A DNA stretch of 56,253 nucleotides from a virus (Duplodnaviria; Caudoviricetes). A program made the position numbers and the translations under genes. Below are positions 1 through 56,253 of this stretch, piece by piece. The stretch lies in the IMG/VR virus record IMGVR_UViG_3300025154_000119, positions 1 to 56,253 of that record; one strand, written 5' to 3'. The notes under the pieces are model-generated. The model had not been told where the DNA came from and searched no databases. It saw only the letters and a list, made by a program, of their open reading frames with translations. The first letter of the stretch is position 1. Every line of letters starts with the position of its first letter.

Positions 1-2
1 TT

Positions 3-182
3 TTTATGGATATGTGCCGGGAAAAAGGGATTGGTCCGGTTAAAAAATTCTCTGGGAAATTCAATCTTCGCGTTCCTTCAAAGCTGCATGCTGAGATAGC
101 CGCCGTCGCGGCAGCTGACGGGAAGAGCCTCAATGTTTGGATTGTGGAAAAATTGAGCGGGATGGTTGGTAGAAATGTTTGA
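3..182 (+). CDS. hicB: HicB-family antitoxin, 3' part (5' end outside window)
   Basis: Own translation: FMDMCREKGIGPVKKFSGKFNLRVPSKLHAEIAAVAAADGKSLNVWIVEKL...; FSGKFNLRV...LH...A...GKSLN is the typical HicB ribbon-helix-helix C-terminus. Not in ORF track. Confidence 0.85.
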   Translation, partial: FMDMCREKGIGPVKKFSGKFNLRVPSKLHAEIAAVAAADGKSLNVWIVEKLSGMVGRNV

Positions 183-190
183 AAAGCATA

Positions 191-221
191 AAAACCCCGG
201 CCGGTTGTCGGCCGGGGTTTT
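191..221. terminator. Bidirectional rho-independent terminator between convergent hicB and lipoprotein genes
   Basis: AAAACCCCGGCCG-GTTGT-CGGCCGGGGTTTT perfect inverted repeat with A and T tails. Confidence 0.85.
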
Positions 222-262
222 GGGGGGAATAGAAATTATTTTAATTTGCCACGAGGACTCAG

Positions 263-793
263 TTACCTTGTTGTGCTTTGAAAAATAGCGGCCTCGCCAT
301 TTGGTAAAAAAATGGTTCCTTGGGTAGTCTGTGGCTGGGGTGGCTGCATCGAATTTATAAGCTGTAACAATTGCAGGTTTGTTTGGATCTCGTTTTGATG
401 CGCCTGCCGTTGTGCTATTTGAATCCTTTGAACTTCGTTGGCAATATTTAAATCGATATTTAATCCTGGGGCGGAGTGTGGCCTTGCCAATGTGTATTGC
501 GATTCTCTATTTCGCTTGAAAATTGTTACAATACCAGGCGAGGCAGCCTGTGCACCGCTTCCCCACCTTGCGACAACACCCTTTGTTTTGAAATCACCTT
601 TCCCATCAACAAAGTTTTTATCCCAAACATACACCACTCTAACCGGAGAGACCCCCAGAACTTGAGACCCATCTTGATACGATATAACAGCCCCCTCCGG
701 TATGGTGTGGTAGGTCAAATAATGGTTTGCGCACCCACCGACGAATAAAAAAACAAGTAAGAAAAATGACGCGAATTTTATTTTCACAAACAC
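263..793 (-). CDS. Lipoprotein with PEGA-like N-terminal domain (possible superinfection exclusion/lysogenic conversion)
   Basis: Signal peptide with lipobox VGG-C; TIPEGAVI...LGVSP resembles PEGA; AT-rich; same orientation as cI. Confidence 0.6.
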   Translation of the reverse strand: MFVKIKFASFFLLVFLFVGGCANHYLTYHTIPEGAVISYQDGSQVLGVSPVRVVYVWDKNFVDGKGDFKTKGVVARWGSGAQAASPGIVTIFKRNRESQYTLARPHSAPGLNIDLNIANEVQRIQIAQRQAHQNEIQTNLQLLQLINSMQPPQPQTTQGTIFLPNGEAAIFQSTTR

Positions 794-826
794 GATTCCT
801 TTTGTTTTTTGACAAAAAGTATCAAC

Positions 827-1300
827 TTAATTTTGTGTGAGTTGCCCGACCTTTTCCCATTCCGGATTTGGCCTGAGCGTAGCAGAAATATATAAAGTAT
901 CCCCGGATATAAATGACGTTTTAATGCCCTCTTTTTCAAGATTTGCTTGGAGCTGTTCTGGGTTAAGGATATAAATACCCCCGGTCGAAAAATCGACAAT
1001 TAAGCCTACTACGCCCCCAAAAAAGATATTTCCCCAAATCCATCCGCTGACACCATTACTCGTCACCGTTGCTGAATATGGTCGATATCCTGGCAATTCC
1101 ATCGTTATGGTATGAGAGTTTCGCCGGCTCATTTTAATAATAGACGGTGCTGAACCCTTGTTTTCTCCATCCACAGTTATTATGGCGCCCGGAGGCGTAC
1201 TTGATACGCCTATTTCCTGATTTATTCCATTCATGATTGTTGCGCATCCAGCGATAAAAACAAATAAAACAAAACAGATAGCCACTTTTAACAACCTCAT
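827..1300 (-). CDS. PEGA-domain lipoprotein
   Basis: Start MRLLK at 1300 with AGGAG RBS; lipobox IAG-C ATI; SSTPPGAIITVDG...G..P PEGA motif; WGNIFFGGVVGLIVD hydrophobic segment. Confidence 0.75.
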   Translation of the reverse strand: MRLLKVAICFVLFVFIAGCATIMNGINQEIGVSSTPPGAIITVDGENKGSAPSIIKMSRRNSHTITMELPGYRPYSATVTSNGVSGWIWGNIFFGGVVGLIVDFSTGGIYILNPEQLQANLEKEGIKTSFISGDTLYISATLRPNPEWEKVGQLTQN

Positions 1301-1435
1301 GACGCCAACTCCTTTATGTTTTTTAATAGTGACAAAAAAACGAACAAAGAAAATAATGAGCAAAAATAATGCCGAAATCGCGTTTGAAATAGTTTTTAAT
1401 TATTCAACATGTTGCAAGCTCAAAAATAAGTGGCA

Positions 1436-1484
1436 TGTAACAAAAAGTACCAAAATACTGATCCATGTGTAACAAAAAGTACCA
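1436..1484. promoter_or_regulatory. Pair of 17-bp direct repeats upstream of the lipoprotein genes
   Basis: TGTAACAAAAAGTACCA at 1436-1452 and 1468-1484 (32-bp period). Confidence 0.55.
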
Positions 1485-1497
1485 TCTCTATTTTGGG

Positions 1498-1614
1498 TCA
1501 TCGGTTCCAGCCGAATGTTTCCAGTATTATCAAATTGCCTGTTCGGGTGTAACCGGCTGACCATTGCTTGGTGCGGTCCTGGTACGGCTGGTCGCCGTTG
1601 CTCGAACCAGGCAT
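1498..1614 (-). CDS. Possible 38-aa peptide translationally coupled to cI
   Basis: ATG overlaps the cI stop (TGATG); MPGSSNGDQPYQDRTKQWSAGYTRTGNLIILETFGWNR. Confidence 0.3.
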   Translation of the reverse strand: MPGSSNGDQPYQDRTKQWSAGYTRTGNLIILETFGWNR

Positions 1615-2060
1615 CAACCCGCCTTTGGTTTCCTCCCGACCATATCTTCAACCGTATTGGCAACACCCTTAATGTAGCTTCCAACTTTTCTAAATTGTTC
1701 TGGGCTTAGGCGCTCTATTTTTACCAAATCTCTATTAATATCAATAGCTAAATCTTTGTCTATGAATTGTTTAATGATTCCGCCATGCTCTATATCTATA
1801 ACGTTTTCATGGCTGATATTTTCAGACATCTCCAAGCAATCTGTATTATAAAATTCGGAAACATCAACCCCAAGATCTATGGCCAACTTCTCTAATGATT
1901 TTTCTGTTGGATTTCTAAGGCTTTCCGTTTCTTCGTCGAGCCAGTTATAAATCTGTGTCGGTTTTCGCTTGGTCTTTTTGGCGAAGGCGGCTGGACTCAA
2001 GCCTGTTGCCTTAATCAGTCTCCTCAAGTTCCTTTTGGTGACGATTTTTGGAGCTTCCAT
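1614..2060 (-). CDS. CI-like XRE-family HTH repressor without S24 peptidase domain
   Basis: NLRRLIKATGLSPAAFAKKT...QIYNWL...NPTEKSLEKLAIDLGVDVSEFY HTH; divergent from cro; start likely 2060 (or 2090), not 2189, which overlaps cro. Confidence 0.8.
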   Translation of the reverse strand: MEAPKIVTKRNLRRLIKATGLSPAAFAKKTKRKPTQIYNWLDEETESLRNPTEKSLEKLAIDLGVDVSEFYNTDCLEMSENISHENVIDIEHGGIIKQFIDKDLAIDINRDLVKIERLSPEQFRKVGSYIKGVANTVEDMVGRKPKAG

Positions 2061-2081
2061 TCTTTCAGTCACTTTTTTTTG

Positions 2082-2117
2082 TTGACGCATATAATCATTT
2101 TGGTTATATGGTATAGT
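2082..2117. promoter_or_regulatory. Operator/divergent promoter region of the cI-cro switch
   Basis: Palindrome CATATAATCA-TTT-TGGTTATATG (2088-2110, 9/10 arm match); TTGACG at 2082-2087 lies 17 bp before TATATG. Confidence 0.6.
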
Positions 2118-2118
2118 C

Positions 2119-2358
2119 ATGAATCTAGCCAAATACCTAAAAAATCGTAGCCGCGAAGAGTTCGCTGCGCAAATAGGAACCACTCGCAACTATATTGCAA
2201 TGCTTTGCTGTCATCAGCGCCGCCCCTCCCCAGAGCTAGCCCTAAAAATCGAGCGGGCCACCGGGGGCCAGGTAACGGTTATGGAGCTTCTTTTTCCAAA
2301 CCAAACGAACCCAACCCGACCATGTGAATGCAACCCAGCGGAGGCCCCAAGTGGATAA
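2119..2358 (+). CDS. Cro-like HTH regulator (YdaS-like)
   Basis: SREEFAAQIGTTRNYIAML...RRPSPELALKIERATGGQVTVMELL; divergent from repressor. Confidence 0.85.
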   Translation: MNLAKYLKNRSREEFAAQIGTTRNYIAMLCCHQRRPSPELALKIERATGGQVTVMELLFPNQTNPTRPCECNPAEAPSG

Positions 2359-2420
2359 TAACGATATTTACACCCGCAGCCTTCTGGCCAGTGGCAACGC
2401 GACCATAGCGGATTACAATT

Positions 2421-2684
2421 TTATCCAGAATCTCGGAAACCCGCTCGCTTTTCTACAGTTGCCGGGAAGATGCAACACACATATGCATGCTGGATCATCA
2501 CTTTTACTGCCACAAAATCGAGCCCTTCTCGGGGAAGAAACGCTTCGATTTCAAGGTAATGATGGTGCCCATAATCAAGGCTTTTCGCCTTAATCATGTT
2601 CGAGTCATTAATAAAATCAGATAGCCCGGAAAGGACACATCTTGCATCCGGAATCAATTGAACCAAAAAATACTTAGTTTCCAT
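2421..2684 (-). CDS. Hypothetical protein (antisense moron within early right operon)
   Basis: 87-aa ORF with ATG start, opposite to flanking genes. Confidence 0.5.
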   Translation of the reverse strand: METKYFLVQLIPDARCVLSGLSDFINDSNMIKAKSLDYGHHHYLEIEAFLPREGLDFVAVKVMIQHAYVCCIFPATVEKRAGFRDSG

Positions 2685-2720
2685 TAAATAGCCGCATGAA
2701 AAACGATTACAAAACAGTGA

Positions 2721-2759
2721 GTTTCCGGTGGATGGCGTGATGATCCATCCACCGGAAAC
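2721..2759 (-). terminator. Strong hairpin directly after the 30-aa peptide gene
   Basis: GTTTCCGGTGGATGG-9 nt-CCATCCACCGGAAAC, 15-bp perfect stem. Confidence 0.6.
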
Positions 2760-2762
2760 CGT

Positions 2763-2855
2763 TTAGAGCAATAGGGTGATCATGAGTGCCAAGACAGAAA
2801 GTATCTTTGCGATATCCACTTTCACCTCTATTGCGAGACTGAACTTTGATTCCAT
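2763..2855 (-). CDS. 30-aa hydrophobic membrane peptide (type I toxin-like)
   Basis: GAGGTTTTT-ATG; MESKFSLAIEVKVDIAKILSVLALMITLLL-stop; below ORF-track cutoff. Confidence 0.6.
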   Translation of the reverse strand: MESKFSLAIEVKVDIAKILSVLALMITLLL

Positions 2856-3173
2856 AAAAACCTCGATGAGATCAAAGCCCAGGCCGGCCCGGGCGTTAAC
2901 CCAGATGTATTTATGTTCGCGCCCTGGCTGGCGCTATCACAACGCTTCGGTACCAAAAAGTATTGTGAGGTCGGATAAAAATCATGACTCTGTTCACCTT
3001 CAGGGGTCACAAACAAGACATAATTTTAACCCTTAAGCCGAGGCAGTCTACCTCGACAACAGGGCTGACTAAGCCCCTTCCAATAGGCCCCCAACAGGCC
3101 CGGCCACGGTATCCGCGTAACGGGTCGTGGATAGGGTGTCTGTGAAAACCTTTGGATGTAGGATGTTTACCAC

Positions 3174-3458
3174 ATGCTAAAATCTTTTAGCAACGAAAAA
3201 ACCTTTAAAGCACTGATAAAACAGGGCCGCCCATTTAGGGAGACAGTTAAATACCTCCTCGACTGCGAATGCATCGGGTGCTCCGGCGTGGCAAGATTCG
3301 CCATGATTTCCAATGCCGCCGTATCCCAGACGCTTTCCGGTAAACAACCAAATGCCCGGGTGCAGGACGCGATTTCCTCCCTGCTCGAATTTGATCCTTG
3401 GACTGTCCATGATCGAATAGTAGCACGATCCACAAAACAAGGAAGGTCGAAAAAATGA
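3174..3458 (+). CDS. HTH DNA-binding protein
   Basis: VARFAMISNAAVSQTLSGKQPNARVQDAISSLL HTH-like; ATGA overlap with next gene. Confidence 0.6.
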   Translation: MLKSFSNEKTFKALIKQGRPFRETVKYLLDCECIGCSGVARFAMISNAAVSQTLSGKQPNARVQDAISSLLEFDPWTVHDRIVARSTKQGRSKK

Positions 3459-3913
3459 ACGATTCGCCCACGGTCCCGCTCAAAACGTGGCAATTTTTCC
3501 ACTCCTACCGGAAAACCCTTGGAGACACATTCCTGACCAAACTTTTCAACAGGGGCTCCCGCCAGATTTTACGCTGGGCCGCCGATCCGGATTTCACGAC
3601 CGACCACGAAAGAAACCCACTCGACCGTATGAAAATCATCCTGGAACGGCTATCAGAGATCGGCCGGGATGATATCGCCAGGGGAACAGTATCTTTTCTG
3701 GCCGGCGCCATCGGGTGTGAGCTGAGATGCCTGGAGCCGGCCGAGCCTGACCAACCCACCGTTGAGGCCGAATGCCTTGACGATTACCCGGCTGTGACAC
3801 GGTTCCACGATGCCATCCGTACCGTGGAGTCTGTTGCGGTTATCCGGCACCTTTGGCAGGAAGCCAAGCGGGAGCTGGACGAAACCTATGAAATGGCGGT
3901 GCGGGTTGGTTAA
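3455..3913 (+). CDS. Phage regulatory protein, CII (CP76)-like
   Basis: RWAADP...RNPLDRMKIILERL pattern; position downstream of cro. Confidence 0.5.
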   Translation: MNDSPTVPLKTWQFFHSYRKTLGDTFLTKLFNRGSRQILRWAADPDFTTDHERNPLDRMKIILERLSEIGRDDIARGTVSFLAGAIGCELRCLEPAEPDQPTVEAECLDDYPAVTRFHDAIRTVESVAVIRHLWQEAKRELDETYEMAVRVG

Positions 3914-3926
3914 ATAGGGGGTTCGA

Positions 3927-4100
3927 ATGGAAAAGGTTCGCGGGTCGCTTCCGATTTTTATCAGCAAAAAGCTTGAGTATCTAAGCAAAAAAATGGCCGA
4001 TGAGTTTGACCGCGGCGACGTCGATTCCGCGATGCGGACCCGGTGGATTTATGACTGCATCTTTTGTGGGTGGTTTTATCGGAGGAAGCGCGATGCATAA
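3927..4100 (+). CDS. Small hypothetical protein (57 aa)
   Basis: GGGGG RBS; MEKVRGSLPIF...YRRKRDA; fits the tightly packed operon. Confidence 0.45.
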   Translation: MEKVRGSLPIFISKKLEYLSKKMADEFDRGDVDSAMRTRWIYDCIFCGWFYRRKRDA

Positions 4101-4254
4101 ATGCCGATGGTGCGGGTGCGATATCCACCCACAGATGGAAAATGAGTGTGTTTCGTGTTGGAGCATCCGGATGCGGGTTACCGCCCACCCGGATATCGCT
4201 GAGCGGATTTTGGCTGATTTGAGAAACGGTTCCCCGGCAAAATCTTGCGGGTGA
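4093..4254 (+). CDS. Small Zn-finger protein
   Basis: GGAGG RBS; MHKCRWCGC...ECVSCW (two CxxC). Confidence 0.55.
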   Translation: MHKCRWCGCDIHPQMENECVSCWSIRMRVTAHPDIAERILADLRNGSPAKSCG

Positions 4255-4259
4255 GGTGG

Positions 4260-4406
4260 ATGCAAAAAATGACTCTATGTGACCAGATTTGGAGCCATAT
4301 CATGTTGCTGATCCGGCGCCATGCCGGGAGGCCAGAGCTGTTACCGGCTGTTTTACTGCTTGCTGATGGGTACCGGAAGCACTTGGAAGCTGAGAGGCAA
4401 CGATAA
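4260..4406 (+). CDS. Small hypothetical protein (48 aa)
   Basis: GAGGTGG RBS; stop overlaps the initiator start (TAATG). Confidence 0.45.
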   Translation: MQKMTLCDQIWSHIMLLIRRHAGRPELLPAVLLLADGYRKHLEAERQR

Positions 4407-5278
4407 TGGCTAATCCTCAAAAAGAAGACGGGTATACTCCAATAGCCAACGAACTGTTATCAGCAATTTGTGGCACCAGGATACCCGGCGAGGCCCGCCA
4501 AGTTTTCGATGTTATTTTGATAAAAACGTATGGTTGGAGCAGGAAACAGGCAAAGATAACCCTTAAAGAGTTCGAGCAAGAAACAGGCATAAAAAAACCT
4601 AATATAATTAGAGCTATAAACGTTTTGGTAGAGATGAATCTTATTATTTTGGACACAGGAAAAATTATCGAAAATGATAATAAATTATTATCGAAAAAGA
4701 TAACAATTAACACTATGTTCAAAATAAATAAGGACTTTGATACATGGAAAAAGAAAGATAAAAAAATTATCGAAAATGATAATAAATCTATAACTATCAA
4801 ATTAAACACTAAAAACAAAACAAATATTATCGAAAATGATAATAATGAAAAATTATCGAAAAAGATAATAAATATTATCGAAAATGATAATAATGAAAAT
4901 TTTACCTCTAGTATTAAAACAACAAACAAAGAGGTGAAAAACGAAAAATTATCGAAAAAGATAATTTTTGCTCAGAACGAACTTAAAAAGCCGCTTCCTG
5001 AATTTCTGGACCCCGACTTATGGGAAGATTTTAGGCAGCTTCGGAAAGAGATAAAAAAGCCCCTTACCCCAACAGCCGAAAAAATGGCCCTTAAAAAACT
5101 TATCGGCCTTCATGCGGAAAACTACGATTGCAACCGGATAATCTCACGCTCGATTGAAAATAGTTGGCAGGGCCTTTTCCCAAAAGACGATGATAAAAAA
5201 CCCAAAGTTTCACAGGTAAAAACACAAGCAGAACGTGCAGCCGAACAACAACGCAAAGTCCTGGAGGCGATAAGCTGA
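4406..5278 (+). CDS. Lambda O-like replication initiator
   Basis: N-terminal EDGYTPIANELL...VILIKTYGW motif; C-terminal WEDFRQLRKEIKKPLT...SIENSWQGLF. Confidence 0.9.
   Translation: MANPQKEDGYTPIANELLSAICGTRIPGEARQVFDVILIKTYGWSRKQAKITLKEFEQETGIKKPNIIRAINVLVEMNLIILDTGKIIENDNKLLSKKITINTMFKINKDFDTWKKKDKKIIENDNKSITIKLNTKNKTNIIENDNNEKLSKKIINIIENDNNENFTSSIKTTNKEVKNEKLSKKIIFAQNELKKPLPEFLDPDLWEDFRQLRKEIKKPLTPTAEKMALKKLIGLHAENYDCNRIISRSIENSWQGLFPKDDDKKPKVSQVKTQAERAAEQQRKVLEAIS
4665..4964. repeat. Replication origin iterons inside the initiator gene
   Basis: Seven copies of TTATCGAAAA(T/A)GATAA starting at 4665, 4688, 4767, 4827, 4853, 4875, 4949 in a very AT-rich stretch. Confidence 0.85.
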
Positions 5279-6603
5279 TGGATTTTAAAGTTCCCCCTCA
5301 AAATATGGAAGCTGAAGAAAGCATCTTGTGCGGGTGCTTGACGTACCAGGAAATAGCCGACGAAGCGGTTGAACTGTTAACGCCAGCTGATTTTTACAAG
5401 CCTGCCCACTCGCTAATTTTTTCAGAAATCAGGGCCATGAAGGCCAGCGGTAAGCCGGTTGATCTTGTTACAGTAACGCACTCGCTTACAGAGCGAGGGT
5501 TGATAGAGCGGGCAGGTGGCGTGTCTTACCTGTCGGAACTGCTTTCAGCTCCCGTGCCTGTCAATGTGCCATATTACGCTTCTATGGTTAAAAGCGCCGC
5601 CGTTCTAAGGGAAACCATAAGCCTATGCCATTCGGTAGCCGGCCAGTGTTTTGATGGTGGGAAAGCTCCGGCTGAAATAATAGCCGAACTTCAAAGCAAG
5701 TCGCTTTCTCTTGGCGCTGAATCAATTGACGATTTCACGCCAATGTCAGAACTGAGCAAGCAGAGTCTTGACAGGTACGAGTCTTTGCGTACCTCCCAAA
5801 GCGGACGTTTCATAAAAACAGGTTTCTCTCTTCTGGACAGCATGACGGGTGGCTTCCGGGGATCATCACTTATCATCCTCGCGGCCCGGCCTGGAATCGG
5901 CAAAACGGCCATGATGTGTAACATGGTCGAAAATATGAGCCGCGCCGGCGTGAAGATAGGCGTTTTTGAACTGGAAATGGACAAAGAGAGCCTTGACGAC
6001 CGGTGGAATGCTAGCCTTGCAGATATTAACACCGTTCGGCTTACATCCACACAAAAGCTTGATTCGGATGAGTGGGGCCGGCTTGTTGAAGTCGCCGGCA
6101 GAAAATCACAATGGCCGGTATGGATTGATGACACAGGCGGAATGTCGGTTGGTGAAATTTGCCGGCGCGCCCGGAAGATGAAGCGCTTGGGATGCCAGAT
6201 AATTTTCATTGACCAGCTTTCGTTCATCCGAGGCGACAAGAAAAAAAGTGTGTTCGAGGTCAACACCGAAAATGTGGAAGCTCTTGGCCAGCTAAAAAAA
6301 GAACTTCGGATGCCTGTCGTGTTGCTGGCCCAGCTGAACCGGGAGCTTGAAAAGCGTGGTGGAGAAAAAAAGCCGATTCTTTCAGACCTGAAAAACACCG
6401 GCATGTTGGAAGAGGCTGCCGATATGGTTCTTCTCGGTTACAGGAGATTTCCTTACACTAAACTTGAGACCGATGAGCATCACGCAGAATGGGAGTTGGC
6501 AAAAAACAGAGGTGGGCCAACGATGAATATGGAGATGGTTTGGATGCCAAAACAGGCAAGATTTGGAAATATCGAAAATTTTCACAACGGAGTCAGAAAT
6601 TGA
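5278..6603 (+). CDS. dnaB: Replicative DNA helicase, DnaB family
   Basis: PPQNMEAEESIL N-terminus; Walker A AARPGIGKT; LAQLNRELEKR; LSDLKNTGMLEEAAD; AKNRGGP. Confidence 0.95.
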   Translation: MDFKVPPQNMEAEESILCGCLTYQEIADEAVELLTPADFYKPAHSLIFSEIRAMKASGKPVDLVTVTHSLTERGLIERAGGVSYLSELLSAPVPVNVPYYASMVKSAAVLRETISLCHSVAGQCFDGGKAPAEIIAELQSKSLSLGAESIDDFTPMSELSKQSLDRYESLRTSQSGRFIKTGFSLLDSMTGGFRGSSLIILAARPGIGKTAMMCNMVENMSRAGVKIGVFELEMDKESLDDRWNASLADINTVRLTSTQKLDSDEWGRLVEVAGRKSQWPVWIDDTGGMSVGEICRRARKMKRLGCQIIFIDQLSFIRGDKKKSVFEVNTENVEALGQLKKELRMPVVLLAQLNRELEKRGGEKKPILSDLKNTGMLEEAADMVLLGYRRFPYTKLETDEHHAEWELAKNRGGPTMNMEMVWMPKQARFGNIENFHNGVRN

Positions 6604-7091
6604 AAACAGAAGGCACGAAACACGACGATGGAAAGGCAAGATATGACTTGTTCCCGTGGGAACTGATGGACGGTGTTATCGCGGTCTATACCCATGGCGC
6701 AGTTGAATACCAGGATAATAACTGGCGGCAGGGTTTTAAGTGGGGCCGTATCATCGGCGCTGTGTTTCGGCACTTCGTGGCCTGGATCGCCGGTAATGAC
6801 CTGGACCAAAAGACAGGGCTTCACAACCTTGATCAAGCGGTTTGGAATCTGCTTACCCTTCGGTGGATGCAAAAATACGGCAAGGGAGTTGATGACCGGT
6901 GGAAAAATTCCATTCAGGAAAACGACGGAATGACGTTTGACGATTGCTTGACATCGCTAAAACTCATGGTCCGGCGTTCTGAAGAGAAACATCATTGCGT
7001 TAAGCCTCAAGACATGGCCGATATCGAGCGCATGGCTAAGTTTGCCAACGATAAGCTCAAGGCGCTTGCCTTTCAAAGCGGGCGGTCGTGA
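6600..7091 (+). CDS. DUF5664 / dATP-dGTP diphosphohydrolase-like protein
   Basis: GTKHDDGKARYDL...HGAVEYQDNNWRQG...RH...GLHNL; TTG start at 6600 overlapping the dnaB stop. Confidence 0.8.
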   Translation: MKTEGTKHDDGKARYDLFPWELMDGVIAVYTHGAVEYQDNNWRQGFKWGRIIGAVFRHFVAWIAGNDLDQKTGLHNLDQAVWNLLTLRWMQKYGKGVDDRWKNSIQENDGMTFDDCLTSLKLMVRRSEEKHHCVKPQDMADIERMAKFANDKLKALAFQSGRS

Positions 7092-7133
7092 TCGTTCTAT
7101 ATGCGGCTTCTAATCGATTTTGGAGGATGAAAA

Positions 7134-7595
7134 ATGTCAAGTAAAGCTTTTATAAACTCGATGGCCACGATAGCCATCTGCGAATCACAAATCAACGTTT
7201 TGATGGCAGAACTCAAAGGGGATCAGCTTGGGGATATCCTACCAGCTCTCAAGGAGTGCAAGGAAGAGTGCAACCAAGCATATGGAAGCTGGCCAGGTCA
7301 GTTCGACGAAAAGGGGATGAAGCGGCTCAAGAAGATCCTCGATAAATTTCACGGAAGCGTCGAAAGCTTGGAAATGGCAGAGTTCACCAGCACCGGCCTT
7401 GCGTTGTTGGAATCACTACGTGCACGGCTCGTTGCTTGTAAAGCCGACCGGCGCCGTATCGCAGCGATCACCAACCTGATTGAAAAGTTTTCTGTTGTTC
7501 ACAGTTTTTTTGATCCGGATCTTGACCGGCTTGCGGCTTACGTTTCTGCCGGCGAATTGGAAAACCGTTGGACCAGCATTGTGGAGGCGGCATAA
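7134..7595 (+). CDS. Hypothetical helical protein
   Basis: GGAGG RBS; 153-aa ORF in operon. Confidence 0.7.
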   Translation: MSSKAFINSMATIAICESQINVLMAELKGDQLGDILPALKECKEECNQAYGSWPGQFDEKGMKRLKKILDKFHGSVESLEMAEFTSTGLALLESLRARLVACKADRRRIAAITNLIEKFSVVHSFFDPDLDRLAAYVSAGELENRWTSIVEAA

Positions 7596-8126
7596 ATGCC
7601 AGCAATAGACCAGCAGGACCTCGCGGAAAATGAAATCCAAATAAAAGACTTGTGCGTTGCTATGATAGGGTTGGCAGTTACCGACATCACCGCTCACAGG
7701 GGAGGCAAAAGCACAAACTATTGGGCCGAGTCGGCAAGAAAATGGGTAAAGGATATTCGCCCGGGTGACGAATCCTACCCGACAACATTTGCCGGGTGCT
7801 GCGCTGTGCTCAATCTCCCGCCTAAAAAAATTAGCAAAATTTTAACAAGCGGGAAAATAGCCGCTGTCCGTAAGAAAAGATGGCTAACCTCAAAGCTGGT
7901 AAAAAACCGAGATTACAGCAAAACATGGTGGAAATGCAGAGTAATAAAAACGTGGGCCTGTGAGTATTGCGGCGACACGATACCGGCTAAAACGTTGTGC
8001 CACAGCCGGTATATAGGCAGCGGCGGACTATCATATGCCTGTGAAAAATGCTCGCGTAAAGACCATGACCCCAATACTGTTTTTAAAAACGAATTTAGGG
8101 TTAAAAAGGAGGCTGTTGCCTCATGA
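7596..8126 (+). CDS. Hypothetical protein with C-terminal Zn finger
   Basis: CEYC...CEKC; abuts neighbours. Confidence 0.65.
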   Translation: MPAIDQQDLAENEIQIKDLCVAMIGLAVTDITAHRGGKSTNYWAESARKWVKDIRPGDESYPTTFAGCCAVLNLPPKKISKILTSGKIAAVRKKRWLTSKLVKNRDYSKTWWKCRVIKTWACEYCGDTIPAKTLCHSRYIGSGGLSYACEKCSRKDHDPNTVFKNEFRVKKEAVAS

Positions 8127-8527
8127 TCTCAAATATCAAAAAACTGCCGGTACCATCAGAGCATTATGAGCAAGTCCAACTGTTCCGATGGCTCAAAGAT
8201 AAAATGCTTGAAGATCCGGATTATGGCCTCGCTTATGCCATCCCGAACGGCGGGAAGCGAAACAAAAAAACGGCTGTTGACATGCAAGCCGAGGGGGTAA
8301 AATCCGGGGTTCCTGATGTGTGTTTCCCGGTTCCGCGTTATCCATACCACGGACTCTACATCGAAATGAAGCGGACTCAAGGCGGGAAGATAGAGGAAAA
8401 GCAAAAATCTTGGAATGTCAGGCTGAACGAAAAAGGCTATTACGCTGTTGTTTGCAGGGGTTCTGGCGAAGCCATTGCTGTTATCGAGGCGTATTTTAAA
8501 TTGCCAAGGTGGTGGAAGGGAAATTAA
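8123..8527 (+). CDS. VRR-NUC domain nuclease (likely Holliday junction resolvase)
   Basis: SEHYEQ...AIPNGGKR...EGVKSGVPD...LYIEMK...Q. Confidence 0.9.
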   Translation: MISNIKKLPVPSEHYEQVQLFRWLKDKMLEDPDYGLAYAIPNGGKRNKKTAVDMQAEGVKSGVPDVCFPVPRYPYHGLYIEMKRTQGGKIEEKQKSWNVRLNEKGYYAVVCRGSGEAIAVIEAYFKLPRWWKGN

Positions 8528-8863
8528 ATGCACTGCCCAAACTGCGGACACAAAAAAACAGAGGCCGACGCCCACACCGAAAGGAATCGGTGCTGTAAAT
8601 CCATAATCTATCGAACCAGGACCTGCCCACTGTGCCTTGAAGTGTGGGTAACTCGTGAAGAAACCTGTTTGTGCGATATGGTTGGGGAGCAGATTTATGG
8701 CTTGCCGGTGGTCAACACGGCTTCTTACGATACTGTGGTTTTTAGGGTGAGGAAGGGGCAGAATGTTGTTATCCCAACAAAAGAGGAAATTTTGCCCTGG
8801 CAGTTGGACCGATATCGTGGAAACAAAAAGCCCCTGGGTGAGACTATACTTGGTCAAAAATAA
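8528..8863 (+). CDS. Zn-ribbon regulator (NrdR-N/Ogr-like); candidate late activator
   Basis: MHCPNCGHKKT...YRTRTCPLC...WVTRE; last early gene, 11 bp upstream of the first late palindrome. Confidence 0.6.
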   Translation: MHCPNCGHKKTEADAHTERNRCCKSIIYRTRTCPLCLEVWVTREETCLCDMVGEQIYGLPVVNTASYDTVVFRVRKGQNVVIPTKEEILPWQLDRYRGNKKPLGETILGQK

Positions 8864-8873
8864 AAAACCTCAT

Positions 8874-8928
8874 ATAGCGCTATCTGTAAAACCAAAAATT
8901 GAAGTCACAAATATTATGCGCGTATCAT
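8874..8928 (+). promoter_or_regulatory. Putative late promoter 1 (terminase block)
   Basis: ATAGCGCTAT at 8874-8883; TATCAT at 8923-8928. Confidence 0.65.
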
Positions 8929-9211
8929 CGCCATAATACCGCCGGGTCTGGCCCGGTCCCGAAAAGGCGCCCGGCAGAGTCCGATACAAAATGTCCAGGC
9001 CCTCACGGTAAACGCGCTACCTGTTCAACAGGTTTTTAATATCTCGGGGTGATCCGCCGGCCAGGGGCACCCGCAATACAATCGGGAGTTGTGGCCGGGG
9101 TTAATTGCCCCGAAAGGGGGGTGCGATATACGGCGGGGATAGAAAATTCGGACGATTCTGAGATTAACGGTTTTAACGGGTCTATTGGTTTTTAGTAATG
9201 AAGGTAAGTAA

Positions 9212-9742
9212 GTGCTTACAATAAAACAAGAAAACTTTTGCCTCGCATACTTTAAGACCGGAAACGCTTCGGAAGCGTATAGGGAGGCCTATGATGTTTC
9301 GAAGATGAAGCCGGAAACAATAAATCGGCGGGCTCACGATTTGGTCAATAACGGCAAGATCAAGGCAAGGATAGAGGATCTATATAAGCCTATCCGCGAT
9401 AAGTTGGTCGCCAGCAAGGAAAAAACGATCAAGCGCCTCATGCAGGGACAAGAATTCGACATCCGCGGCTTGTACCATGAGGACGGTAAATTAAAACAGC
9501 CCTATGAACTCGATGATGATACCGCAAAGGGTGTTGTCGGCGTCAAATACGACAAGGATACCGGTGCCCTTGTCGAATACAAGATAATCGATGTTAAGGG
9601 GTGCGCCGAGTTGATCGGGAAGCACCTCAAGCTGTGGGCGGACAAAGTTGAACTCTCCACTGATCCGACCGATCCAATCATGCAGGCAATCGCCCGTGCG
9701 GCCGGAGTATCCAAGGGCCTTCCTAAACCGGTGGTTGAATAA
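9212..9742 (+). CDS. terS: Terminase small subunit
   Basis: LTIKQENFCLAYFKTGNASEAYREAY HTH; AELIGKHLKLW. Confidence 0.92.
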   Translation: MLTIKQENFCLAYFKTGNASEAYREAYDVSKMKPETINRRAHDLVNNGKIKARIEDLYKPIRDKLVASKEKTIKRLMQGQEFDIRGLYHEDGKLKQPYELDDDTAKGVVGVKYDKDTGALVEYKIIDVKGCAELIGKHLKLWADKVELSTDPTDPIMQAIARAAGVSKGLPKPVVE

Positions 9743-11391
9743 TGGCAAACCTCCTCGATGATATCAACGCTATCCTCGGCCGCCGGCAGGCTATCAACGC
9801 ACTAATTACCGCAGGTGAAGATCCGGATCTCGCCAAGGCCATTACCGACCCAGAAAACCAGCGCTGTTATCACCACCTGGAAAAAATGGAATGGCCAGAG
9901 ATAGCCGAGGGCATCACGGATAAATGGTGGAGACTCAACAACCTCTATTACATCATCGATAAAACAGGCAAAAAGGTTTTGTTTCGTCCTAATTCTGCGC
10001 AGAAAAAATTATGGAATTCTGTATGGTATCGGACGGTTATATTGAAGGCAAGACAAAGAGGTTTTACCACATTCATCGATTTGTTTCTTCTCGATGAGGC
10101 CCTATTCACTCCCAATACGGAATGCGGTGTCATCGCCCACAACCTCGATGATGCCAAAAAGATTTTCCGGAGAAAGGTCAAATTCCCCTACGAATCCCTG
10201 CCTGAATCTATCCGCAAGAGGATACCGCTCAAAAAATCGTCCGAGTCGGAACTGATATTTGCCAACGGGTCCACCATGTCGGTGTCGGTGTCGTTCCGGT
10301 CCGCGACCGCTCAGTACCTGCACATATCCGAGTTCGGGAAGGTTTGCGCAAAGTTCCCGGAGAAGGCCCGGGAGATCGTAACCGGAGCGCTGGAAGCCGT
10401 AGCGCAGGGCCAGTTTGTTTTTATCGAGTCAACGGCAGAGGGCCGTTCCGGGTATTTTTACGACTACTGCAAAGCGGCCCAGGATTTGGAAAAAGCAGGC
10501 AAAAAACCATCCCCGCTTGATTTTAAGTTCTTTTTTTCCCCTTGGTGGGAAGATCCGGAATACACGATGGCCCCAGAGCATTACGCACCGATCAGCCAGG
10601 AGCACGCAAAATATTTCGCTGATCTGGAGGGCAAGATCGGAAGAGCTCTGACCCTCGGACAAAAGTCGTGGTGGGTGAAAAAGTTCTCGGTTCTCGGGGA
10701 GGATATGAAGCGTGAATACCCTGCAACGCCTGAAGAAGCCTTCCTGGTGAGCATCCAGGGCGCCTACTTCGCCTCTGAGTTCACGCGAGTTCGAAAAGAT
10801 CGGCGTATATGCGCGGTACCATATCAGCCGGCGGTATCTGTTGATACCTGGTGGGATCTTGGCATGAACGATATCATGGCAATTTGGTTCACTCAGGACA
10901 TTGGCCGGCAGATCCATGTCATCGATTATTTGGAGGGAAGCAACGAGGGGTTTGAATATTATTACCGACTCCTCACCGAGAAAAAATACAACTATGGCCA
11001 GCATTGGGCGCCGCACGATATCAGCGTGAAGGAGCTTGGCCCTGGGGCTATCCGGTGGGAGTCGGCTGCGAAGCTCGGGATCAGGTTTAATAGGGTGCCT
11101 AGGGTTAAAGACAAGCAGGATTCGATTCAGGCCGCTAGAAACATTTTCCCTATCTGCTGGTTCGATGAGGAGAAAACCGACCTTGGCATCCAGCGGTTGG
11201 AAAATTACCGTAAGGAGTGGGATGAGCACCTTGGAACATACCGGCGGACTCCGCTACACGATATTAATTCCAACGGGGCAGATGCCTTTCAAACGCTGGC
11301 CATGGGCCACACAAGGCATTTGCAAATGAGAACGGCGCAATCCGGTGTCGGGTCGGCGCCGGTAGAGTCAAAACCATACGCATGGACATAA
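9742..11391 (+). CDS. terL: Terminase large subunit
   Basis: ILKARQRGFTT Walker A, LHISE Walker B, IESTAEG, WDLG and ADAF nuclease motifs. Confidence 0.95.
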   Translation: MANLLDDINAILGRRQAINALITAGEDPDLAKAITDPENQRCYHHLEKMEWPEIAEGITDKWWRLNNLYYIIDKTGKKVLFRPNSAQKKLWNSVWYRTVILKARQRGFTTFIDLFLLDEALFTPNTECGVIAHNLDDAKKIFRRKVKFPYESLPESIRKRIPLKKSSESELIFANGSTMSVSVSFRSATAQYLHISEFGKVCAKFPEKAREIVTGALEAVAQGQFVFIESTAEGRSGYFYDYCKAAQDLEKAGKKPSPLDFKFFFSPWWEDPEYTMAPEHYAPISQEHAKYFADLEGKIGRALTLGQKSWWVKKFSVLGEDMKREYPATPEEAFLVSIQGAYFASEFTRVRKDRRICAVPYQPAVSVDTWWDLGMNDIMAIWFTQDIGRQIHVIDYLEGSNEGFEYYYRLLTEKKYNYGQHWAPHDISVKELGPGAIRWESAAKLGIRFNRVPRVKDKQDSIQAARNIFPICWFDEEKTDLGIQRLENYRKEWDEHLGTYRRTPLHDINSNGADAFQTLAMGHTRHLQMRTAQSGVGSAPVESKPYAWT

Positions 11392-11401
11392 GGAGGCCCG
11401 C

Positions 11402-13438
11402 ATGGAAACAGGGCTATTGCAGTGGAAAAGCAACGAAGAACTGATCGCCGACGAAGAAGAGGCCGCCAGGCGTGAACTGGAATCCATCCAGGGCAGGCCG
11501 GAAATAATCTCTCTCGCGGCCCATGTCCGTGCCAGGTGGGAAGCCGCAAGGCAGGCCAAAATGCCGCACGAACAACGAATGCTCAAAGCGCTCAGGATGC
11601 GCAATGGTGAATATGAGTCCGATCGGCTTGCCCTGATCCGGCAGTCAGGAGGGTCCGTAATTTACATGATGCTGCCGGATGAGAAATGCAACGCGGCCGA
11701 GGCGTGGATTGAAGATATTCTCGGGGATGAACCGTTTGGTACAAAGCCGACGCCCGTTCCGGATCTGTCGCCGCAACAGCGACAAGCTATTGAAAACCAA
11801 GTCCGCATGGAGGTAGCTCAAGAGCTTCAGATCTCAGGGATTATGCCGACCCAAGAGGCCGTTATGCAACGCGGCCGGGAGATTTTGGAAGAGGTCAAGG
11901 CCCATGTTGCAGAACAAGCCAAGCGTACAGAGATCCAAGTCGAGCAGAAAATCAAGGATTTGGTGGTGGAGTCCGGATGGAGCGATGCCTTAAAGTCCTC
12001 AATCACCGATATTGTCACGCACCCCGCCGGGTTTTTGAAGGGGCCAATTTTCAGGAAAAAGAAAGATCTCGCATGGGGGCCGGACGGAACGCCCGTTGTT
12101 CAGGACATAATCGCAATGGAATGGGAGAGCCCGAGCCCGCTGGATATCTACCCGGCGCCGACGTCAACAAAGATAGGGGATGGGTATCTATTCGAAAAGC
12201 ACCGGCTCACCCGGTCCGATTTGGTCGCAATGATGGGTGTTGACGGATTTGACGATACCGCTATCCGGCAGGTGCTTACCGAATACGGCAACGGTGGCCT
12301 CAACAATTGGATTTACATGGACAACGAGACCGAGCGAGCTCGGTTGGAGTCGAGAGACTACGAATCTCATGATCCGGATGGCAAAATCCACGCGTTGCAG
12401 TTTTGGGGAAATGTCCAGGGCCTCATGCTGCTCGAATACGGAATCGATCCAAGCATGGTGGAAGATCCAATTTCCGAATACAGCGCTGAAATTTGGTTAA
12501 TCGGCCGGTATGTGATTAAGGCCGAGCTGAATGGTGACCCCCTGGGGCGGCCCCCGTATTACAAGGCCCATTTCAGGGATAAAAAAGGCTCGTTTTGGGG
12601 CATGGGCCTGCCGGAGGTGATTGAGGATATCGTGGATATGTGCAACGCTTCGGCCAGGAATTTGGCAAACAACATGGCCATGGCCAGCGGACCCATGGTT
12701 GGGGTGGATGCTTCCGCGAAGATACCAGGGGTTGACTACGAGAATATGCGGCCGTGGAAAATCTGGCCGTTTGATCTCACCAACTCCCAGGGAACCAGGC
12801 CGCCTATCTGGTTTTTTCAGCCGAACGTAATGGTTAATGAGCTGATGGCGGTTTATGAGAAATTTAGCGCCGAGGCGGACAACAAATCCGGTGTTCCAAA
12901 ATACATGTACGGTGGCGAGAACCGCGGCGGCGCCGCGGACACTGCCAGTGGCATGTCAATGATGATGAGTAACGCCTCCAAGGCTATCAAAAAAATCATC
13001 CACAATATTGATGTCGGCATAATCGAGCCGTCTATCCGCCGGCTGCATCAAACCATCATGCTATACTATCCCGACCCGATCTATTTCCAGGGGGATATCA
13101 AATTTGTTGCCAAGGGATCAACCAGCATGATCGCCAAAGAGCAGATGCAGATTCGGCGCGGTGAATTCCTGAAGCTGATCATGAATCCTGTGCTTGCCCA
13201 GATTGTAGGCCAAGGGGGTATTGCTGAGGTCGCCAGGTCGATTGCCGACGGACTGGATATGGATGTTGACGATGTGGTCCCCACAAAAGAGGAGTTGGTG
13301 CAACGGCAAGCCGTTCAACAACAAATGATGCAGCAGCAGGCCCAGCAACAAGCAGCACTGCCACAATCCGGCGGAAAGCCGCAACCAACCAACCCGGCCG
13401 GTGATCGCGCCGGCGGGCAGGATTTCAGAACGTTTTAA
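11402..13438 (+). CDS. Portal protein (podovirus type)
   Basis: Follows terL; 678 aa; SPLDIYP, FWGMGLPE, ADTASGMSMMMSNA; Q-rich C-terminal barrel. Confidence 0.9.
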   Translation: METGLLQWKSNEELIADEEEAARRELESIQGRPEIISLAAHVRARWEAARQAKMPHEQRMLKALRMRNGEYESDRLALIRQSGGSVIYMMLPDEKCNAAEAWIEDILGDEPFGTKPTPVPDLSPQQRQAIENQVRMEVAQELQISGIMPTQEAVMQRGREILEEVKAHVAEQAKRTEIQVEQKIKDLVVESGWSDALKSSITDIVTHPAGFLKGPIFRKKKDLAWGPDGTPVVQDIIAMEWESPSPLDIYPAPTSTKIGDGYLFEKHRLTRSDLVAMMGVDGFDDTAIRQVLTEYGNGGLNNWIYMDNETERARLESRDYESHDPDGKIHALQFWGNVQGLMLLEYGIDPSMVEDPISEYSAEIWLIGRYVIKAELNGDPLGRPPYYKAHFRDKKGSFWGMGLPEVIEDIVDMCNASARNLANNMAMASGPMVGVDASAKIPGVDYENMRPWKIWPFDLTNSQGTRPPIWFFQPNVMVNELMAVYEKFSAEADNKSGVPKYMYGGENRGGAADTASGMSMMMSNASKAIKKIIHNIDVGIIEPSIRRLHQTIMLYYPDPIYFQGDIKFVAKGSTSMIAKEQMQIRRGEFLKLIMNPVLAQIVGQGGIAEVARSIADGLDMDVDDVVPTKEELVQRQAVQQQMMQQQAQQQAALPQSGGKPQPTNPAGDRAGGQDFRTF

Positions 13439-13446
13439 GGAGGCGC

Positions 13447-13722
13447 ATGATACGTCAACACTGTGAGGATAAAAGGGTTTTATCGGCAATTTCGTCATTG
13501 GAACACAACGAGGATTTCAAGCTGATTCGTGCATGGCTGAAATCCGAGTTGTCCGCCATGCGCGAAGAGTGCGACACCGAGCAGGGTATTCATTTGTCAT
13601 GGAACCAAGGCGCCTGCCAAGCGATATCAGCCGTCATCAGGGTCATCGAGACCGCCAGGGAAACGATACGAGCCATGGAGGCAAAAGGGCCTCCGGTGAT
13701 TGTGCATCATTCTTGGGTGTAG
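13447..13722 (+). CDS. Small head-associated protein (between portal and scaffold)
   Basis: GGAGG RBS; WL..EL......QG pattern typical of this position. Confidence 0.65.
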   Translation: MIRQHCEDKRVLSAISSLEHNEDFKLIRAWLKSELSAMREECDTEQGIHLSWNQGACQAISAVIRVIETARETIRAMEAKGPPVIVHHSWV

Positions 13723-13746
13723 TTTTCCTCTAAAAATCTATTTAAT

Positions 13747-13780
13747 AACCCGGTTTCCGATAAGGATTCCGGGTTTTTTT
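13747..13780 (+). terminator. Rho-independent terminator
   Basis: AACCCGG...CCGGGTT stem followed by T7. Confidence 0.8.
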
Positions 13781-13803
13781 ATGCCTAAATTCTATCATTT
13801 TCT

Positions 13804-13860
13804 CAGATAGCGCTATCTGCAAGCCGTTTTGTTGTTCTCTCCGCAACTCCTCTTTATCGT
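13804..13860 (+). promoter_or_regulatory. Putative late promoter 2 (scaffold/capsid block)
   Basis: CAGATAGCGCTATCTG 16-bp palindrome; TATCGT at 13855-13860, just after a terminator. Confidence 0.65.
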
Positions 13861-13931
13861 CGCATAAAGTCAACCACTTAAACGCGACACCCGAGCTTGT
13901 AAGCTCGGACCGCAAAAAGAAAAGAGGGAAA

Positions 13932-14951
13932 ATGACGGAAGAAGAAGCAAACGACCTGATCCCGGCATCAATCCGCGAACGTGCGGCCAAGGCCGATGAT
14001 ATGGTCAAAGCGCTAAACGCGAACTTCGGCAAAGAAGTTTCGGCCCAGCAGCAGGACGGCAAGGATACCGGCGAGGCATCGCAGGCCCAATCCGCCCAGC
14101 AGCAGGACACCGCAAACACCCATCCGGAGCAAACGCGGGCGGATGATGGCTGGAAGGCGAAGTATGACACCCTTCGGGGAAAATACGACGCCGAAATCCC
14201 ACGGCTGAGGGCTCAAATCACCCAATACGTCGCGGAGATAGACCAGCTGAAATCTGTTTTGCAGTCGCGCGCAGCAACCCCGGACACTGTTCGCCAACCA
14301 GGGGTGGCCACCCCTGACACTGGACGTCAACCCGGCGATGGAAATGGAAAAGACCCCACCGCATCGTTCGACCCCGATAGCCTGAAAGACTACGGGGAAG
14401 AGTTCGTCCAGCAAGGCCGGATCGTAAAAGATCTGATGGCAAAACTCGATCGTGTTATTTCTGAAAACGCGCAGCTAAAAGGGGCTGTGTCTCAGGTCGA
14501 GTCAAGCCAAAAGGCCAGCACGTATCAGCAGTTTCGCGCGCAACTCGCCGCAAGGGTTCCGGAAGTAGAGGTGTTAAACTCTGACCCCAATTTTTTGCAG
14601 TACCTGGGCCAGATACACCCCATCACCGGGCAACCCCTGATTGAGTCTCTGCGAAGTGCTGAAAAATCATTGGACGTCGAACGAGCGGTTTATTTCTTTG
14701 ATGAATATAAAAAATCGCTCGGCAGTCCAACCAAAGCGCCGCCAGTGACACCGCGAAAACCTCCGCTTTCTCCCGCACAGGGAAAGACAGCGACCGAACT
14801 CCCGCCGCAAGGCAAGTTGTGGACTCGCGCAGAAATCAAGCAGTTTTACGCCGATAAAATGCGAGGGGTCTACACCGGAAGAGATCAGGAAGCCGACAAG
14901 ATTGAGCGGGATATTTTCGCAGCGCAGGGGCAAGGAAGGATCGTCGGGTAA
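13932..14951 (+). CDS. Capsid scaffolding protein
   Basis: WKAKYDTLRGKYDAEIPRL coiled coil; C-terminal IFAAQGQGRI; precedes capsid gene. Confidence 0.85.
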   Translation: MTEEEANDLIPASIRERAAKADDMVKALNANFGKEVSAQQQDGKDTGEASQAQSAQQQDTANTHPEQTRADDGWKAKYDTLRGKYDAEIPRLRAQITQYVAEIDQLKSVLQSRAATPDTVRQPGVATPDTGRQPGDGNGKDPTASFDPDSLKDYGEEFVQQGRIVKDLMAKLDRVISENAQLKGAVSQVESSQKASTYQQFRAQLAARVPEVEVLNSDPNFLQYLGQIHPITGQPLIESLRSAEKSLDVERAVYFFDEYKKSLGSPTKAPPVTPRKPPLSPAQGKTATELPPQGKLWTRAEIKQFYADKMRGVYTGRDQEADKIERDIFAAQGQGRIVG

Positions 14952-14966
14952 TAGGAGATACCCGAA

Positions 14967-15917
14967 ATGGCTTACCCGATTGACGCCAGTTTAGGCACTT
15001 ATGCGAGTGCCGGTGGACTCAGTTCAACTTACATCCCGGAGATCTGGTCGAGTAAATTACTCGAAAAGTTCTATGCCACAACCGTCTTTGCGGCTATCGC
15101 AAACACGGATTACGAATCTGAAATCACGGCAATGGGCGATAAAGTTATCATCCGGACGGTTCCGGATGTAACGATTCGTGATTACAAGATCGGAATCAAC
15201 CTCAACTATGAGCGCCTGCGACAAGCAAACGTCGAACTGCTCATCGACAAGGGCAAGTATTACGCTTTCCCGGTGAACGATCTGGAAAAAAAGCAGTCCG
15301 ACATCAACTATGTCACCAAGTGGGCGGAAGATGCTGCGCAGCAGATGAAAATCACAATCGATTCCGAGATCTTGGGCGACATCTACGACGATGTTAACAG
15401 CGACAACACCGGAACGGCTGCCGGCAAGGAGTCGGAAGATATCAACCTGGGCACCACCGGTACAACCGGTGAAAGCGCCGTTGAGGTAACATCCTCCACG
15501 GTAATCGACAAAATCACCCTGTGCGGCCAGGTCCTGGACGAGCAAAACGTTCCGGAAACCGGGCGGTGGTTTGTTATCCCGGCGTGGATGGGCCAACGTA
15601 TTAAAACGTCGGATCTTAAAGACGCCAGCCTGACCGGTGACGGTAAATCGATTCTGCGCAACGGCCGTATCGGAATGATCGACCGGTTTGAAATTTTCGT
15701 TTCGAACTCTCTGACATCCGTCACCGAAACGTCAACGAAATGCTGGCATACGCTGTTCGGTCACAAGAGCGCGCTGACCTTCGCAAGCCAGCTCGTGAAG
15801 AACGAAACGCTCAAGAATCCGACCGATTTCGGAGATCTTGTGCGAGGGCTTCAGGTGTATGGATACAAGGTTATTCAGCCGACCGCTATCGGTACCCTGT
15901 ACGCCAAGGCTGGATAA
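14967..15917 (+). CDS. Major capsid protein (P22 coat-like)
   Basis: YIPEIWSSKLL, GDKVIIR, NGRIGMIDRF, FGDLVRGLQVYG. Confidence 0.92.
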   Translation: MAYPIDASLGTYASAGGLSSTYIPEIWSSKLLEKFYATTVFAAIANTDYESEITAMGDKVIIRTVPDVTIRDYKIGINLNYERLRQANVELLIDKGKYYAFPVNDLEKKQSDINYVTKWAEDAAQQMKITIDSEILGDIYDDVNSDNTGTAAGKESEDINLGTTGTTGESAVEVTSSTVIDKITLCGQVLDEQNVPETGRWFVIPAWMGQRIKTSDLKDASLTGDGKSILRNGRIGMIDRFEIFVSNSLTSVTETSTKCWHTLFGHKSALTFASQLVKNETLKNPTDFGDLVRGLQVYGYKVIQPTAIGTLYAKAG

Positions 15918-15935
15918 ATATCAGGATAACCGAAC

Positions 15936-15964
15936 AAAGAACCCCTGATTTTAGGGGTTCTTTT
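15936..15964 (+). terminator. Hairpin/terminator after the capsid gene
   Basis: AAAGAACCCCT-GATTTT-AGGGGTTCTTTT. Confidence 0.7.
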
Positions 15965-15983
15965 CCCAAAGGAGGGTTTTGAA

Positions 15984-16652
15984 ATGAGACACGAAAACCT
16001 GACCGTCCGGGAGTTATCCGGGTTGTCATTTTTGAATTTGTCAGGCGCTGTTATCGGCGCCGGCAGGACGGACGGAGCACTTATTAAGGCCGGATCAGCA
16101 ACGTCAAGAATCATAAAGGATGTTGCCGATACAAAGTTCATGGCGTTCTATTTTGATAATGGTGCATCGAGCGGGGATAACCGCGGGATGTATTTAAGGC
16201 AATATCTGACCGGCGGCGCCGGAGGAGAGGCCTTGCGAGTCTTCAACACGGTTGAAAACGTTACCGCTGGAACAGCCCATGGGGCACACATTAGCCTTAA
16301 CTTTGGCGCTACGGGGAAAGTATCCGGTCTCGGCGTTGCAATGCGGGCAACGCTTCACATCGCTAATCAAGCAACGCAGTCCGGCACAATGGCAGCCATC
16401 CAGGCCGAGATTTATAGCGATGGCACCACATCCGACCCCGCAAGCTCTGTTGTTTCGTGCATCAGGGTCGTTAACGATGGATCAGCAAAGGATGACGTCG
16501 ATGACGATGCCTTTTTGCTCGATCTTTCCGGTTGGACAAAAGGCGCAGGTCACATGGTGCAAACAGATACCGGCAATGTCGATACACTTCTGAAATGCCG
16601 AGATGTTGATGGTACCAACATCTATATCATGTGTACCAAAACCATTACTTAA
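15984..16652 (+). CDS. Putative head fibre/decoration protein
   Basis: GGAGG RBS; G/A/T-rich beta-type sequence directly after the capsid gene. Confidence 0.5.
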   Translation: MRHENLTVRELSGLSFLNLSGAVIGAGRTDGALIKAGSATSRIIKDVADTKFMAFYFDNGASSGDNRGMYLRQYLTGGAGGEALRVFNTVENVTAGTAHGAHISLNFGATGKVSGLGVAMRATLHIANQATQSGTMAAIQAEIYSDGTTSDPASSVVSCIRVVNDGSAKDDVDDDAFLLDLSGWTKGAGHMVQTDTGNVDTLLKCRDVDGTNIYIMCTKTIT

Positions 16653-16672
16653 TCTTCAAAAGGAAAGGACTT

Positions 16673-16993
16673 ATGCAATTACGAGTGGCTGATAGGCTGG
16701 TGCTTCTGAACTCTATTCCCGCCACCGGGGATATTACGACCTTGAAAATAGTCCGGAAGTTGAGGGAACAATTATCTTTTACGGAAAAAGAACATTCCGA
16801 GCTTAAGTTCAAAGAGGAAGCAAGCCATGTTTTTTGGAATACAGAAGCAGATACGCCAAAAGATATCAACATAGGGCCTAAAGCCGCTCAAATTGTTTCA
16901 GATGCCCTGCAACTACTCAATAAACAGAAAAAATTAACCGAGGACCATTTGCCTGTATGGGAAATGTTTTGCTCGGAAAACGAAGAGGAGTAA
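16673..16993 (+). CDS. Hypothetical protein (possible fibre chaperone)
   Basis: AGGA RBS before ATG 16673; helical. Confidence 0.6.
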   Translation: MQLRVADRLVLLNSIPATGDITTLKIVRKLREQLSFTEKEHSELKFKEEASHVFWNTEADTPKDINIGPKAAQIVSDALQLLNKQKKLTEDHLPVWEMFCSENEEE

Positions 16994-16996
16994 ACT

Positions 16997-17347
16997 ATGA
17001 AGTTTGTAACCGATGAAAGTTATGGGAAAGTGCGACGGGTATTATCCGGAACTATCGGCATTACCGAGCAGGCAAATATCATCGGCATTGTACCGCTTGG
17101 CGCCGTTATCAAAAAGGTTGTTGTAGGAATCACAACTGTTTATGACGGGTCCGCGACGATCGATATCGGAAACGCCACTACGGCTGGCGCCTACATGGCC
17201 AACACCCTGATTACCGAGGGAACGGTGGGAACCTATACGGCATACCCCAACTCGACGTTGACAGCGGACACACCGGTGCTGGCGACTGTTGCCGGAGGGA
17301 CAATTACCACCGGTGCCGCTGTGGTCGAAATCCATTACGAAATTTAA
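16997..17347 (+). CDS. Virion structural protein (capsid cement/spike-like beta sandwich)
   Basis: VPLGAVI...ITTVYDG.ATIDIG...TTGAAVVEIHY. Confidence 0.6.
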   Translation: MKFVTDESYGKVRRVLSGTIGITEQANIIGIVPLGAVIKKVVVGITTVYDGSATIDIGNATTAGAYMANTLITEGTVGTYTAYPNSTLTADTPVLATVAGGTITTGAAVVEIHYEI

Positions 17348-17368
17348 CGAGCGTGCTTTAGGCGCGTA

Positions 17369-17399
17369 GCGGCCGGAACCTGTAAAACGGTCCGGCCGC
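17369..17399 (+). other. GC-rich intergenic hairpin (processing/attenuation signal)
   Basis: GCGGCCGGA-13 nt-TCCGGCCGC; no U-tail. Confidence 0.45.
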
Positions 17400-17417
17400 A
17401 CTATGGAGGATATACCG

Positions 17418-17759
17418 ATGAGCCACACCCATGTGATCATGAGAAAAACAGGAAGAGCGTATATCAGAACCCCTATTTTGGATGCAAAGGCCGATGCTAT
17501 TCCGGCGGTCTGGGATACAGGGCTTGGGAAAGCCGTTCCTTATTTCAAAGCTGCGTCTCCCAAGATGGCAGAAGGCCAAGATGCCGATGAAAATCAACCC
17601 GGCTTAGCCAATGATCTACGCCCGGAACTTGAAAAGCTAACCAAAGCCGAAATATCCGATCTCGCCATGGCGAAGTTTGGCGCTACCATCGAGCACGGAA
17701 ACAAGGCTTCAATGATTGACGCATTCTTAAAACTGGCCGTAGAGGCACTGGAGGCATAA
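17418..17759 (+). CDS. Hypothetical protein with C-terminal Rho-N/SAP-like helix pair
   Basis: LEKLTKAEISDLAMAKFG...KASMID; GGAGG RBS before 17418. Confidence 0.55.
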   Translation: MSHTHVIMRKTGRAYIRTPILDAKADAIPAVWDTGLGKAVPYFKAASPKMAEGQDADENQPGLANDLRPELEKLTKAEISDLAMAKFGATIEHGNKASMIDAFLKLAVEALEA

Positions 17760-17762
17760 CCT

Positions 17763-18458
17763 ATGCCGACGATCACCGCACAAAATATCATCCAGCGGGT
17801 TTTGATTACCCTGCATGAGGATTTGACATCTCCGGTACGATGGGACAAAGACCGGCTTTTGCTGGCCCTAAACGATGCCCAGCGGCAAATTGTCAAATTT
17901 AAGCCAGAATCCTATGCTGTTACGGCTTCAGTGGCGACTGTGGCCGGAAGCAAGCAATCAATCCCGGCCGCTGGTATTCAGCTGATTGACATCATCCGGA
18001 ATATGGGGGCATCACCCGGGACAACCCCGGGGAAGGTCATCCGGAGATGCACCAGGGCGGAGTTGGACGAAGAAAGGCCCGACTGGCACACCGAAAGCCC
18101 CAGCGCGGTTGCCAGGAACTTCGTTTTTGACCCTCGAAACCCGAAAACTTATTACCTTTGGCCGTCTCAGCCGTCATCTGGAATGGGGTATGTAGAAATG
18201 ACATATGCCGCATCTCCGGCGGATGTAACAGTTTCTGACTGGACGTCAGGGTCAAACGTCATCACCCTGGATGATATCTACAACGTCGATATCTACCATT
18301 GGATTCTTTATGTCGCCTACTCCAAGGATGCAACGCACTCATCCAATGCAGCACGGGCAGCGGCTTATTACCAGATGTTTTTGCAAGGGCTTGGGTTGAT
18401 GGATCAGGCGGAAACCAATATGGCCTTGCCGCCCACTCCAACGACCATGAAATCATAG
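17763..18458 (+). CDS. Head-tail adaptor I (DUF6682-like)
   Basis: VRWDKDRLLLALNDAQRQIV...P; AYSKDA...RAAAYYQMF. Confidence 0.75.
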   Translation: MPTITAQNIIQRVLITLHEDLTSPVRWDKDRLLLALNDAQRQIVKFKPESYAVTASVATVAGSKQSIPAAGIQLIDIIRNMGASPGTTPGKVIRRCTRAELDEERPDWHTESPSAVARNFVFDPRNPKTYYLWPSQPSSGMGYVEMTYAASPADVTVSDWTSGSNVITLDDIYNVDIYHWILYVAYSKDATHSSNAARAAAYYQMFLQGLGLMDQAETNMALPPTPTTMKS

Positions 18459-18467
18459 GAGCGCAGA

Positions 18468-19022
18468 ATGTACTATTCTGAAATGGTAGATTCGGTTCAG
18501 CCAGGAATAAGCGCTCCCGCATTCGTGGTTGAAGGGAAAATTCAGGATGCCGTTATCCAGTTTTGCGAAGAAACGGGGATCTGGGTAACGGACCTGGACG
18601 CAATCAATACCGTTGCCGATGAAGACACTTATGACCTCGAATCTTTTGACGGTGTCATCAACAGCGTTTTATCCATCAAGGATGAAAACGATTACGAGCT
18701 TGGGTTCAGCGTGGCTGATGATTTTTCAGCCTTCGTTCTTGATTCAACCCCATCGTCAGTGTTTGCGATCACGCCCAAAGTCGTGCTGATACCGGAGGTC
18801 GGCGGCGGGGAGTTTCCCGACTTTATTTATGCTCGTCACCGGGAGGCGCTCATTGCCGGCGCCAGATACAAACTGTTTGAAATGCCAAACAGAACATGGA
18901 GCCATGACGGTGAAGCGGCGAAGTCGTTGCTGAAGTTCAGAAAAGGAATTACCCGGGCGAACCAGACGTTGCTTCTGGGCAGAAAAAAAGAGTCGTTCGT
19001 CAAAATGATCCCATTTGTATAA
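18468..19022 (+). CDS. Head-tail adaptor II
   Basis: AVIQFCEETGIW; EALIAGARYKLFEMPNRTWS. Confidence 0.7.
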   Translation: MYYSEMVDSVQPGISAPAFVVEGKIQDAVIQFCEETGIWVTDLDAINTVADEDTYDLESFDGVINSVLSIKDENDYELGFSVADDFSAFVLDSTPSSVFAITPKVVLIPEVGGGEFPDFIYARHREALIAGARYKLFEMPNRTWSHDGEAAKSLLKFRKGITRANQTLLLGRKKESFVKMIPFV

Positions 19023-19035
19023 GGGGAACTTGTTC

Positions 19036-20712
19036 ATGAAGCTTGCTCAAGCTGTTTTTGCCGGCATGGCCCCCAGGGTCGAGCCGCATTTGCTCGAAGA
19101 GTCCCAGGGCCAAGACGCCACCAATTGCAAGCTGGTTTCCGGGGCGCTCCAAGCGCTCTACGACTCCATAGTTGCCAGCTCTCCAAGCGGCTCGTCTCTG
19201 GTGGACCTGTATAATTTCGACGGCACATGGCTTACCTTTACGGCGAAAACCAATATCGCCAGGGCGCCGGTCTACAACACAGACAACCGGTTCTATTACA
19301 CGGTTTCCGGGTCAGCGCCTCGAAAAGCGCTCAAAGCCTCATACCCGACCAGTTTCAAAATGGGAGTGCCAAAGCCAGCTTCTATTCCGACTATCACGCT
19401 CTATACTGACCCTGGCGGCATCGGTGAAAACCTTCAGGATGAGGTGTCATACGTTTTTTGCTGGGTAACAGGATGGGGCGAGCAGGGGCCACCGAGCGAC
19501 CCGAGTGCCATCACTGAAATCATGGATAATCAATATGTCGGGATAACCGCCGGCATCACATTGCCGACAAACCATGACACCGATTACAATATCGTCGGGT
19601 ACCGCCTGTTCCGGCTGAGTCATGGGTTAACCGGATCAGAATATTTGCAGGTCTACACGGCGGAATGGACGGACAGTTCGACAACCGGCGGGCATATCCC
19701 GATATCAGATTTGACCCCAACCGATAGGGACGGATCGAATTATGCCCTGATAGATGGGACTAACCTGGGGGGCGCGCTCTCTTCAAACGGGTACCAGGAA
19801 CCACCTGCCACCATGGACGGTCTCATTTTACTGTCAAACGGGGTTTGCGCTGGGTTTTATGGAAACGAAATCGCCCTTTCAGAACCGTTTTTGCCGTTTG
19901 CCTGGAACCCGGATTATGCCCTTGCCGCTGATTATCCCATAACGGCACTGGCATCCTACGACACCGCCATTGTGGTGCTGACAAACGCATACCCCTATAT
20001 TATCGACTGCTATGACCCGGCAAACGCCACCATGAAGCGCATTAACGTGCCCTATCCGTGCGCCTCCCTGGATAGCGTTATAAGCGGCAATGGGTTTGTG
20101 GCTTACGCCTCAACGGTGGGCTTTATCCGGATCAGCGCTAACGGTGTTGAAAACCTAACCGAAGCTCTTTTTACTGACGAGCAGTGGACGGCCCTTGTCC
20201 CTTCCACAATGATTTGCAGATTTTACGATGATCGGTTTTATTTTTTCACATCGGCTGCAAAGACGGGATTTATAATCGATTTATCGTCTCAAATTGGGGC
20301 CTATATCCCGTTTACGATGACTAACAAGACGTATGGGGCTACGGTTTCGGTTAATCCCCACGGGCTTTATCTCCTGACAAAAACAGATGCGGGCGTATTC
20401 AAGATCGAGAAATGGGAGGGAGCGACAAGCAGAAAAGCGGCTACTTATACCAGCAGATTGATGAAGCTCCAAGCCCCCATCAACTTCCAATGCGCGCGGG
20501 TTCAGGGAACCCAAAGCTCCATCAACACCGTCACGTTCCAGCTTTATGGTGACGGGGCCTTGATCCACACCAAAACAGTTTCCGATGATGATTCGTTCTG
20601 GCTCCCCGGGGGGAAGCTTTACCAGGATATTGAGGTAAAACTTGCTACCGGCGTAGCAAAAGTGACGTCGTGGGAGTTGTCAACCTCCGTTGAAGAGTTG
20701 ATAGGAGGATAG
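19036..20712 (+). CDS. Tail nozzle / DNA stabilisation protein
   Basis: FAGMAPRVEPHLL; SEPFLPFAW; VAYASTVG repeats of beta-propeller type; position after adaptors. Confidence 0.75.
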   Translation: MKLAQAVFAGMAPRVEPHLLEESQGQDATNCKLVSGALQALYDSIVASSPSGSSLVDLYNFDGTWLTFTAKTNIARAPVYNTDNRFYYTVSGSAPRKALKASYPTSFKMGVPKPASIPTITLYTDPGGIGENLQDEVSYVFCWVTGWGEQGPPSDPSAITEIMDNQYVGITAGITLPTNHDTDYNIVGYRLFRLSHGLTGSEYLQVYTAEWTDSSTTGGHIPISDLTPTDRDGSNYALIDGTNLGGALSSNGYQEPPATMDGLILLSNGVCAGFYGNEIALSEPFLPFAWNPDYALAADYPITALASYDTAIVVLTNAYPYIIDCYDPANATMKRINVPYPCASLDSVISGNGFVAYASTVGFIRISANGVENLTEALFTDEQWTALVPSTMICRFYDDRFYFFTSAAKTGFIIDLSSQIGAYIPFTMTNKTYGATVSVNPHGLYLLTKTDAGVFKIEKWEGATSRKAATYTSRLMKLQAPINFQCARVQGTQSSINTVTFQLYGDGALIHTKTVSDDDSFWLPGGKLYQDIEVKLATGVAKVTSWELSTSVEELIGG

Positions 20713-20713
20713 T

Positions 20714-23700
20714 ATGGCCCGGTCTGCAACAATGCCCGTTATCCCGGACGTACCTGCCGGCATCGATGCGGCCTTAACCGCATTTTTAAAACCGATCAAG
20801 GTAACAATCGATACCCGTGAGGGCAGAATTGCAAGCTCAGGGGATCAGCTTGTCACCTTCAATATTCTTTCCGATCTTGGCATTGACGTCAACTCCAGGT
20901 ACCAAATACCATCGACACCCCCAACATCCCGAATTACCGGGGATTCGATACCGCCCGGCATCCCGACAGATTTTACGGTCCTTCCGGTCGGCATCAATTC
21001 ACATCGACTTCAATGGACAAACCCCAGCGATAAAGACCTTTGGGCGGTAGAGGTATGGTACAGCAACACCAACGATATAACGACTTCAGCGCTCCTTGCG
21101 GTAGTTACCATACCAGATGCCCAGCGGGGCCAGCAAAGCGCCTACACTCATTCGGGGATTGATTCGACCCTTGGTTACCATTATTGGCTAAGGTCAAAGG
21201 ATTGGTCTGGGAACCTTTCTAATTTCGCAGCTGTTGGTACCGTTGTTGCCGCGGATAATCCTTCGCTTGGGGATCTGATTGCAGACCTGACCGGTATTAT
21301 CGACTACGCTCAATTGTCATTAGATTTGCAGGGCGACATTGACCTTGCCGCCGGTCTGGATGGGAAGTTGGTCCTTTCCAACAACGTCGATGGCCATGTT
21401 TCCGGCGTGGTGCTGGTAAACGATGGGACAACCTCAGATTTCACGATTGTTTGTGATAAATTCAAGATCGTCAACAACTCCGACCCGGGGAACATCACGG
21501 TTCCTTTTGTGGTGGGGACCATTGACGGGACTTCAGCCGTTGGGATTAGCGGGGCGCTTCTGGTTGATGGGTCAATTTTAGCAAGATCGATAGCGGCCGG
21601 CAGTATAACGGCGGATAGGATAGCGGTTGGCACCCTCACGCCGTATGAAATGGCCCCCGGCACTGTCCCCATCTGGCAAGGTACTTATTCGGCGGCCACG
21701 GTTTACGAAAAGGGCGACGCTGTTTTTTACAACGGATCGTCATTCACCTATATCAACGACACCCCTGGGGCTGGGCATACTCCGGCAGATGATTCGTATT
21801 GGGATTTTTACGCGCAGGCTGGTACATCTGGATCGTCTGGATATAACGCAGCAACTCTTGTGGCCTACCTCCGAAGCGCCACAACACCAGGGACCACCCC
21901 GGGAGCGCTGACCTATACTTTTTCAACGGCAGATTGGACACCGGGCAACTCCTGGTCAAAGACAGTTCCTTCCGGCACCGATCCGGTATGGGCGGTCGCA
22001 GTTACGGCCTACTCAAACACCGATACTAATAGCATTCTTTCAACAGATTGGAGCGCTCCGGTTCAGGTTTTTGCTAACGGCGAAACGGGAGCAAGCGGCC
22101 TGAATGTTGCGACGGCATATCTTTATCAAAGGACAGCTTCCAGCACGGCGCCAACGGCGATGCCAACGGCGGCTTTAACCTTCACATTCGCAACGGGTGC
22201 CATCACTGGTACCCCTGGCAACAGCTGGACCGCGGCGATACCGGCGCTTGATGCCTCAAAGCCGTATTTGTGGGTGACTACGGCGACCGCAAGCAATACG
22301 GCAGCTACTGATTCGATTGCCGTCGGAGAGTGGGCGGCATCGAGGTTATTGTCGCAGGACGGATCGGCGGGTACAGCAGCAAGAAGCGTTTCCTTGACGG
22401 CAAACGACCAGGCTACAATATACGACGTGGAAGGCGAGCGGGACACGCCATTTTACACCTATGTTTACGCAGAAGCTTATAATACTTCCGGTACGGTCTA
22501 TTATGAATTCGTCCTTGAGGGGACAACTGTTCAAAATACCACGGCGTCATCCTATACGTACTATCCCCCCGATACATTCGCAGAAATGCCTCAAAAGATC
22601 GAGGTGAACATCAGAGAGGGTGCGAGTTCCGGAACGATACTTGCGAGCGATAGCATGACCTTTTTTGGCGTTAGGGCCGGTGCAAGTGCCATCACCGTCG
22701 GGAACTCGAACGCGGCGCATGTGCTGCCGGCAAGTTCTGAGGGTACCGTTTCTTCTTATGCCGGGTCGGGGACCATATTGTCTGTTTGGGAAGGGGCGAC
22801 ACAGTTATCCTATTCTACCAGTGGGAATTCGACGTGGAATGTTGTCTCAGCCGTTGGCAGTTCCATTACAGTCGGCACCCCAAGCACCGTAGGCCAAACG
22901 AGGGTTTACGGCAACCACAGCGCTATGACGGCGGATCTTGCGACGGTCACGTATACCATAGCTGTTAGAAACGCGGGGGGGGCAACTCAAACATTCACGG
23001 TGCTCCAATCGTTCAGCAAATCAAAAGCGGGCGTTGATGGCGCGGACGGAGCTGATGGGGCTGAAGGTGCGCCTGGTCCCGGAGTCGTTTATCGGGGTGC
23101 GTTTGCGGCAGGCACTTATTATTACACAGCAAAGCGAAGAGATATTGTATCGTATTCAGGGTCTTATTATCTTTATAATGTCCCAACCTCTGATAGCGGT
23201 GCTTCTGAATCTTCCTGGAGCGCCGGTGACTGGACCGCCTTCGGTGCGACATTTTCAAGCGTTGCCACTGACATTTTGCTGGCGGTTGACGCAACGATTT
23301 TGAAGTATTTGACCATCGGCAGCACAGGGGGACTTAGGTCTACTGGAAAAGATTCTTATGCTGACACGACGGCAGGGTACTGGCTTGGTTATGATAGTTC
23401 AGCCTACAAGTTAAATATTGGGAACTCAACAGATTACATAAAATGGACTGGATCAGCGCTTTCAATTGCCTCATCTTCAGCAGCAGCCATAACCATCAGC
23501 GGGGCGGGCGGAATAACGCTTAACTCTGGCGGAGGGGTCACCGTAAATTCTGGTGGTAACATTAAGTTAGTTGGGGCATCGTATGACCCCGGAATGATAG
23601 TCTTATATGGGTCTTCTTACAGCACAGAATTTTATACAATTCTAAATGGGGCAAGCATTCACATTAGGCCAACTATAGCGTCAGCGGTAACATTATATTT

Positions 23701-24322
23701 TGGTGATCCAAGTACTGATAGACGTTACTCTGCCATAGTATCTTACGCCAATACGTTTTCTATTGTTGCGTATACAACGTGTAATATAGATTGTCCTGAT
23801 TTTGACCTCGATGCCTCAGATGATATTTTTATTGATGCCGGCGACAATATAAGCATTACCGCAGCAGACCTTTTAACCCTTACGGCAGATGACATTATCT
23901 GCACAGGCCAGCTTCGTCCTGAAGCAGCAAACACGCGGGATTGTGGAACAGCAACCTATTACTGGCGGGGTGTTTGCTCTGATGATTATTACTATAAAAC
24001 TACAGGAACCTTAATCCCCTTTGATCATCTTGACGACCTTGCAATTATAGACTCAGCAAAACCGAAGATTAATGAGGTAACCGGGAAAGAAGCTCTTGAT
24101 GTGTCTGGCTTTCCGGATGATTTTTTTATGAAGGATGATGCCGGCAATGTAAATCGAGAGTGGATGTGTAATAAAAACGTTTCAACTCTTTTAATAGGTG
24201 CTGTTAAGCAGGCAAATAAAGTTATTACCGAAGACGTCATAGAACAATTCAACGCAATGATAGAAGACCACCAGCAACGCATTGCCAAACTGGAAGCGCA
24301 AATAAATAAGGAGACAGTGTAA
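20714..24322 (+). CDS. Long tail fibre/host-specificity protein
   Basis: FN3-like domain, DUF1983-like segment (VDGHVSG...DKFKIV), two WQGTY/YRGAF modules, a duplicated domain, collagen-like GADGADGAEGAPGPG, C-terminal S74-like coiled coil. Confidence 0.85.
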   Translation: MARSATMPVIPDVPAGIDAALTAFLKPIKVTIDTREGRIASSGDQLVTFNILSDLGIDVNSRYQIPSTPPTSRITGDSIPPGIPTDFTVLPVGINSHRLQWTNPSDKDLWAVEVWYSNTNDITTSALLAVVTIPDAQRGQQSAYTHSGIDSTLGYHYWLRSKDWSGNLSNFAAVGTVVAADNPSLGDLIADLTGIIDYAQLSLDLQGDIDLAAGLDGKLVLSNNVDGHVSGVVLVNDGTTSDFTIVCDKFKIVNNSDPGNITVPFVVGTIDGTSAVGISGALLVDGSILARSIAAGSITADRIAVGTLTPYEMAPGTVPIWQGTYSAATVYEKGDAVFYNGSSFTYINDTPGAGHTPADDSYWDFYAQAGTSGSSGYNAATLVAYLRSATTPGTTPGALTYTFSTADWTPGNSWSKTVPSGTDPVWAVAVTAYSNTDTNSILSTDWSAPVQVFANGETGASGLNVATAYLYQRTASSTAPTAMPTAALTFTFATGAITGTPGNSWTAAIPALDASKPYLWVTTATASNTAATDSIAVGEWAASRLLSQDGSAGTAARSVSLTANDQATIYDVEGERDTPFYTYVYAEAYNTSGTVYYEFVLEGTTVQNTTASSYTYYPPDTFAEMPQKIEVNIREGASSGTILASDSMTFFGVRAGASAITVGNSNAAHVLPASSEGTVSSYAGSGTILSVWEGATQLSYSTSGNSTWNVVSAVGSSITVGTPSTVGQTRVYGNHSAMTADLATVTYTIAVRNAGGATQTFTVLQSFSKSKAGVDGADGADGAEGAPGPGVVYRGAFAAGTYYYTAKRRDIVSYSGSYYLYNVPTSDSGASESSWSAGDWTAFGATFSSVATDILLAVDATILKYLTIGSTGGLRSTGKDSYADTTAGYWLGYDSSAYKLNIGNSTDYIKWTGSALSIASSSAAAITISGAGGITLNSGGGVTVNSGGNIKLVGASYDPGMIVLYGSSYSTEFYTILNGASIHIRPTIASAVTLYFGDPSTDRRYSAIVSYANTFSIVAYTTCNIDCPDFDLDASDDIFIDAGDNISITAADLLTLTADDIICTGQLRPEAANTRDCGTATYYWRGVCSDDYYYKTTGTLIPFDHLDDLAIIDSAKPKINEVTGKEALDVSGFPDDFFMKDDAGNVNREWMCNKNVSTLLIGAVKQANKVITEDVIEQFNAMIEDHQQRIAKLEAQINKETV

Positions 24323-24478
24323 ATGGATCAGCAAATCCCAATGCAAAAATTCAAAGAATGGATCGCCGAACTGTATCTTGAAAAAAAGGCCATGGAGATG
24401 GTCATCCAGTCGCAGGCGGAAGAAATTGCGGCGATGAAGTCCGCCTCAGAACAAAAGAAGGTCGAGTCCAATGTGTGA
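24323..24478 (+). CDS. 51-aa coiled-coil protein (possible fibre assembly factor)
   Basis: AAGGAG RBS; MDQQIPMQKFKEWIAELYLEKKAMEMVIQSQAEEI...; abuts fibre stop. Confidence 0.6.
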   Translation: MDQQIPMQKFKEWIAELYLEKKAMEMVIQSQAEEIAAMKSASEQKKVESNV

Positions 24479-25025
24479 CTGCCAGCCGCCGAACTATATC
24501 CTACTCCCCTACGTTCAGACCGAAGATGGTAAGTGGAGTCTTTCCGATGATCAGGTCATGGCGTTGCATGATAGGATTATCCAGTGTGGTTATGGTGAAA
24601 TCTTTTGTGATGGCACGCTCGATACTCGTGAAAAATTTCTTTCATCCATGCAACAACAAAGCAAGCTCTTTATTTTTTTTGCTGGGGGTTTAATCCCAGG
24701 GGTTTTTTGGCTGAATCGATTTGAAGGAAAAATGGCACGGATTCATTATTGCGGGTTTAAGGTCGGAGAATATCGAGATAAAATCAGATTCGCTAAAAAC
24801 GCCATGAAAATGATCCTGCACATGCAAAAGACTGACGGGACATTCTTGCTTGATGTTTTGGTGGGCTATACCCCTGCGAGCCTAAAGAGGGCTGTTCGAT
24901 TCATTGGGGATGTTGGAGGTATTAAGGTGGGCAAAATACCATTTTTGTCGTGGAACGGAAAAACGGGGAAAAGCGAAGAGGGTATAATTTCATATTTGAC
25001 GAGGGAAGCATATGAAAATTTATAA
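24471..25025 (+). CDS. GNAT-fold virion assembly protein (P22 gp14/T7 gp13-like position)
   Basis: GVFWLN...ARIHY...LVGYTPASLKRAVRFIGDVG; precedes ejection genes. Confidence 0.6.
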   Translation: MCDCQPPNYILLPYVQTEDGKWSLSDDQVMALHDRIIQCGYGEIFCDGTLDTREKFLSSMQQQSKLFIFFAGGLIPGVFWLNRFEGKMARIHYCGFKVGEYRDKIRFAKNAMKMILHMQKTDGTFLLDVLVGYTPASLKRAVRFIGDVGGIKVGKIPFLSWNGKTGKSEEGIISYLTREAYENL

Positions 25026-26181
25026 TGAGATCAAGATGAATATCGATTCTTGGGAGGTCCTCCAGGAAGATTCCTCCGAATATTGCGGTCCGGTGACGCT
25101 TTGCAAAAGTGGTGGCTCAACAACAACAGTTGACCCAGCGTATAACTCCATTCTTGGGTCGATCGCTCAAGATAACCAAAAATGGGCAGACCTGTTTATG
25201 AGCCAGTATTTTTATGCCGACGCATCTGGGGACCCGAATGAAAAGTTGACGGGATTCTATAAAGATGACGGCAGTTTTGTTGATATGACAAAATTTCAAA
25301 ACGTCGAATGGGTCGCCGAGGGAAGGTCCTCACGTGGGCGATCAGTGGACGGAGAAGACCTAGGGATTTATTTAGACCCGAAAATGAACGTCAAGGGAAA
25401 CCCCGACCTTGAAGGTATGAAGTGGAGTACCAAGTTAAAGCGGTTCGAGTTCGCGGATGGAACACCAGTTTCTTACACAACCGTTTTGCGAAAAGACACG
25501 CCCGGGTATGAAGAATCAACCCACACTTCCGGCGCTGAATATGCCCAGAACTCGATTGATGCCCAACAATCCCTGTTGGCCGGGGAGACCTCCGCTTCAG
25601 CTTCAGAGACGGCGTTAAAGGGAGCAACTGCCGATGCTGCACTGTCGCTAATCCCGGCCCAAACAGATGCCGCGCTTACAACGGCGCTTCTGACGACTGC
25701 GACAAACGATATGAATAGGGCAAACGTTGACCAGCAAGGGCGAACCAATCTTTCCGGGCTTTTGTTAGAGCAGGAAACCAACGATATGAACCGGTCACTC
25801 GTTGATCCAACGCAACGGGCGGCGCTATCCGGCCTTGAGCTTCAGCGGGAAACAAATGATATGAACCGATCGTTCATCCCCCTAAAGACCGAAGTCGGGA
25901 AAGCTTTTTATGATGCGGCCCTAACCGGTGTCGATCCAAACCAACGTGCCAACCAGGCCCAAGTTGACGCCACCCTGGCGTTTCAAAACGCTGGCAAGGA
26001 TATGCGGCAGCAAGCTGCGCTTGCCGGCGTGAACCCGAATTCCGGCAGGTTTGCCGGCGCTTTGGCAAACAACTCCTTGGACCAGGCCAAGGCTATCGGT
26101 GGGGCGAGAACCGCAGCCAGAACGAATGCGGAAACTGAGAATTTTAGCAGGCTCACGACAGCCATGGGAGGGGCTCAATAA
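25012..26181 (+). CDS. Ejection (DNA pilot) protein 1
   Basis: Leader ending LCKSGGST; A/Q/N-rich helical body; GVNPNSGRF motif. Confidence 0.7.
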   Translation: MKIYNEIKMNIDSWEVLQEDSSEYCGPVTLCKSGGSTTTVDPAYNSILGSIAQDNQKWADLFMSQYFYADASGDPNEKLTGFYKDDGSFVDMTKFQNVEWVAEGRSSRGRSVDGEDLGIYLDPKMNVKGNPDLEGMKWSTKLKRFEFADGTPVSYTTVLRKDTPGYEESTHTSGAEYAQNSIDAQQSLLAGETSASASETALKGATADAALSLIPAQTDAALTTALLTTATNDMNRANVDQQGRTNLSGLLLEQETNDMNRSLVDPTQRAALSGLELQRETNDMNRSFIPLKTEVGKAFYDAALTGVDPNQRANQAQVDATLAFQNAGKDMRQQAALAGVNPNSGRFAGALANNSLDQAKAIGGARTAARTNAETENFSRLTTAMGGAQ

Positions 26182-26906
26182 TGCCTTACTCTTTTCAGCA
26201 AATACAGCCGGATGTTTTTTTCAATAACGCCACAGCGCTTCAGGGCCAAGCTACTGGAGCCGCCTCAAGCATGAACCGGATGAAAGAAAAAAAGGTTGAT
26301 ACCCACACGGCAGGCGGAGCGATCAGTTCTATGGCTGGGACAGCTTTGGTGGGCGGCCAGATAGGGAAGATGTTTGTTGGAGAAAAAGCGGCTGAAAGCG
26401 CCACCAGCGCAGGAATAAAAGCAGCCCAAATGCCAGGTGGGATGATGGTTGGGGACGCGGCTTTTATGGGGTCCGGTGGGGGTGCTCTTAGCGGTGCAGC
26501 CGGTGGGGCTTCAGCTATAGAGGGCGGGATGATGGTTGGGGACGCGGCCATGATGGGCTCTGGGGCTGCTGCTGCAGGGGGCGCGGCCGGAGGTGCGGCC
26601 GGTGGGACCGCAGCTATAGAGGGCGGAATGATGGTTGGAGACGCGGCCCTGATGGGTTCTGGTGCTGCTGCGGCAGGGGGCGCGGCCGGAGGCGCGGCCG
26701 GTGGGACCGCAGCTGTTGAGGGCGGAATGATGGTTGGCAATGCAGCTCTTATGAGTTCTGGAACCGCTGCCGGAGGTGGGGCGCTCGGAGCGGCCGGAAC
26801 AGGAGCGGCGGCCGGCGGTGAAGCGACATCATGGAGTGGGCCATGGGCAGCCGTTGGGGCGGCGGTAGGGGCGGCTGTTGGCTTACTCACTTACTATCTG
26901 GCTTAG
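26181..26906 (+). CDS. Gly/Ala-rich ejection protein 2
   Basis: Four GGMMVG(D/N)AA repeats; C-terminal glycine zipper GPWAAVGAAVGAAVGLL. Confidence 0.7.
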   Translation: MPYSFQQIQPDVFFNNATALQGQATGAASSMNRMKEKKVDTHTAGGAISSMAGTALVGGQIGKMFVGEKAAESATSAGIKAAQMPGGMMVGDAAFMGSGGGALSGAAGGASAIEGGMMVGDAAMMGSGAAAAGGAAGGAAGGTAAIEGGMMVGDAALMGSGAAAAGGAAGGAAGGTAAVEGGMMVGNAALMSSGTAAGGGALGAAGTGAAAGGEATSWSGPWAAVGAAVGAAVGLLTYYLA

Positions 26907-26919
26907 CAGGGGTGACATT

Positions 26920-28473
26920 ATGGATAGATATGGCAGGTTCGACCTTCAAGATGGCATTCAGATTTATGGAGCGCTCAGGGGGTTCCAACAAGATCAACGT
27001 CAAGATGAGGCATATCAGCGAAAGCTTTCAGAAGAGCAGCAATATAAACAGAATCTGGGGAACCTCCAAAAAAATCCGGATTACAAGCCGGATATGAACG
27101 CCCCAGGGTATGACCCTGATGCTTGGAATAAAGCCGCATTGCAGCAGGCCAGTGCAACCCTTGCCACCGATGAGGCTACCGAAAAACGCGCAAAGATGGC
27201 GCAGCAACGCATCGAGCTTCAGCGCAATAACATTGCCAGAGGTGCTTCCGATGCCCTTGCCGTTTACCAGACTGACCCCCAGGCGGGGACTATCGCCATG
27301 CTGAAAACGTATGACCAGCTTCATGACGGTATCGAGATAGTGAAGGATGATAACGGGAATCCGCTTATTGACGAGAAGGGCCAGATCACGCTCAAGGGAT
27401 TGAACGGTTCCACCACAACGGCGCCAATCCCTCCGATGGGCGATATGATCAAAATGGCGCAGATGTACACCGACCCGAAAAACCTGCAAAAGGTGGATGC
27501 CATGTCAAGCGACGCTTACCGGGCGGCGAATGCATCCGCTATCGCAAAGGCGAAGCACTATCAGAACGACCAGGGCCAGGTTGTTGCCGTTGTGGATCAG
27601 CTCTATGATCCGATCGATAGAAGCAAGGTTCAAACCGTTGTTCTCGATCTTAAAACAGGCCAACCGATTGATCCTGCCGAGTTCGCACAGGGGGGGTTCC
27701 GGGAAATCAGCCGGGAGAGTACCGACAAGTTTGGCCAGCAAGTTGCGCTTAAGGGTCTTGAGGCGTCAAACGATAGGAACAAGCTCACGTATGAATATCA
27801 GCTTAAGGGCGATCTGGAAAGAACGAAGGCTGGCGCTCAAAACAAGGGCGGTGTTGGGTCGGCTGAAGCGAAAAATCAGCTTGAGCTTGTCCTGATGCCT
27901 TTTGCTGAAGGCAAACAGCCGCTGTTTACCATGGATGGGGATATGACCGCCGAAGGGCAAACAGCTCTTCAGAAGGCGCAAACAACCCTTGGAAAGTATC
28001 AGACCACAGCGCCGAAAACTCTGACGGAAAAACGAGAGGCCGAGCAGGCAAAACGCGCCCTTCAGGTTTATTCGAACATGCATGACGAGGTCATGAGAAA
28101 ATGGGGGCCAGGTGGTAAGCCCCAGGCTTCCGCGTTGTCTGGTGGCGGGCAAGGACAGGCACCGGTGGATGTTCCCAACCAGGCCGCAAACGATCTTGTG
28201 AGACTGAAAGAATCAGGGCTATCGGATGAAGAGGCCGGAATAGTTTTGATGAAACGGTACCCGACCTTGAAGGTTCAAGACGATACGGCCCGGCCCCAAC
28301 AGCCAATACAACAGCCAATTCAACAACCCCAAGGTCAATCGGCGGCGCCCCAACAGCAGGGCGGCGGGATATCTCCCCAGCAAGCCAAAGCCGAATTTCA
28401 GGGCCTTGCCCGCCAGTACGGCAAAGACAAAGCGAAGCAGATGATGATTCAAAAATACCCCGGTCTTTTTTAG
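26920..28473 (+). CDS. Ejection protein 3
   Basis: Q/A-rich 517-aa ORF; GGGGTG RBS before 26920; lies between ejection genes and the giant protein. Confidence 0.65.
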   Translation: MDRYGRFDLQDGIQIYGALRGFQQDQRQDEAYQRKLSEEQQYKQNLGNLQKNPDYKPDMNAPGYDPDAWNKAALQQASATLATDEATEKRAKMAQQRIELQRNNIARGASDALAVYQTDPQAGTIAMLKTYDQLHDGIEIVKDDNGNPLIDEKGQITLKGLNGSTTTAPIPPMGDMIKMAQMYTDPKNLQKVDAMSSDAYRAANASAIAKAKHYQNDQGQVVAVVDQLYDPIDRSKVQTVVLDLKTGQPIDPAEFAQGGFREISRESTDKFGQQVALKGLEASNDRNKLTYEYQLKGDLERTKAGAQNKGGVGSAEAKNQLELVLMPFAEGKQPLFTMDGDMTAEGQTALQKAQTTLGKYQTTAPKTLTEKREAEQAKRALQVYSNMHDEVMRKWGPGGKPQASALSGGGQGQAPVDVPNQAANDLVRLKESGLSDEEAGIVLMKRYPTLKVQDDTARPQQPIQQPIQQPQGQSAAPQQQGGGISPQQAKAEFQGLARQYGKDKAKQMMIQKYPGLF

Positions 28474-28480
28474 GAGATCC

Positions 28481-31400
28481 ATGATGCCCGACATATTTGA
28501 CGAGTGGTATGCAGAAATAGCACCCCCAGCAGCACCCAGCACTCCGGCGAGATCGACCTTTGATGATTGGTGGGGAAGCCCGGCGGAACCCGCCGTGGAA
28601 CCCGTGCCTCAAAAAATAACCGATGCTGATCTTGACCAGTGGGCGGCAGAAGTTGAGCCTTCATTTATGGATAATTTGGCAGCCGCACCAGTGGAGGCAC
28701 TAAAAGGCTGGGTCAGGGGAGCAAACAGCATTCCGGAAAGCGCCGGCGCCGCCATGGAGTATGCCGGGCGACGGCTTGAAACCACTCCTGAAGAGCAAAT
28801 CCAAAACGGGATAAACCGCCTGAACCCAAACCAGCAAGGCGAAATCATCAACAAGATGATTGATTGGTCAAGGCCCGGGGTTGACGAAGATGCTTCTTTT
28901 AACCGCGCGGCCAAGCAAACCATTGAAAAATACGCTCCGATATCGGCACTTAGGGGAGCCGCAATGGATGCCGGGAACGCCATCGCGCCGCATTTAATCG
29001 ACGCCGGCAGGGCCACCTCGGATTATTACAAAGACATGGCAAGCGGCTATAAGGCCGATGCGAGCTTTGAAAATAAAAACCTTTGGGATAACCCAGACCT
29101 TCTTTTGAATCCGGCATGGTGGTCATCGAGCACCGCCGAGATGATGCCGCAATTGATAGCAACACTGATTCCGGCAGCAGGGATTCAATCCGCTGTAACC
29201 CGTGTGGGGGCAAGCCTTATTCCGCAAACCGTCGAAGCTTCGGCAAGGCTGGTAAAGCTTGGCCGGTTTATCGGGGCAGCCGGTGGTGGTGCCGCCGGCG
29301 GAGGAATGGAGGCGACGCAAACCTATAGAGACGTGCTCGAAACAACTGGCAATGAAAAAGAGGCCGCAAGGGCCGCTGAATTTATGGGCGTTGCATCCAG
29401 TATCCTTAACACAGTCGGCAATGCCGAAATTCTTGAATATGCCGGCAAATCGTTTTTGAAGAAGGTCGGTCGAGGGTTTGTTGTCGAGGGGGCATCTGAA
29501 GGCCTTGAGGAACCCGCAGATGTTTCCGGCAGGATGTTATCGAAAATCATCAACGGGGAAGATCTCCCGGATGATGTAGCCAACCTTTATCTTGATTCGC
29601 TGAAATCTGCATTGACTGTTTTCCCGATAGCAGGGGTTACCGGTGCGGCCGGTGCGGCCGGAACGCATTTCAAAAGCAAGGGCGCCGCCGTCAATCTTCT
29701 TGAAAGCAAGGCGGCGGATACAGATTTGGCCGCCCAACTCCGGGCGACTGTCGCCGATGCTCCGGTGGGAGACGGAACAATTCCCCTTGACACCCCGGCG
29801 CCCCCGGGCGGGTTTGGTTTCCCAGTTCAGGACCAAGCGGAAATGGACGCCATGGAGCAAGATATCATCCGGCAACGTCAAACCGCCCTTGCTGGCCCAG
29901 AGATTCAGGCAACACCGCTTCAGGTCCAAAACCAAGCAAAAATTGACCGGTATGCGGCGGACCAAGCGGCAGCCGAGCAAGATCAGATTCGTCAGGCCCA
30001 GCAGGCGCAAGGACTCGGGAAAACCGGGGAGGTTCTCGGGCAGGGCGTTGATCAGGCCAGACAAACACAAGAGCTTTTGTATCGTGCTGGCGGGCTTCCG
30101 GTTCCGGAGCAGACGCCGAACCGGTTAGCCTTACCGTTTCCGGATAGCATCGACCCAAACGCGATACCGCTTCCATACGATGACACCACCTATGACAGCA
30201 TTTTTGATCAATGGGAAGCTGAGGAGGAAATGGAGGCTCCCACGGGTGCTCGGACTGCAATTCCGATGGATAAGCGTCAGGTTGGTTTTGAAACGGTTGG
30301 AGAATCCTATCCATACAGTTCCGGCGATAGTACTCCGGTGACTGAGCGGCCAAATATGGCGCTTTTAGCTGGACCACCCGTACCTGATTCGAAGGTTGCT
30401 CCTGTTGGAATGAGTGCCCCTGAAAGCCCAAAGCCTGAAACCAAAAAGGAAAAATCCCGCAGAGAATACAATGAATTTGTTTCTGGGTTATCAGAGCAGC
30501 AACTTGAAAAAGTGAAAGGCTTGATTCCGGATACCGAACCAGATCTCCCCGGTTCTGTTCTGTTGAAGATAAAGGCAAAACTTAAAGCCGATCCGCCAGG
30601 CGCTGAAGCGGTAACAGAGCCGGTTATGGCTGATTCCATCAATCAACCATCAAATAAAGATGTTGAGGAAAGTTGGGATGTTGGGGTCGCTGCGCCTGTT
30701 GTTGGGGTTGAGGCGTCAAGCAAAGTCGAGCCTCCGAAGGCAACCCGTTTTCCGCAAAGTCACGTTGACGATCTGTATGCAAAAAACATCATCCATCCGG
30801 TTGCTGACGCACAGCAATCCACAGAGATAGAGACGGACCCTGCGAGAGTGCAAGAGATAAAAAATAGCATCGCAGAGGGCGAAATTATTTTAAAATCCGG
30901 AAAAACAATATCCGGAAAGAGAATGCTCCCTGAGCAACTCGCAGCCGTTCAAAGAGCGGTTGATAGTAGTTATTTAAAGATAGGCGGGAAAGCCCCGCAA
31001 AAAACAACCGAAGGAGGTGATGCAAATGTCCAAACAGAAGGGCAAGGGCAAACCCAAGCCCTGCCGAAAATAAAATCAGGTCCACAGGAAGTGACCGACC
31101 CAACAACGCCCCCCGCCGAATCGATCCCCGGCGGGGGATCAAAAAACATCGTCAAGGGTAAACAGGGAACCGCTTACACCCAGAAAAACGATCCGGTTGG
31201 TTTCCATTATGCCGTTGTTGATGCAGATGATCTTGTGGTCTCGCACGATGCCGAGTTTCATAAAAACGAAGCCTATCCTCAAGAGCTTCAGCCAAGAGAC
31301 CGGGACAGGTCCGCCCTTCGTCTTCAGGTTGAAAAAATAGCCAACACCATCAATCCGGCAAGGCTTGGTCAATCCGCTGGGGTTTCTTCGGGGGCTCCTA

Positions 31401-34400
31401 TCGTGGGCCCGGATATGGTGGTCGAGTCTGGAAACGGCCGAAGCATAGCGCTACGAAAGGCATTCGCCCTTGGGAAGGGCGAGGCTTACCGGAAGTTCTT
31501 GGCGGATAATGCGGAAGATTTTGGGGTTAACCCAGACGAGATCGGCAGCATCAAAAACCCGGTTCTTGTCCGGGTTCGGGCTGATTCTAAAATGGATCGC
31601 GCGAATTTTGCAAAAGAAGCCAACCGGGATGAAATAGCTCGGATGAGCCCGCTTGAACAGGCCATATCTGATGCTGAACTTATCACCGATGACGATATTT
31701 CTATGTTTAAACCGTCAGATGATGGCGCTATTTCACCACACGCAAATTCTGCTTTTGTGAAGCGGTTTTTTACCAAGATGGGCGGGAACGAATCCGCCGG
31801 CTTAATGACCGATGACGGACGGATCACAAAGACCGGCCTTGACCGGTTGCAAGCCGCCGTATTTGCTAAGGCATATGCCGATAAGAATATCGTCGAGTTG
31901 CAAGCAGAGGAGGCCCACCCTGATATCAAAACGATTATCAACGCGCTCAATATCGCGGCCGGAGAGTTTGCGAAAGCTCGGTCCAACGGGGACGCTTTTA
32001 ACGCACTTGATATAACAAGTGATATAGTTGAGGCCGCAAAGATTGTCCGCCGATCGCGCAACGAAAAGACAACTGTCTCCCAAATCGTTAACCAAAAGGA
32101 TATGTTTTCGAAGCGATCCGTTGAATCCGAAGTACTTGCACAATTTTTTGATAACAACATTCGGCGCGGGAAGCACATGGGAACCGCCCTAAAGAAGATG
32201 GCGGAGACAATCAAGAATGATTTGCAAAATAGGAACCAGCTTGATATGTTTGGCAAGAAGCTTAAGATTACCAAGCAGGACGCCATAACGCGAGGAATCG
32301 AATATGCAGACGCCGAAAGAGATAACGGACAACGACAAAAGGGTCTATTTGATAGCAGTTTTGACGAAGGCAATCGAGGAGACCAACAAGGAAAACTCGA
32401 ACGATCCTCCTCTGGAAATCCCGAAAGAGTGGTTGACGGAGGTGTAAATGAGCGATCCAATTCCTATCAAACCGTACTTGAAAAACCAACCCAACTCTCC
32501 TTTGATTTCAAACCATCAAAACGCGAAGGTAATAAGACCGGAGCTGTTCTTCCGGTATCGAATCCGGCCAGAGTCAGAATGTCAACGACTGGGGACATAC
32601 ACGCCGCCGGAACCGTGGTGCGGGATTCCGCCGACGCCGCCGCCCTTCTTGCCCATATAAGAAAAGCCGCCCAGGAAAACCTCTACTTCGTCACAACCGA
32701 TAAGGACGGACTTGTCCTTGAAATACACAGGTACAGTAAAGGGGAAAAAGCTTCCGCAGCTTTTAATTCTATTGAGGCTACCGGGGGCATCCTTCGTATT
32801 CCAAGAGCTGCCCACACCTACATGGTTCACAACCACCCGAGCGGCACCCTTTTTAGGTCCAACCTTTTGGAAGATAGTTCTGGTGCAAGCGATCAAGACG
32901 TCCTGGCGCTGAAACGGCTCTCATCCAATTTAGGCCTTAAGGGCATTTCTGCTCATGGCCTCATCATTGAGGGTACAACCTATACTGATTTTACGCCTGG
33001 ATCTGATTACGAGCGAAAACCAATCAGGGCGACGATACGAAAGGTTAAGCTCCCAGTAAAAGAGCGTATTTTTAAATACAGCGCGCAGCCCTCAGGCCAG
33101 CAGGAAATGTTGAACAGCCCCGAAAAAGTGGCTGAAGTTATAAAAAACAAATACGGCGACAAGGACGGGTTGATGTTCCTGAACACCGGACTTTTTGATG
33201 TTGGGTTTATGCCGTGGCCCAAGGGGGAGAATCAAAGAGTCGCAGTCGCCAAAATAATATCTGAAGCTGAACAATTAAACGCAAGGGGCTTTGTCGTTAA
33301 CCTGTCAGAAATAAGCCCAGAACGTATGCAGTTTATCAAAGACGTCGCCGCCGGCACCCGGCTGGAGCTCTTCGATGTTATTGAAAGCGGGGACTCTTTT
33401 TACAGGAAAGATACTTGGAGGCTCTCTGGCTCGGCTGTAAGCTCGGAAGAGGCCTCTATCGATAGACTTAATTCGATAGAAGATAGGCCGCTCTATTCTA
33501 CATCCCCCTTATCGCCTCAATCCGGCATCACCCTAAAAGACGTCCGAGATATGTTCCCCGGAATGGCCGTCACAGACTCCGGGTATGGCAAGTTCACCCT
33601 CACAAATCCTGCCGGCAAAGCCATCACCGTCGAGACCGTCAGTCGCATCGGCATCGATGATGGCGCCTTTGAAATATCGTACCAGCGCAAACCCACATCC
33701 GAAGAAAAGGCCCGTGGCGCCGCAGGGTCATACCAGAACGGAACGATAAAGATCTCAAAATCAGGCGACCGATGGTCCCTTGCCCATGAAGCCTATCACC
33801 ACCTCGAAGCATCGGGTATGATCAGCGCCGGGGATATACTAGTGCTGAATGAGGCTGTCAAGAAGGCCGGCGGTAGGGCCACCGAAGAAGCCCGCGCCAG
33901 GTTCGTTGAGGACATGCGGTACAAGCGGGACTCTGTTTCCGGCCGGTTGCGGAAGCTTTTGCATAAAATCAGGGATTTGATTGACGGGTTTGTGAACTTG
34001 TTTCGGCGGACCGCCAAGGGGGTTATTCGGGATATTGAGTCAGGGTCGATATCCAAGGGAGAAATATCAAACAGCCAGATGACCGCCGCGGCCCCGGCCT
34101 ATCAAATAAAAACCGACTTCTCAAAGCAGCTTGATGATTTTATTTCGCGTGGGGAAACAGGACAACGAAACTATGGCGAACTCATAACAGTTGGGTGGAC
34201 CCCCGACGTGCTTTTGGCCCTTGGCGCAAAAAAATACCCTGTTACTATGTCGCCAAAGGTAGCCATAAAAATTCTTAACGACCGAGAAGACAGGCGAGGC
34301 ATCCCTGTTGAAACATTAAAACAAATCCCGGAAGCTATCGCTGACCCGATAATGGTGTTCGATTCTAAAACTGCGCCAAAAGGGCAAAGCCTTGTTGTTG

Positions 34401-37372
34401 TAACAGAATTAAAAAGCCCAGAGAATAAGACTATAATCGTTGCTATTTATTTAAACCAGCGCAACAAGCGGCACGAAGTTAACGCCATTGGCAGCCTATA
34501 TGGTAAAGACAAGGATCCTTGGTTTGTTGACCAGATTAAAGAGGGTAGGCTTAGATATATAAACAAAAAAAAGAGCAACCGATGGTCTCAATCCGCCGGG
34601 CTCCAATTGCCCCTGGAGGAGACCACCAATGGCTCTTCTAACCGGAAGATACTGTTTGATCACGATATTGTCAAGCCAAAAACTCAATATTCAGGCACCA
34701 ACCCCAGAACCAATAACGATCCCTTCGCCGAAGAAAACCGACGCCTCCGGGAGCAGGACAAAACCCTTTGGGAGAAAGCGGGCAAAGTCCTAAAGCGCCA
34801 ACTTGCCCCGGGCGGTCTTCTCCCCGATGAAGTGTTCTCGGAAAAGATCAAGCGCGACTCAGAGTTCAACGTGGTCGAGATGGATACCGAGCGGCTTGTA
34901 GTAGCCTTTGAGCGGGCAGTCAAGAAGGATTACGGGAAAACGTTTCAAGGTTTGCCGTTCGCAAAGCAAAAGGAACTTGCAGATGCCCTCGCCGGGAAGG
35001 TGCCGGCCAACATGCCGGAAGGGACCAAAACGACTATCGTGGCCATGCGCCGGTACATTGACGGCCTGTCCCTTGATTATGCCGATATCCTCTTTAAGCA
35101 GGCCGAACAGATAGCGCGAGACGGTAAAAACGACGCGGCCGCCGCGGCGAAAGTGGATCTCCTCAACACCATTGCAGGGAATGTGGGGCAATACGTTCAT
35201 CGGTCGTACCGGGTGTTTGATGATAAGAATTGGTTTAAGAAGGTTCCGACCGAAATCATCAACGATGCCAGGCTTGCCCTGCGCGACCAATACATGGAAA
35301 AAGGCGAAACCCAAAAAGACGCCGATACCATGGCGGATCGGGCCATCAACAAGATTTTGAAGACCGGAACCGCTTTCGACAGTATGGAAAGCTTCATCAA
35401 AGAATCTAAGCTTGGCGCCAAGGACTTGAGCGTCTTGAAACGGAGGAAGGATATCTCCCCGGAGATCCGGGCGCTACTCGGGCAGCACATCGACCCGCGG
35501 GTGAACTTCGCCAAGACCGCCACCAAAATGGGGCGGCTGGTTTGGAATCAGCGGTTCCTTGACAAGATCCGCGAGACCGGTATGGGAGTTTTTCTGTTCG
35601 AGGATGAAAATGCGCCGGCCGGGGCCACCAAGCAGATCGCAGCCGATCAATCAGAAACTTATTCCCCGCTGAATGGCCTTTGGACCTTTCCGGAAATAGA
35701 CCAAGCATTCAAAGATGCCCTCGGCAAAGAGCAGATGCCGGACTGGTTGCGAACCATCGTTCAGGTTAACGGCGCCATAAAATTCGGGAAAACGGTCCTG
35801 TCTCCAACTACGGCGGCCAGAAACTGGCAATCCGCCATGTTCTTTGCGCTGGCAAACGGCCATTTCAACATGACCCACATGGCAAAGTCGATAACCTCAT
35901 TGCAGGAATATTTCAACGCGAACGGAAGCGACGCCAAATTCCAGTATCTCAGAAAACTGAAGCAGCTCGGGGTGGTTTACGACTCCCCTTATGCCGGCGA
36001 GATGATGCGCCTTTTGGCTGATAGCCAAATGGCAGATGATCTGATCCGGGGTACCGGCCATAGGACCCTTAAAAACATGATAGGGTACGCCCAAAAATTC
36101 TATCAGTTCGGGGATGATTTTTGGAAAATTATCGGATTCGAGAACGAAAAAACGGCCTTTATGCGGACCGGTATGGATGAGGCGGAGGCCGAGAAGGAAG
36201 CGGCCGAGCGTATCCGGAACACCTACCCGACTTACAGCATGGTTGGGAAAGCAATCAAATCCCTCGCCAGGTTTCCCCTGGTGGGCACCTTCGTAAGTTT
36301 TCCAGCGGAGATCATCCGCACCCAGGCGAACATGCTTAGCTATGTCGCCCAGGATTTCAAAACGCCCGGGCGGAAAAAGATGGCGCTCAGGCGGATGGCT
36401 GGAATGGCCATATCGGCCGGCGCGATTTATGCGCTCCAAGCGGTATCAAAGGTAATTTTGAGCGTCGATGACGAAGAAGACGAGGCGACGAGAAAGCTTG
36501 CGGCGCCATGGCAACGGAACTCTAATCTTTGGTATCTGAACAGGGAAAAGGACGGATCGCTTCGCTATATCGATCTGAGTTTCCTTGACCCATACGGATA
36601 CTGGAAGCGGCCGATAACGGCGATACTCCGGGAACAGCCTTGGGAGCAGAAATATGCCGATGTGGCGAAAGAAACACTTGGGCCTTTTCTTGGGACAGAT
36701 ATTCTTGCCGGGGCAATCCTTGAGGTTTTTACCAACAAGCGCTTCGACACTAAAACCAAAATTTACAAAGAAAGCGATTTTATGCCCGGGCAAACTGCCG
36801 ACATCGCCAAGCACCTTGCACAAAAGCTTCAGCCAGGCATTATGACAAATGCCATGCGAACGTACAAAGCAATCGACGGCCAGGTCTCCCCTTCCGGGAA
36901 AAAATATAACCTTGAAGATGAAATGATGGCGCTTGTCGGTTGGAGATTCACAACGGCAGATCCGAAAATCGCCCTTTATTACCGGGTATTCGAATTTAAC
37001 GACGCCAAAAAAGAAGCCTCAAGCGGCCTCTACCGGGTTCTCAGGGATAAAAACGCAGTCGATAAAGAGGCCATTAAAGACGCTTACGTCTACACCACAA
37101 AGCTCCGCAAAAAAGCATATGCTGAAATGGCCGGGCTGATTCATGCTGCGGAAAAAAGCGGTATGACCGATCCCCAAATTATCTCCGTTCTGCGAGCAGG
37201 CAATATTTCAAAAACTGATATCGCGGCCTTAATGATGGGCAATACCGCCGCTTGGAAGATGAGCCCTCAGAGTATAAAAAACGATGCCAAAAAGAGCGAG
37301 GTTCTTTTCGGAACCGGCGGCGAAACGCTGAAGCGGTACCAACAGCTTCTTGAAATATCGCAAGCAAAATAA
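28481..37372 (+). CDS. Giant injected polyvalent protein (2963 aa)
   Basis: ParB-like (QPRDR...GAPIV...VESGNGR), JAB (HNHPSG...SDQD), zincin (AHEAYHH), MuF-C-like (GWTPDVL...LKQIPEAIADPIMVFDS...SLYGKD...GLQLP), large helical C-terminus. Confidence 0.85.
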   Translation: MMPDIFDEWYAEIAPPAAPSTPARSTFDDWWGSPAEPAVEPVPQKITDADLDQWAAEVEPSFMDNLAAAPVEALKGWVRGANSIPESAGAAMEYAGRRLETTPEEQIQNGINRLNPNQQGEIINKMIDWSRPGVDEDASFNRAAKQTIEKYAPISALRGAAMDAGNAIAPHLIDAGRATSDYYKDMASGYKADASFENKNLWDNPDLLLNPAWWSSSTAEMMPQLIATLIPAAGIQSAVTRVGASLIPQTVEASARLVKLGRFIGAAGGGAAGGGMEATQTYRDVLETTGNEKEAARAAEFMGVASSILNTVGNAEILEYAGKSFLKKVGRGFVVEGASEGLEEPADVSGRMLSKIINGEDLPDDVANLYLDSLKSALTVFPIAGVTGAAGAAGTHFKSKGAAVNLLESKAADTDLAAQLRATVADAPVGDGTIPLDTPAPPGGFGFPVQDQAEMDAMEQDIIRQRQTALAGPEIQATPLQVQNQAKIDRYAADQAAAEQDQIRQAQQAQGLGKTGEVLGQGVDQARQTQELLYRAGGLPVPEQTPNRLALPFPDSIDPNAIPLPYDDTTYDSIFDQWEAEEEMEAPTGARTAIPMDKRQVGFETVGESYPYSSGDSTPVTERPNMALLAGPPVPDSKVAPVGMSAPESPKPETKKEKSRREYNEFVSGLSEQQLEKVKGLIPDTEPDLPGSVLLKIKAKLKADPPGAEAVTEPVMADSINQPSNKDVEESWDVGVAAPVVGVEASSKVEPPKATRFPQSHVDDLYAKNIIHPVADAQQSTEIETDPARVQEIKNSIAEGEIILKSGKTISGKRMLPEQLAAVQRAVDSSYLKIGGKAPQKTTEGGDANVQTEGQGQTQALPKIKSGPQEVTDPTTPPAESIPGGGSKNIVKGKQGTAYTQKNDPVGFHYAVVDADDLVVSHDAEFHKNEAYPQELQPRDRDRSALRLQVEKIANTINPARLGQSAGVSSGAPIVGPDMVVESGNGRSIALRKAFALGKGEAYRKFLADNAEDFGVNPDEIGSIKNPVLVRVRADSKMDRANFAKEANRDEIARMSPLEQAISDAELITDDDISMFKPSDDGAISPHANSAFVKRFFTKMGGNESAGLMTDDGRITKTGLDRLQAAVFAKAYADKNIVELQAEEAHPDIKTIINALNIAAGEFAKARSNGDAFNALDITSDIVEAAKIVRRSRNEKTTVSQIVNQKDMFSKRSVESEVLAQFFDNNIRRGKHMGTALKKMAETIKNDLQNRNQLDMFGKKLKITKQDAITRGIEYADAERDNGQRQKGLFDSSFDEGNRGDQQGKLERSSSGNPERVVDGGVNERSNSYQTVLEKPTQLSFDFKPSKREGNKTGAVLPVSNPARVRMSTTGDIHAAGTVVRDSADAAALLAHIRKAAQENLYFVTTDKDGLVLEIHRYSKGEKASAAFNSIEATGGILRIPRAAHTYMVHNHPSGTLFRSNLLEDSSGASDQDVLALKRLSSNLGLKGISAHGLIIEGTTYTDFTPGSDYERKPIRATIRKVKLPVKERIFKYSAQPSGQQEMLNSPEKVAEVIKNKYGDKDGLMFLNTGLFDVGFMPWPKGENQRVAVAKIISEAEQLNARGFVVNLSEISPERMQFIKDVAAGTRLELFDVIESGDSFYRKDTWRLSGSAVSSEEASIDRLNSIEDRPLYSTSPLSPQSGITLKDVRDMFPGMAVTDSGYGKFTLTNPAGKAITVETVSRIGIDDGAFEISYQRKPTSEEKARGAAGSYQNGTIKISKSGDRWSLAHEAYHHLEASGMISAGDILVLNEAVKKAGGRATEEARARFVEDMRYKRDSVSGRLRKLLHKIRDLIDGFVNLFRRTAKGVIRDIESGSISKGEISNSQMTAAAPAYQIKTDFSKQLDDFISRGETGQRNYGELITVGWTPDVLLALGAKKYPVTMSPKVAIKILNDREDRRGIPVETLKQIPEAIADPIMVFDSKTAPKGQSLVVVTELKSPENKTIIVAIYLNQRNKRHEVNAIGSLYGKDKDPWFVDQIKEGRLRYINKKKSNRWSQSAGLQLPLEETTNGSSNRKILFDHDIVKPKTQYSGTNPRTNNDPFAEENRRLREQDKTLWEKAGKVLKRQLAPGGLLPDEVFSEKIKRDSEFNVVEMDTERLVVAFERAVKKDYGKTFQGLPFAKQKELADALAGKVPANMPEGTKTTIVAMRRYIDGLSLDYADILFKQAEQIARDGKNDAAAAAKVDLLNTIAGNVGQYVHRSYRVFDDKNWFKKVPTEIINDARLALRDQYMEKGETQKDADTMADRAINKILKTGTAFDSMESFIKESKLGAKDLSVLKRRKDISPEIRALLGQHIDPRVNFAKTATKMGRLVWNQRFLDKIRETGMGVFLFEDENAPAGATKQIAADQSETYSPLNGLWTFPEIDQAFKDALGKEQMPDWLRTIVQVNGAIKFGKTVLSPTTAARNWQSAMFFALANGHFNMTHMAKSITSLQEYFNANGSDAKFQYLRKLKQLGVVYDSPYAGEMMRLLADSQMADDLIRGTGHRTLKNMIGYAQKFYQFGDDFWKIIGFENEKTAFMRTGMDEAEAEKEAAERIRNTYPTYSMVGKAIKSLARFPLVGTFVSFPAEIIRTQANMLSYVAQDFKTPGRKKMALRRMAGMAISAGAIYALQAVSKVILSVDDEEDEATRKLAAPWQRNSNLWYLNREKDGSLRYIDLSFLDPYGYWKRPITAILREQPWEQKYADVAKETLGPFLGTDILAGAILEVFTNKRFDTKTKIYKESDFMPGQTADIAKHLAQKLQPGIMTNAMRTYKAIDGQVSPSGKKYNLEDEMMALVGWRFTTADPKIALYYRVFEFNDAKKEASSGLYRVLRDKNAVDKEAIKDAYVYTTKLRKKAYAEMAGLIHAAEKSGMTDPQIISVLRAGNISKTDIAALMMGNTAAWKMSPQSIKNDAKKSEVLFGTGGETLKRYQQLLEISQAK

Positions 37373-37396
37373 AGCTCCGTCCTTCAAAATTTACAC

Positions 37397-37451
37397 ATAG
37401 CGCTATTTAAAATCGATGTGGTTGCTATGATTATTTATCAAAATATATGTT
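37397..37451 (+). promoter_or_regulatory. Putative late promoter 3 (lysis/accessory fibre block)
   Basis: ATAGCGCTAT at 37397-37406; TATGTT at 37446-37451. Confidence 0.6.
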
Positions 37452-37485
37452 GGCAAAAAACCGCACCAAAGAGGGCGATAATATC

Positions 37486-37980
37486 ATGGTAACCAACTTT
37501 GAATACGCCATAAAAAACCTGCTGGCGGATGAGGGCGGGTATGTGAACGACCCAGCCGACCCCGGTGGGGAAACGAAATTTGGTATCAGTAAACGGGCCT
37601 ACCCCAACGAGGACATTAAAAACCTTACTGAAGTCAGAGCCAGGGAGATCTACCGCCGGGACTATTGGAACAAACTTAACGGCGATGCCATACTCTCACC
37701 GGAAAAAGCGAGCGCGGTTCTTAGCGCATGTGTCAATTTTGGTGTGGCGAACGGGGTCAAACTCGCCCAAAAAGCGGCCGGTGTACCGCGTGATGGCGAG
37801 ATGGGTGGCCAAAGCGTTCGGAGAGTCAACGACATGGATCTTGATACCTTTTTAGCTCGGTTTGCCATCGCTATGATCGAGCGCTACACTCGGATTTGCC
37901 GGGGGAATCCATCGCAGATAAAATATTTTCTCGGGTGGGTTAACCGGGCTTTGCGAGTTTCCGGAATGGTGGCCCAATGA
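37486..37980 (+). CDS. Endolysin, glycoside hydrolase family 108 with PG-binding domain
   Basis: EGGYVNDPADPGGETKFGIS; FLGWVNR; GAGGG RBS before ATG 37486. Confidence 0.93.
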   Translation: MVTNFEYAIKNLLADEGGYVNDPADPGGETKFGISKRAYPNEDIKNLTEVRAREIYRRDYWNKLNGDAILSPEKASAVLSACVNFGVANGVKLAQKAAGVPRDGEMGGQSVRRVNDMDLDTFLARFAIAMIERYTRICRGNPSQIKYFLGWVNRALRVSGMVAQ

Positions 37981-38300
37981 CCGAAGAGCTTTCAGGACAA
38001 CTTCTTTTGGTGGAGATCCATACCAAGCTGAAAGGCTTGATAGACCGGTTTGACATAGTGTCCCAAGGTGATGGGTTTCCCCGGTGTGTGAATCGCGATG
38101 GGCGAATTCGCAGACTTGAACAGGATGTCATTGCTATGAAAAAGGAAAAAGCGGATGCAGATGCAATTGCTCCGCTTCAGAGCGATCTTGAAGCAATGAA
38201 AAAACGCAAAGCTGATTTTGATACATGGCTGATGCGGCTTACGTGGGCCGCTATTTTACTCGGGATGATCAAGATGGCGTTTTTTTCGGCTGGGGAGTGA
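37977..38300 (+). CDS. Coiled-coil protein with one C-terminal TM (holin/antiholin-like)
   Basis: Soluble coiled coil then WLMRLTWAAILLGMIKMAFF. Confidence 0.55.
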   Translation: MTEELSGQLLLVEIHTKLKGLIDRFDIVSQGDGFPRCVNRDGRIRRLEQDVIAMKKEKADADAIAPLQSDLEAMKKRKADFDTWLMRLTWAAILLGMIKMAFFSAGE

Positions 38301-38301
38301 G

Positions 38302-38874
38302 TTGGAAATGATAAACGAAGCAACATTCACAATGCCACTTGTGAGACCTGTTCTAAAACCTACGGTGGATCAAAACTGGTGGCAGTGCTTGAAAGAAATC
38401 CTATCACCAAGGCAATGGCAGTTGGAAGAAGCTTATGGGCTATGGGCTGAAAAACTTGGATGTTATGTGCTCGCTCCGAGTCCATTTGTTTTTGATTTTG
38501 CTTCAACGCCTAAAATTACATGGCCTATAATGCCACCGACTGGACTTCTTTTAATTGGATCAGTTTTTCACGATCCTGGTTACAGATATGGCGGGCTGTT
38601 TATCAAAACGCATTTGGATGATCCTTGGAGTTTCAATGCTTTCGATCGGAAAGAATTGGATGATCTCCTTAGGGATTTAACGATTCAGGTCAATTCGATT
38701 GGCGATCCCCCTGCACCTATTACAGCGCTTGCGAACTCTGCGTGGGGTGTGCTTAGAACGTGGGGGTACATTGCTTGGAACCGGTATAGGGAGCAAAACG
38801 CTTCTGCCAAAAAAGATTATCCAAAACTTTACGAGTCAGGGGTTTTCTCTGGCCCACTGGCTATGAATTATTAG
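38302..38874 (+). CDS. DUF1353 domain protein
   Basis: PSPFVFDFASTP...GSVFHDPGY...RKELD; start may be ATG 38308. Confidence 0.75.
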   Translation: MEMINEATFTMPLVRPVLKPTVDQNWWQCLKEILSPRQWQLEEAYGLWAEKLGCYVLAPSPFVFDFASTPKITWPIMPPTGLLLIGSVFHDPGYRYGGLFIKTHLDDPWSFNAFDRKELDDLLRDLTIQVNSIGDPPAPITALANSAWGVLRTWGYIAWNRYREQNASAKKDYPKLYESGVFSGPLAMNY

Positions 38875-38882
38875 GAGTCGTT

Positions 38883-39062
38883 ATGATCGAGCAACTTAAA
38901 GAACTCGCAGATAATTTCAATAATCAGTCGTTAATTATTATCTCTCTTTCGATAATTGCTGTTGACATAATGCATTTTCAGAACGGAGAAATCGCAATGC
39001 AGATTGTCAATACGATCGTTTCCGGGTTGCTTGGCATGGCTATGGGGAGGAGTGCGAAATGA
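38883..39062 (+). CDS. Small two-TM protein, holin candidate (59 aa)
   Basis: AGGAG RBS; SLIIISLSIIAVDIM and IVNTIVSGLLGMAMG; ATGA overlap with next gene; not in ORF track. Confidence 0.6.
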   Translation: MIEQLKELADNFNNQSLIIISLSIIAVDIMHFQNGEIAMQIVNTIVSGLLGMAMGRSAK

Positions 39063-39412
39063 AGACAACATTCTGGGCGGTATTTATGGCGTTAGTTTTT
39101 GCAGCAATACTTTGTTCCGTGCTTGCCATGTACGGATGCGCAAGCCATGCGGCCAGATACACCGGACTTGACGACCAAGGCAAGCCTTACACCATAGAGC
39201 TTACAGCAAAGCGCTTCATCATGGGGCAGGAGGTAAGCGGTTTTGCAGCTGAGTTCCCAGGTGGATATAAAGTTGGATTTGATGCTTCGAAATCAGATCC
39301 TGTAAAAACAATGGAGTCTTTCTTTCACGTTCTTGGACCAATACTTCAGGATTACATGGATCGGAGAAATGGAATGTCCTCGATGCGGAGCCCAAGCAAC
39401 CCTATTCAGTAG
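39059..39412 (+). CDS. Lipoprotein, spanin candidate
   Basis: Hydrophobic signal ending MYG-C; in lysis cassette. Confidence 0.6.
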   Translation: MKTTFWAVFMALVFAAILCSVLAMYGCASHAARYTGLDDQGKPYTIELTAKRFIMGQEVSGFAAEFPGGYKVGFDASKSDPVKTMESFFHVLGPILQDYMDRRNGMSSMRSPSNPIQ

Positions 39413-39548
39413 AGAGGAAATCTTTGAACTCAACGAGTACCTGCGAAAAAGACAAGGAACCTATGAAGACTGGCTCAAGCAACGTCAAATTGATAGAGAA
39501 GTCGAAAGCTCGACTCTTGAAACTTCTCAGGGAGTTGAAAGAGATTAA
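39369..39548 (+). CDS. Small protein with CxxC
   Basis: GGAG RBS; MECPRCGAQ... Confidence 0.4.
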   Translation: MECPRCGAQATLFSREEIFELNEYLRKRQGTYEDWLKQRQIDREVESSTLETSQGVERD

Positions 39549-39810
39549 CGAGGTAGCAAGCCGTGGAAACTAATTTTTTTGTGTGGTTCACTTGGAGACG
39601 ATGCATTGCGCTTGGCATAATCTTATCGCTTGCCATCTGTGAGTATTTACGTGGATAGCCAAAATTTCCGCGACTGCTACCTCGAAGGGTACCGGGTATC
39701 AGACCGGCCGGAACCCTGCAACACCTGTACGGTAGATTGCCAGTCCGGATATGAAAACTTGGTTTGTCGGGGGTGTGCGTGGAACCCGGAAAATAGAGGA
39801 GGAACGAAAA

Positions 39811-40254
39811 ATGACACCTGAAGAAATAGCGTTAATAAAATCTGAACTATCCCGCTTCCCCGGTGCAGGGAATGACGTGATTGAGCGAGAGCTTAATAAA
39901 GAGGGGTCCGCGTTTGTAGAGACGTGGGCTACCGTGCCAATCTCAGAGCAAAAAATAAATGTCCACAAGGCCGTGCTCTTAGCCGCCATGACCTCTACGG
40001 AACGGGCTGGTCTAAGGATGGCACTTGCGGCTGATGAAGATTTCAAGATGCTCTACGAGGCCGCCGAGGAATTTACGATCAATCATCCCACCACGATAGC
40101 TATGATTAGTGGGCTTGTTGCGGGTATCGGCCTACGGCAGGAAGCTGCGACAGAAATTCTCAGACTCGGCCAACGGAAGATAAGTCGAGCCGAAGAGCTG
40201 ATTGGCAGGAAAATTACGCTGACAGAAGCTCAGGAGGTGATTGATCATGAGTAG
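39811..40254 (+). CDS. Hypothetical protein of accessory fibre module
   Basis: GAGGAGG RBS; ISRAEELIGR motif. Confidence 0.7.
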   Translation: MTPEEIALIKSELSRFPGAGNDVIERELNKEGSAFVETWATVPISEQKINVHKAVLLAAMTSTERAGLRMALAADEDFKMLYEAAEEFTINHPTTIAMISGLVAGIGLRQEAATEILRLGQRKISRAEELIGRKITLTEAQEVIDHE

Positions 40255-40645
40255 AGCATATGAGAGATATGGGACTCGGATTACAGCGCAGGCGAGCGAT
40301 GCAATAACAGCAAATGCATTTTCAGCCGGAAGTCTGACGCTCATTGACAAGGCCAGCGGCCAAAACGCGGACGGTGCTCAGTGGTTTGACGTTTATGTTG
40401 ACGTTACCAGCGCACCTGCTACCGCAGCGACGTGTGAGTTGTGGATTTCTGGAAGCTCGAATGGTACTGATGAAAGCGTTTATGAGTATGCTCTTTCGGT
40501 AGCAATACCAGTAACGGTTACAGACCAGTATCGGCTTGGAGTGCTCTATGGCACCCCTCAAGAATTTTACGCAAAAATCAAAGCGATCTCTTACGGGTTC
40601 ACCGCAACCCTTTATCTTACACCCGCTTGGATTGCGGATGCCTGA
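40247..40645 (+). CDS. Beta-sandwich fibre-tip-associated protein
   Basis: GGAGGTG RBS; TGATG coupling to next gene. Confidence 0.6.
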   Translation: MSRAYERYGTRITAQASDAITANAFSAGSLTLIDKASGQNADGAQWFDVYVDVTSAPATAATCELWISGSSNGTDESVYEYALSVAIPVTVTDQYRLGVLYGTPQEFYAKIKAISYGFTATLYLTPAWIADA

Positions 40646-42459
40646 TGCTAATATTTACCGACAAATATAGAGGGTACGGCAAGCAGAAGCCTCGACAGTG
40701 GGGGCCTTGGGCTATTGTGTGGACTGCCATTATGCATAATGCGGAGTCTATAGGTATAGATCCCACAAAAGTGCATAATATAATGCCCATGTGGAATAGC
40801 TCTGCGTTTCCGAATCGAGAGCGTGAAAGCAGATATGCTATTCTTCCTTTCACACCACCACCGGCTAAGGACTTTGTTGAGTTTCGGGCCAGCACTTCAA
40901 TATATGGGTATATCAACCGGAAATATTCAGATGACACCGCAATTATCGGTGAGTTTAATGGGGCTACAGAACTCACTCTTTTAACCTCACTGAGGATGCA
41001 AAATATTTCCGCCGATGGGGGTATTTTTTCCGGGTATGAAAAATCAGATGCGGAGGTCTCAGGCGGCCCAATACTGTGGTATGACATTTCCGGAGGCTTA
41101 GGTGGCATTAATTGTTTTTCATTTTTTCTTGGGTTTAATGAAGCTGGGGTTTCTCAAGCGCGGGTTGAAAGTAGCAATAACATTTTAGCTTTAGGCGAAA
41201 AGGCATCCATTGCAGCAGTATATAAGGGCGGCAGTCATTTATATCTCTTTAAAAATGGGAATAACGTAGGCACAAACACCACGAGTATCGCAGATAGTTT
41301 ATATGATAATAGGTACAAGCGGTTAGGCTCATGGAGATACAGTTATTCACCCGCGTATCATGCGCCCATAGACGCTGATATGTGGTATTTTTACATTTTC
41401 CGCCAGGCGCTTAATGATTCTCAGGTCGCTACCTTTCATGAGACGCCGTATTTTCTTATTCAACCCCGCTCGATACCAGTTTATTTTTTCCCGGCGAGTG
41501 GTGGTGGGACGACCGATGAACTAACAGCCGCAAATATTGAAACAACTGCACCAACAATAGGCGCCACCTCCATCGGCCAAACCCACGTTCTAATATCGTC
41601 CAGCGTAACGGCCGGGCCTCCTGTTGTCGCAGCTCCGGGGATAGGACAGTCCCACGCGCTCACATCTTCCAGCGTTACAGCATCAACCCCAAGTATTGGC
41701 GCTCCTGATATCGGCCAAACACATGTTCTCAGCTCTGATGGCATTACATGTGGTGCTCCGGAAATCGATGCGCCAACGTTATCCGAATCAACCGATATGC
41801 TGACAGCCGCAGATATCAACGCAGGCCAACCAACTGTCGGATCGCCGGTGATGGGCCAGATTCATTCGCTCGTTTCGGCTGGGATTACAACCGGCGCCGT
41901 GGCGGTGGGCGCACCCTCTATCGGTCAGGTCCATGTTTTATCCTCAACTCCCATCACATCGGGTGCGGTCGCTATTGGAGCACCGACTCTCGCGCAGGGT
42001 ATCCACAATCTGAATGCAACCGGGATAACGGCGGGGGTTCCGGAACTTGGGTCACCTACCGTAGGCCAAATCCATTCCCTTGTATCTGCCCAAATCGCAT
42101 CGGGCGCGGTAGCGGTAGGGCAACCAACACTCGGCCAGGTCAACGCACTATCAGCGGATGGCATCACGGCTGGCTCACCGGCCATCGGCTCTCCAACTCT
42201 TGCCCAAGGGGCGCATGTACTCACGGCTGCTGATATTACCTCCGGCGCTCCGGTGCTTGGCACTCCAACACTCGGCCAAATTCATGCCCTGATCGCAGCC
42301 GGCATCACAGCGGGGCTTCCGGTTTTAGGCAACCCAGCACTCGACTATTCGCCCGATACTATCCGGATGGATACTATTTATGCCAAATCGATCGATTATC
42401 GTTTTTATGCCAAATCGATCAGTTTCGACACGTTTTATGTCAAACCAACTCACTATTAA
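40645..42459 (+). CDS. LamG/concanavalin-like head plus 12 x 23-24-aa repeat rope protein
   Basis: IAAVYKG..LYLFKNG...YIFRQALNDSQV LamG-like; repeats QxHxLxxxxITxGxPxIGxPxLG at about 41510-42345. Confidence 0.75.
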   Translation: MLIFTDKYRGYGKQKPRQWGPWAIVWTAIMHNAESIGIDPTKVHNIMPMWNSSAFPNRERESRYAILPFTPPPAKDFVEFRASTSIYGYINRKYSDDTAIIGEFNGATELTLLTSLRMQNISADGGIFSGYEKSDAEVSGGPILWYDISGGLGGINCFSFFLGFNEAGVSQARVESSNNILALGEKASIAAVYKGGSHLYLFKNGNNVGTNTTSIADSLYDNRYKRLGSWRYSYSPAYHAPIDADMWYFYIFRQALNDSQVATFHETPYFLIQPRSIPVYFFPASGGGTTDELTAANIETTAPTIGATSIGQTHVLISSSVTAGPPVVAAPGIGQSHALTSSSVTASTPSIGAPDIGQTHVLSSDGITCGAPEIDAPTLSESTDMLTAADINAGQPTVGSPVMGQIHSLVSAGITTGAVAVGAPSIGQVHVLSSTPITSGAVAIGAPTLAQGIHNLNATGITAGVPELGSPTVGQIHSLVSAQIASGAVAVGQPTLGQVNALSADGITAGSPAIGSPTLAQGAHVLTAADITSGAPVLGTPTLGQIHALIAAGITAGLPVLGNPALDYSPDTIRMDTIYAKSIDYRFYAKSISFDTFYVKPTHY

Positions 42460-42474
42460 TAGGAGATTTTTACC

Positions 42475-42846
42475 ATGGCAGACGTATTGCACGATGACAT
42501 TTTTGACAACGGGTTAAGCGCGCTCGACAACACCGAAAAGCTCTATATCCTTTCGGCTGATCCTGGATTGACATGGGGGAATATCGCTACCTATGCGCTG
42601 GGTAACAAGGCGACGCCGACTATTGAGGCGATCGGTGACCGAGCTGGTGGAGGTCGGAAAAGAACGGTATCAGCTATCACAGACGGCACGGTCACCGGAA
42701 CCGGAACGGCCACCCATTTTGCGCTTACTGATGACAGCGCAAGCAAAATCCTTGCGGCCGGTGATCTTTCCGCAAGCCAGGGCGTCACAAGCGGGAACAC
42801 GTTCACATTGACGTCCTTCGATATTGGCATCCCTGATCCCGCATAA
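42475..42846 (+). CDS. Fibre subunit (small beta sandwich)
   Basis: AGGAG RBS; GTVTGTGTATHFALTD...QGVTSGNTFTLTSFDI. Confidence 0.7.
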   Translation: MADVLHDDIFDNGLSALDNTEKLYILSADPGLTWGNIATYALGNKATPTIEAIGDRAGGGRKRTVSAITDGTVTGTGTATHFALTDDSASKILAAGDLSASQGVTSGNTFTLTSFDIGIPDPA

Positions 42847-42862
42847 CACGAGGTGACCAAAA

Positions 42863-43231
42863 ATGGATTTTATCCATACAAAAAATATTGAGATCCGGGC
42901 CGGTACCGATAATTGGGGACCGTTTCCGTTTGATTTCTCGGATGCGCTCCCGGAAGGCGATACTATTTCCGCCGTCACCGTCACCGGGTACGCCGGGAAG
43001 CTTTTGCCGTCGGATGCAACGATAGTTGATGGCGCAATCACATTTGCAGGGGAAACGGAAATCCCGCTGATAGATACGGATTATACCCCGGTAATTTCCG
43101 GTGCGGAGGTGTCTATAAAATTGTGTTATCCTGGGGATGACTATAAAGGATCTGCCACAATCGTGTTTTTGGTAGAGCTGGCCGGAACCGGAGAACACCC
43201 GTTTTTTTATCATGGGGTTCGCGTGAAATAA
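42863..43231 (+). CDS. Fibre-tail adaptor-like protein
   Basis: PFPFDFSDALPEGDTISAVTV motif; last gene of late region. Confidence 0.6.
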   Translation: MDFIHTKNIEIRAGTDNWGPFPFDFSDALPEGDTISAVTVTGYAGKLLPSDATIVDGAITFAGETEIPLIDTDYTPVISGAEVSIKLCYPGDDYKGSATIVFLVELAGTGEHPFFYHGVRVK

Positions 43232-43233
43232 AA

Positions 43234-43261
43234 AACAGGCTGGGTTAAAATCCAGCCTGTT
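43234..43261. terminator. Terminator ending the late region
   Basis: AACAGGCTGG-GTTAAAAT-CCAGCCTGTT. Confidence 0.7.
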
Positions 43262-43269
43262 ACCCTCCC

Positions 43270-43431
43270 GTACTGCAAAAGTACTGTAGCAGTATCTTGC
43301 AGCCAATAATATCAATATGTTATACCATATGCTCCGGGTTCAACTCCCGGCGCCTCCACCAATAACCACTTGATTTGATAACTGTTTTCGATGATTGCCC
43401 CCCTCAGAATGGTACTGTAACGGTACTGTAA
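43270..43431. mobile_element. attP: core matching a tmRNA-type 3' end, with IHF and arm-type sites
   Basis: Core CCGGGTTCAACTCCCGGCGCCTCCACCA (43334-43361); WATCAANNNNTTR matches at 43310-43322 (+) and 43363-43375 (-); GTACTG(C/T)A pairs at 43270/43281 and 43412/43423. Confidence 0.88.
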
Positions 43432-44281
43432 GCTCTGAGGGGCCGCTTTTGACAAGATAATCCTTCATCACAACGCCCTTTTTGGAGTTTCCCCTGACGG
43501 CCGACTGCCACCAAAAACGGCCGGTTACTTTCCCGAAAAGCGGGTTTTCATCGGTGTAGGTTTTGAAATGTCCTCGGCAAAGGTGGACACGATTGTCCCA
43601 TAGCCCTTGCGCTGCTTGCGCTTCCTGCTTTTTTCCGGTTGGTTTGATAACGAGCGTCTTGTATGTGAATAGAGGTTGTTTGCCTGACTTGATGCGCTTT
43701 TTGTTCAGTGCGGGGGGCGGGTGATTATTTGTTGTCCCGATGTTTTTGCAATGGATTAAGTCAAAAAAAAGTTTTAAAATGTGCAGTTCGTCCTTTATAT
43801 CTTGATATAACGCTTTCCAAATGTCATTTTTATCTGAAAATCCGTGGAGTTTTCCGAAAACACCTGGTGTGTAAAAAAAACTTGATTCATCGTGTTTGGT
43901 CACGATTGGCTGTAAGAGCCATTCATTGTATGGGTGGCCTGCAAACCATAAAAACTTGACTTCTATATGGCCTCCAGCTTCTTTAATTAGCAAACCTCTT
44001 TTCGGAAAACTGCTTTCTGTGAAAACATCAAACGACATATCTTTAAATGTATAATCAACCCAGCAGCAGTTGTATGGCGTTTTTATACAATCTATCGACA
44101 TCGGTTTGCCAACATATCTATTTAAAATAGAATCATAATTTTCTACCTCTCCCATAGAAAACTTTTGAGACGAAATCAGGTCTGATATTGTGGCTTCTAA
44201 AAAACCATTATCATATGAGCACCCACCGACTTTTTGCCGGATTTTTAAATCATCAACAACCTGATGAGCGAACATATCCAC
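43340..44281 (-). CDS. Hypothetical phage protein between integrase and attP, reading across the right arm
   Basis: 313-aa ORF; VHLCRGHFK...FWW...VRG motif; stop codon lies in the core T-loop. Confidence 0.7.
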   Translation of the reverse strand: MDMFAHQVVDDLKIRQKVGGCSYDNGFLEATISDLISSQKFSMGEVENYDSILNRYVGKPMSIDCIKTPYNCCWVDYTFKDMSFDVFTESSFPKRGLLIKEAGGHIEVKFLWFAGHPYNEWLLQPIVTKHDESSFFYTPGVFGKLHGFSDKNDIWKALYQDIKDELHILKLFFDLIHCKNIGTTNNHPPPALNKKRIKSGKQPLFTYKTLVIKPTGKKQEAQAAQGLWDNRVHLCRGHFKTYTDENPLFGKVTGRFWWQSAVRGNSKKGVVMKDYLVKSGPSELTVPLQYHSEGGNHRKQLSNQVVIGGGAGS

Positions 44282-44282
44282 C

Positions 44283-45494
44283 TCACTTTTTCACCGATTT
44301 ATCAATGGGGATAACCTCACCCCTGACAGACTCCCGGAGATCCTTCAGGGCCTTTGTGACGAGAAGCCCCTCAGTTTTGTCCGGCATTAAGTACCGCTCG
44401 AAGGCCTTGTTTGTCTTATGCCCGGTACCGCCTCGGCGGATCTGCTCCGGGGAAAGCACCTTCCCGAGCCCGACCGTGGTGCTGTGTTTTGTGCCGCCGT
44501 AAAGATCAACGCCCTCGATGCCCAAATTAGCGCAAGCCTGATTCCACCATATCCGGAAATATTTCGGTCCGAACTGTGAGCCGGGGGCGATCCCCTTATT
44601 CATTGCGCCATGCCTGAAAAAATAAACCTCCGGTAATCCCCTGGGGATGGCCCGGATCATTTCGATATCTTCAACATCCAGGTGGACATACTTCGGTTTC
44701 CCCTCCTTCGGGTGCGGGATAACGATCAGGCCGGCGTCAATATCGATGTGGCCTTCCTTCACGTTTCGCATCTCTCCCGGTCGGACCTTGATGTAGGTCG
44801 CCAGCAGTTTAATCCCGAGCCAGATTTTAGGATTCAGGTGGAAGGAGATCCGCTTGACCTCCTCAATGATATCCGCTTGGGTGCCGATACTGACCACATT
44901 CCGGTAACCCAACTCAAATTTAACCTCCGGGAAATCCGGCATTTCAATTGTGTTCCGCCCTCCCCTCTTTTCCCTGCGGATAACCCACGTCCAAAAATCG
45001 TGTATACAGCTTTTTAAATTTGATCTTGATTTGTCTGATAGCGGCTTGCCGTCTGGCCGCCGGAGATCATCGAAAATAAAATCCTCGATCTCAGCGGTGC
45101 CTATGGCCTTGATGTTGGTTTGCCCCCATGCCGCTATCGCCCGGGCCATGAATGCCCGGTACTGCTGGACAGTGGCCGGCTTGATTTTGGTCCGCTCTTT
45201 TTGGATAAGCCATTTTGTGGCAAGGTTTTCGAAACCCAGCGGATTATCCGTCCGGTAATCCCGAATATCGAACGACCCCTCGTCAGTTTTATATCTGAGA
45301 CCGGTCAGAAATCGCTCGGCATCGATGTAATGGGTGAACGTTTTCTGAATATCTCGGCCAAACTGAACGTAAAACTGCCGGGCCGCTCCTACCTGGGGGT
45401 GGACCTGGCAGAAGCACCCCCGGCGCCGTTCGTCATGAATCAATTTGCCGCCACACACCATGCACCGCTCCCGAGTGTAAATGTTCCCTTTCAT
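44283..45494 (-). CDS. int: Tyrosine recombinase (integrase) with N-terminal Zn ribbon
   Basis: CMVC...CQVH; SAM-like core-binding region; KVRPGE (R), PKEG (K), YGGTKHS, GHKT...RY; alternative in-frame starts at 45503 and 45548. Confidence 0.9.
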   Translation of the reverse strand: MKGNIYTRERCMVCGGKLIHDERRRGCFCQVHPQVGAARQFYVQFGRDIQKTFTHYIDAERFLTGLRYKTDEGSFDIRDYRTDNPLGFENLATKWLIQKERTKIKPATVQQYRAFMARAIAAWGQTNIKAIGTAEIEDFIFDDLRRPDGKPLSDKSRSNLKSCIHDFWTWVIRREKRGGRNTIEMPDFPEVKFELGYRNVVSIGTQADIIEEVKRISFHLNPKIWLGIKLLATYIKVRPGEMRNVKEGHIDIDAGLIVIPHPKEGKPKYVHLDVEDIEMIRAIPRGLPEVYFFRHGAMNKGIAPGSQFGPKYFRIWWNQACANLGIEGVDLYGGTKHSTTVGLGKVLSPEQIRRGGTGHKTNKAFERYLMPDKTEGLLVTKALKDLRESVRGEVIPIDKSVKK

Positions 45495-45607
45495 ACATAG
45501 CATCCTCCCGTGGGGAGGGTACATTATTTGGGATGCGGGGTTCAACATTTAAATTATAACCTCCCGTCGAAACTGGAATATATCGGTCAGACAATTTCAC
45601 AAAGTCA

Positions 45608-46072
45608 TCATTCCCACATGTATCGATATTCTCTTGGATCAACAGGAATTGGTATATACTCGGAGAGCTTTTTTACAGTTTCTAAAAGGGCCTCAATAAT
45701 TCTGATAGCAAATCCTGTACTGTCTTCATCAAACAGCCCTGTTCCAGGCATTGTGTTAGCATCAATAAAGTCGTTGATAACATCCTGGAACGAGGCGGTA
45801 TATGTAGCTTGGGCGCCTACCAAGTCAATTTCAAGGCTCATTAATAGGGGGTCGCCTGATATTTTATGAAAAAAATTTTCGTCGTTATTTTCTTGGTAAC
45901 AGTCCAGGTAAACGCTCCAATATTCTGGGTCTAATAATGCATCAAGGATTTCTTCTGTTTTTTCTTCCATAAGGCTCTCAACCCATTTTTTCATTTCAAT
46001 TCCTGCATCCACAGCCGTCTCTTTTATCCATTTTAAATTCTCAAATTTTGCGCCTGATACTTTTTTTATCAT
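45608..46072 (-). CDS. Acidic hypothetical protein
   Basis: AAGGA RBS; AT-rich 154-aa ORF. Confidence 0.6.
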   Translation of the reverse strand: MIKKVSGAKFENLKWIKETAVDAGIEMKKWVESLMEEKTEEILDALLDPEYWSVYLDCYQENNDENFFHKISGDPLLMSLEIDLVGAQATYTASFQDVINDFIDANTMPGTGLFDEDSTGFAIRIIEALLETVKKLSEYIPIPVDPREYRYMWE

Positions 46073-46108
46073 TTGATATTTTCCTTCTCTAAATGGTCGA
46101 ATTACGAA

Positions 46109-47746
46109 TCACCATACCGTTCCACGGGCAACGGCACCCGGATAAACGCTCAGCCGATAATTCTGGTTCAAATGCGCCTGCAACCGCTCAAGCTCCGGCC
46201 GAGTCATTTGGTCGCGTGATTTCCCGAAGTGCTGTTTCAGCATCCCGTTGACCGTTTGGGGCTTGATCAGACTTTCCCGGGCATACGCCTTGACGTGCAA
46301 ATCTATCGCCCGGCGCAACGCCTCCTCTTTTTCCCGCTCGGTCTGCATCGGGATCACGGTTGCGGTTACCGGCGACGGTCCGGGCCCTAGAAATTTTCCC
46401 CGGCTTCCGGTGAGGCTGGATGCTATCGGGGTAATTCCACCGGGCGCCATCGGGCCTAAATTTGGATCCTCGAATAGCCCGAGCTGTTTTGGTGAGCTCG
46501 GTTCCTTCTCGATGGGCGGCTTTACGAAAGGGGCATGCTCACGCTCGATCTTTTTGACGATCTCCCGGAAAAGCGAATCGTCCGGGCAGAAAATGTGCGC
46601 GATCTGGTTTTCGTATGGGCCGGCGTTGGGATCTACCCGGACGGCCCTGGCCACCATTTGCTCTATCCAGGGGGTTGACCTGATCCGGGTGAGGCAAATG
46701 ATATGCGACACGGCCGGGACATCAAGGCCCTCATAGGCCATGGCCACGGTTACCAAACAATGCAGCCGACCGAACTTGAATTTTTTAATCATCCGCTGGG
46801 CGGCGGCGCTTTCATGGCTGGTGGCTATCTCGCATTCAACTCCGTTTTCGCGCAGGGTTTTGACGGTCTCCCGGGCGTGGCCGATATCGGCGGTAACGAT
46901 CAGGCATTTCGAGTGATAACCGGTCCTGTTTATTCCACTATGCCAGTGGTTGATACCCGATATCAAAAGTTCGTTCGAATAATCGGTTTTCAGAGCGGTA
47001 TAGAGCGCCGCCGAAGCGTCTTTTTTGTTGGTCCTCGACAGGTCGCGGTTGATCCGGTTCCCGCAATCGTCCATCCATTCCACGGCGCCATCGTGCATGT
47101 TGAAATGAATGGGGAGTATCGCGCGCTCTGCCAGGGCATCCGCCCGGGTGTATTCGATGCCGGCGGTATCTTTTCCGGTAGAGAGGTCTGGGGTCATGCC
47201 GGATCGGGTTGGAGTGTAATCGATGAATGCGATTTGTTTTCCGTCTCCTCGTTCGAGGGTGCCTGTCATAAGCACCACGAATGCAGCGCGCTCAACCAGC
47301 GGCGCTATGGCTTTCGTCCATGTGCCATCCACTTCACAATGATGGAACTCATCCAATACCAGGATATACCGGCGGCGCCTGAAATCGTTCAAGACCGTTT
47401 TGCCGGTATCCATACCGATGGCCTGATATGTGGTTACGAATCCGTTTGTGCCACGGCATGGGTTCGAATCGTTCGTGGATGACCTGATCATGAACCGGTG
47501 TCCGAGCATTTCCCGGAATTTTTGGTCAAGAAACCCTAGTTCCCCTTGGTCCTGAAGCGCCTGCCTGGGCACCACCCAACACAGGGCATCTGCGAGGCCG
47601 GCCGGAATCAGTTGGCAGGCAAGGATAGGAATTAAGCTCTTACCACCTCCAGGTGTAACCTTGAGGATAACTCGGCGGATCTTGGCGCCGGATGCCACCC
47701 GGGAAACAATCTCTTTTGTCTCTGATTGGTGTTTACGTAGGATCAT
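46109..47746 (-). CDS. SF2 DExH helicase (Res-like)
   Basis: LRKHQ Q-motif, TPGGGKS, DEFHH, MTGT, EGLDVP, QMVARAVR. Confidence 0.9.
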   Translation of the reverse strand: MILRKHQSETKEIVSRVASGAKIRRVILKVTPGGGKSLIPILACQLIPAGLADALCWVVPRQALQDQGELGFLDQKFREMLGHRFMIRSSTNDSNPCRGTNGFVTTYQAIGMDTGKTVLNDFRRRRYILVLDEFHHCEVDGTWTKAIAPLVERAAFVVLMTGTLERGDGKQIAFIDYTPTRSGMTPDLSTGKDTAGIEYTRADALAERAILPIHFNMHDGAVEWMDDCGNRINRDLSRTNKKDASAALYTALKTDYSNELLISGINHWHSGINRTGYHSKCLIVTADIGHARETVKTLRENGVECEIATSHESAAAQRMIKKFKFGRLHCLVTVAMAYEGLDVPAVSHIICLTRIRSTPWIEQMVARAVRVDPNAGPYENQIAHIFCPDDSLFREIVKKIEREHAPFVKPPIEKEPSSPKQLGLFEDPNLGPMAPGGITPIASSLTGSRGKFLGPGPSPVTATVIPMQTEREKEEALRRAIDLHVKAYARESLIKPQTVNGMLKQHFGKSRDQMTRPELERLQAHLNQNYRLSVYPGAVARGTVW

Positions 47747-47937
47747 TTTCCGAGTGCCTTATTACACAAAGCCAAAATATCACGCGGTGATGCCGCAACG
47801 GTTCCGTGCTCAATTCCGAACGACATCCATGTATGGATAACCCTTAGCGCGCTTTCCATCCGCTCATATCGATATTCCCGGCAATCGCAGGCGTGATGAT
47901 GTGTTACGCACCTATCAGCTTGTTTTTTGGTGGTCAT
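47743..47937 (-). CDS. Small hypothetical protein
   Basis: CVTHHHACDCRE motif; GGGGGAG RBS. Confidence 0.6.
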   Translation of the reverse strand: MTTKKQADRCVTHHHACDCREYRYERMESALRVIHTWMSFGIEHGTVAASPRDILALCNKALGK

Positions 47938-48187
47938 ATTTCTCCCCCAACAGTTCAACCGCCTTCTCGTAAATCTCTTTTATCGTGGTCCACTGGACCG
48001 GAACCGATATGGAATAAGACCCAGACCCTCCGCAATCTTCGCAGGTCTCATCGCAGTCCTCAGGGTCAGCCCCGTCACCGCAACAATTCGCGCAGGTGAC
48101 GATTATCGACTCCTTGAACTCGCCAATAAGCGCCGTTTTTGCCCCGTTCTCAGCCGTCAACCTTTTCGGCATTATTACTTTTTCCAT
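47915..48187 (-). CDS. Small protein with DnaJ-like Zn finger
   Basis: MPKRLTAENGAK...CANCCGDG...CEDCGGSG...VPVQWTTIKEIY. Confidence 0.65.
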   Translation of the reverse strand: MEKVIMPKRLTAENGAKTALIGEFKESIIVTCANCCGDGADPEDCDETCEDCGGSGSYSISVPVQWTTIKEIYEKAVELLGEKYDHQKTS

Positions 48188-48350
48188 AACCCTCCCATCG
48201 TGAGCACTCCTTCTCCGGCCGTCGCCCCAATCCGATAGGTACCGGCAGCCAGCGCTTCCAAGCCCGGCAATAATCACAGCTTGCGCCGTCCGTTGCTGGG
48301 CAGGGGATTTTGATTGTTGAGTGCTTACAGTTCCAGCATTCGCAGGTCAT
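48150..48350 (-). CDS. Small Cys-rich protein
   Basis: CECWNCKH...YCRAW...C. Confidence 0.5.
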   Translation of the reverse strand: MTCECWNCKHSTIKIPCPATDGASCDYCRAWKRWLPVPIGLGRRPEKECSRWEGYGKSNNAEKVDG

Positions 48351-48523
48351 TGCGCGGCCTCAAACAGTTCATAAAACTCTTCGGCTTCACGGCAAAAAAT
48401 AGAATTTTCATTATCGTCAGGGCAGTAAATTGCCACTTCAATATCAGGTGCGCCAGCTTCTTTAAGCGTCCCTGCCGCAAGCCATCTGTATTTTCCGCCT
48501 GTTTTTTTGTGGGTGTAGATCAT
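48347..48523 (-). CDS. DUF1653-like small protein (58 aa)
   Basis: MIYTHKKTGGKYRWL...VAIY...IFCREAEEFYELF; ATGA overlaps on both sides; not in ORF track. Confidence 0.6.
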   Translation of the reverse strand: MIYTHKKTGGKYRWLAAGTLKEAGAPDIEVAIYCPDDNENSIFCREAEEFYELFEAAQ

Positions 48524-48783
48524 TTTTCACCTCGATGCCGTAGCCTTGCACGAATACCGCCTCGCCATTTTTCTGAAATACGCGCATTGATTGATTTTCG
48601 GTATCTTTCTGGATCACCGCAACAGGAAACTAACCAGTCAATGGCGATGCGCTTAGCGGTTTGGTGCGACTTTGCGTTGACTGTCAATCGCGTTATGTCC
48701 CCAATCATGACTTCCCACTGGTTTTCTCCTTGGGGCGGAGGTTCCCATATTCCAGAAATTACTTTTGGCATTTCAATATCCAT
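48520..48783 (-). CDS. Hypothetical protein
   Basis: Fills the gap in the packed leftward operon. Confidence 0.5.
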   Translation of the reverse strand: MDIEMPKVISGIWEPPPQGENQWEVMIGDITRLTVNAKSHQTAKRIAIDWLVSCCGDPERYRKSINARISEKWRGGIRARLRHRGEK

Positions 48784-49036
48784 AAAACAAATGAAACACA
48801 AGAGCACCCCAATGCATCTGGAATGTTCCGATATATGCAGCACTGCTAACAGGAGCATGGTCGTTTGTGTGGAAGAGTTTAAAAAACCGGATCTCTTTTG
48901 GTGCGCTATCTTCAACCAGCGCCCACACACAAGGCTTTAATCCTTGCATATCAACGGTTAAAATTTTTGCATCGACAGGCATTTCAATCTTGATATTGTC
49001 TTGTATTTCAAACTCGTATTTGAATATTCTTCTCAT
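48773..49036 (-). CDS. Conserved small phage protein
   Basis: MRRIFKY...EMPVDAKILTV..Q....VWALV...YIGTFQ....LVFHLF. Confidence 0.7.
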   Translation of the reverse strand: MRRIFKYEFEIQDNIKIEMPVDAKILTVDMQGLKPCVWALVEDSAPKEIRFFKLFHTNDHAPVSSAAYIGTFQMHWGALVFHLFYGY

Positions 49037-49278
49037 TCTCCAACCTCCGAATAATCCCCAACAGCCGGTTGAATTTCATCCCATAACGAAGTGGGCAGCC
49101 ATATATTGTTGTCGTTTACCTCAAACGCATCTTCTCCGGTAAAAACGAGATCGACAACTTGGTCCTCTATTGATTTTAAAAACTGAATTACTTCTTGTGA
49201 ATTTTCACAAATCTCCAACTCGCCAGGAAGTGCCTTTTGATATCTCTCAACGAGGTTATCTCTCATTTTTGCTTTCAT
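49033..49278 (-). CDS. Hypothetical protein between 30-bp direct repeats
   Basis: GGAGG RBS lies inside the repeat. Confidence 0.6.
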   Translation of the reverse strand: MKAKMRDNLVERYQKALPGELEICENSQEVIQFLKSIEDQVVDLVFTGEDAFEVNDNNIWLPTSLWDEIQPAVGDYSEVGE

Positions 49279-49312
49279 CTTTCAACCTCCTAATAATCCC
49301 CAACAGCCGATT
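49041..49312. repeat. 30-bp direct repeats (28/30 identical) containing an RBS
   Basis: CAACCTCC(G/T)AATAATCCCCAACAGCCG(G/A)TT at 49041-49070 and 49283-49312. Confidence 0.8.
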
Positions 49313-49448
49313 AATATCCTTCATCTTAACGCTAGGATAACTGTCTCCATCGCCTTCGACGTTCAAGCTTCAGGGCGGACGAGGCGTTTCCCACACACTC
49401 GGCAGCGTGGATGGTTCGGCCGCTCAAAGCCTGGGAGTTTGGCTTGCT

Positions 49449-50300
49449 TCATTCTGGGTATTCCTCCCATGTGCGGCCGTCGAGCATCCTGCCAGAGGCT
49501 TTCTTTCCCACCCTATACATTGATAAGCCATCGACTATTTCTTGTCTTACGCCACCACTCAATCCACACATTTGATTGTGCCCAAGCCACTCTCCCCATT
49601 GTTTGAAGAAAAACGGGACTTCGGCCGAAACGCACTGATCCCTTAACGACCGAATCCAATCCGGGTGAACCGGCCGGGCCTTTGGCCCTGTTTCCCCCCC
49701 GGCAATAACCCAATCAAGCCGTGTCGGATCGGTCGTGTATGAGAAATCGAGATAGTGTGGTAGCCATGGCGTTAGGTCTATTTGGCTGAGCATGGGCTCA
49801 ACCGAAACAAAACGGACCTTAGCCGGGATCTCCATCAGGAGCGGTATCCGTTTATCGGCTTGCTCCTGATTCTCAGCAGTGACACCAACCCACAAATGGT
49901 CCGGAATCTTCCCCCACGGAAAATGCTCAAAATAATCCAGCATGCGCCCTGGCCGTTTGGTGAGCAGTAAAAAAGTATGCTGCCGAGCGCCCATCATGGC
50001 CCCAAATACACGTGTTAAACCATGGTCTGTAACGCTATCGTGAAAAAGATCTCCCATAAATTGGACCCCGATGCGTGCGGTCTTTTTTCTTTTGAGTGGT
50101 TCGTTGAGCACACTCGACAATAAAACATGTTCTCCGCCTGCATATGCTTCACGCTCCCATTCTCCAATAGTCGGATTTTTCGCCAGCCGGTTAGCCATGG
50201 CCAGATGCCAGCAATTGTCACAGGCTGGGCTGATTTTTGAGCACCGCATAGCAATTGGATTCCAGGTGTGAGTCAAATAATCGATAGTTGTTTTGTTCAT
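49449..50300 (-). CDS. DUF5131 (phage Gp37/Gp68) radical-SAM-like protein
   Basis: TWNP...CSKISPACDNC, MGDLFH, LLTKRP, SVEPML, WVIAGGETG, FFFKQWG. Confidence 0.9.
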   Translation of the reverse strand: MNKTTIDYLTHTWNPIAMRCSKISPACDNCWHLAMANRLAKNPTIGEWEREAYAGGEHVLLSSVLNEPLKRKKTARIGVQFMGDLFHDSVTDHGLTRVFGAMMGARQHTFLLLTKRPGRMLDYFEHFPWGKIPDHLWVGVTAENQEQADKRIPLLMEIPAKVRFVSVEPMLSQIDLTPWLPHYLDFSYTTDPTRLDWVIAGGETGPKARPVHPDWIRSLRDQCVSAEVPFFFKQWGEWLGHNQMCGLSGGVRQEIVDGLSMYRVGKKASGRMLDGRTWEEYPE

Positions 50301-50983
50301 TATGCCTCGCAAACGAATACCGGCTTGCCGGCGATCTCTTGAATCGTCCGTTTGAACATTTCTTCATCTGAATTATCCGCCGACAAGTGGAGAAGATGGA
50401 TACATCTGCACTTGCTCAAATCCTGGGCCTGGAAAAACCTGATGCAGTTTTCGAGGCTCATGTGTGCGGCCATAAGGCGCCGTTTACGGGCCGGATCGAG
50501 GTTAGGTGATAACGTCCGACTGCTGTAATTGCAGCCTATGGCGTAGATACTGACCCCCTTAAAGGCATACCGGGAATAAAAGCTGTCGTTGAGGTAAACG
50601 AGCTTTTCCTCTCCATCCGAAATCAAAAACCCGACATTTGGAACGTCGTGTTCTGCCGGAAACGCCAAGATTTTGAATCCATCAATCTCAAATTGATTTT
50701 TAGGGATTACGATATGAACACGATGGCCTGTGGCTCCGATGACCTCTGCGGTTTCGGACGTCATCCAGCAATCAACCCCGGCCCGGACCAAATCGAGAAT
50801 TCCAGCGCTATGGTCGGCGTGGCTATGGGAGATCAGACACCCGGAAACCTCAGATAGCCGGTATCCGAGCGCCTTCTTGATCGAGCTGCCGCGGAGGCCA
50901 GCCTCGATCAAAAGCGATTTTCCCCTGCTCCTGACCATATAGAGATTCCCGTCACTGCTGCTGCGGTAGGATGTAAATTCCAT
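50300..50983 (-). CDS. Metallo-beta-lactamase-fold nuclease
   Basis: SSSDGN, ISHSHADHS, HD, LLHLS. Confidence 0.9.
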   Translation of the reverse strand: MEFTSYRSSSDGNLYMVRSRGKSLLIEAGLRGSSIKKALGYRLSEVSGCLISHSHADHSAGILDLVRAGVDCWMTSETAEVIGATGHRVHIVIPKNQFEIDGFKILAFPAEHDVPNVGFLISDGEEKLVYLNDSFYSRYAFKGVSIYAIGCNYSSRTLSPNLDPARKRRLMAAHMSLENCIRFFQAQDLSKCRCIHLLHLSADNSDEEMFKRTIQEIAGKPVFVCEA

Positions 50984-50985
50984 AA

Positions 50986-51801
50986 TTAAAACCCCGGCCC
51001 TGCTGTTTCGGCTTGAGCCTCTGCCGCTTCAGCCGCCACGATAGCCGCCTTTTCTGCGTCGGTAAGATCGATCGAGTCGCCGCCGGCTGACTGATCAGGG
51101 GTGGAATCAATATCGATCTCTTCTTTATTCGCAAACGCTCCAACTTCAGCTTGCGGCGACATGCGGGGCTGTTCTTCCGGCCCGGAATCCTCGATTTCGT
51201 CAACAGTTTTCATCCCCATGAGCACCTCTGGGGCATACAGCCGGCCGAATAGGGTAGCGGTCCGATACCGGAGCATCAAATCCGGCATGGTTTTCCACTT
51301 CGAGCCCTTTCTTTCGATCCAGCCCTCGACTTTTGCCATGGCAATTGACACGGCCGGGCTTTCCAGCCGTTCACCGGTCGCCTTCTCGATAGCCCATGCG
51401 ATGCACGATTTATTGTCTCCATCACCTTTTGTCTCGTACCGGATCGGGGTGAATTTTCCAGTGGTATTAACAGCTGCAATAATAAACTGCGCGGACCATC
51501 CGGGCCGTCCATGCACGATGTAAATGCTTTGCATGACCGACAACGGGGACGCTCCCATGCGGTTTGCCATTTCCAGCGCTATGACGGCGTTGGCAATGTT
51601 GCCTTTAAATTGTTCTGGAACCAAGTCCGCTGATGCCAAGCATTTCGCCTCGCGTTGCATCAATTCGAAACCTGCCAGTGTGCTAAACCCGGCCACTACA
51701 GGTTCTCGGCGGGCCGTTTCTTCGACCACTTTATCGAGCACGGATGCCGTGGCTTCCATTGCTGCTTTGGTGCCATTATTTGCTACTTGCTGTTGCGCCA
51801 T
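50986..51801 (-). CDS. RecT/ssDNA-annealing-like recombinase
   Basis: LVPEQFKGNIANAVIA...SPLSVMQSIYIVHGRP...SKWKTMPDLMLRYR; acidic tail. Confidence 0.75.
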   Translation of the reverse strand: MAQQQVANNGTKAAMEATASVLDKVVEETARREPVVAGFSTLAGFELMQREAKCLASADLVPEQFKGNIANAVIALEMANRMGASPLSVMQSIYIVHGRPGWSAQFIIAAVNTTGKFTPIRYETKGDGDNKSCIAWAIEKATGERLESPAVSIAMAKVEGWIERKGSKWKTMPDLMLRYRTATLFGRLYAPEVLMGMKTVDEIEDSGPEEQPRMSPQAEVGAFANKEEIDIDSTPDQSAGGDSIDLTDAEKAAIVAAEAAEAQAETAGPGF

Positions 51802-51810
51802 TGGTTTCTC

Positions 51811-52023
51811 CTATTCTTCATCAATAAATTGTAATTTGGCTATCCTGCACTTTCCATATTTTCCACCAAGCTGGGCAATTCTCTTTTTGATTTGGTCAAG
51901 CGATGCCGATCTGGTGTACTGTTCATGGACAATCGGGCCACCATCATCTACAAACATTTTGCCTTTTCCGATTGAAAGCGGCTGATCATTTTCAGCGACC
52001 ATTACATAAATGTCTTCTGGCAT
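51811..52023 (-). CDS. Small hypothetical protein
   Basis: AGGAG RBS; inserted between ATPase and recombinase. Confidence 0.6.
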   Translation of the reverse strand: MPEDIYVMVAENDQPLSIGKGKMFVDDGGPIVHEQYTRSASLDQIKKRIAQLGGKYGKCRIAKLQFIDEE

Positions 52024-52034
52024 TGCTTTTCTCC

Positions 52035-53993
52035 TTATGCCGCCTTCTGACCGGCAGCGATTGATTCAACTCTGAGTTCTTTGTCTTCAGCAGAAACCAC
52101 GAGCCGGATCATCTGGCCGGCGGTCTGGAGGGTTTCGACAATACTCTCCGCGTTGTCGATGAACAGTGGGAGAGATACCCCGTGGTATTCAGACAGCGCG
52201 TTTATAATATCGATTCCGCAATTGATCCGGCTTGCGTTGTTGAGATCGCCGTAAGGAACGCCTCCGACCGTTGCTGTGCAGCAATCCGCCAAACCTCCAT
52301 TTATTTGCTCGGAAAAAAGCTTCCAGCGGGTAATTTTGAACTTGCTGTTGATATGATCAGTCAACATCCCGCACTTGGCCCGGGTGAACTCCTCCAAGAC
52401 ATGGAGATCTGCTTCAAGCTGCTCAAACTCTTTTGCCAAGGCTTTTTCTTGTGTTGCCAGCTCGGCAATCCGAGCCTTAGATTTTTGGGCCGTCTCGATC
52501 TCTGCCAATTTCCCGTTGATGGTATCAATTGATACCTCGGCCTCTTTGATTTTTGCGTAAACCTCGGCGGCGGCATCATGCCCGCCGATGGCAAGTTCCC
52601 CGAGTTCGGAATCGATTTTGTTGGCCTTTTCGGTGAGGATATCGAGCCCGGCCGGCGCCGGCAATCCGGCCGGTTCTGATAGGGCTTTTTTAGCTTTCTG
52701 ATAGGCCTCTTCGGACAAGGCTACACGGGCGTTTTGATCTTTCAGCGCTTTCAACAGCTCAGTCTCACGGGCTTTTGCCGCCGTCAATTTTTCGGAATGC
52801 TCCTTCCCAGACGACTGGATATTGCTAAGAATATCGGCCTTAACACGGTTAAACTCGGCTTGAGCGGTCGAAACAGTGTCGGCAATCTGGCTTTCCGGTA
52901 TCGCTTGGCCGCAAGTCGGGCAAGTCCCGGCGACCTCCGGCGGAACGAAAACTTTCTGGTTCTCTTCGTGCCATTTCTTTCTGAGCGCTTCAACGGCTGC
53001 GGTAAGCGCATTTATTTCAATCCCAACCGATTTGATGCCTGCGGAAATTTCGCGGGCCTTATTTTGTGCGGTCGTGAGCGCTTCTTCCGCCTCTCGGGAG
53101 GCTTCGCGGCGCTTTGCCATGACGGCCTCGACCTCTTTTTTATGGGCAGCCTCGATCTCCTGGATCTGGTTTTGGAGATCCAGCAATTCCTTTTTCTTGA
53201 TGCCGATAGCGCCGCCGGACTCAATCATTGACAGCTCATTTCGAAGAACCTCCAGGCGGGACTCGATCCCGGATTTTTCCTTGCTCAAGGGGCCGGGATC
53301 GAGTTGTTCGGTTGGTAGGCTTTTTGACAACTCATCGATCCGCACGGGGATAGCCGTCAACTCTTTATTGATTCCGGTTTTCCGGTAGGCTATCTCCTGC
53401 CGGTACTCATCCACTGTTTTTTTATCTCCCAACATCTGCGGGATTCTGGCGAATTCGGCGGACGTGGCAATCACATCGGCATCCGACACATCGCCGCATA
53501 CCTCGATCAAAAGTTTGCGGCGGGCGTCCCATTTCATTTCTTCGTTGACGAAGCGGGGAGAAGTGAGGAGTCGGAAAAGCTCAGGCCGGGCTATCTCGGA
53601 AATCTTTTCCTGGTAGCCTTTTGTCTTTACCGGTACGCCATTGACAAAATAATCGGTAGTATGGCCTGAAAAATCGGATTGCGCAGAACCGCGGCGCTTC
53701 GTCCATTTTTCACTGAAGACCTTGCGGAGCGTTATTTCCCGTCCATCAACATCAAAAACGCCCTCGACCTCGTGGTCGATGTTGGAAACCGGAACTCCGT
53801 CAGACAGGGTTTTTATGCCGAAATTGGCCGAGTTAAGGCTGTCTTTGTCGGTAAGCAACCAGACAAACGAGTCCATGATCGTGGTTTTGCCGGTGCCATT
53901 ATCGCCGTAAATTGTGGCATCCTCGCCCATCGGCGAGAACGTAAATTCTCGGATGCCCTTGAAATTGCGCAAAACAAGCTTTTGCAGTATCAT
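52035..53993 (-). CDS. SMC/Rad50-like AAA ATPase
   Basis: LRNFKG, GDNGTGKTT, long coiled coil with CPTCG Zn hook, LFIDNAE. Confidence 0.92.
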   Translation of the reverse strand: MILQKLVLRNFKGIREFTFSPMGEDATIYGDNGTGKTTIMDSFVWLLTDKDSLNSANFGIKTLSDGVPVSNIDHEVEGVFDVDGREITLRKVFSEKWTKRRGSAQSDFSGHTTDYFVNGVPVKTKGYQEKISEIARPELFRLLTSPRFVNEEMKWDARRKLLIEVCGDVSDADVIATSAEFARIPQMLGDKKTVDEYRQEIAYRKTGINKELTAIPVRIDELSKSLPTEQLDPGPLSKEKSGIESRLEVLRNELSMIESGGAIGIKKKELLDLQNQIQEIEAAHKKEVEAVMAKRREASREAEEALTTAQNKAREISAGIKSVGIEINALTAAVEALRKKWHEENQKVFVPPEVAGTCPTCGQAIPESQIADTVSTAQAEFNRVKADILSNIQSSGKEHSEKLTAAKARETELLKALKDQNARVALSEEAYQKAKKALSEPAGLPAPAGLDILTEKANKIDSELGELAIGGHDAAAEVYAKIKEAEVSIDTINGKLAEIETAQKSKARIAELATQEKALAKEFEQLEADLHVLEEFTRAKCGMLTDHINSKFKITRWKLFSEQINGGLADCCTATVGGVPYGDLNNASRINCGIDIINALSEYHGVSLPLFIDNAESIVETLQTAGQMIRLVVSAEDKELRVESIAAGQKAA

Positions 53994-54014
53994 ACCTCAC
54001 CTCCATCTTTTGGT

Positions 54015-54164
54015 TTAACGGCTCGTTACCGTGTAGTTATAATCCGGTCTCTGCTGCCTGAGATTGCTGGCAATATCGCAGGCGCCCCATACAGCAAGGC
54101 CCATTACTATGGTCAAAAAAACGAGCGATACGATTTCTTTCACTGCCGATTTAATCTCTGCCAT
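54015..54164 (-). CDS. Small single-TM protein (49 aa)
   Basis: AGGAGG RBS; IVSLVFLTIVMGLAVWGA. Confidence 0.55.
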   Translation of the reverse strand: MAEIKSAVKEIVSLVFLTIVMGLAVWGACDIASNLRQQRPDYNYTVTSR

Positions 54165-54340
54165 GGTGCCTCCTGTTTTGGGTTTGCGCGCCCGGCCATG
54201 GGTGCACATAACCGGGCGGGCTGGTCGATGCCTCTTCGCCATCCGCACGAGATATGGAACCGGCCTCCCAGCTGCGGATGGTTACTCTATGCGGCGGCAT
54301 CCGATTGACCGCGTGAAGGAGTGCTGGGGCCGTGGTTGGT

Positions 54341-54556
54341 TTATTTTTTATGCTTATAGAATTGCTCCAAACGTTTTAAGGCGTGGCTGATTCCTGCGCG
54401 TGATATCGATTTGTCAAGTGCATAGCCCATTACAACAACCCTCTGCGCGTCATCGAAGGTCTCTAAGTTCCCGCTGGTTATGGTGTTAAAAATCATATCA
54501 GAGTCTTGCATTTGCTTTTCTACCTCTCTGGCATATTCGTCCATAAATTTTTCCAT
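54341..54556 (-). CDS. Hypothetical protein
   Basis: 71-aa ORF in leftward operon. Confidence 0.5.
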   Translation of the reverse strand: MEKFMDEYAREVEKQMQDSDMIFNTITSGNLETFDDAQRVVVMGYALDKSISRAGISHALKRLEQFYKHKK

Positions 54557-54627
54557 AATCCCGACGCGCCCCGGCGAACCGGGGGCTTATCGGGGATAAG
54601 CGCCGGATCTGTGCTCCGGCTGGTAGG

Positions 54628-55350
54628 TTAGCCTATAACCGTTGACTGAGGTATTTTTTCGGAAAGCCATTTTTTGATGTTGGCTATGGCTGCCAACTTC
54701 CAAGCTCCGCCATCGGCTTCATATAAGGAGCAGTTTATACCCCCTTGATTCCTAAGCCTCAAAATAAACTGCGATGATGGCTGTTCGATTTCGCGGAACG
54801 TCCTGTACGGCCGCAGCGTTAACGGGTTTTCGACCTTTACTTTTGACCGTGTTGTTATTCCGGTTGTAACCTGTATGGTCTGGCTGAATTTATCATCCTT
54901 GTTTTCAACAACCGTTTCGTTGGCAAGCTTCCCGAGCATATCTATCATTCCGCCGATAACTTCGTCATAAACGAACAAGCTTTGCAGCGCGATAATAAAC
55001 CGTTCCAGGTCATGGAATTGATCGAACTTGAACGCCGTCGCATCGAGACCAGCCTCGCAGTACTTGAACCGGATGTTCTCGTTCATCGGGTCGATGTTGC
55101 CGTAAATAAAAACCTTGTCAAAATCGAATACGTGCACAAAAAGCTTGCTGTCCTCTACACGCTCCGGGTCAATCTGACTATTCATGTAATCCGCAAGTCC
55201 TTGGAGCGTTTTAAAACCCAACACGGCGGGCTTAGAGTGTTGAGGCGGGTGGACAATGGATAAGCCGTCTTTGGTATAAATATGATCCCCGATTTTTTCC
55301 TGCCTGATCGCATCAAGTGAAAGAATTTTTTCAACGAATTTTTGAAGCAT
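54628..55350 (-). CDS. Conserved phage protein (DUF2303-like partner)
   Basis: VENPLTLRPYRTFREIEQP; LYEADGGAWK. Confidence 0.75.
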   Translation of the reverse strand: MLQKFVEKILSLDAIRQEKIGDHIYTKDGLSIVHPPQHSKPAVLGFKTLQGLADYMNSQIDPERVEDSKLFVHVFDFDKVFIYGNIDPMNENIRFKYCEAGLDATAFKFDQFHDLERFIIALQSLFVYDEVIGGMIDMLGKLANETVVENKDDKFSQTIQVTTGITTRSKVKVENPLTLRPYRTFREIEQPSSQFILRLRNQGGINCSLYEADGGAWKLAAIANIKKWLSEKIPQSTVIG

Positions 55351-55359
55351 TTTGCCTCC

Positions 55360-55704
55360 TTATTTGGCTACCGAAACGGGTTTGCTGAACGGTAAACTGG
55401 TTTGTTTGTTTGTCGGGCCGCGTTCAATAGCGAACCCGCCACGACCTGCATCAATTTTCAAATCTGCTGTTAGAGTTTGCGGTTCCTGCCCCTGAAGCTT
55501 CGCGTCGCACGTCAACCCAATGGCGATAATAGTTCTGTCGTCGCTCGGCTTGATGGAAACCTTCAGCGTTATAACCCGTTGCTTGAGGTTGGTGTTAATG
55601 TCGTTGATGTTGTCAAGTGCTTCTTTTAAACACCTGTCAAACATTTCAACTGCCGCGCCATCTCTAATATTCGATAGCGACATTTTTTCTTTAACTTCTT
55701 CCAT
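55360..55704 (-). CDS. Conserved phage protein usually paired with the preceding gene
   Basis: GAAVEMFD...DNINDINT...RVITLKVSIKP. Confidence 0.75.
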   Translation of the reverse strand: MEEVKEKMSLSNIRDGAAVEMFDRCLKEALDNINDINTNLKQRVITLKVSIKPSDDRTIIAIGLTCDAKLQGQEPQTLTADLKIDAGRGGFAIERGPTNKQTSLPFSKPVSVAK

Positions 55705-55728
55705 TGATGCCCCCTAATTTTTGAGTTA

Positions 55729-55750
55729 ACCCCCGGCCAATTCCGGGGGT
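55729..55750 (-). terminator. GC hairpin after the repeat gene
   Basis: ACCCCCGG-CCAATT-CCGGGGGT; weak U-tail. Confidence 0.45.
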
Positions 55751-55790
55751 GTTCGCCGCTCTGATGCTTTCGTGAATCGCGGCTAAATTT

Positions 55791-56253
55791 TTAATCTTCG
55801 AAAAATTTACCATCCACGTACTGGAGGGCATCGCTGTCCTGTTTCACGGCCTCGATGCAGATGGCTTCTGACTGATCCTTCACGTACTGGAGCGCATCGC
55901 CGTTACGTTTCACGGCCTCGATGCAGATGGCTTCTGACTGATCCTTCACGTACCGGAGCGCATAGCCGTCCTGTTTCACGGCCTCGATGCAGATGGCTTC
56001 TGACTGATCCTTCACGTACCGGAGCGCATAGCCGTTACGTTTCACGGCCTCGATGCAGATGGCTTCTGACTGATCCTTCACGTACTGGAGGGCATAGCCG
56101 TCCTGTTTCACGGCCTCGATGCAGATGGCTTCTGACTGATCCTTCACGTACTGGAGGGCATCGCTGTCCTGTTTCACGGCCTCGATGCAGATGGCTTCTG
56201 ACTGATCCTTCACGTACTGGAGCGCATCGCCGTTACGTTTCACGGCCTCGATG
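55791..56253 (-). CDS. DUF4116-like 22-aa repeat protein, 5'-truncated by window edge
   Basis: Repeats ICIEAVKxxxxALxYVKDQSEA; frame open to the edge. Confidence 0.85.
   Translation of the reverse strand, partial: IEAVKRNGDALQYVKDQSEAICIEAVKQDSDALQYVKDQSEAICIEAVKQDGYALQYVKDQSEAICIEAVKRNGYALRYVKDQSEAICIEAVKQDGYALRYVKDQSEAICIEAVKRNGDALQYVKDQSEAICIEAVKQDSDALQYVDGKFFED
55815..56253. repeat. 66-bp tandem repeat, at least 6.6 near-identical units
   Basis: CACGTA recurs at 55815, 55881, 55947, 56013, 56079, 56145, 56211. Confidence 0.95.

Follow-up and report, generated by a model that had tools for sequence, protein, structure and literature searches.

To our knowledge, the control of late genes is understood for few phage groups, and in most of the uncultured phages that we know of, a Q, Ogr, Mor/C, RinA or sigma gene cannot be recognised. 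In phage lambda, Q is encoded at the end of the early rightward operon, where it is followed by the late promoter, a leader and a terminator. Ogr activates via the alpha subunit of RNA polymerase, the RinA, ArpU and LtrC regulators are, as far as we know, not zinc ribbons, and the boxes recognised by NrdR are 16 bp in length. Ogr and Delta are reported to act from a dyad located upstream of each late start and to share the cysteine motif CX2CX22CX4C (PMC3931495). Studies on the RinA/ArpU/LtrC regulators of Gram-positive phages place their genes directly upstream of terS and describe control of the packaging, morphogenesis and lysis operons (PMC3152322, PMC3753634), and a study of NrdR describes paired zinc ribbons that bind each palindromic NrdR box via arginines and two base-reading residues (PMC9110341). 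In the literature library that we searched, no paper was found on NrdR-type or zinc-ribbon late activators of phages.

Here, we have analysed a stretch of phage DNA of 56,253 nucleotides (the window), which is a whole linear IMG/VR virus record with an estimated completeness of 83%. An earlier note on this sequence had suggested that a palindrome found three times marks a late regulon, controlled in the manner of P2 Ogr by the product of an adjacent zinc-ribbon gene. Our results demonstrate that the three sites are one conserved class of cis-element placed before late gene blocks (Table 1). Judging from the sequence, we lean, if only slightly, towards an Ogr-like activation of three late promoters by the product of this gene, hereafter P0001. 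The DNA runs in which the phage occurs are labelled as groundwater and soil metagenomes; contigs from four DNA runs are identical in sequence to the window, with no natural variation, and none of the RNA runs searched for positions 8400-15000 contained the phage.

The phage combines a lambdoid early region with podoviral structural genes, as had been recognised before. Its closest cultured relatives, with a match over the terL DNA only, are Pseudomonas PS-1, Burkholderia phages of the Bcep22 type and Ralstonia podophages. The early and replication operon is contiguous and runs rightward. It includes a lambda O-like initiator (4406), a DnaB helicase (5278), a dGTP/dATP diphosphohydrolase-like gene and a VRR-NUC nuclease (8123), and the gene of P0001 is its last ORF. 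On the 3' side of this gene follow terS, terL, an SU10-type portal, a scaffold-like gene, the major capsid gene and an SU10-type adaptor, and then tail and internal virion genes, a polyvalent protein of 2963 aa and a GH108 endolysin (Pfam, PHROGs). The ORF of the polyvalent protein (28481-37372) carries ddrB-ParB, RadC-like JAB and MuF_C domains, in the manner of the virion-type giants of Bcep22-like phages. Among the 62 ORFs scanned, Pfam recognised no Q family, sigma factor or other late regulator, which agrees with the earlier remark that no Q gene can be recognised. The leftward arm of the window holds recombination and helicase genes. There, the minus-strand ORF at 50300-50983 encodes a metallo-beta-lactamase-fold protein and adjoins a RecT-like gene; its match to the anti-Pycsar protein Apyc1 is weak and below threshold (21.4 bits, cut-off 50), and it is more likely a recombination exonuclease partner than an Apyc1.

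Table 1. Features of the late-gene control region and of the gene blocks that it precedes (positions in the window).
Feature	Position	Strand	Basis or remark
Gene for the 111-aa zinc-ribbon protein P0001	8528..8863	+	ORF list, translation
Late block 1: terS, terL, portal, 91-aa ORF	9212..13722	+	Pfam, PHROGs
Late block 2: scaffold, major capsid, adaptor, tail, internal virion proteins, 2963-aa polyvalent protein	13932..37372	+	ORFs, Pfam, PHROGs
Late block 3: GH108 endolysin and two ORFs 3' of the endolysin	37447..38874	+	Pfam, PHROGs
Site 1, CATATAGCGCTATCTG	8871..8886	.	starts 8 bp past the regulator stop codon, before terS
Site 2, CAGATAGCGCTATCTG, perfect 16-bp palindrome	13804..13819	.	before the scaffold gene; best-conserved intergenic block in five lineages
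Site 3, CACATAGCGCTATTTA	37394..37409	.	before the lysis genes
Candidate late promoter 1, TTGAAG-18-TATCAT	8899..8928	+	predicted start ~8935, palindrome centre ~-56.5
Candidate late promoter 2, TTGTTC-17-TATCGT	13832..13860	+	predicted start ~13867, palindrome centre ~-55.5
Candidate late promoter 3, TTGCTA-18-TATGTT	37422..37451	+	predicted start ~37458
Conserved GC-rich leader before terS	8935..9211	+	277 nt; two sequence blocks in common with L006 800-1080
Hairpin and T run ending block 1	13748..13780	+	found by eye; the simple scan skips loops >8

The palindrome ATAGCGCTAT is present in exactly three copies in the window (8874, 13807 and 37397), where 0.02 copies are expected, and none of 100 dinucleotide shuffles reached three. 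Each copy lies in an intergenic gap that precedes a late block (8864-9211 for terS at 9212, 13723-13931 for the scaffold gene at 13932 and 37373-37446 for the GH108 endolysin at 37447), so that the triple occurrence claimed at the outset is borne out. The claim of a 10-mer stood as to its three exact copies and fell short as to length, since the full palindrome extends over 16 bp and follows the pattern CAGATA-N4-TATCTG. When up to three arm mismatches are allowed, this pattern matches the window 28 times (21 expected from shuffles), and the only intergenic matches are the three sites. One mismatch in the 10-mer brings five more copies, for a total of eight against 1.1 expected; we did not count these as sites, as all five are inside ORFs and their outer arms are absent. 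We also set aside CAGATGACATTATCTG (23886-23901), which has perfect 5-bp arms and lies inside the tail-fibre gene with no TTG at +20.5. A further element, AGCATAGCGCTACGAA (31442-31457), is intragenic with poor arms and has a TTG at +20.5; both of these could be chance occurrences or weak internal sites.

It can be objected that the motif was picked after the fact and that the five mismatched copies within ORFs betray some compositional excess, in which case the repeat would be due to chance or without function. We find this hardly credible in view of the shuffles and of the intergenic position of all three copies. Furthermore, the element is kept in place in five lineages despite diverged flanks, and its distance to a downstream TTG is fixed.

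This geometry was examined in nine sites from five lineages, aligned in register on the centre of the palindrome. A TTG begins at centre+20.5 in eight of the nine and at +19.5 in the ninth (L014), for a background frequency of 0.019 per position, and an xAxxxT hexamer stands 16-18 bp past TTGnnn in 8/9 sites (background 0.18). In the window, these hexamers read TATCAT, TATCGT and TATGTT; the L006 record has CAATAT, TACCCT and TAGAAT, L005 has TATTTT, and L009 has GAAAAT. The TAnnnT elements first noticed 49, 48 and 49 bp after the palindrome are all where they were said to be (TATCAT at 8923, TATCGT at 13855 and TATGTT at 37446), and the strings TATCATCGCCATAA and TATCGTCGCATAA, described as similar continuations, are both present. 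If the start of transcription is assumed to lie about 7 nt past the hexamer, the centres of the palindromes are predicted at -55.5 to -56.5. The annotation of the P2 record gives the same spacing, as its activator sites have their centres 55-58 bp before the mapped late starts, and the P2-like geometry that had been proposed would apply if the predicted starts are right.

A simple sigma-70 scan of positions 8400-14100 returned candidate promoter 1 as its only plus-strand match (9/12). Candidate promoters 2 and 3 fall below the threshold of the scan, promoter 3 with fewer than 9/12 matches, which fits promoters that depend on an activator. The position of the -10 element can be read in another way in some relatives, as better -10-like hexamers occur at centre+32.5 in L005 (TATAAT), L009 (TAAAAT) and L014 (CATAAT), and L014 has no good hexamer at the spacing of the proposed -10. 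A -10 element at centre+32.5 would put the palindrome near -44.5 instead of about -56, and these hexamers weaken the activation reading. At the third site, the predicted late start would imply that the endolysin begins at the ATG at 37486, 13 codons downstream of the start of the longest endolysin ORF, with AGAGGG (37470-37475) as its ribosome-binding site.

The region between the first candidate promoter and terS carries a terminator-like hairpin with a T run at 9019-9033, about 90 nt downstream of the predicted start, and this hairpin is kept in L006 with compensatory changes in its stem. A GAAA-loop hairpin is also found in the leader. When the DNA pattern of the leader was searched in viral_contigs, the L006 contig was the sole match, and Rfam returned no match at the gathering score for the whole window and none at E<=1 for 8860-9215. 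The leader could be an attenuator, an insulator or an element related to packaging, and its hairpin could insulate the late genes against early read-through. A plain activator model does not account for this hairpin, which therefore counts against simple activation.

These elements can be read as in lambda: in a Q-like antitermination, P0001 would join the polymerase at the palindrome of a promoter that fires by itself, and would carry it through the hairpin at 9019-9033 and through later terminators. The early operon indeed ends with this gene, and the first late promoter comes directly after it; this promoter alone passes the sigma-70 scan, and the terminator-like hairpin that follows it has been maintained in L006. 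However, no terminator-like hairpin separates promoter and gene at sites 2 and 3, and a hairpin followed by a new, site-bearing promoter (13748-13860) would be needless for a polymerase that has become resistant to termination. Moreover, the site is placed some 20 bp before the -35-like TTG and not within the promoter or the initial transcribed region, and there is no Q family in the Pfam results. We consider this mechanism quite unlikely. The hairpin and T run directly 5' of site 2, which have an analogue in L005 and in L006, fit separate operons and not one read-through transcript. In the 5' untranslated region of the scaffold mRNA, a further hairpin stands between GACACC and GACCGC (window 13891-13908; L005 ~590-603; L006 ~5858-5876; L009 ~7007-7023); the sequences of its stem vary by lineage, as if structure and not sequence were selected.

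What could bind these sites? The cysteines of P0001 are arranged as C3-X2-C6-X26-C33-X2-C36. The alignment of its family (A1, seven sequences) has C3, P4, C6, I27, R29, R31, C33, C36, T42 and E44 as invariant positions, and the conserved pattern IxRxR...C..C...T.E is common to the P0001 family and NrdR. The family profile matches NrdR chains (7p37, E 8.9e-8), and all seven members match the Pfam model Zn_ribbon_NrdR (PF22811) at E<=5. Against a cut-off of 27.2, the L014 form scores above (45.6 bits), and P0008 (26.8) and P0001 itself (13.9) score below; the position of P0001 under the Pfam thresholds weakens the activation reading. The AlphaFold model of P0001 is of middling confidence (pLDDT 68.8); 42 of its residues can be superposed on NrdR ribbons at 1.4-1.6 A (Z 4.0), and the E-values to NrdR in Foldseek are weak (0.15-0.4). 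By sequence and by this model, the nearest relative of the N-terminal 45 residues is the ribbon of NrdR, and P0001 is thus predicted to carry an NrdR-type zinc ribbon. No ATP-cone was matched by Pfam in the window ORFs or in the P0001 family. Residues ~50-100 form a small beta-rich C-terminal part in the model, for which the fold search gave no standout match. As paired NrdR ribbons occupy each palindromic box, a dimer of P0001 on the 16-bp palindrome would be the natural reading; a homodimer prediction on the protein alignment scored 0.01 and gave no verdict.

Relatives of P0001 are scarce. An exhaustive search of 1.84 billion representatives gave six matches, and a search of 5.8 billion clusters gave two proteins, with five from a profile search. 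The only PHROG matched is phrog_10675, whose function is unassigned and which matches 7/7 members of the family. The nearest Atlas cluster (score 0.89, a lead only) groups 57 viral proteins with a length of about 64 aa, and 37% of these carry PF22811. With tblastn, P0001 had no match in 50,697 phage records, and a search of phage records with the L014 form gave only NrdR-like matches, full-length or partial. Scans of viral_contigs with P0001, P0004 and P0005 returned nothing usable. With the alignment A2, a metagenome scan found none, and the sole match of a genome scan was an irrelevant ribbon fragment that we discarded.

We followed gene and site in the relatives, for which a capsid-based scan of IMG/VR yielded 80 loci. 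The relatives are all partial records (14-58% complete), so a further regulator encoded elsewhere is possible. In L005, L006, L014 and the group L009/L011/L012/L013, the last with one 16-mer in common, the motif (up to two arm mismatches) precedes the scaffold gene by 125-160 bp. These motif-bearing loci are those with a capsid identity of at least 64%. When the intergenic regions of the five lineages are aligned, conserved blocks stand out at the palindrome and at the TTG, for a mean column identity of 51%. In a profile search of all six-frame ORFs, the zinc-ribbon gene was confined to the window, L006, L009, L012 and L014, and in each of them it lies directly upstream of terS. The profile had been built with the sequences of the window, L006 and L014; those of L009 and L012 were outside it. 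Among the 37 loci whose sequence reaches 6.4 kb or more upstream of the capsid gene, four have the gene, the same four have the motif and the other 33 have neither (the 73-locus count excludes L013, which has 1.1 kb upstream only). The earlier note had named relatives that keep the protein but not the motif as evidence against its proposal; on checking, gene and site are kept together. This co-occurrence is a trait of a single clade and not a series of independent events. A second metagenome scan with the capsid protein gave no new motif-bearing member of the clade; loci with 58-63% capsid identity have neither the motif nor the gene. No relative was found in a scan with the scaffold protein.

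The protein of the L006 record is 40% identical to P0001, and this record also contains three sites, whose centre differs from that in the window (GTCCRT against AGCGCT): CAGATGTCCATATCTG, CAGATGTCCGTATTTG and CAGATGCGGACATTTG, the last inverted. One site precedes terS and is located inside the 3' end of the regulator gene, one precedes the scaffold gene and one the homologue of window gene 24471, and all three have the TTG at +20.5. An asymmetric centre that is inverted at the third site while the TTG stays at +20.5 is what would be expected of a site for a symmetric dimer. In L009/L012 and L014, the proteins are shorter (67-87 aa), with one good site each and none adjoining the gene, and this weakens the activation reading. 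There (L009 1100-1990, L014 430-1150), the short zinc-ribbon gene abuts terS and is preceded by small genes on the minus strand and by an AT-rich promoter region, so that a regulator encoded in this position would be co-transcribed with the terminase genes. In L071 and L068, we rejected CACTAGCTAGTG as an analogous site, as it is a cassette with a stop in all frames and a ribosome-binding site right before start codons. One late gene after another carries it directly 5' of GGAG and the start codon (L071 1131, 3734, 8896 and 12988; L068 465, 5627 and 9719).

The separation of gene and site in L009, L012 and L014, where the gene abuts terS, could mean that the palindromes are read by another factor, either of the host or a phage regulator that we did not recognise, and that P0001 has another job, such as a packaging helper next to terS. 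Many early ORFs are without family assignment, and the partial state of the relatives leaves room for such a factor. Against it, gene and motif occur together in 4/4 loci and are jointly absent in 33/33, and the first site follows the gene within 8 bp in the window or is inside its 3' end in L006. In addition, this type of ribbon is described as reading palindromes as a pair (PMC9110341). We regard another factor as unlikely, and on the sequence evidence P0001 is the leading candidate for a protein that would bind the three palindromes.

Based on these results, the Ogr-like activation that we favour would proceed as follows. P0001 would be produced last from the early rightward operon, and each 16-bp palindrome would be bound by a pair of NrdR-type zinc ribbons. 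The palindromes would serve as upstream activator sites, centred about 56 bp before the start of weak late promoters of the sigma-70 type, and the bound P0001 would recruit the host RNA polymerase, so that the packaging, head/tail and lysis operons would be switched on separately. In this model, we infer that P0001 binds these sites, that its effect is activation and where transcription starts. With regard to the late regulator first proposed as Ogr-like, the sites, the geometry and the joint retention of gene and site speak for it; what does not carry over is the protein family, which is of the NrdR type, and the sequence of the site.

One possible alternative would be that P0001 acts as NrdR does: bound to the palindromes, it would hold down the late promoters or read-through, as a timer or an autoregulator. 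All characterised proteins with this ribbon are reported to be repressors (PMC9110341, PMC12176259), and the gene of L009 and L014 stands first in the terS operon, preceded by an AT-rich promoter region of its own. That the characterised proteins (NrdR) are repressors, with two boxes and an ATP-cone, also weakens the case for activation. Nevertheless, the palindrome is clear of the -35- and -10-like elements, at a fixed 20.5 bp upstream of the TTG, the core elements have the weakness typical of promoters that depend on an activator, and P0001 has a single box per promoter and no ATP-cone. The phage also needs its late genes on once the early operon has run. Repression is, in our opinion, distinctly improbable, and the role of P0001 is probably opposite to that of NrdR, namely activation.

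If confirmed, activation by P0001 would represent a reuse of the DNA-reading module of NrdR as an activator, and would give a rule by which the late promoters of this clade (Bcep22/SU10-like temperate podophages) can be located. The set is compact (a 111-aa protein, a 16-bp site and three promoters), and a relative supplies a natural variant of specificity. The pair would also give a function to small viral zinc ribbons that are now labelled hypothetical. As a more speculative extension, which we find doubtful, stand-alone NrdR-type ribbons (phrog_10675 and the Atlas cluster of 57 proteins), a class of small phage proteins that has yet to be characterised, could be a general family of late activators that act from 16-bp palindromes at about -56 and form an evolutionary bridge from the cellular repressor NrdR to Ogr/Delta, with the leader hairpin as a second layer of control. 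If true, this second layer in the terS leader would be antitermination or insulation.

Placed among the systems described above, the locus shares features with each of them. As in lambda with Q and pR'/tR', the regulator gene ends the early operon, and a late promoter comes immediately after it, with a short leader that contains a terminator-like hairpin; unlike in lambda, the site recurs before two more late blocks, upstream of the -35-like element, and no Q family was detected. The position of the gene directly upstream of terS recalls RinA/ArpU/LtrC, but no such family appears among the Pfam and PHROG matches of P0001, and the hosts differ. With NrdR, P0001 shares an N-terminal zinc ribbon with two CxxC motifs and palindromic boxes of the kind bound by a pair of ribbons. 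The key distinctions are that NrdR has an ATP-cone and nucleotide sensing and P0001 has neither, that NrdR uses two boxes about three helical turns apart over the promoter whereas the sites here are single, kilobases apart and upstream, and that the sequence of the box differs.

The closest parallel in layout is Ogr/Delta/B of P2, P4 and 186 (PF04606), in which a small phage zinc protein also serves several late promoters with weak core elements. In the P2 record the dyad lies ~55-58 bp upstream, and here it is predicted at -55.5 to -56.5 when xAxxxT is taken as the -10 element. At the level of the protein, the likeness is distant: hhalign gives a probability of 64.7% (E 6e-5) over 43 columns of the ribbon, and P2 Ogr matches Zn_ribbon_NrdR weakly (E 0.0068). 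P0001 has no match to Ogr_Delta (PF04606) at E<=5, and among the seven family members only the L014 form matches it (E 0.047, 14.1 bits against a cut-off of 26.3), on a model that gives P2 Ogr, as a control, 76.9 bits. The lack of a PF04606 match and the spacing of the cysteines, CX2CX26CX2C in P0001 versus CX2CX22CX4C in Ogr, rule out membership of P0001 in Ogr/Delta. P0001 also has the extra beta-rich C-terminal part, the site is CAGATA-N4-TATCTG here and TGT-N12-ACA for Ogr, and this phage is a Bcep22/SU10-like podophage with a lambda-O/DnaB module whereas the P2-like phages are myophages. The system, in which P0001 most likely switches on the late genes, resembles P2 Ogr in its layout but uses a different protein family.
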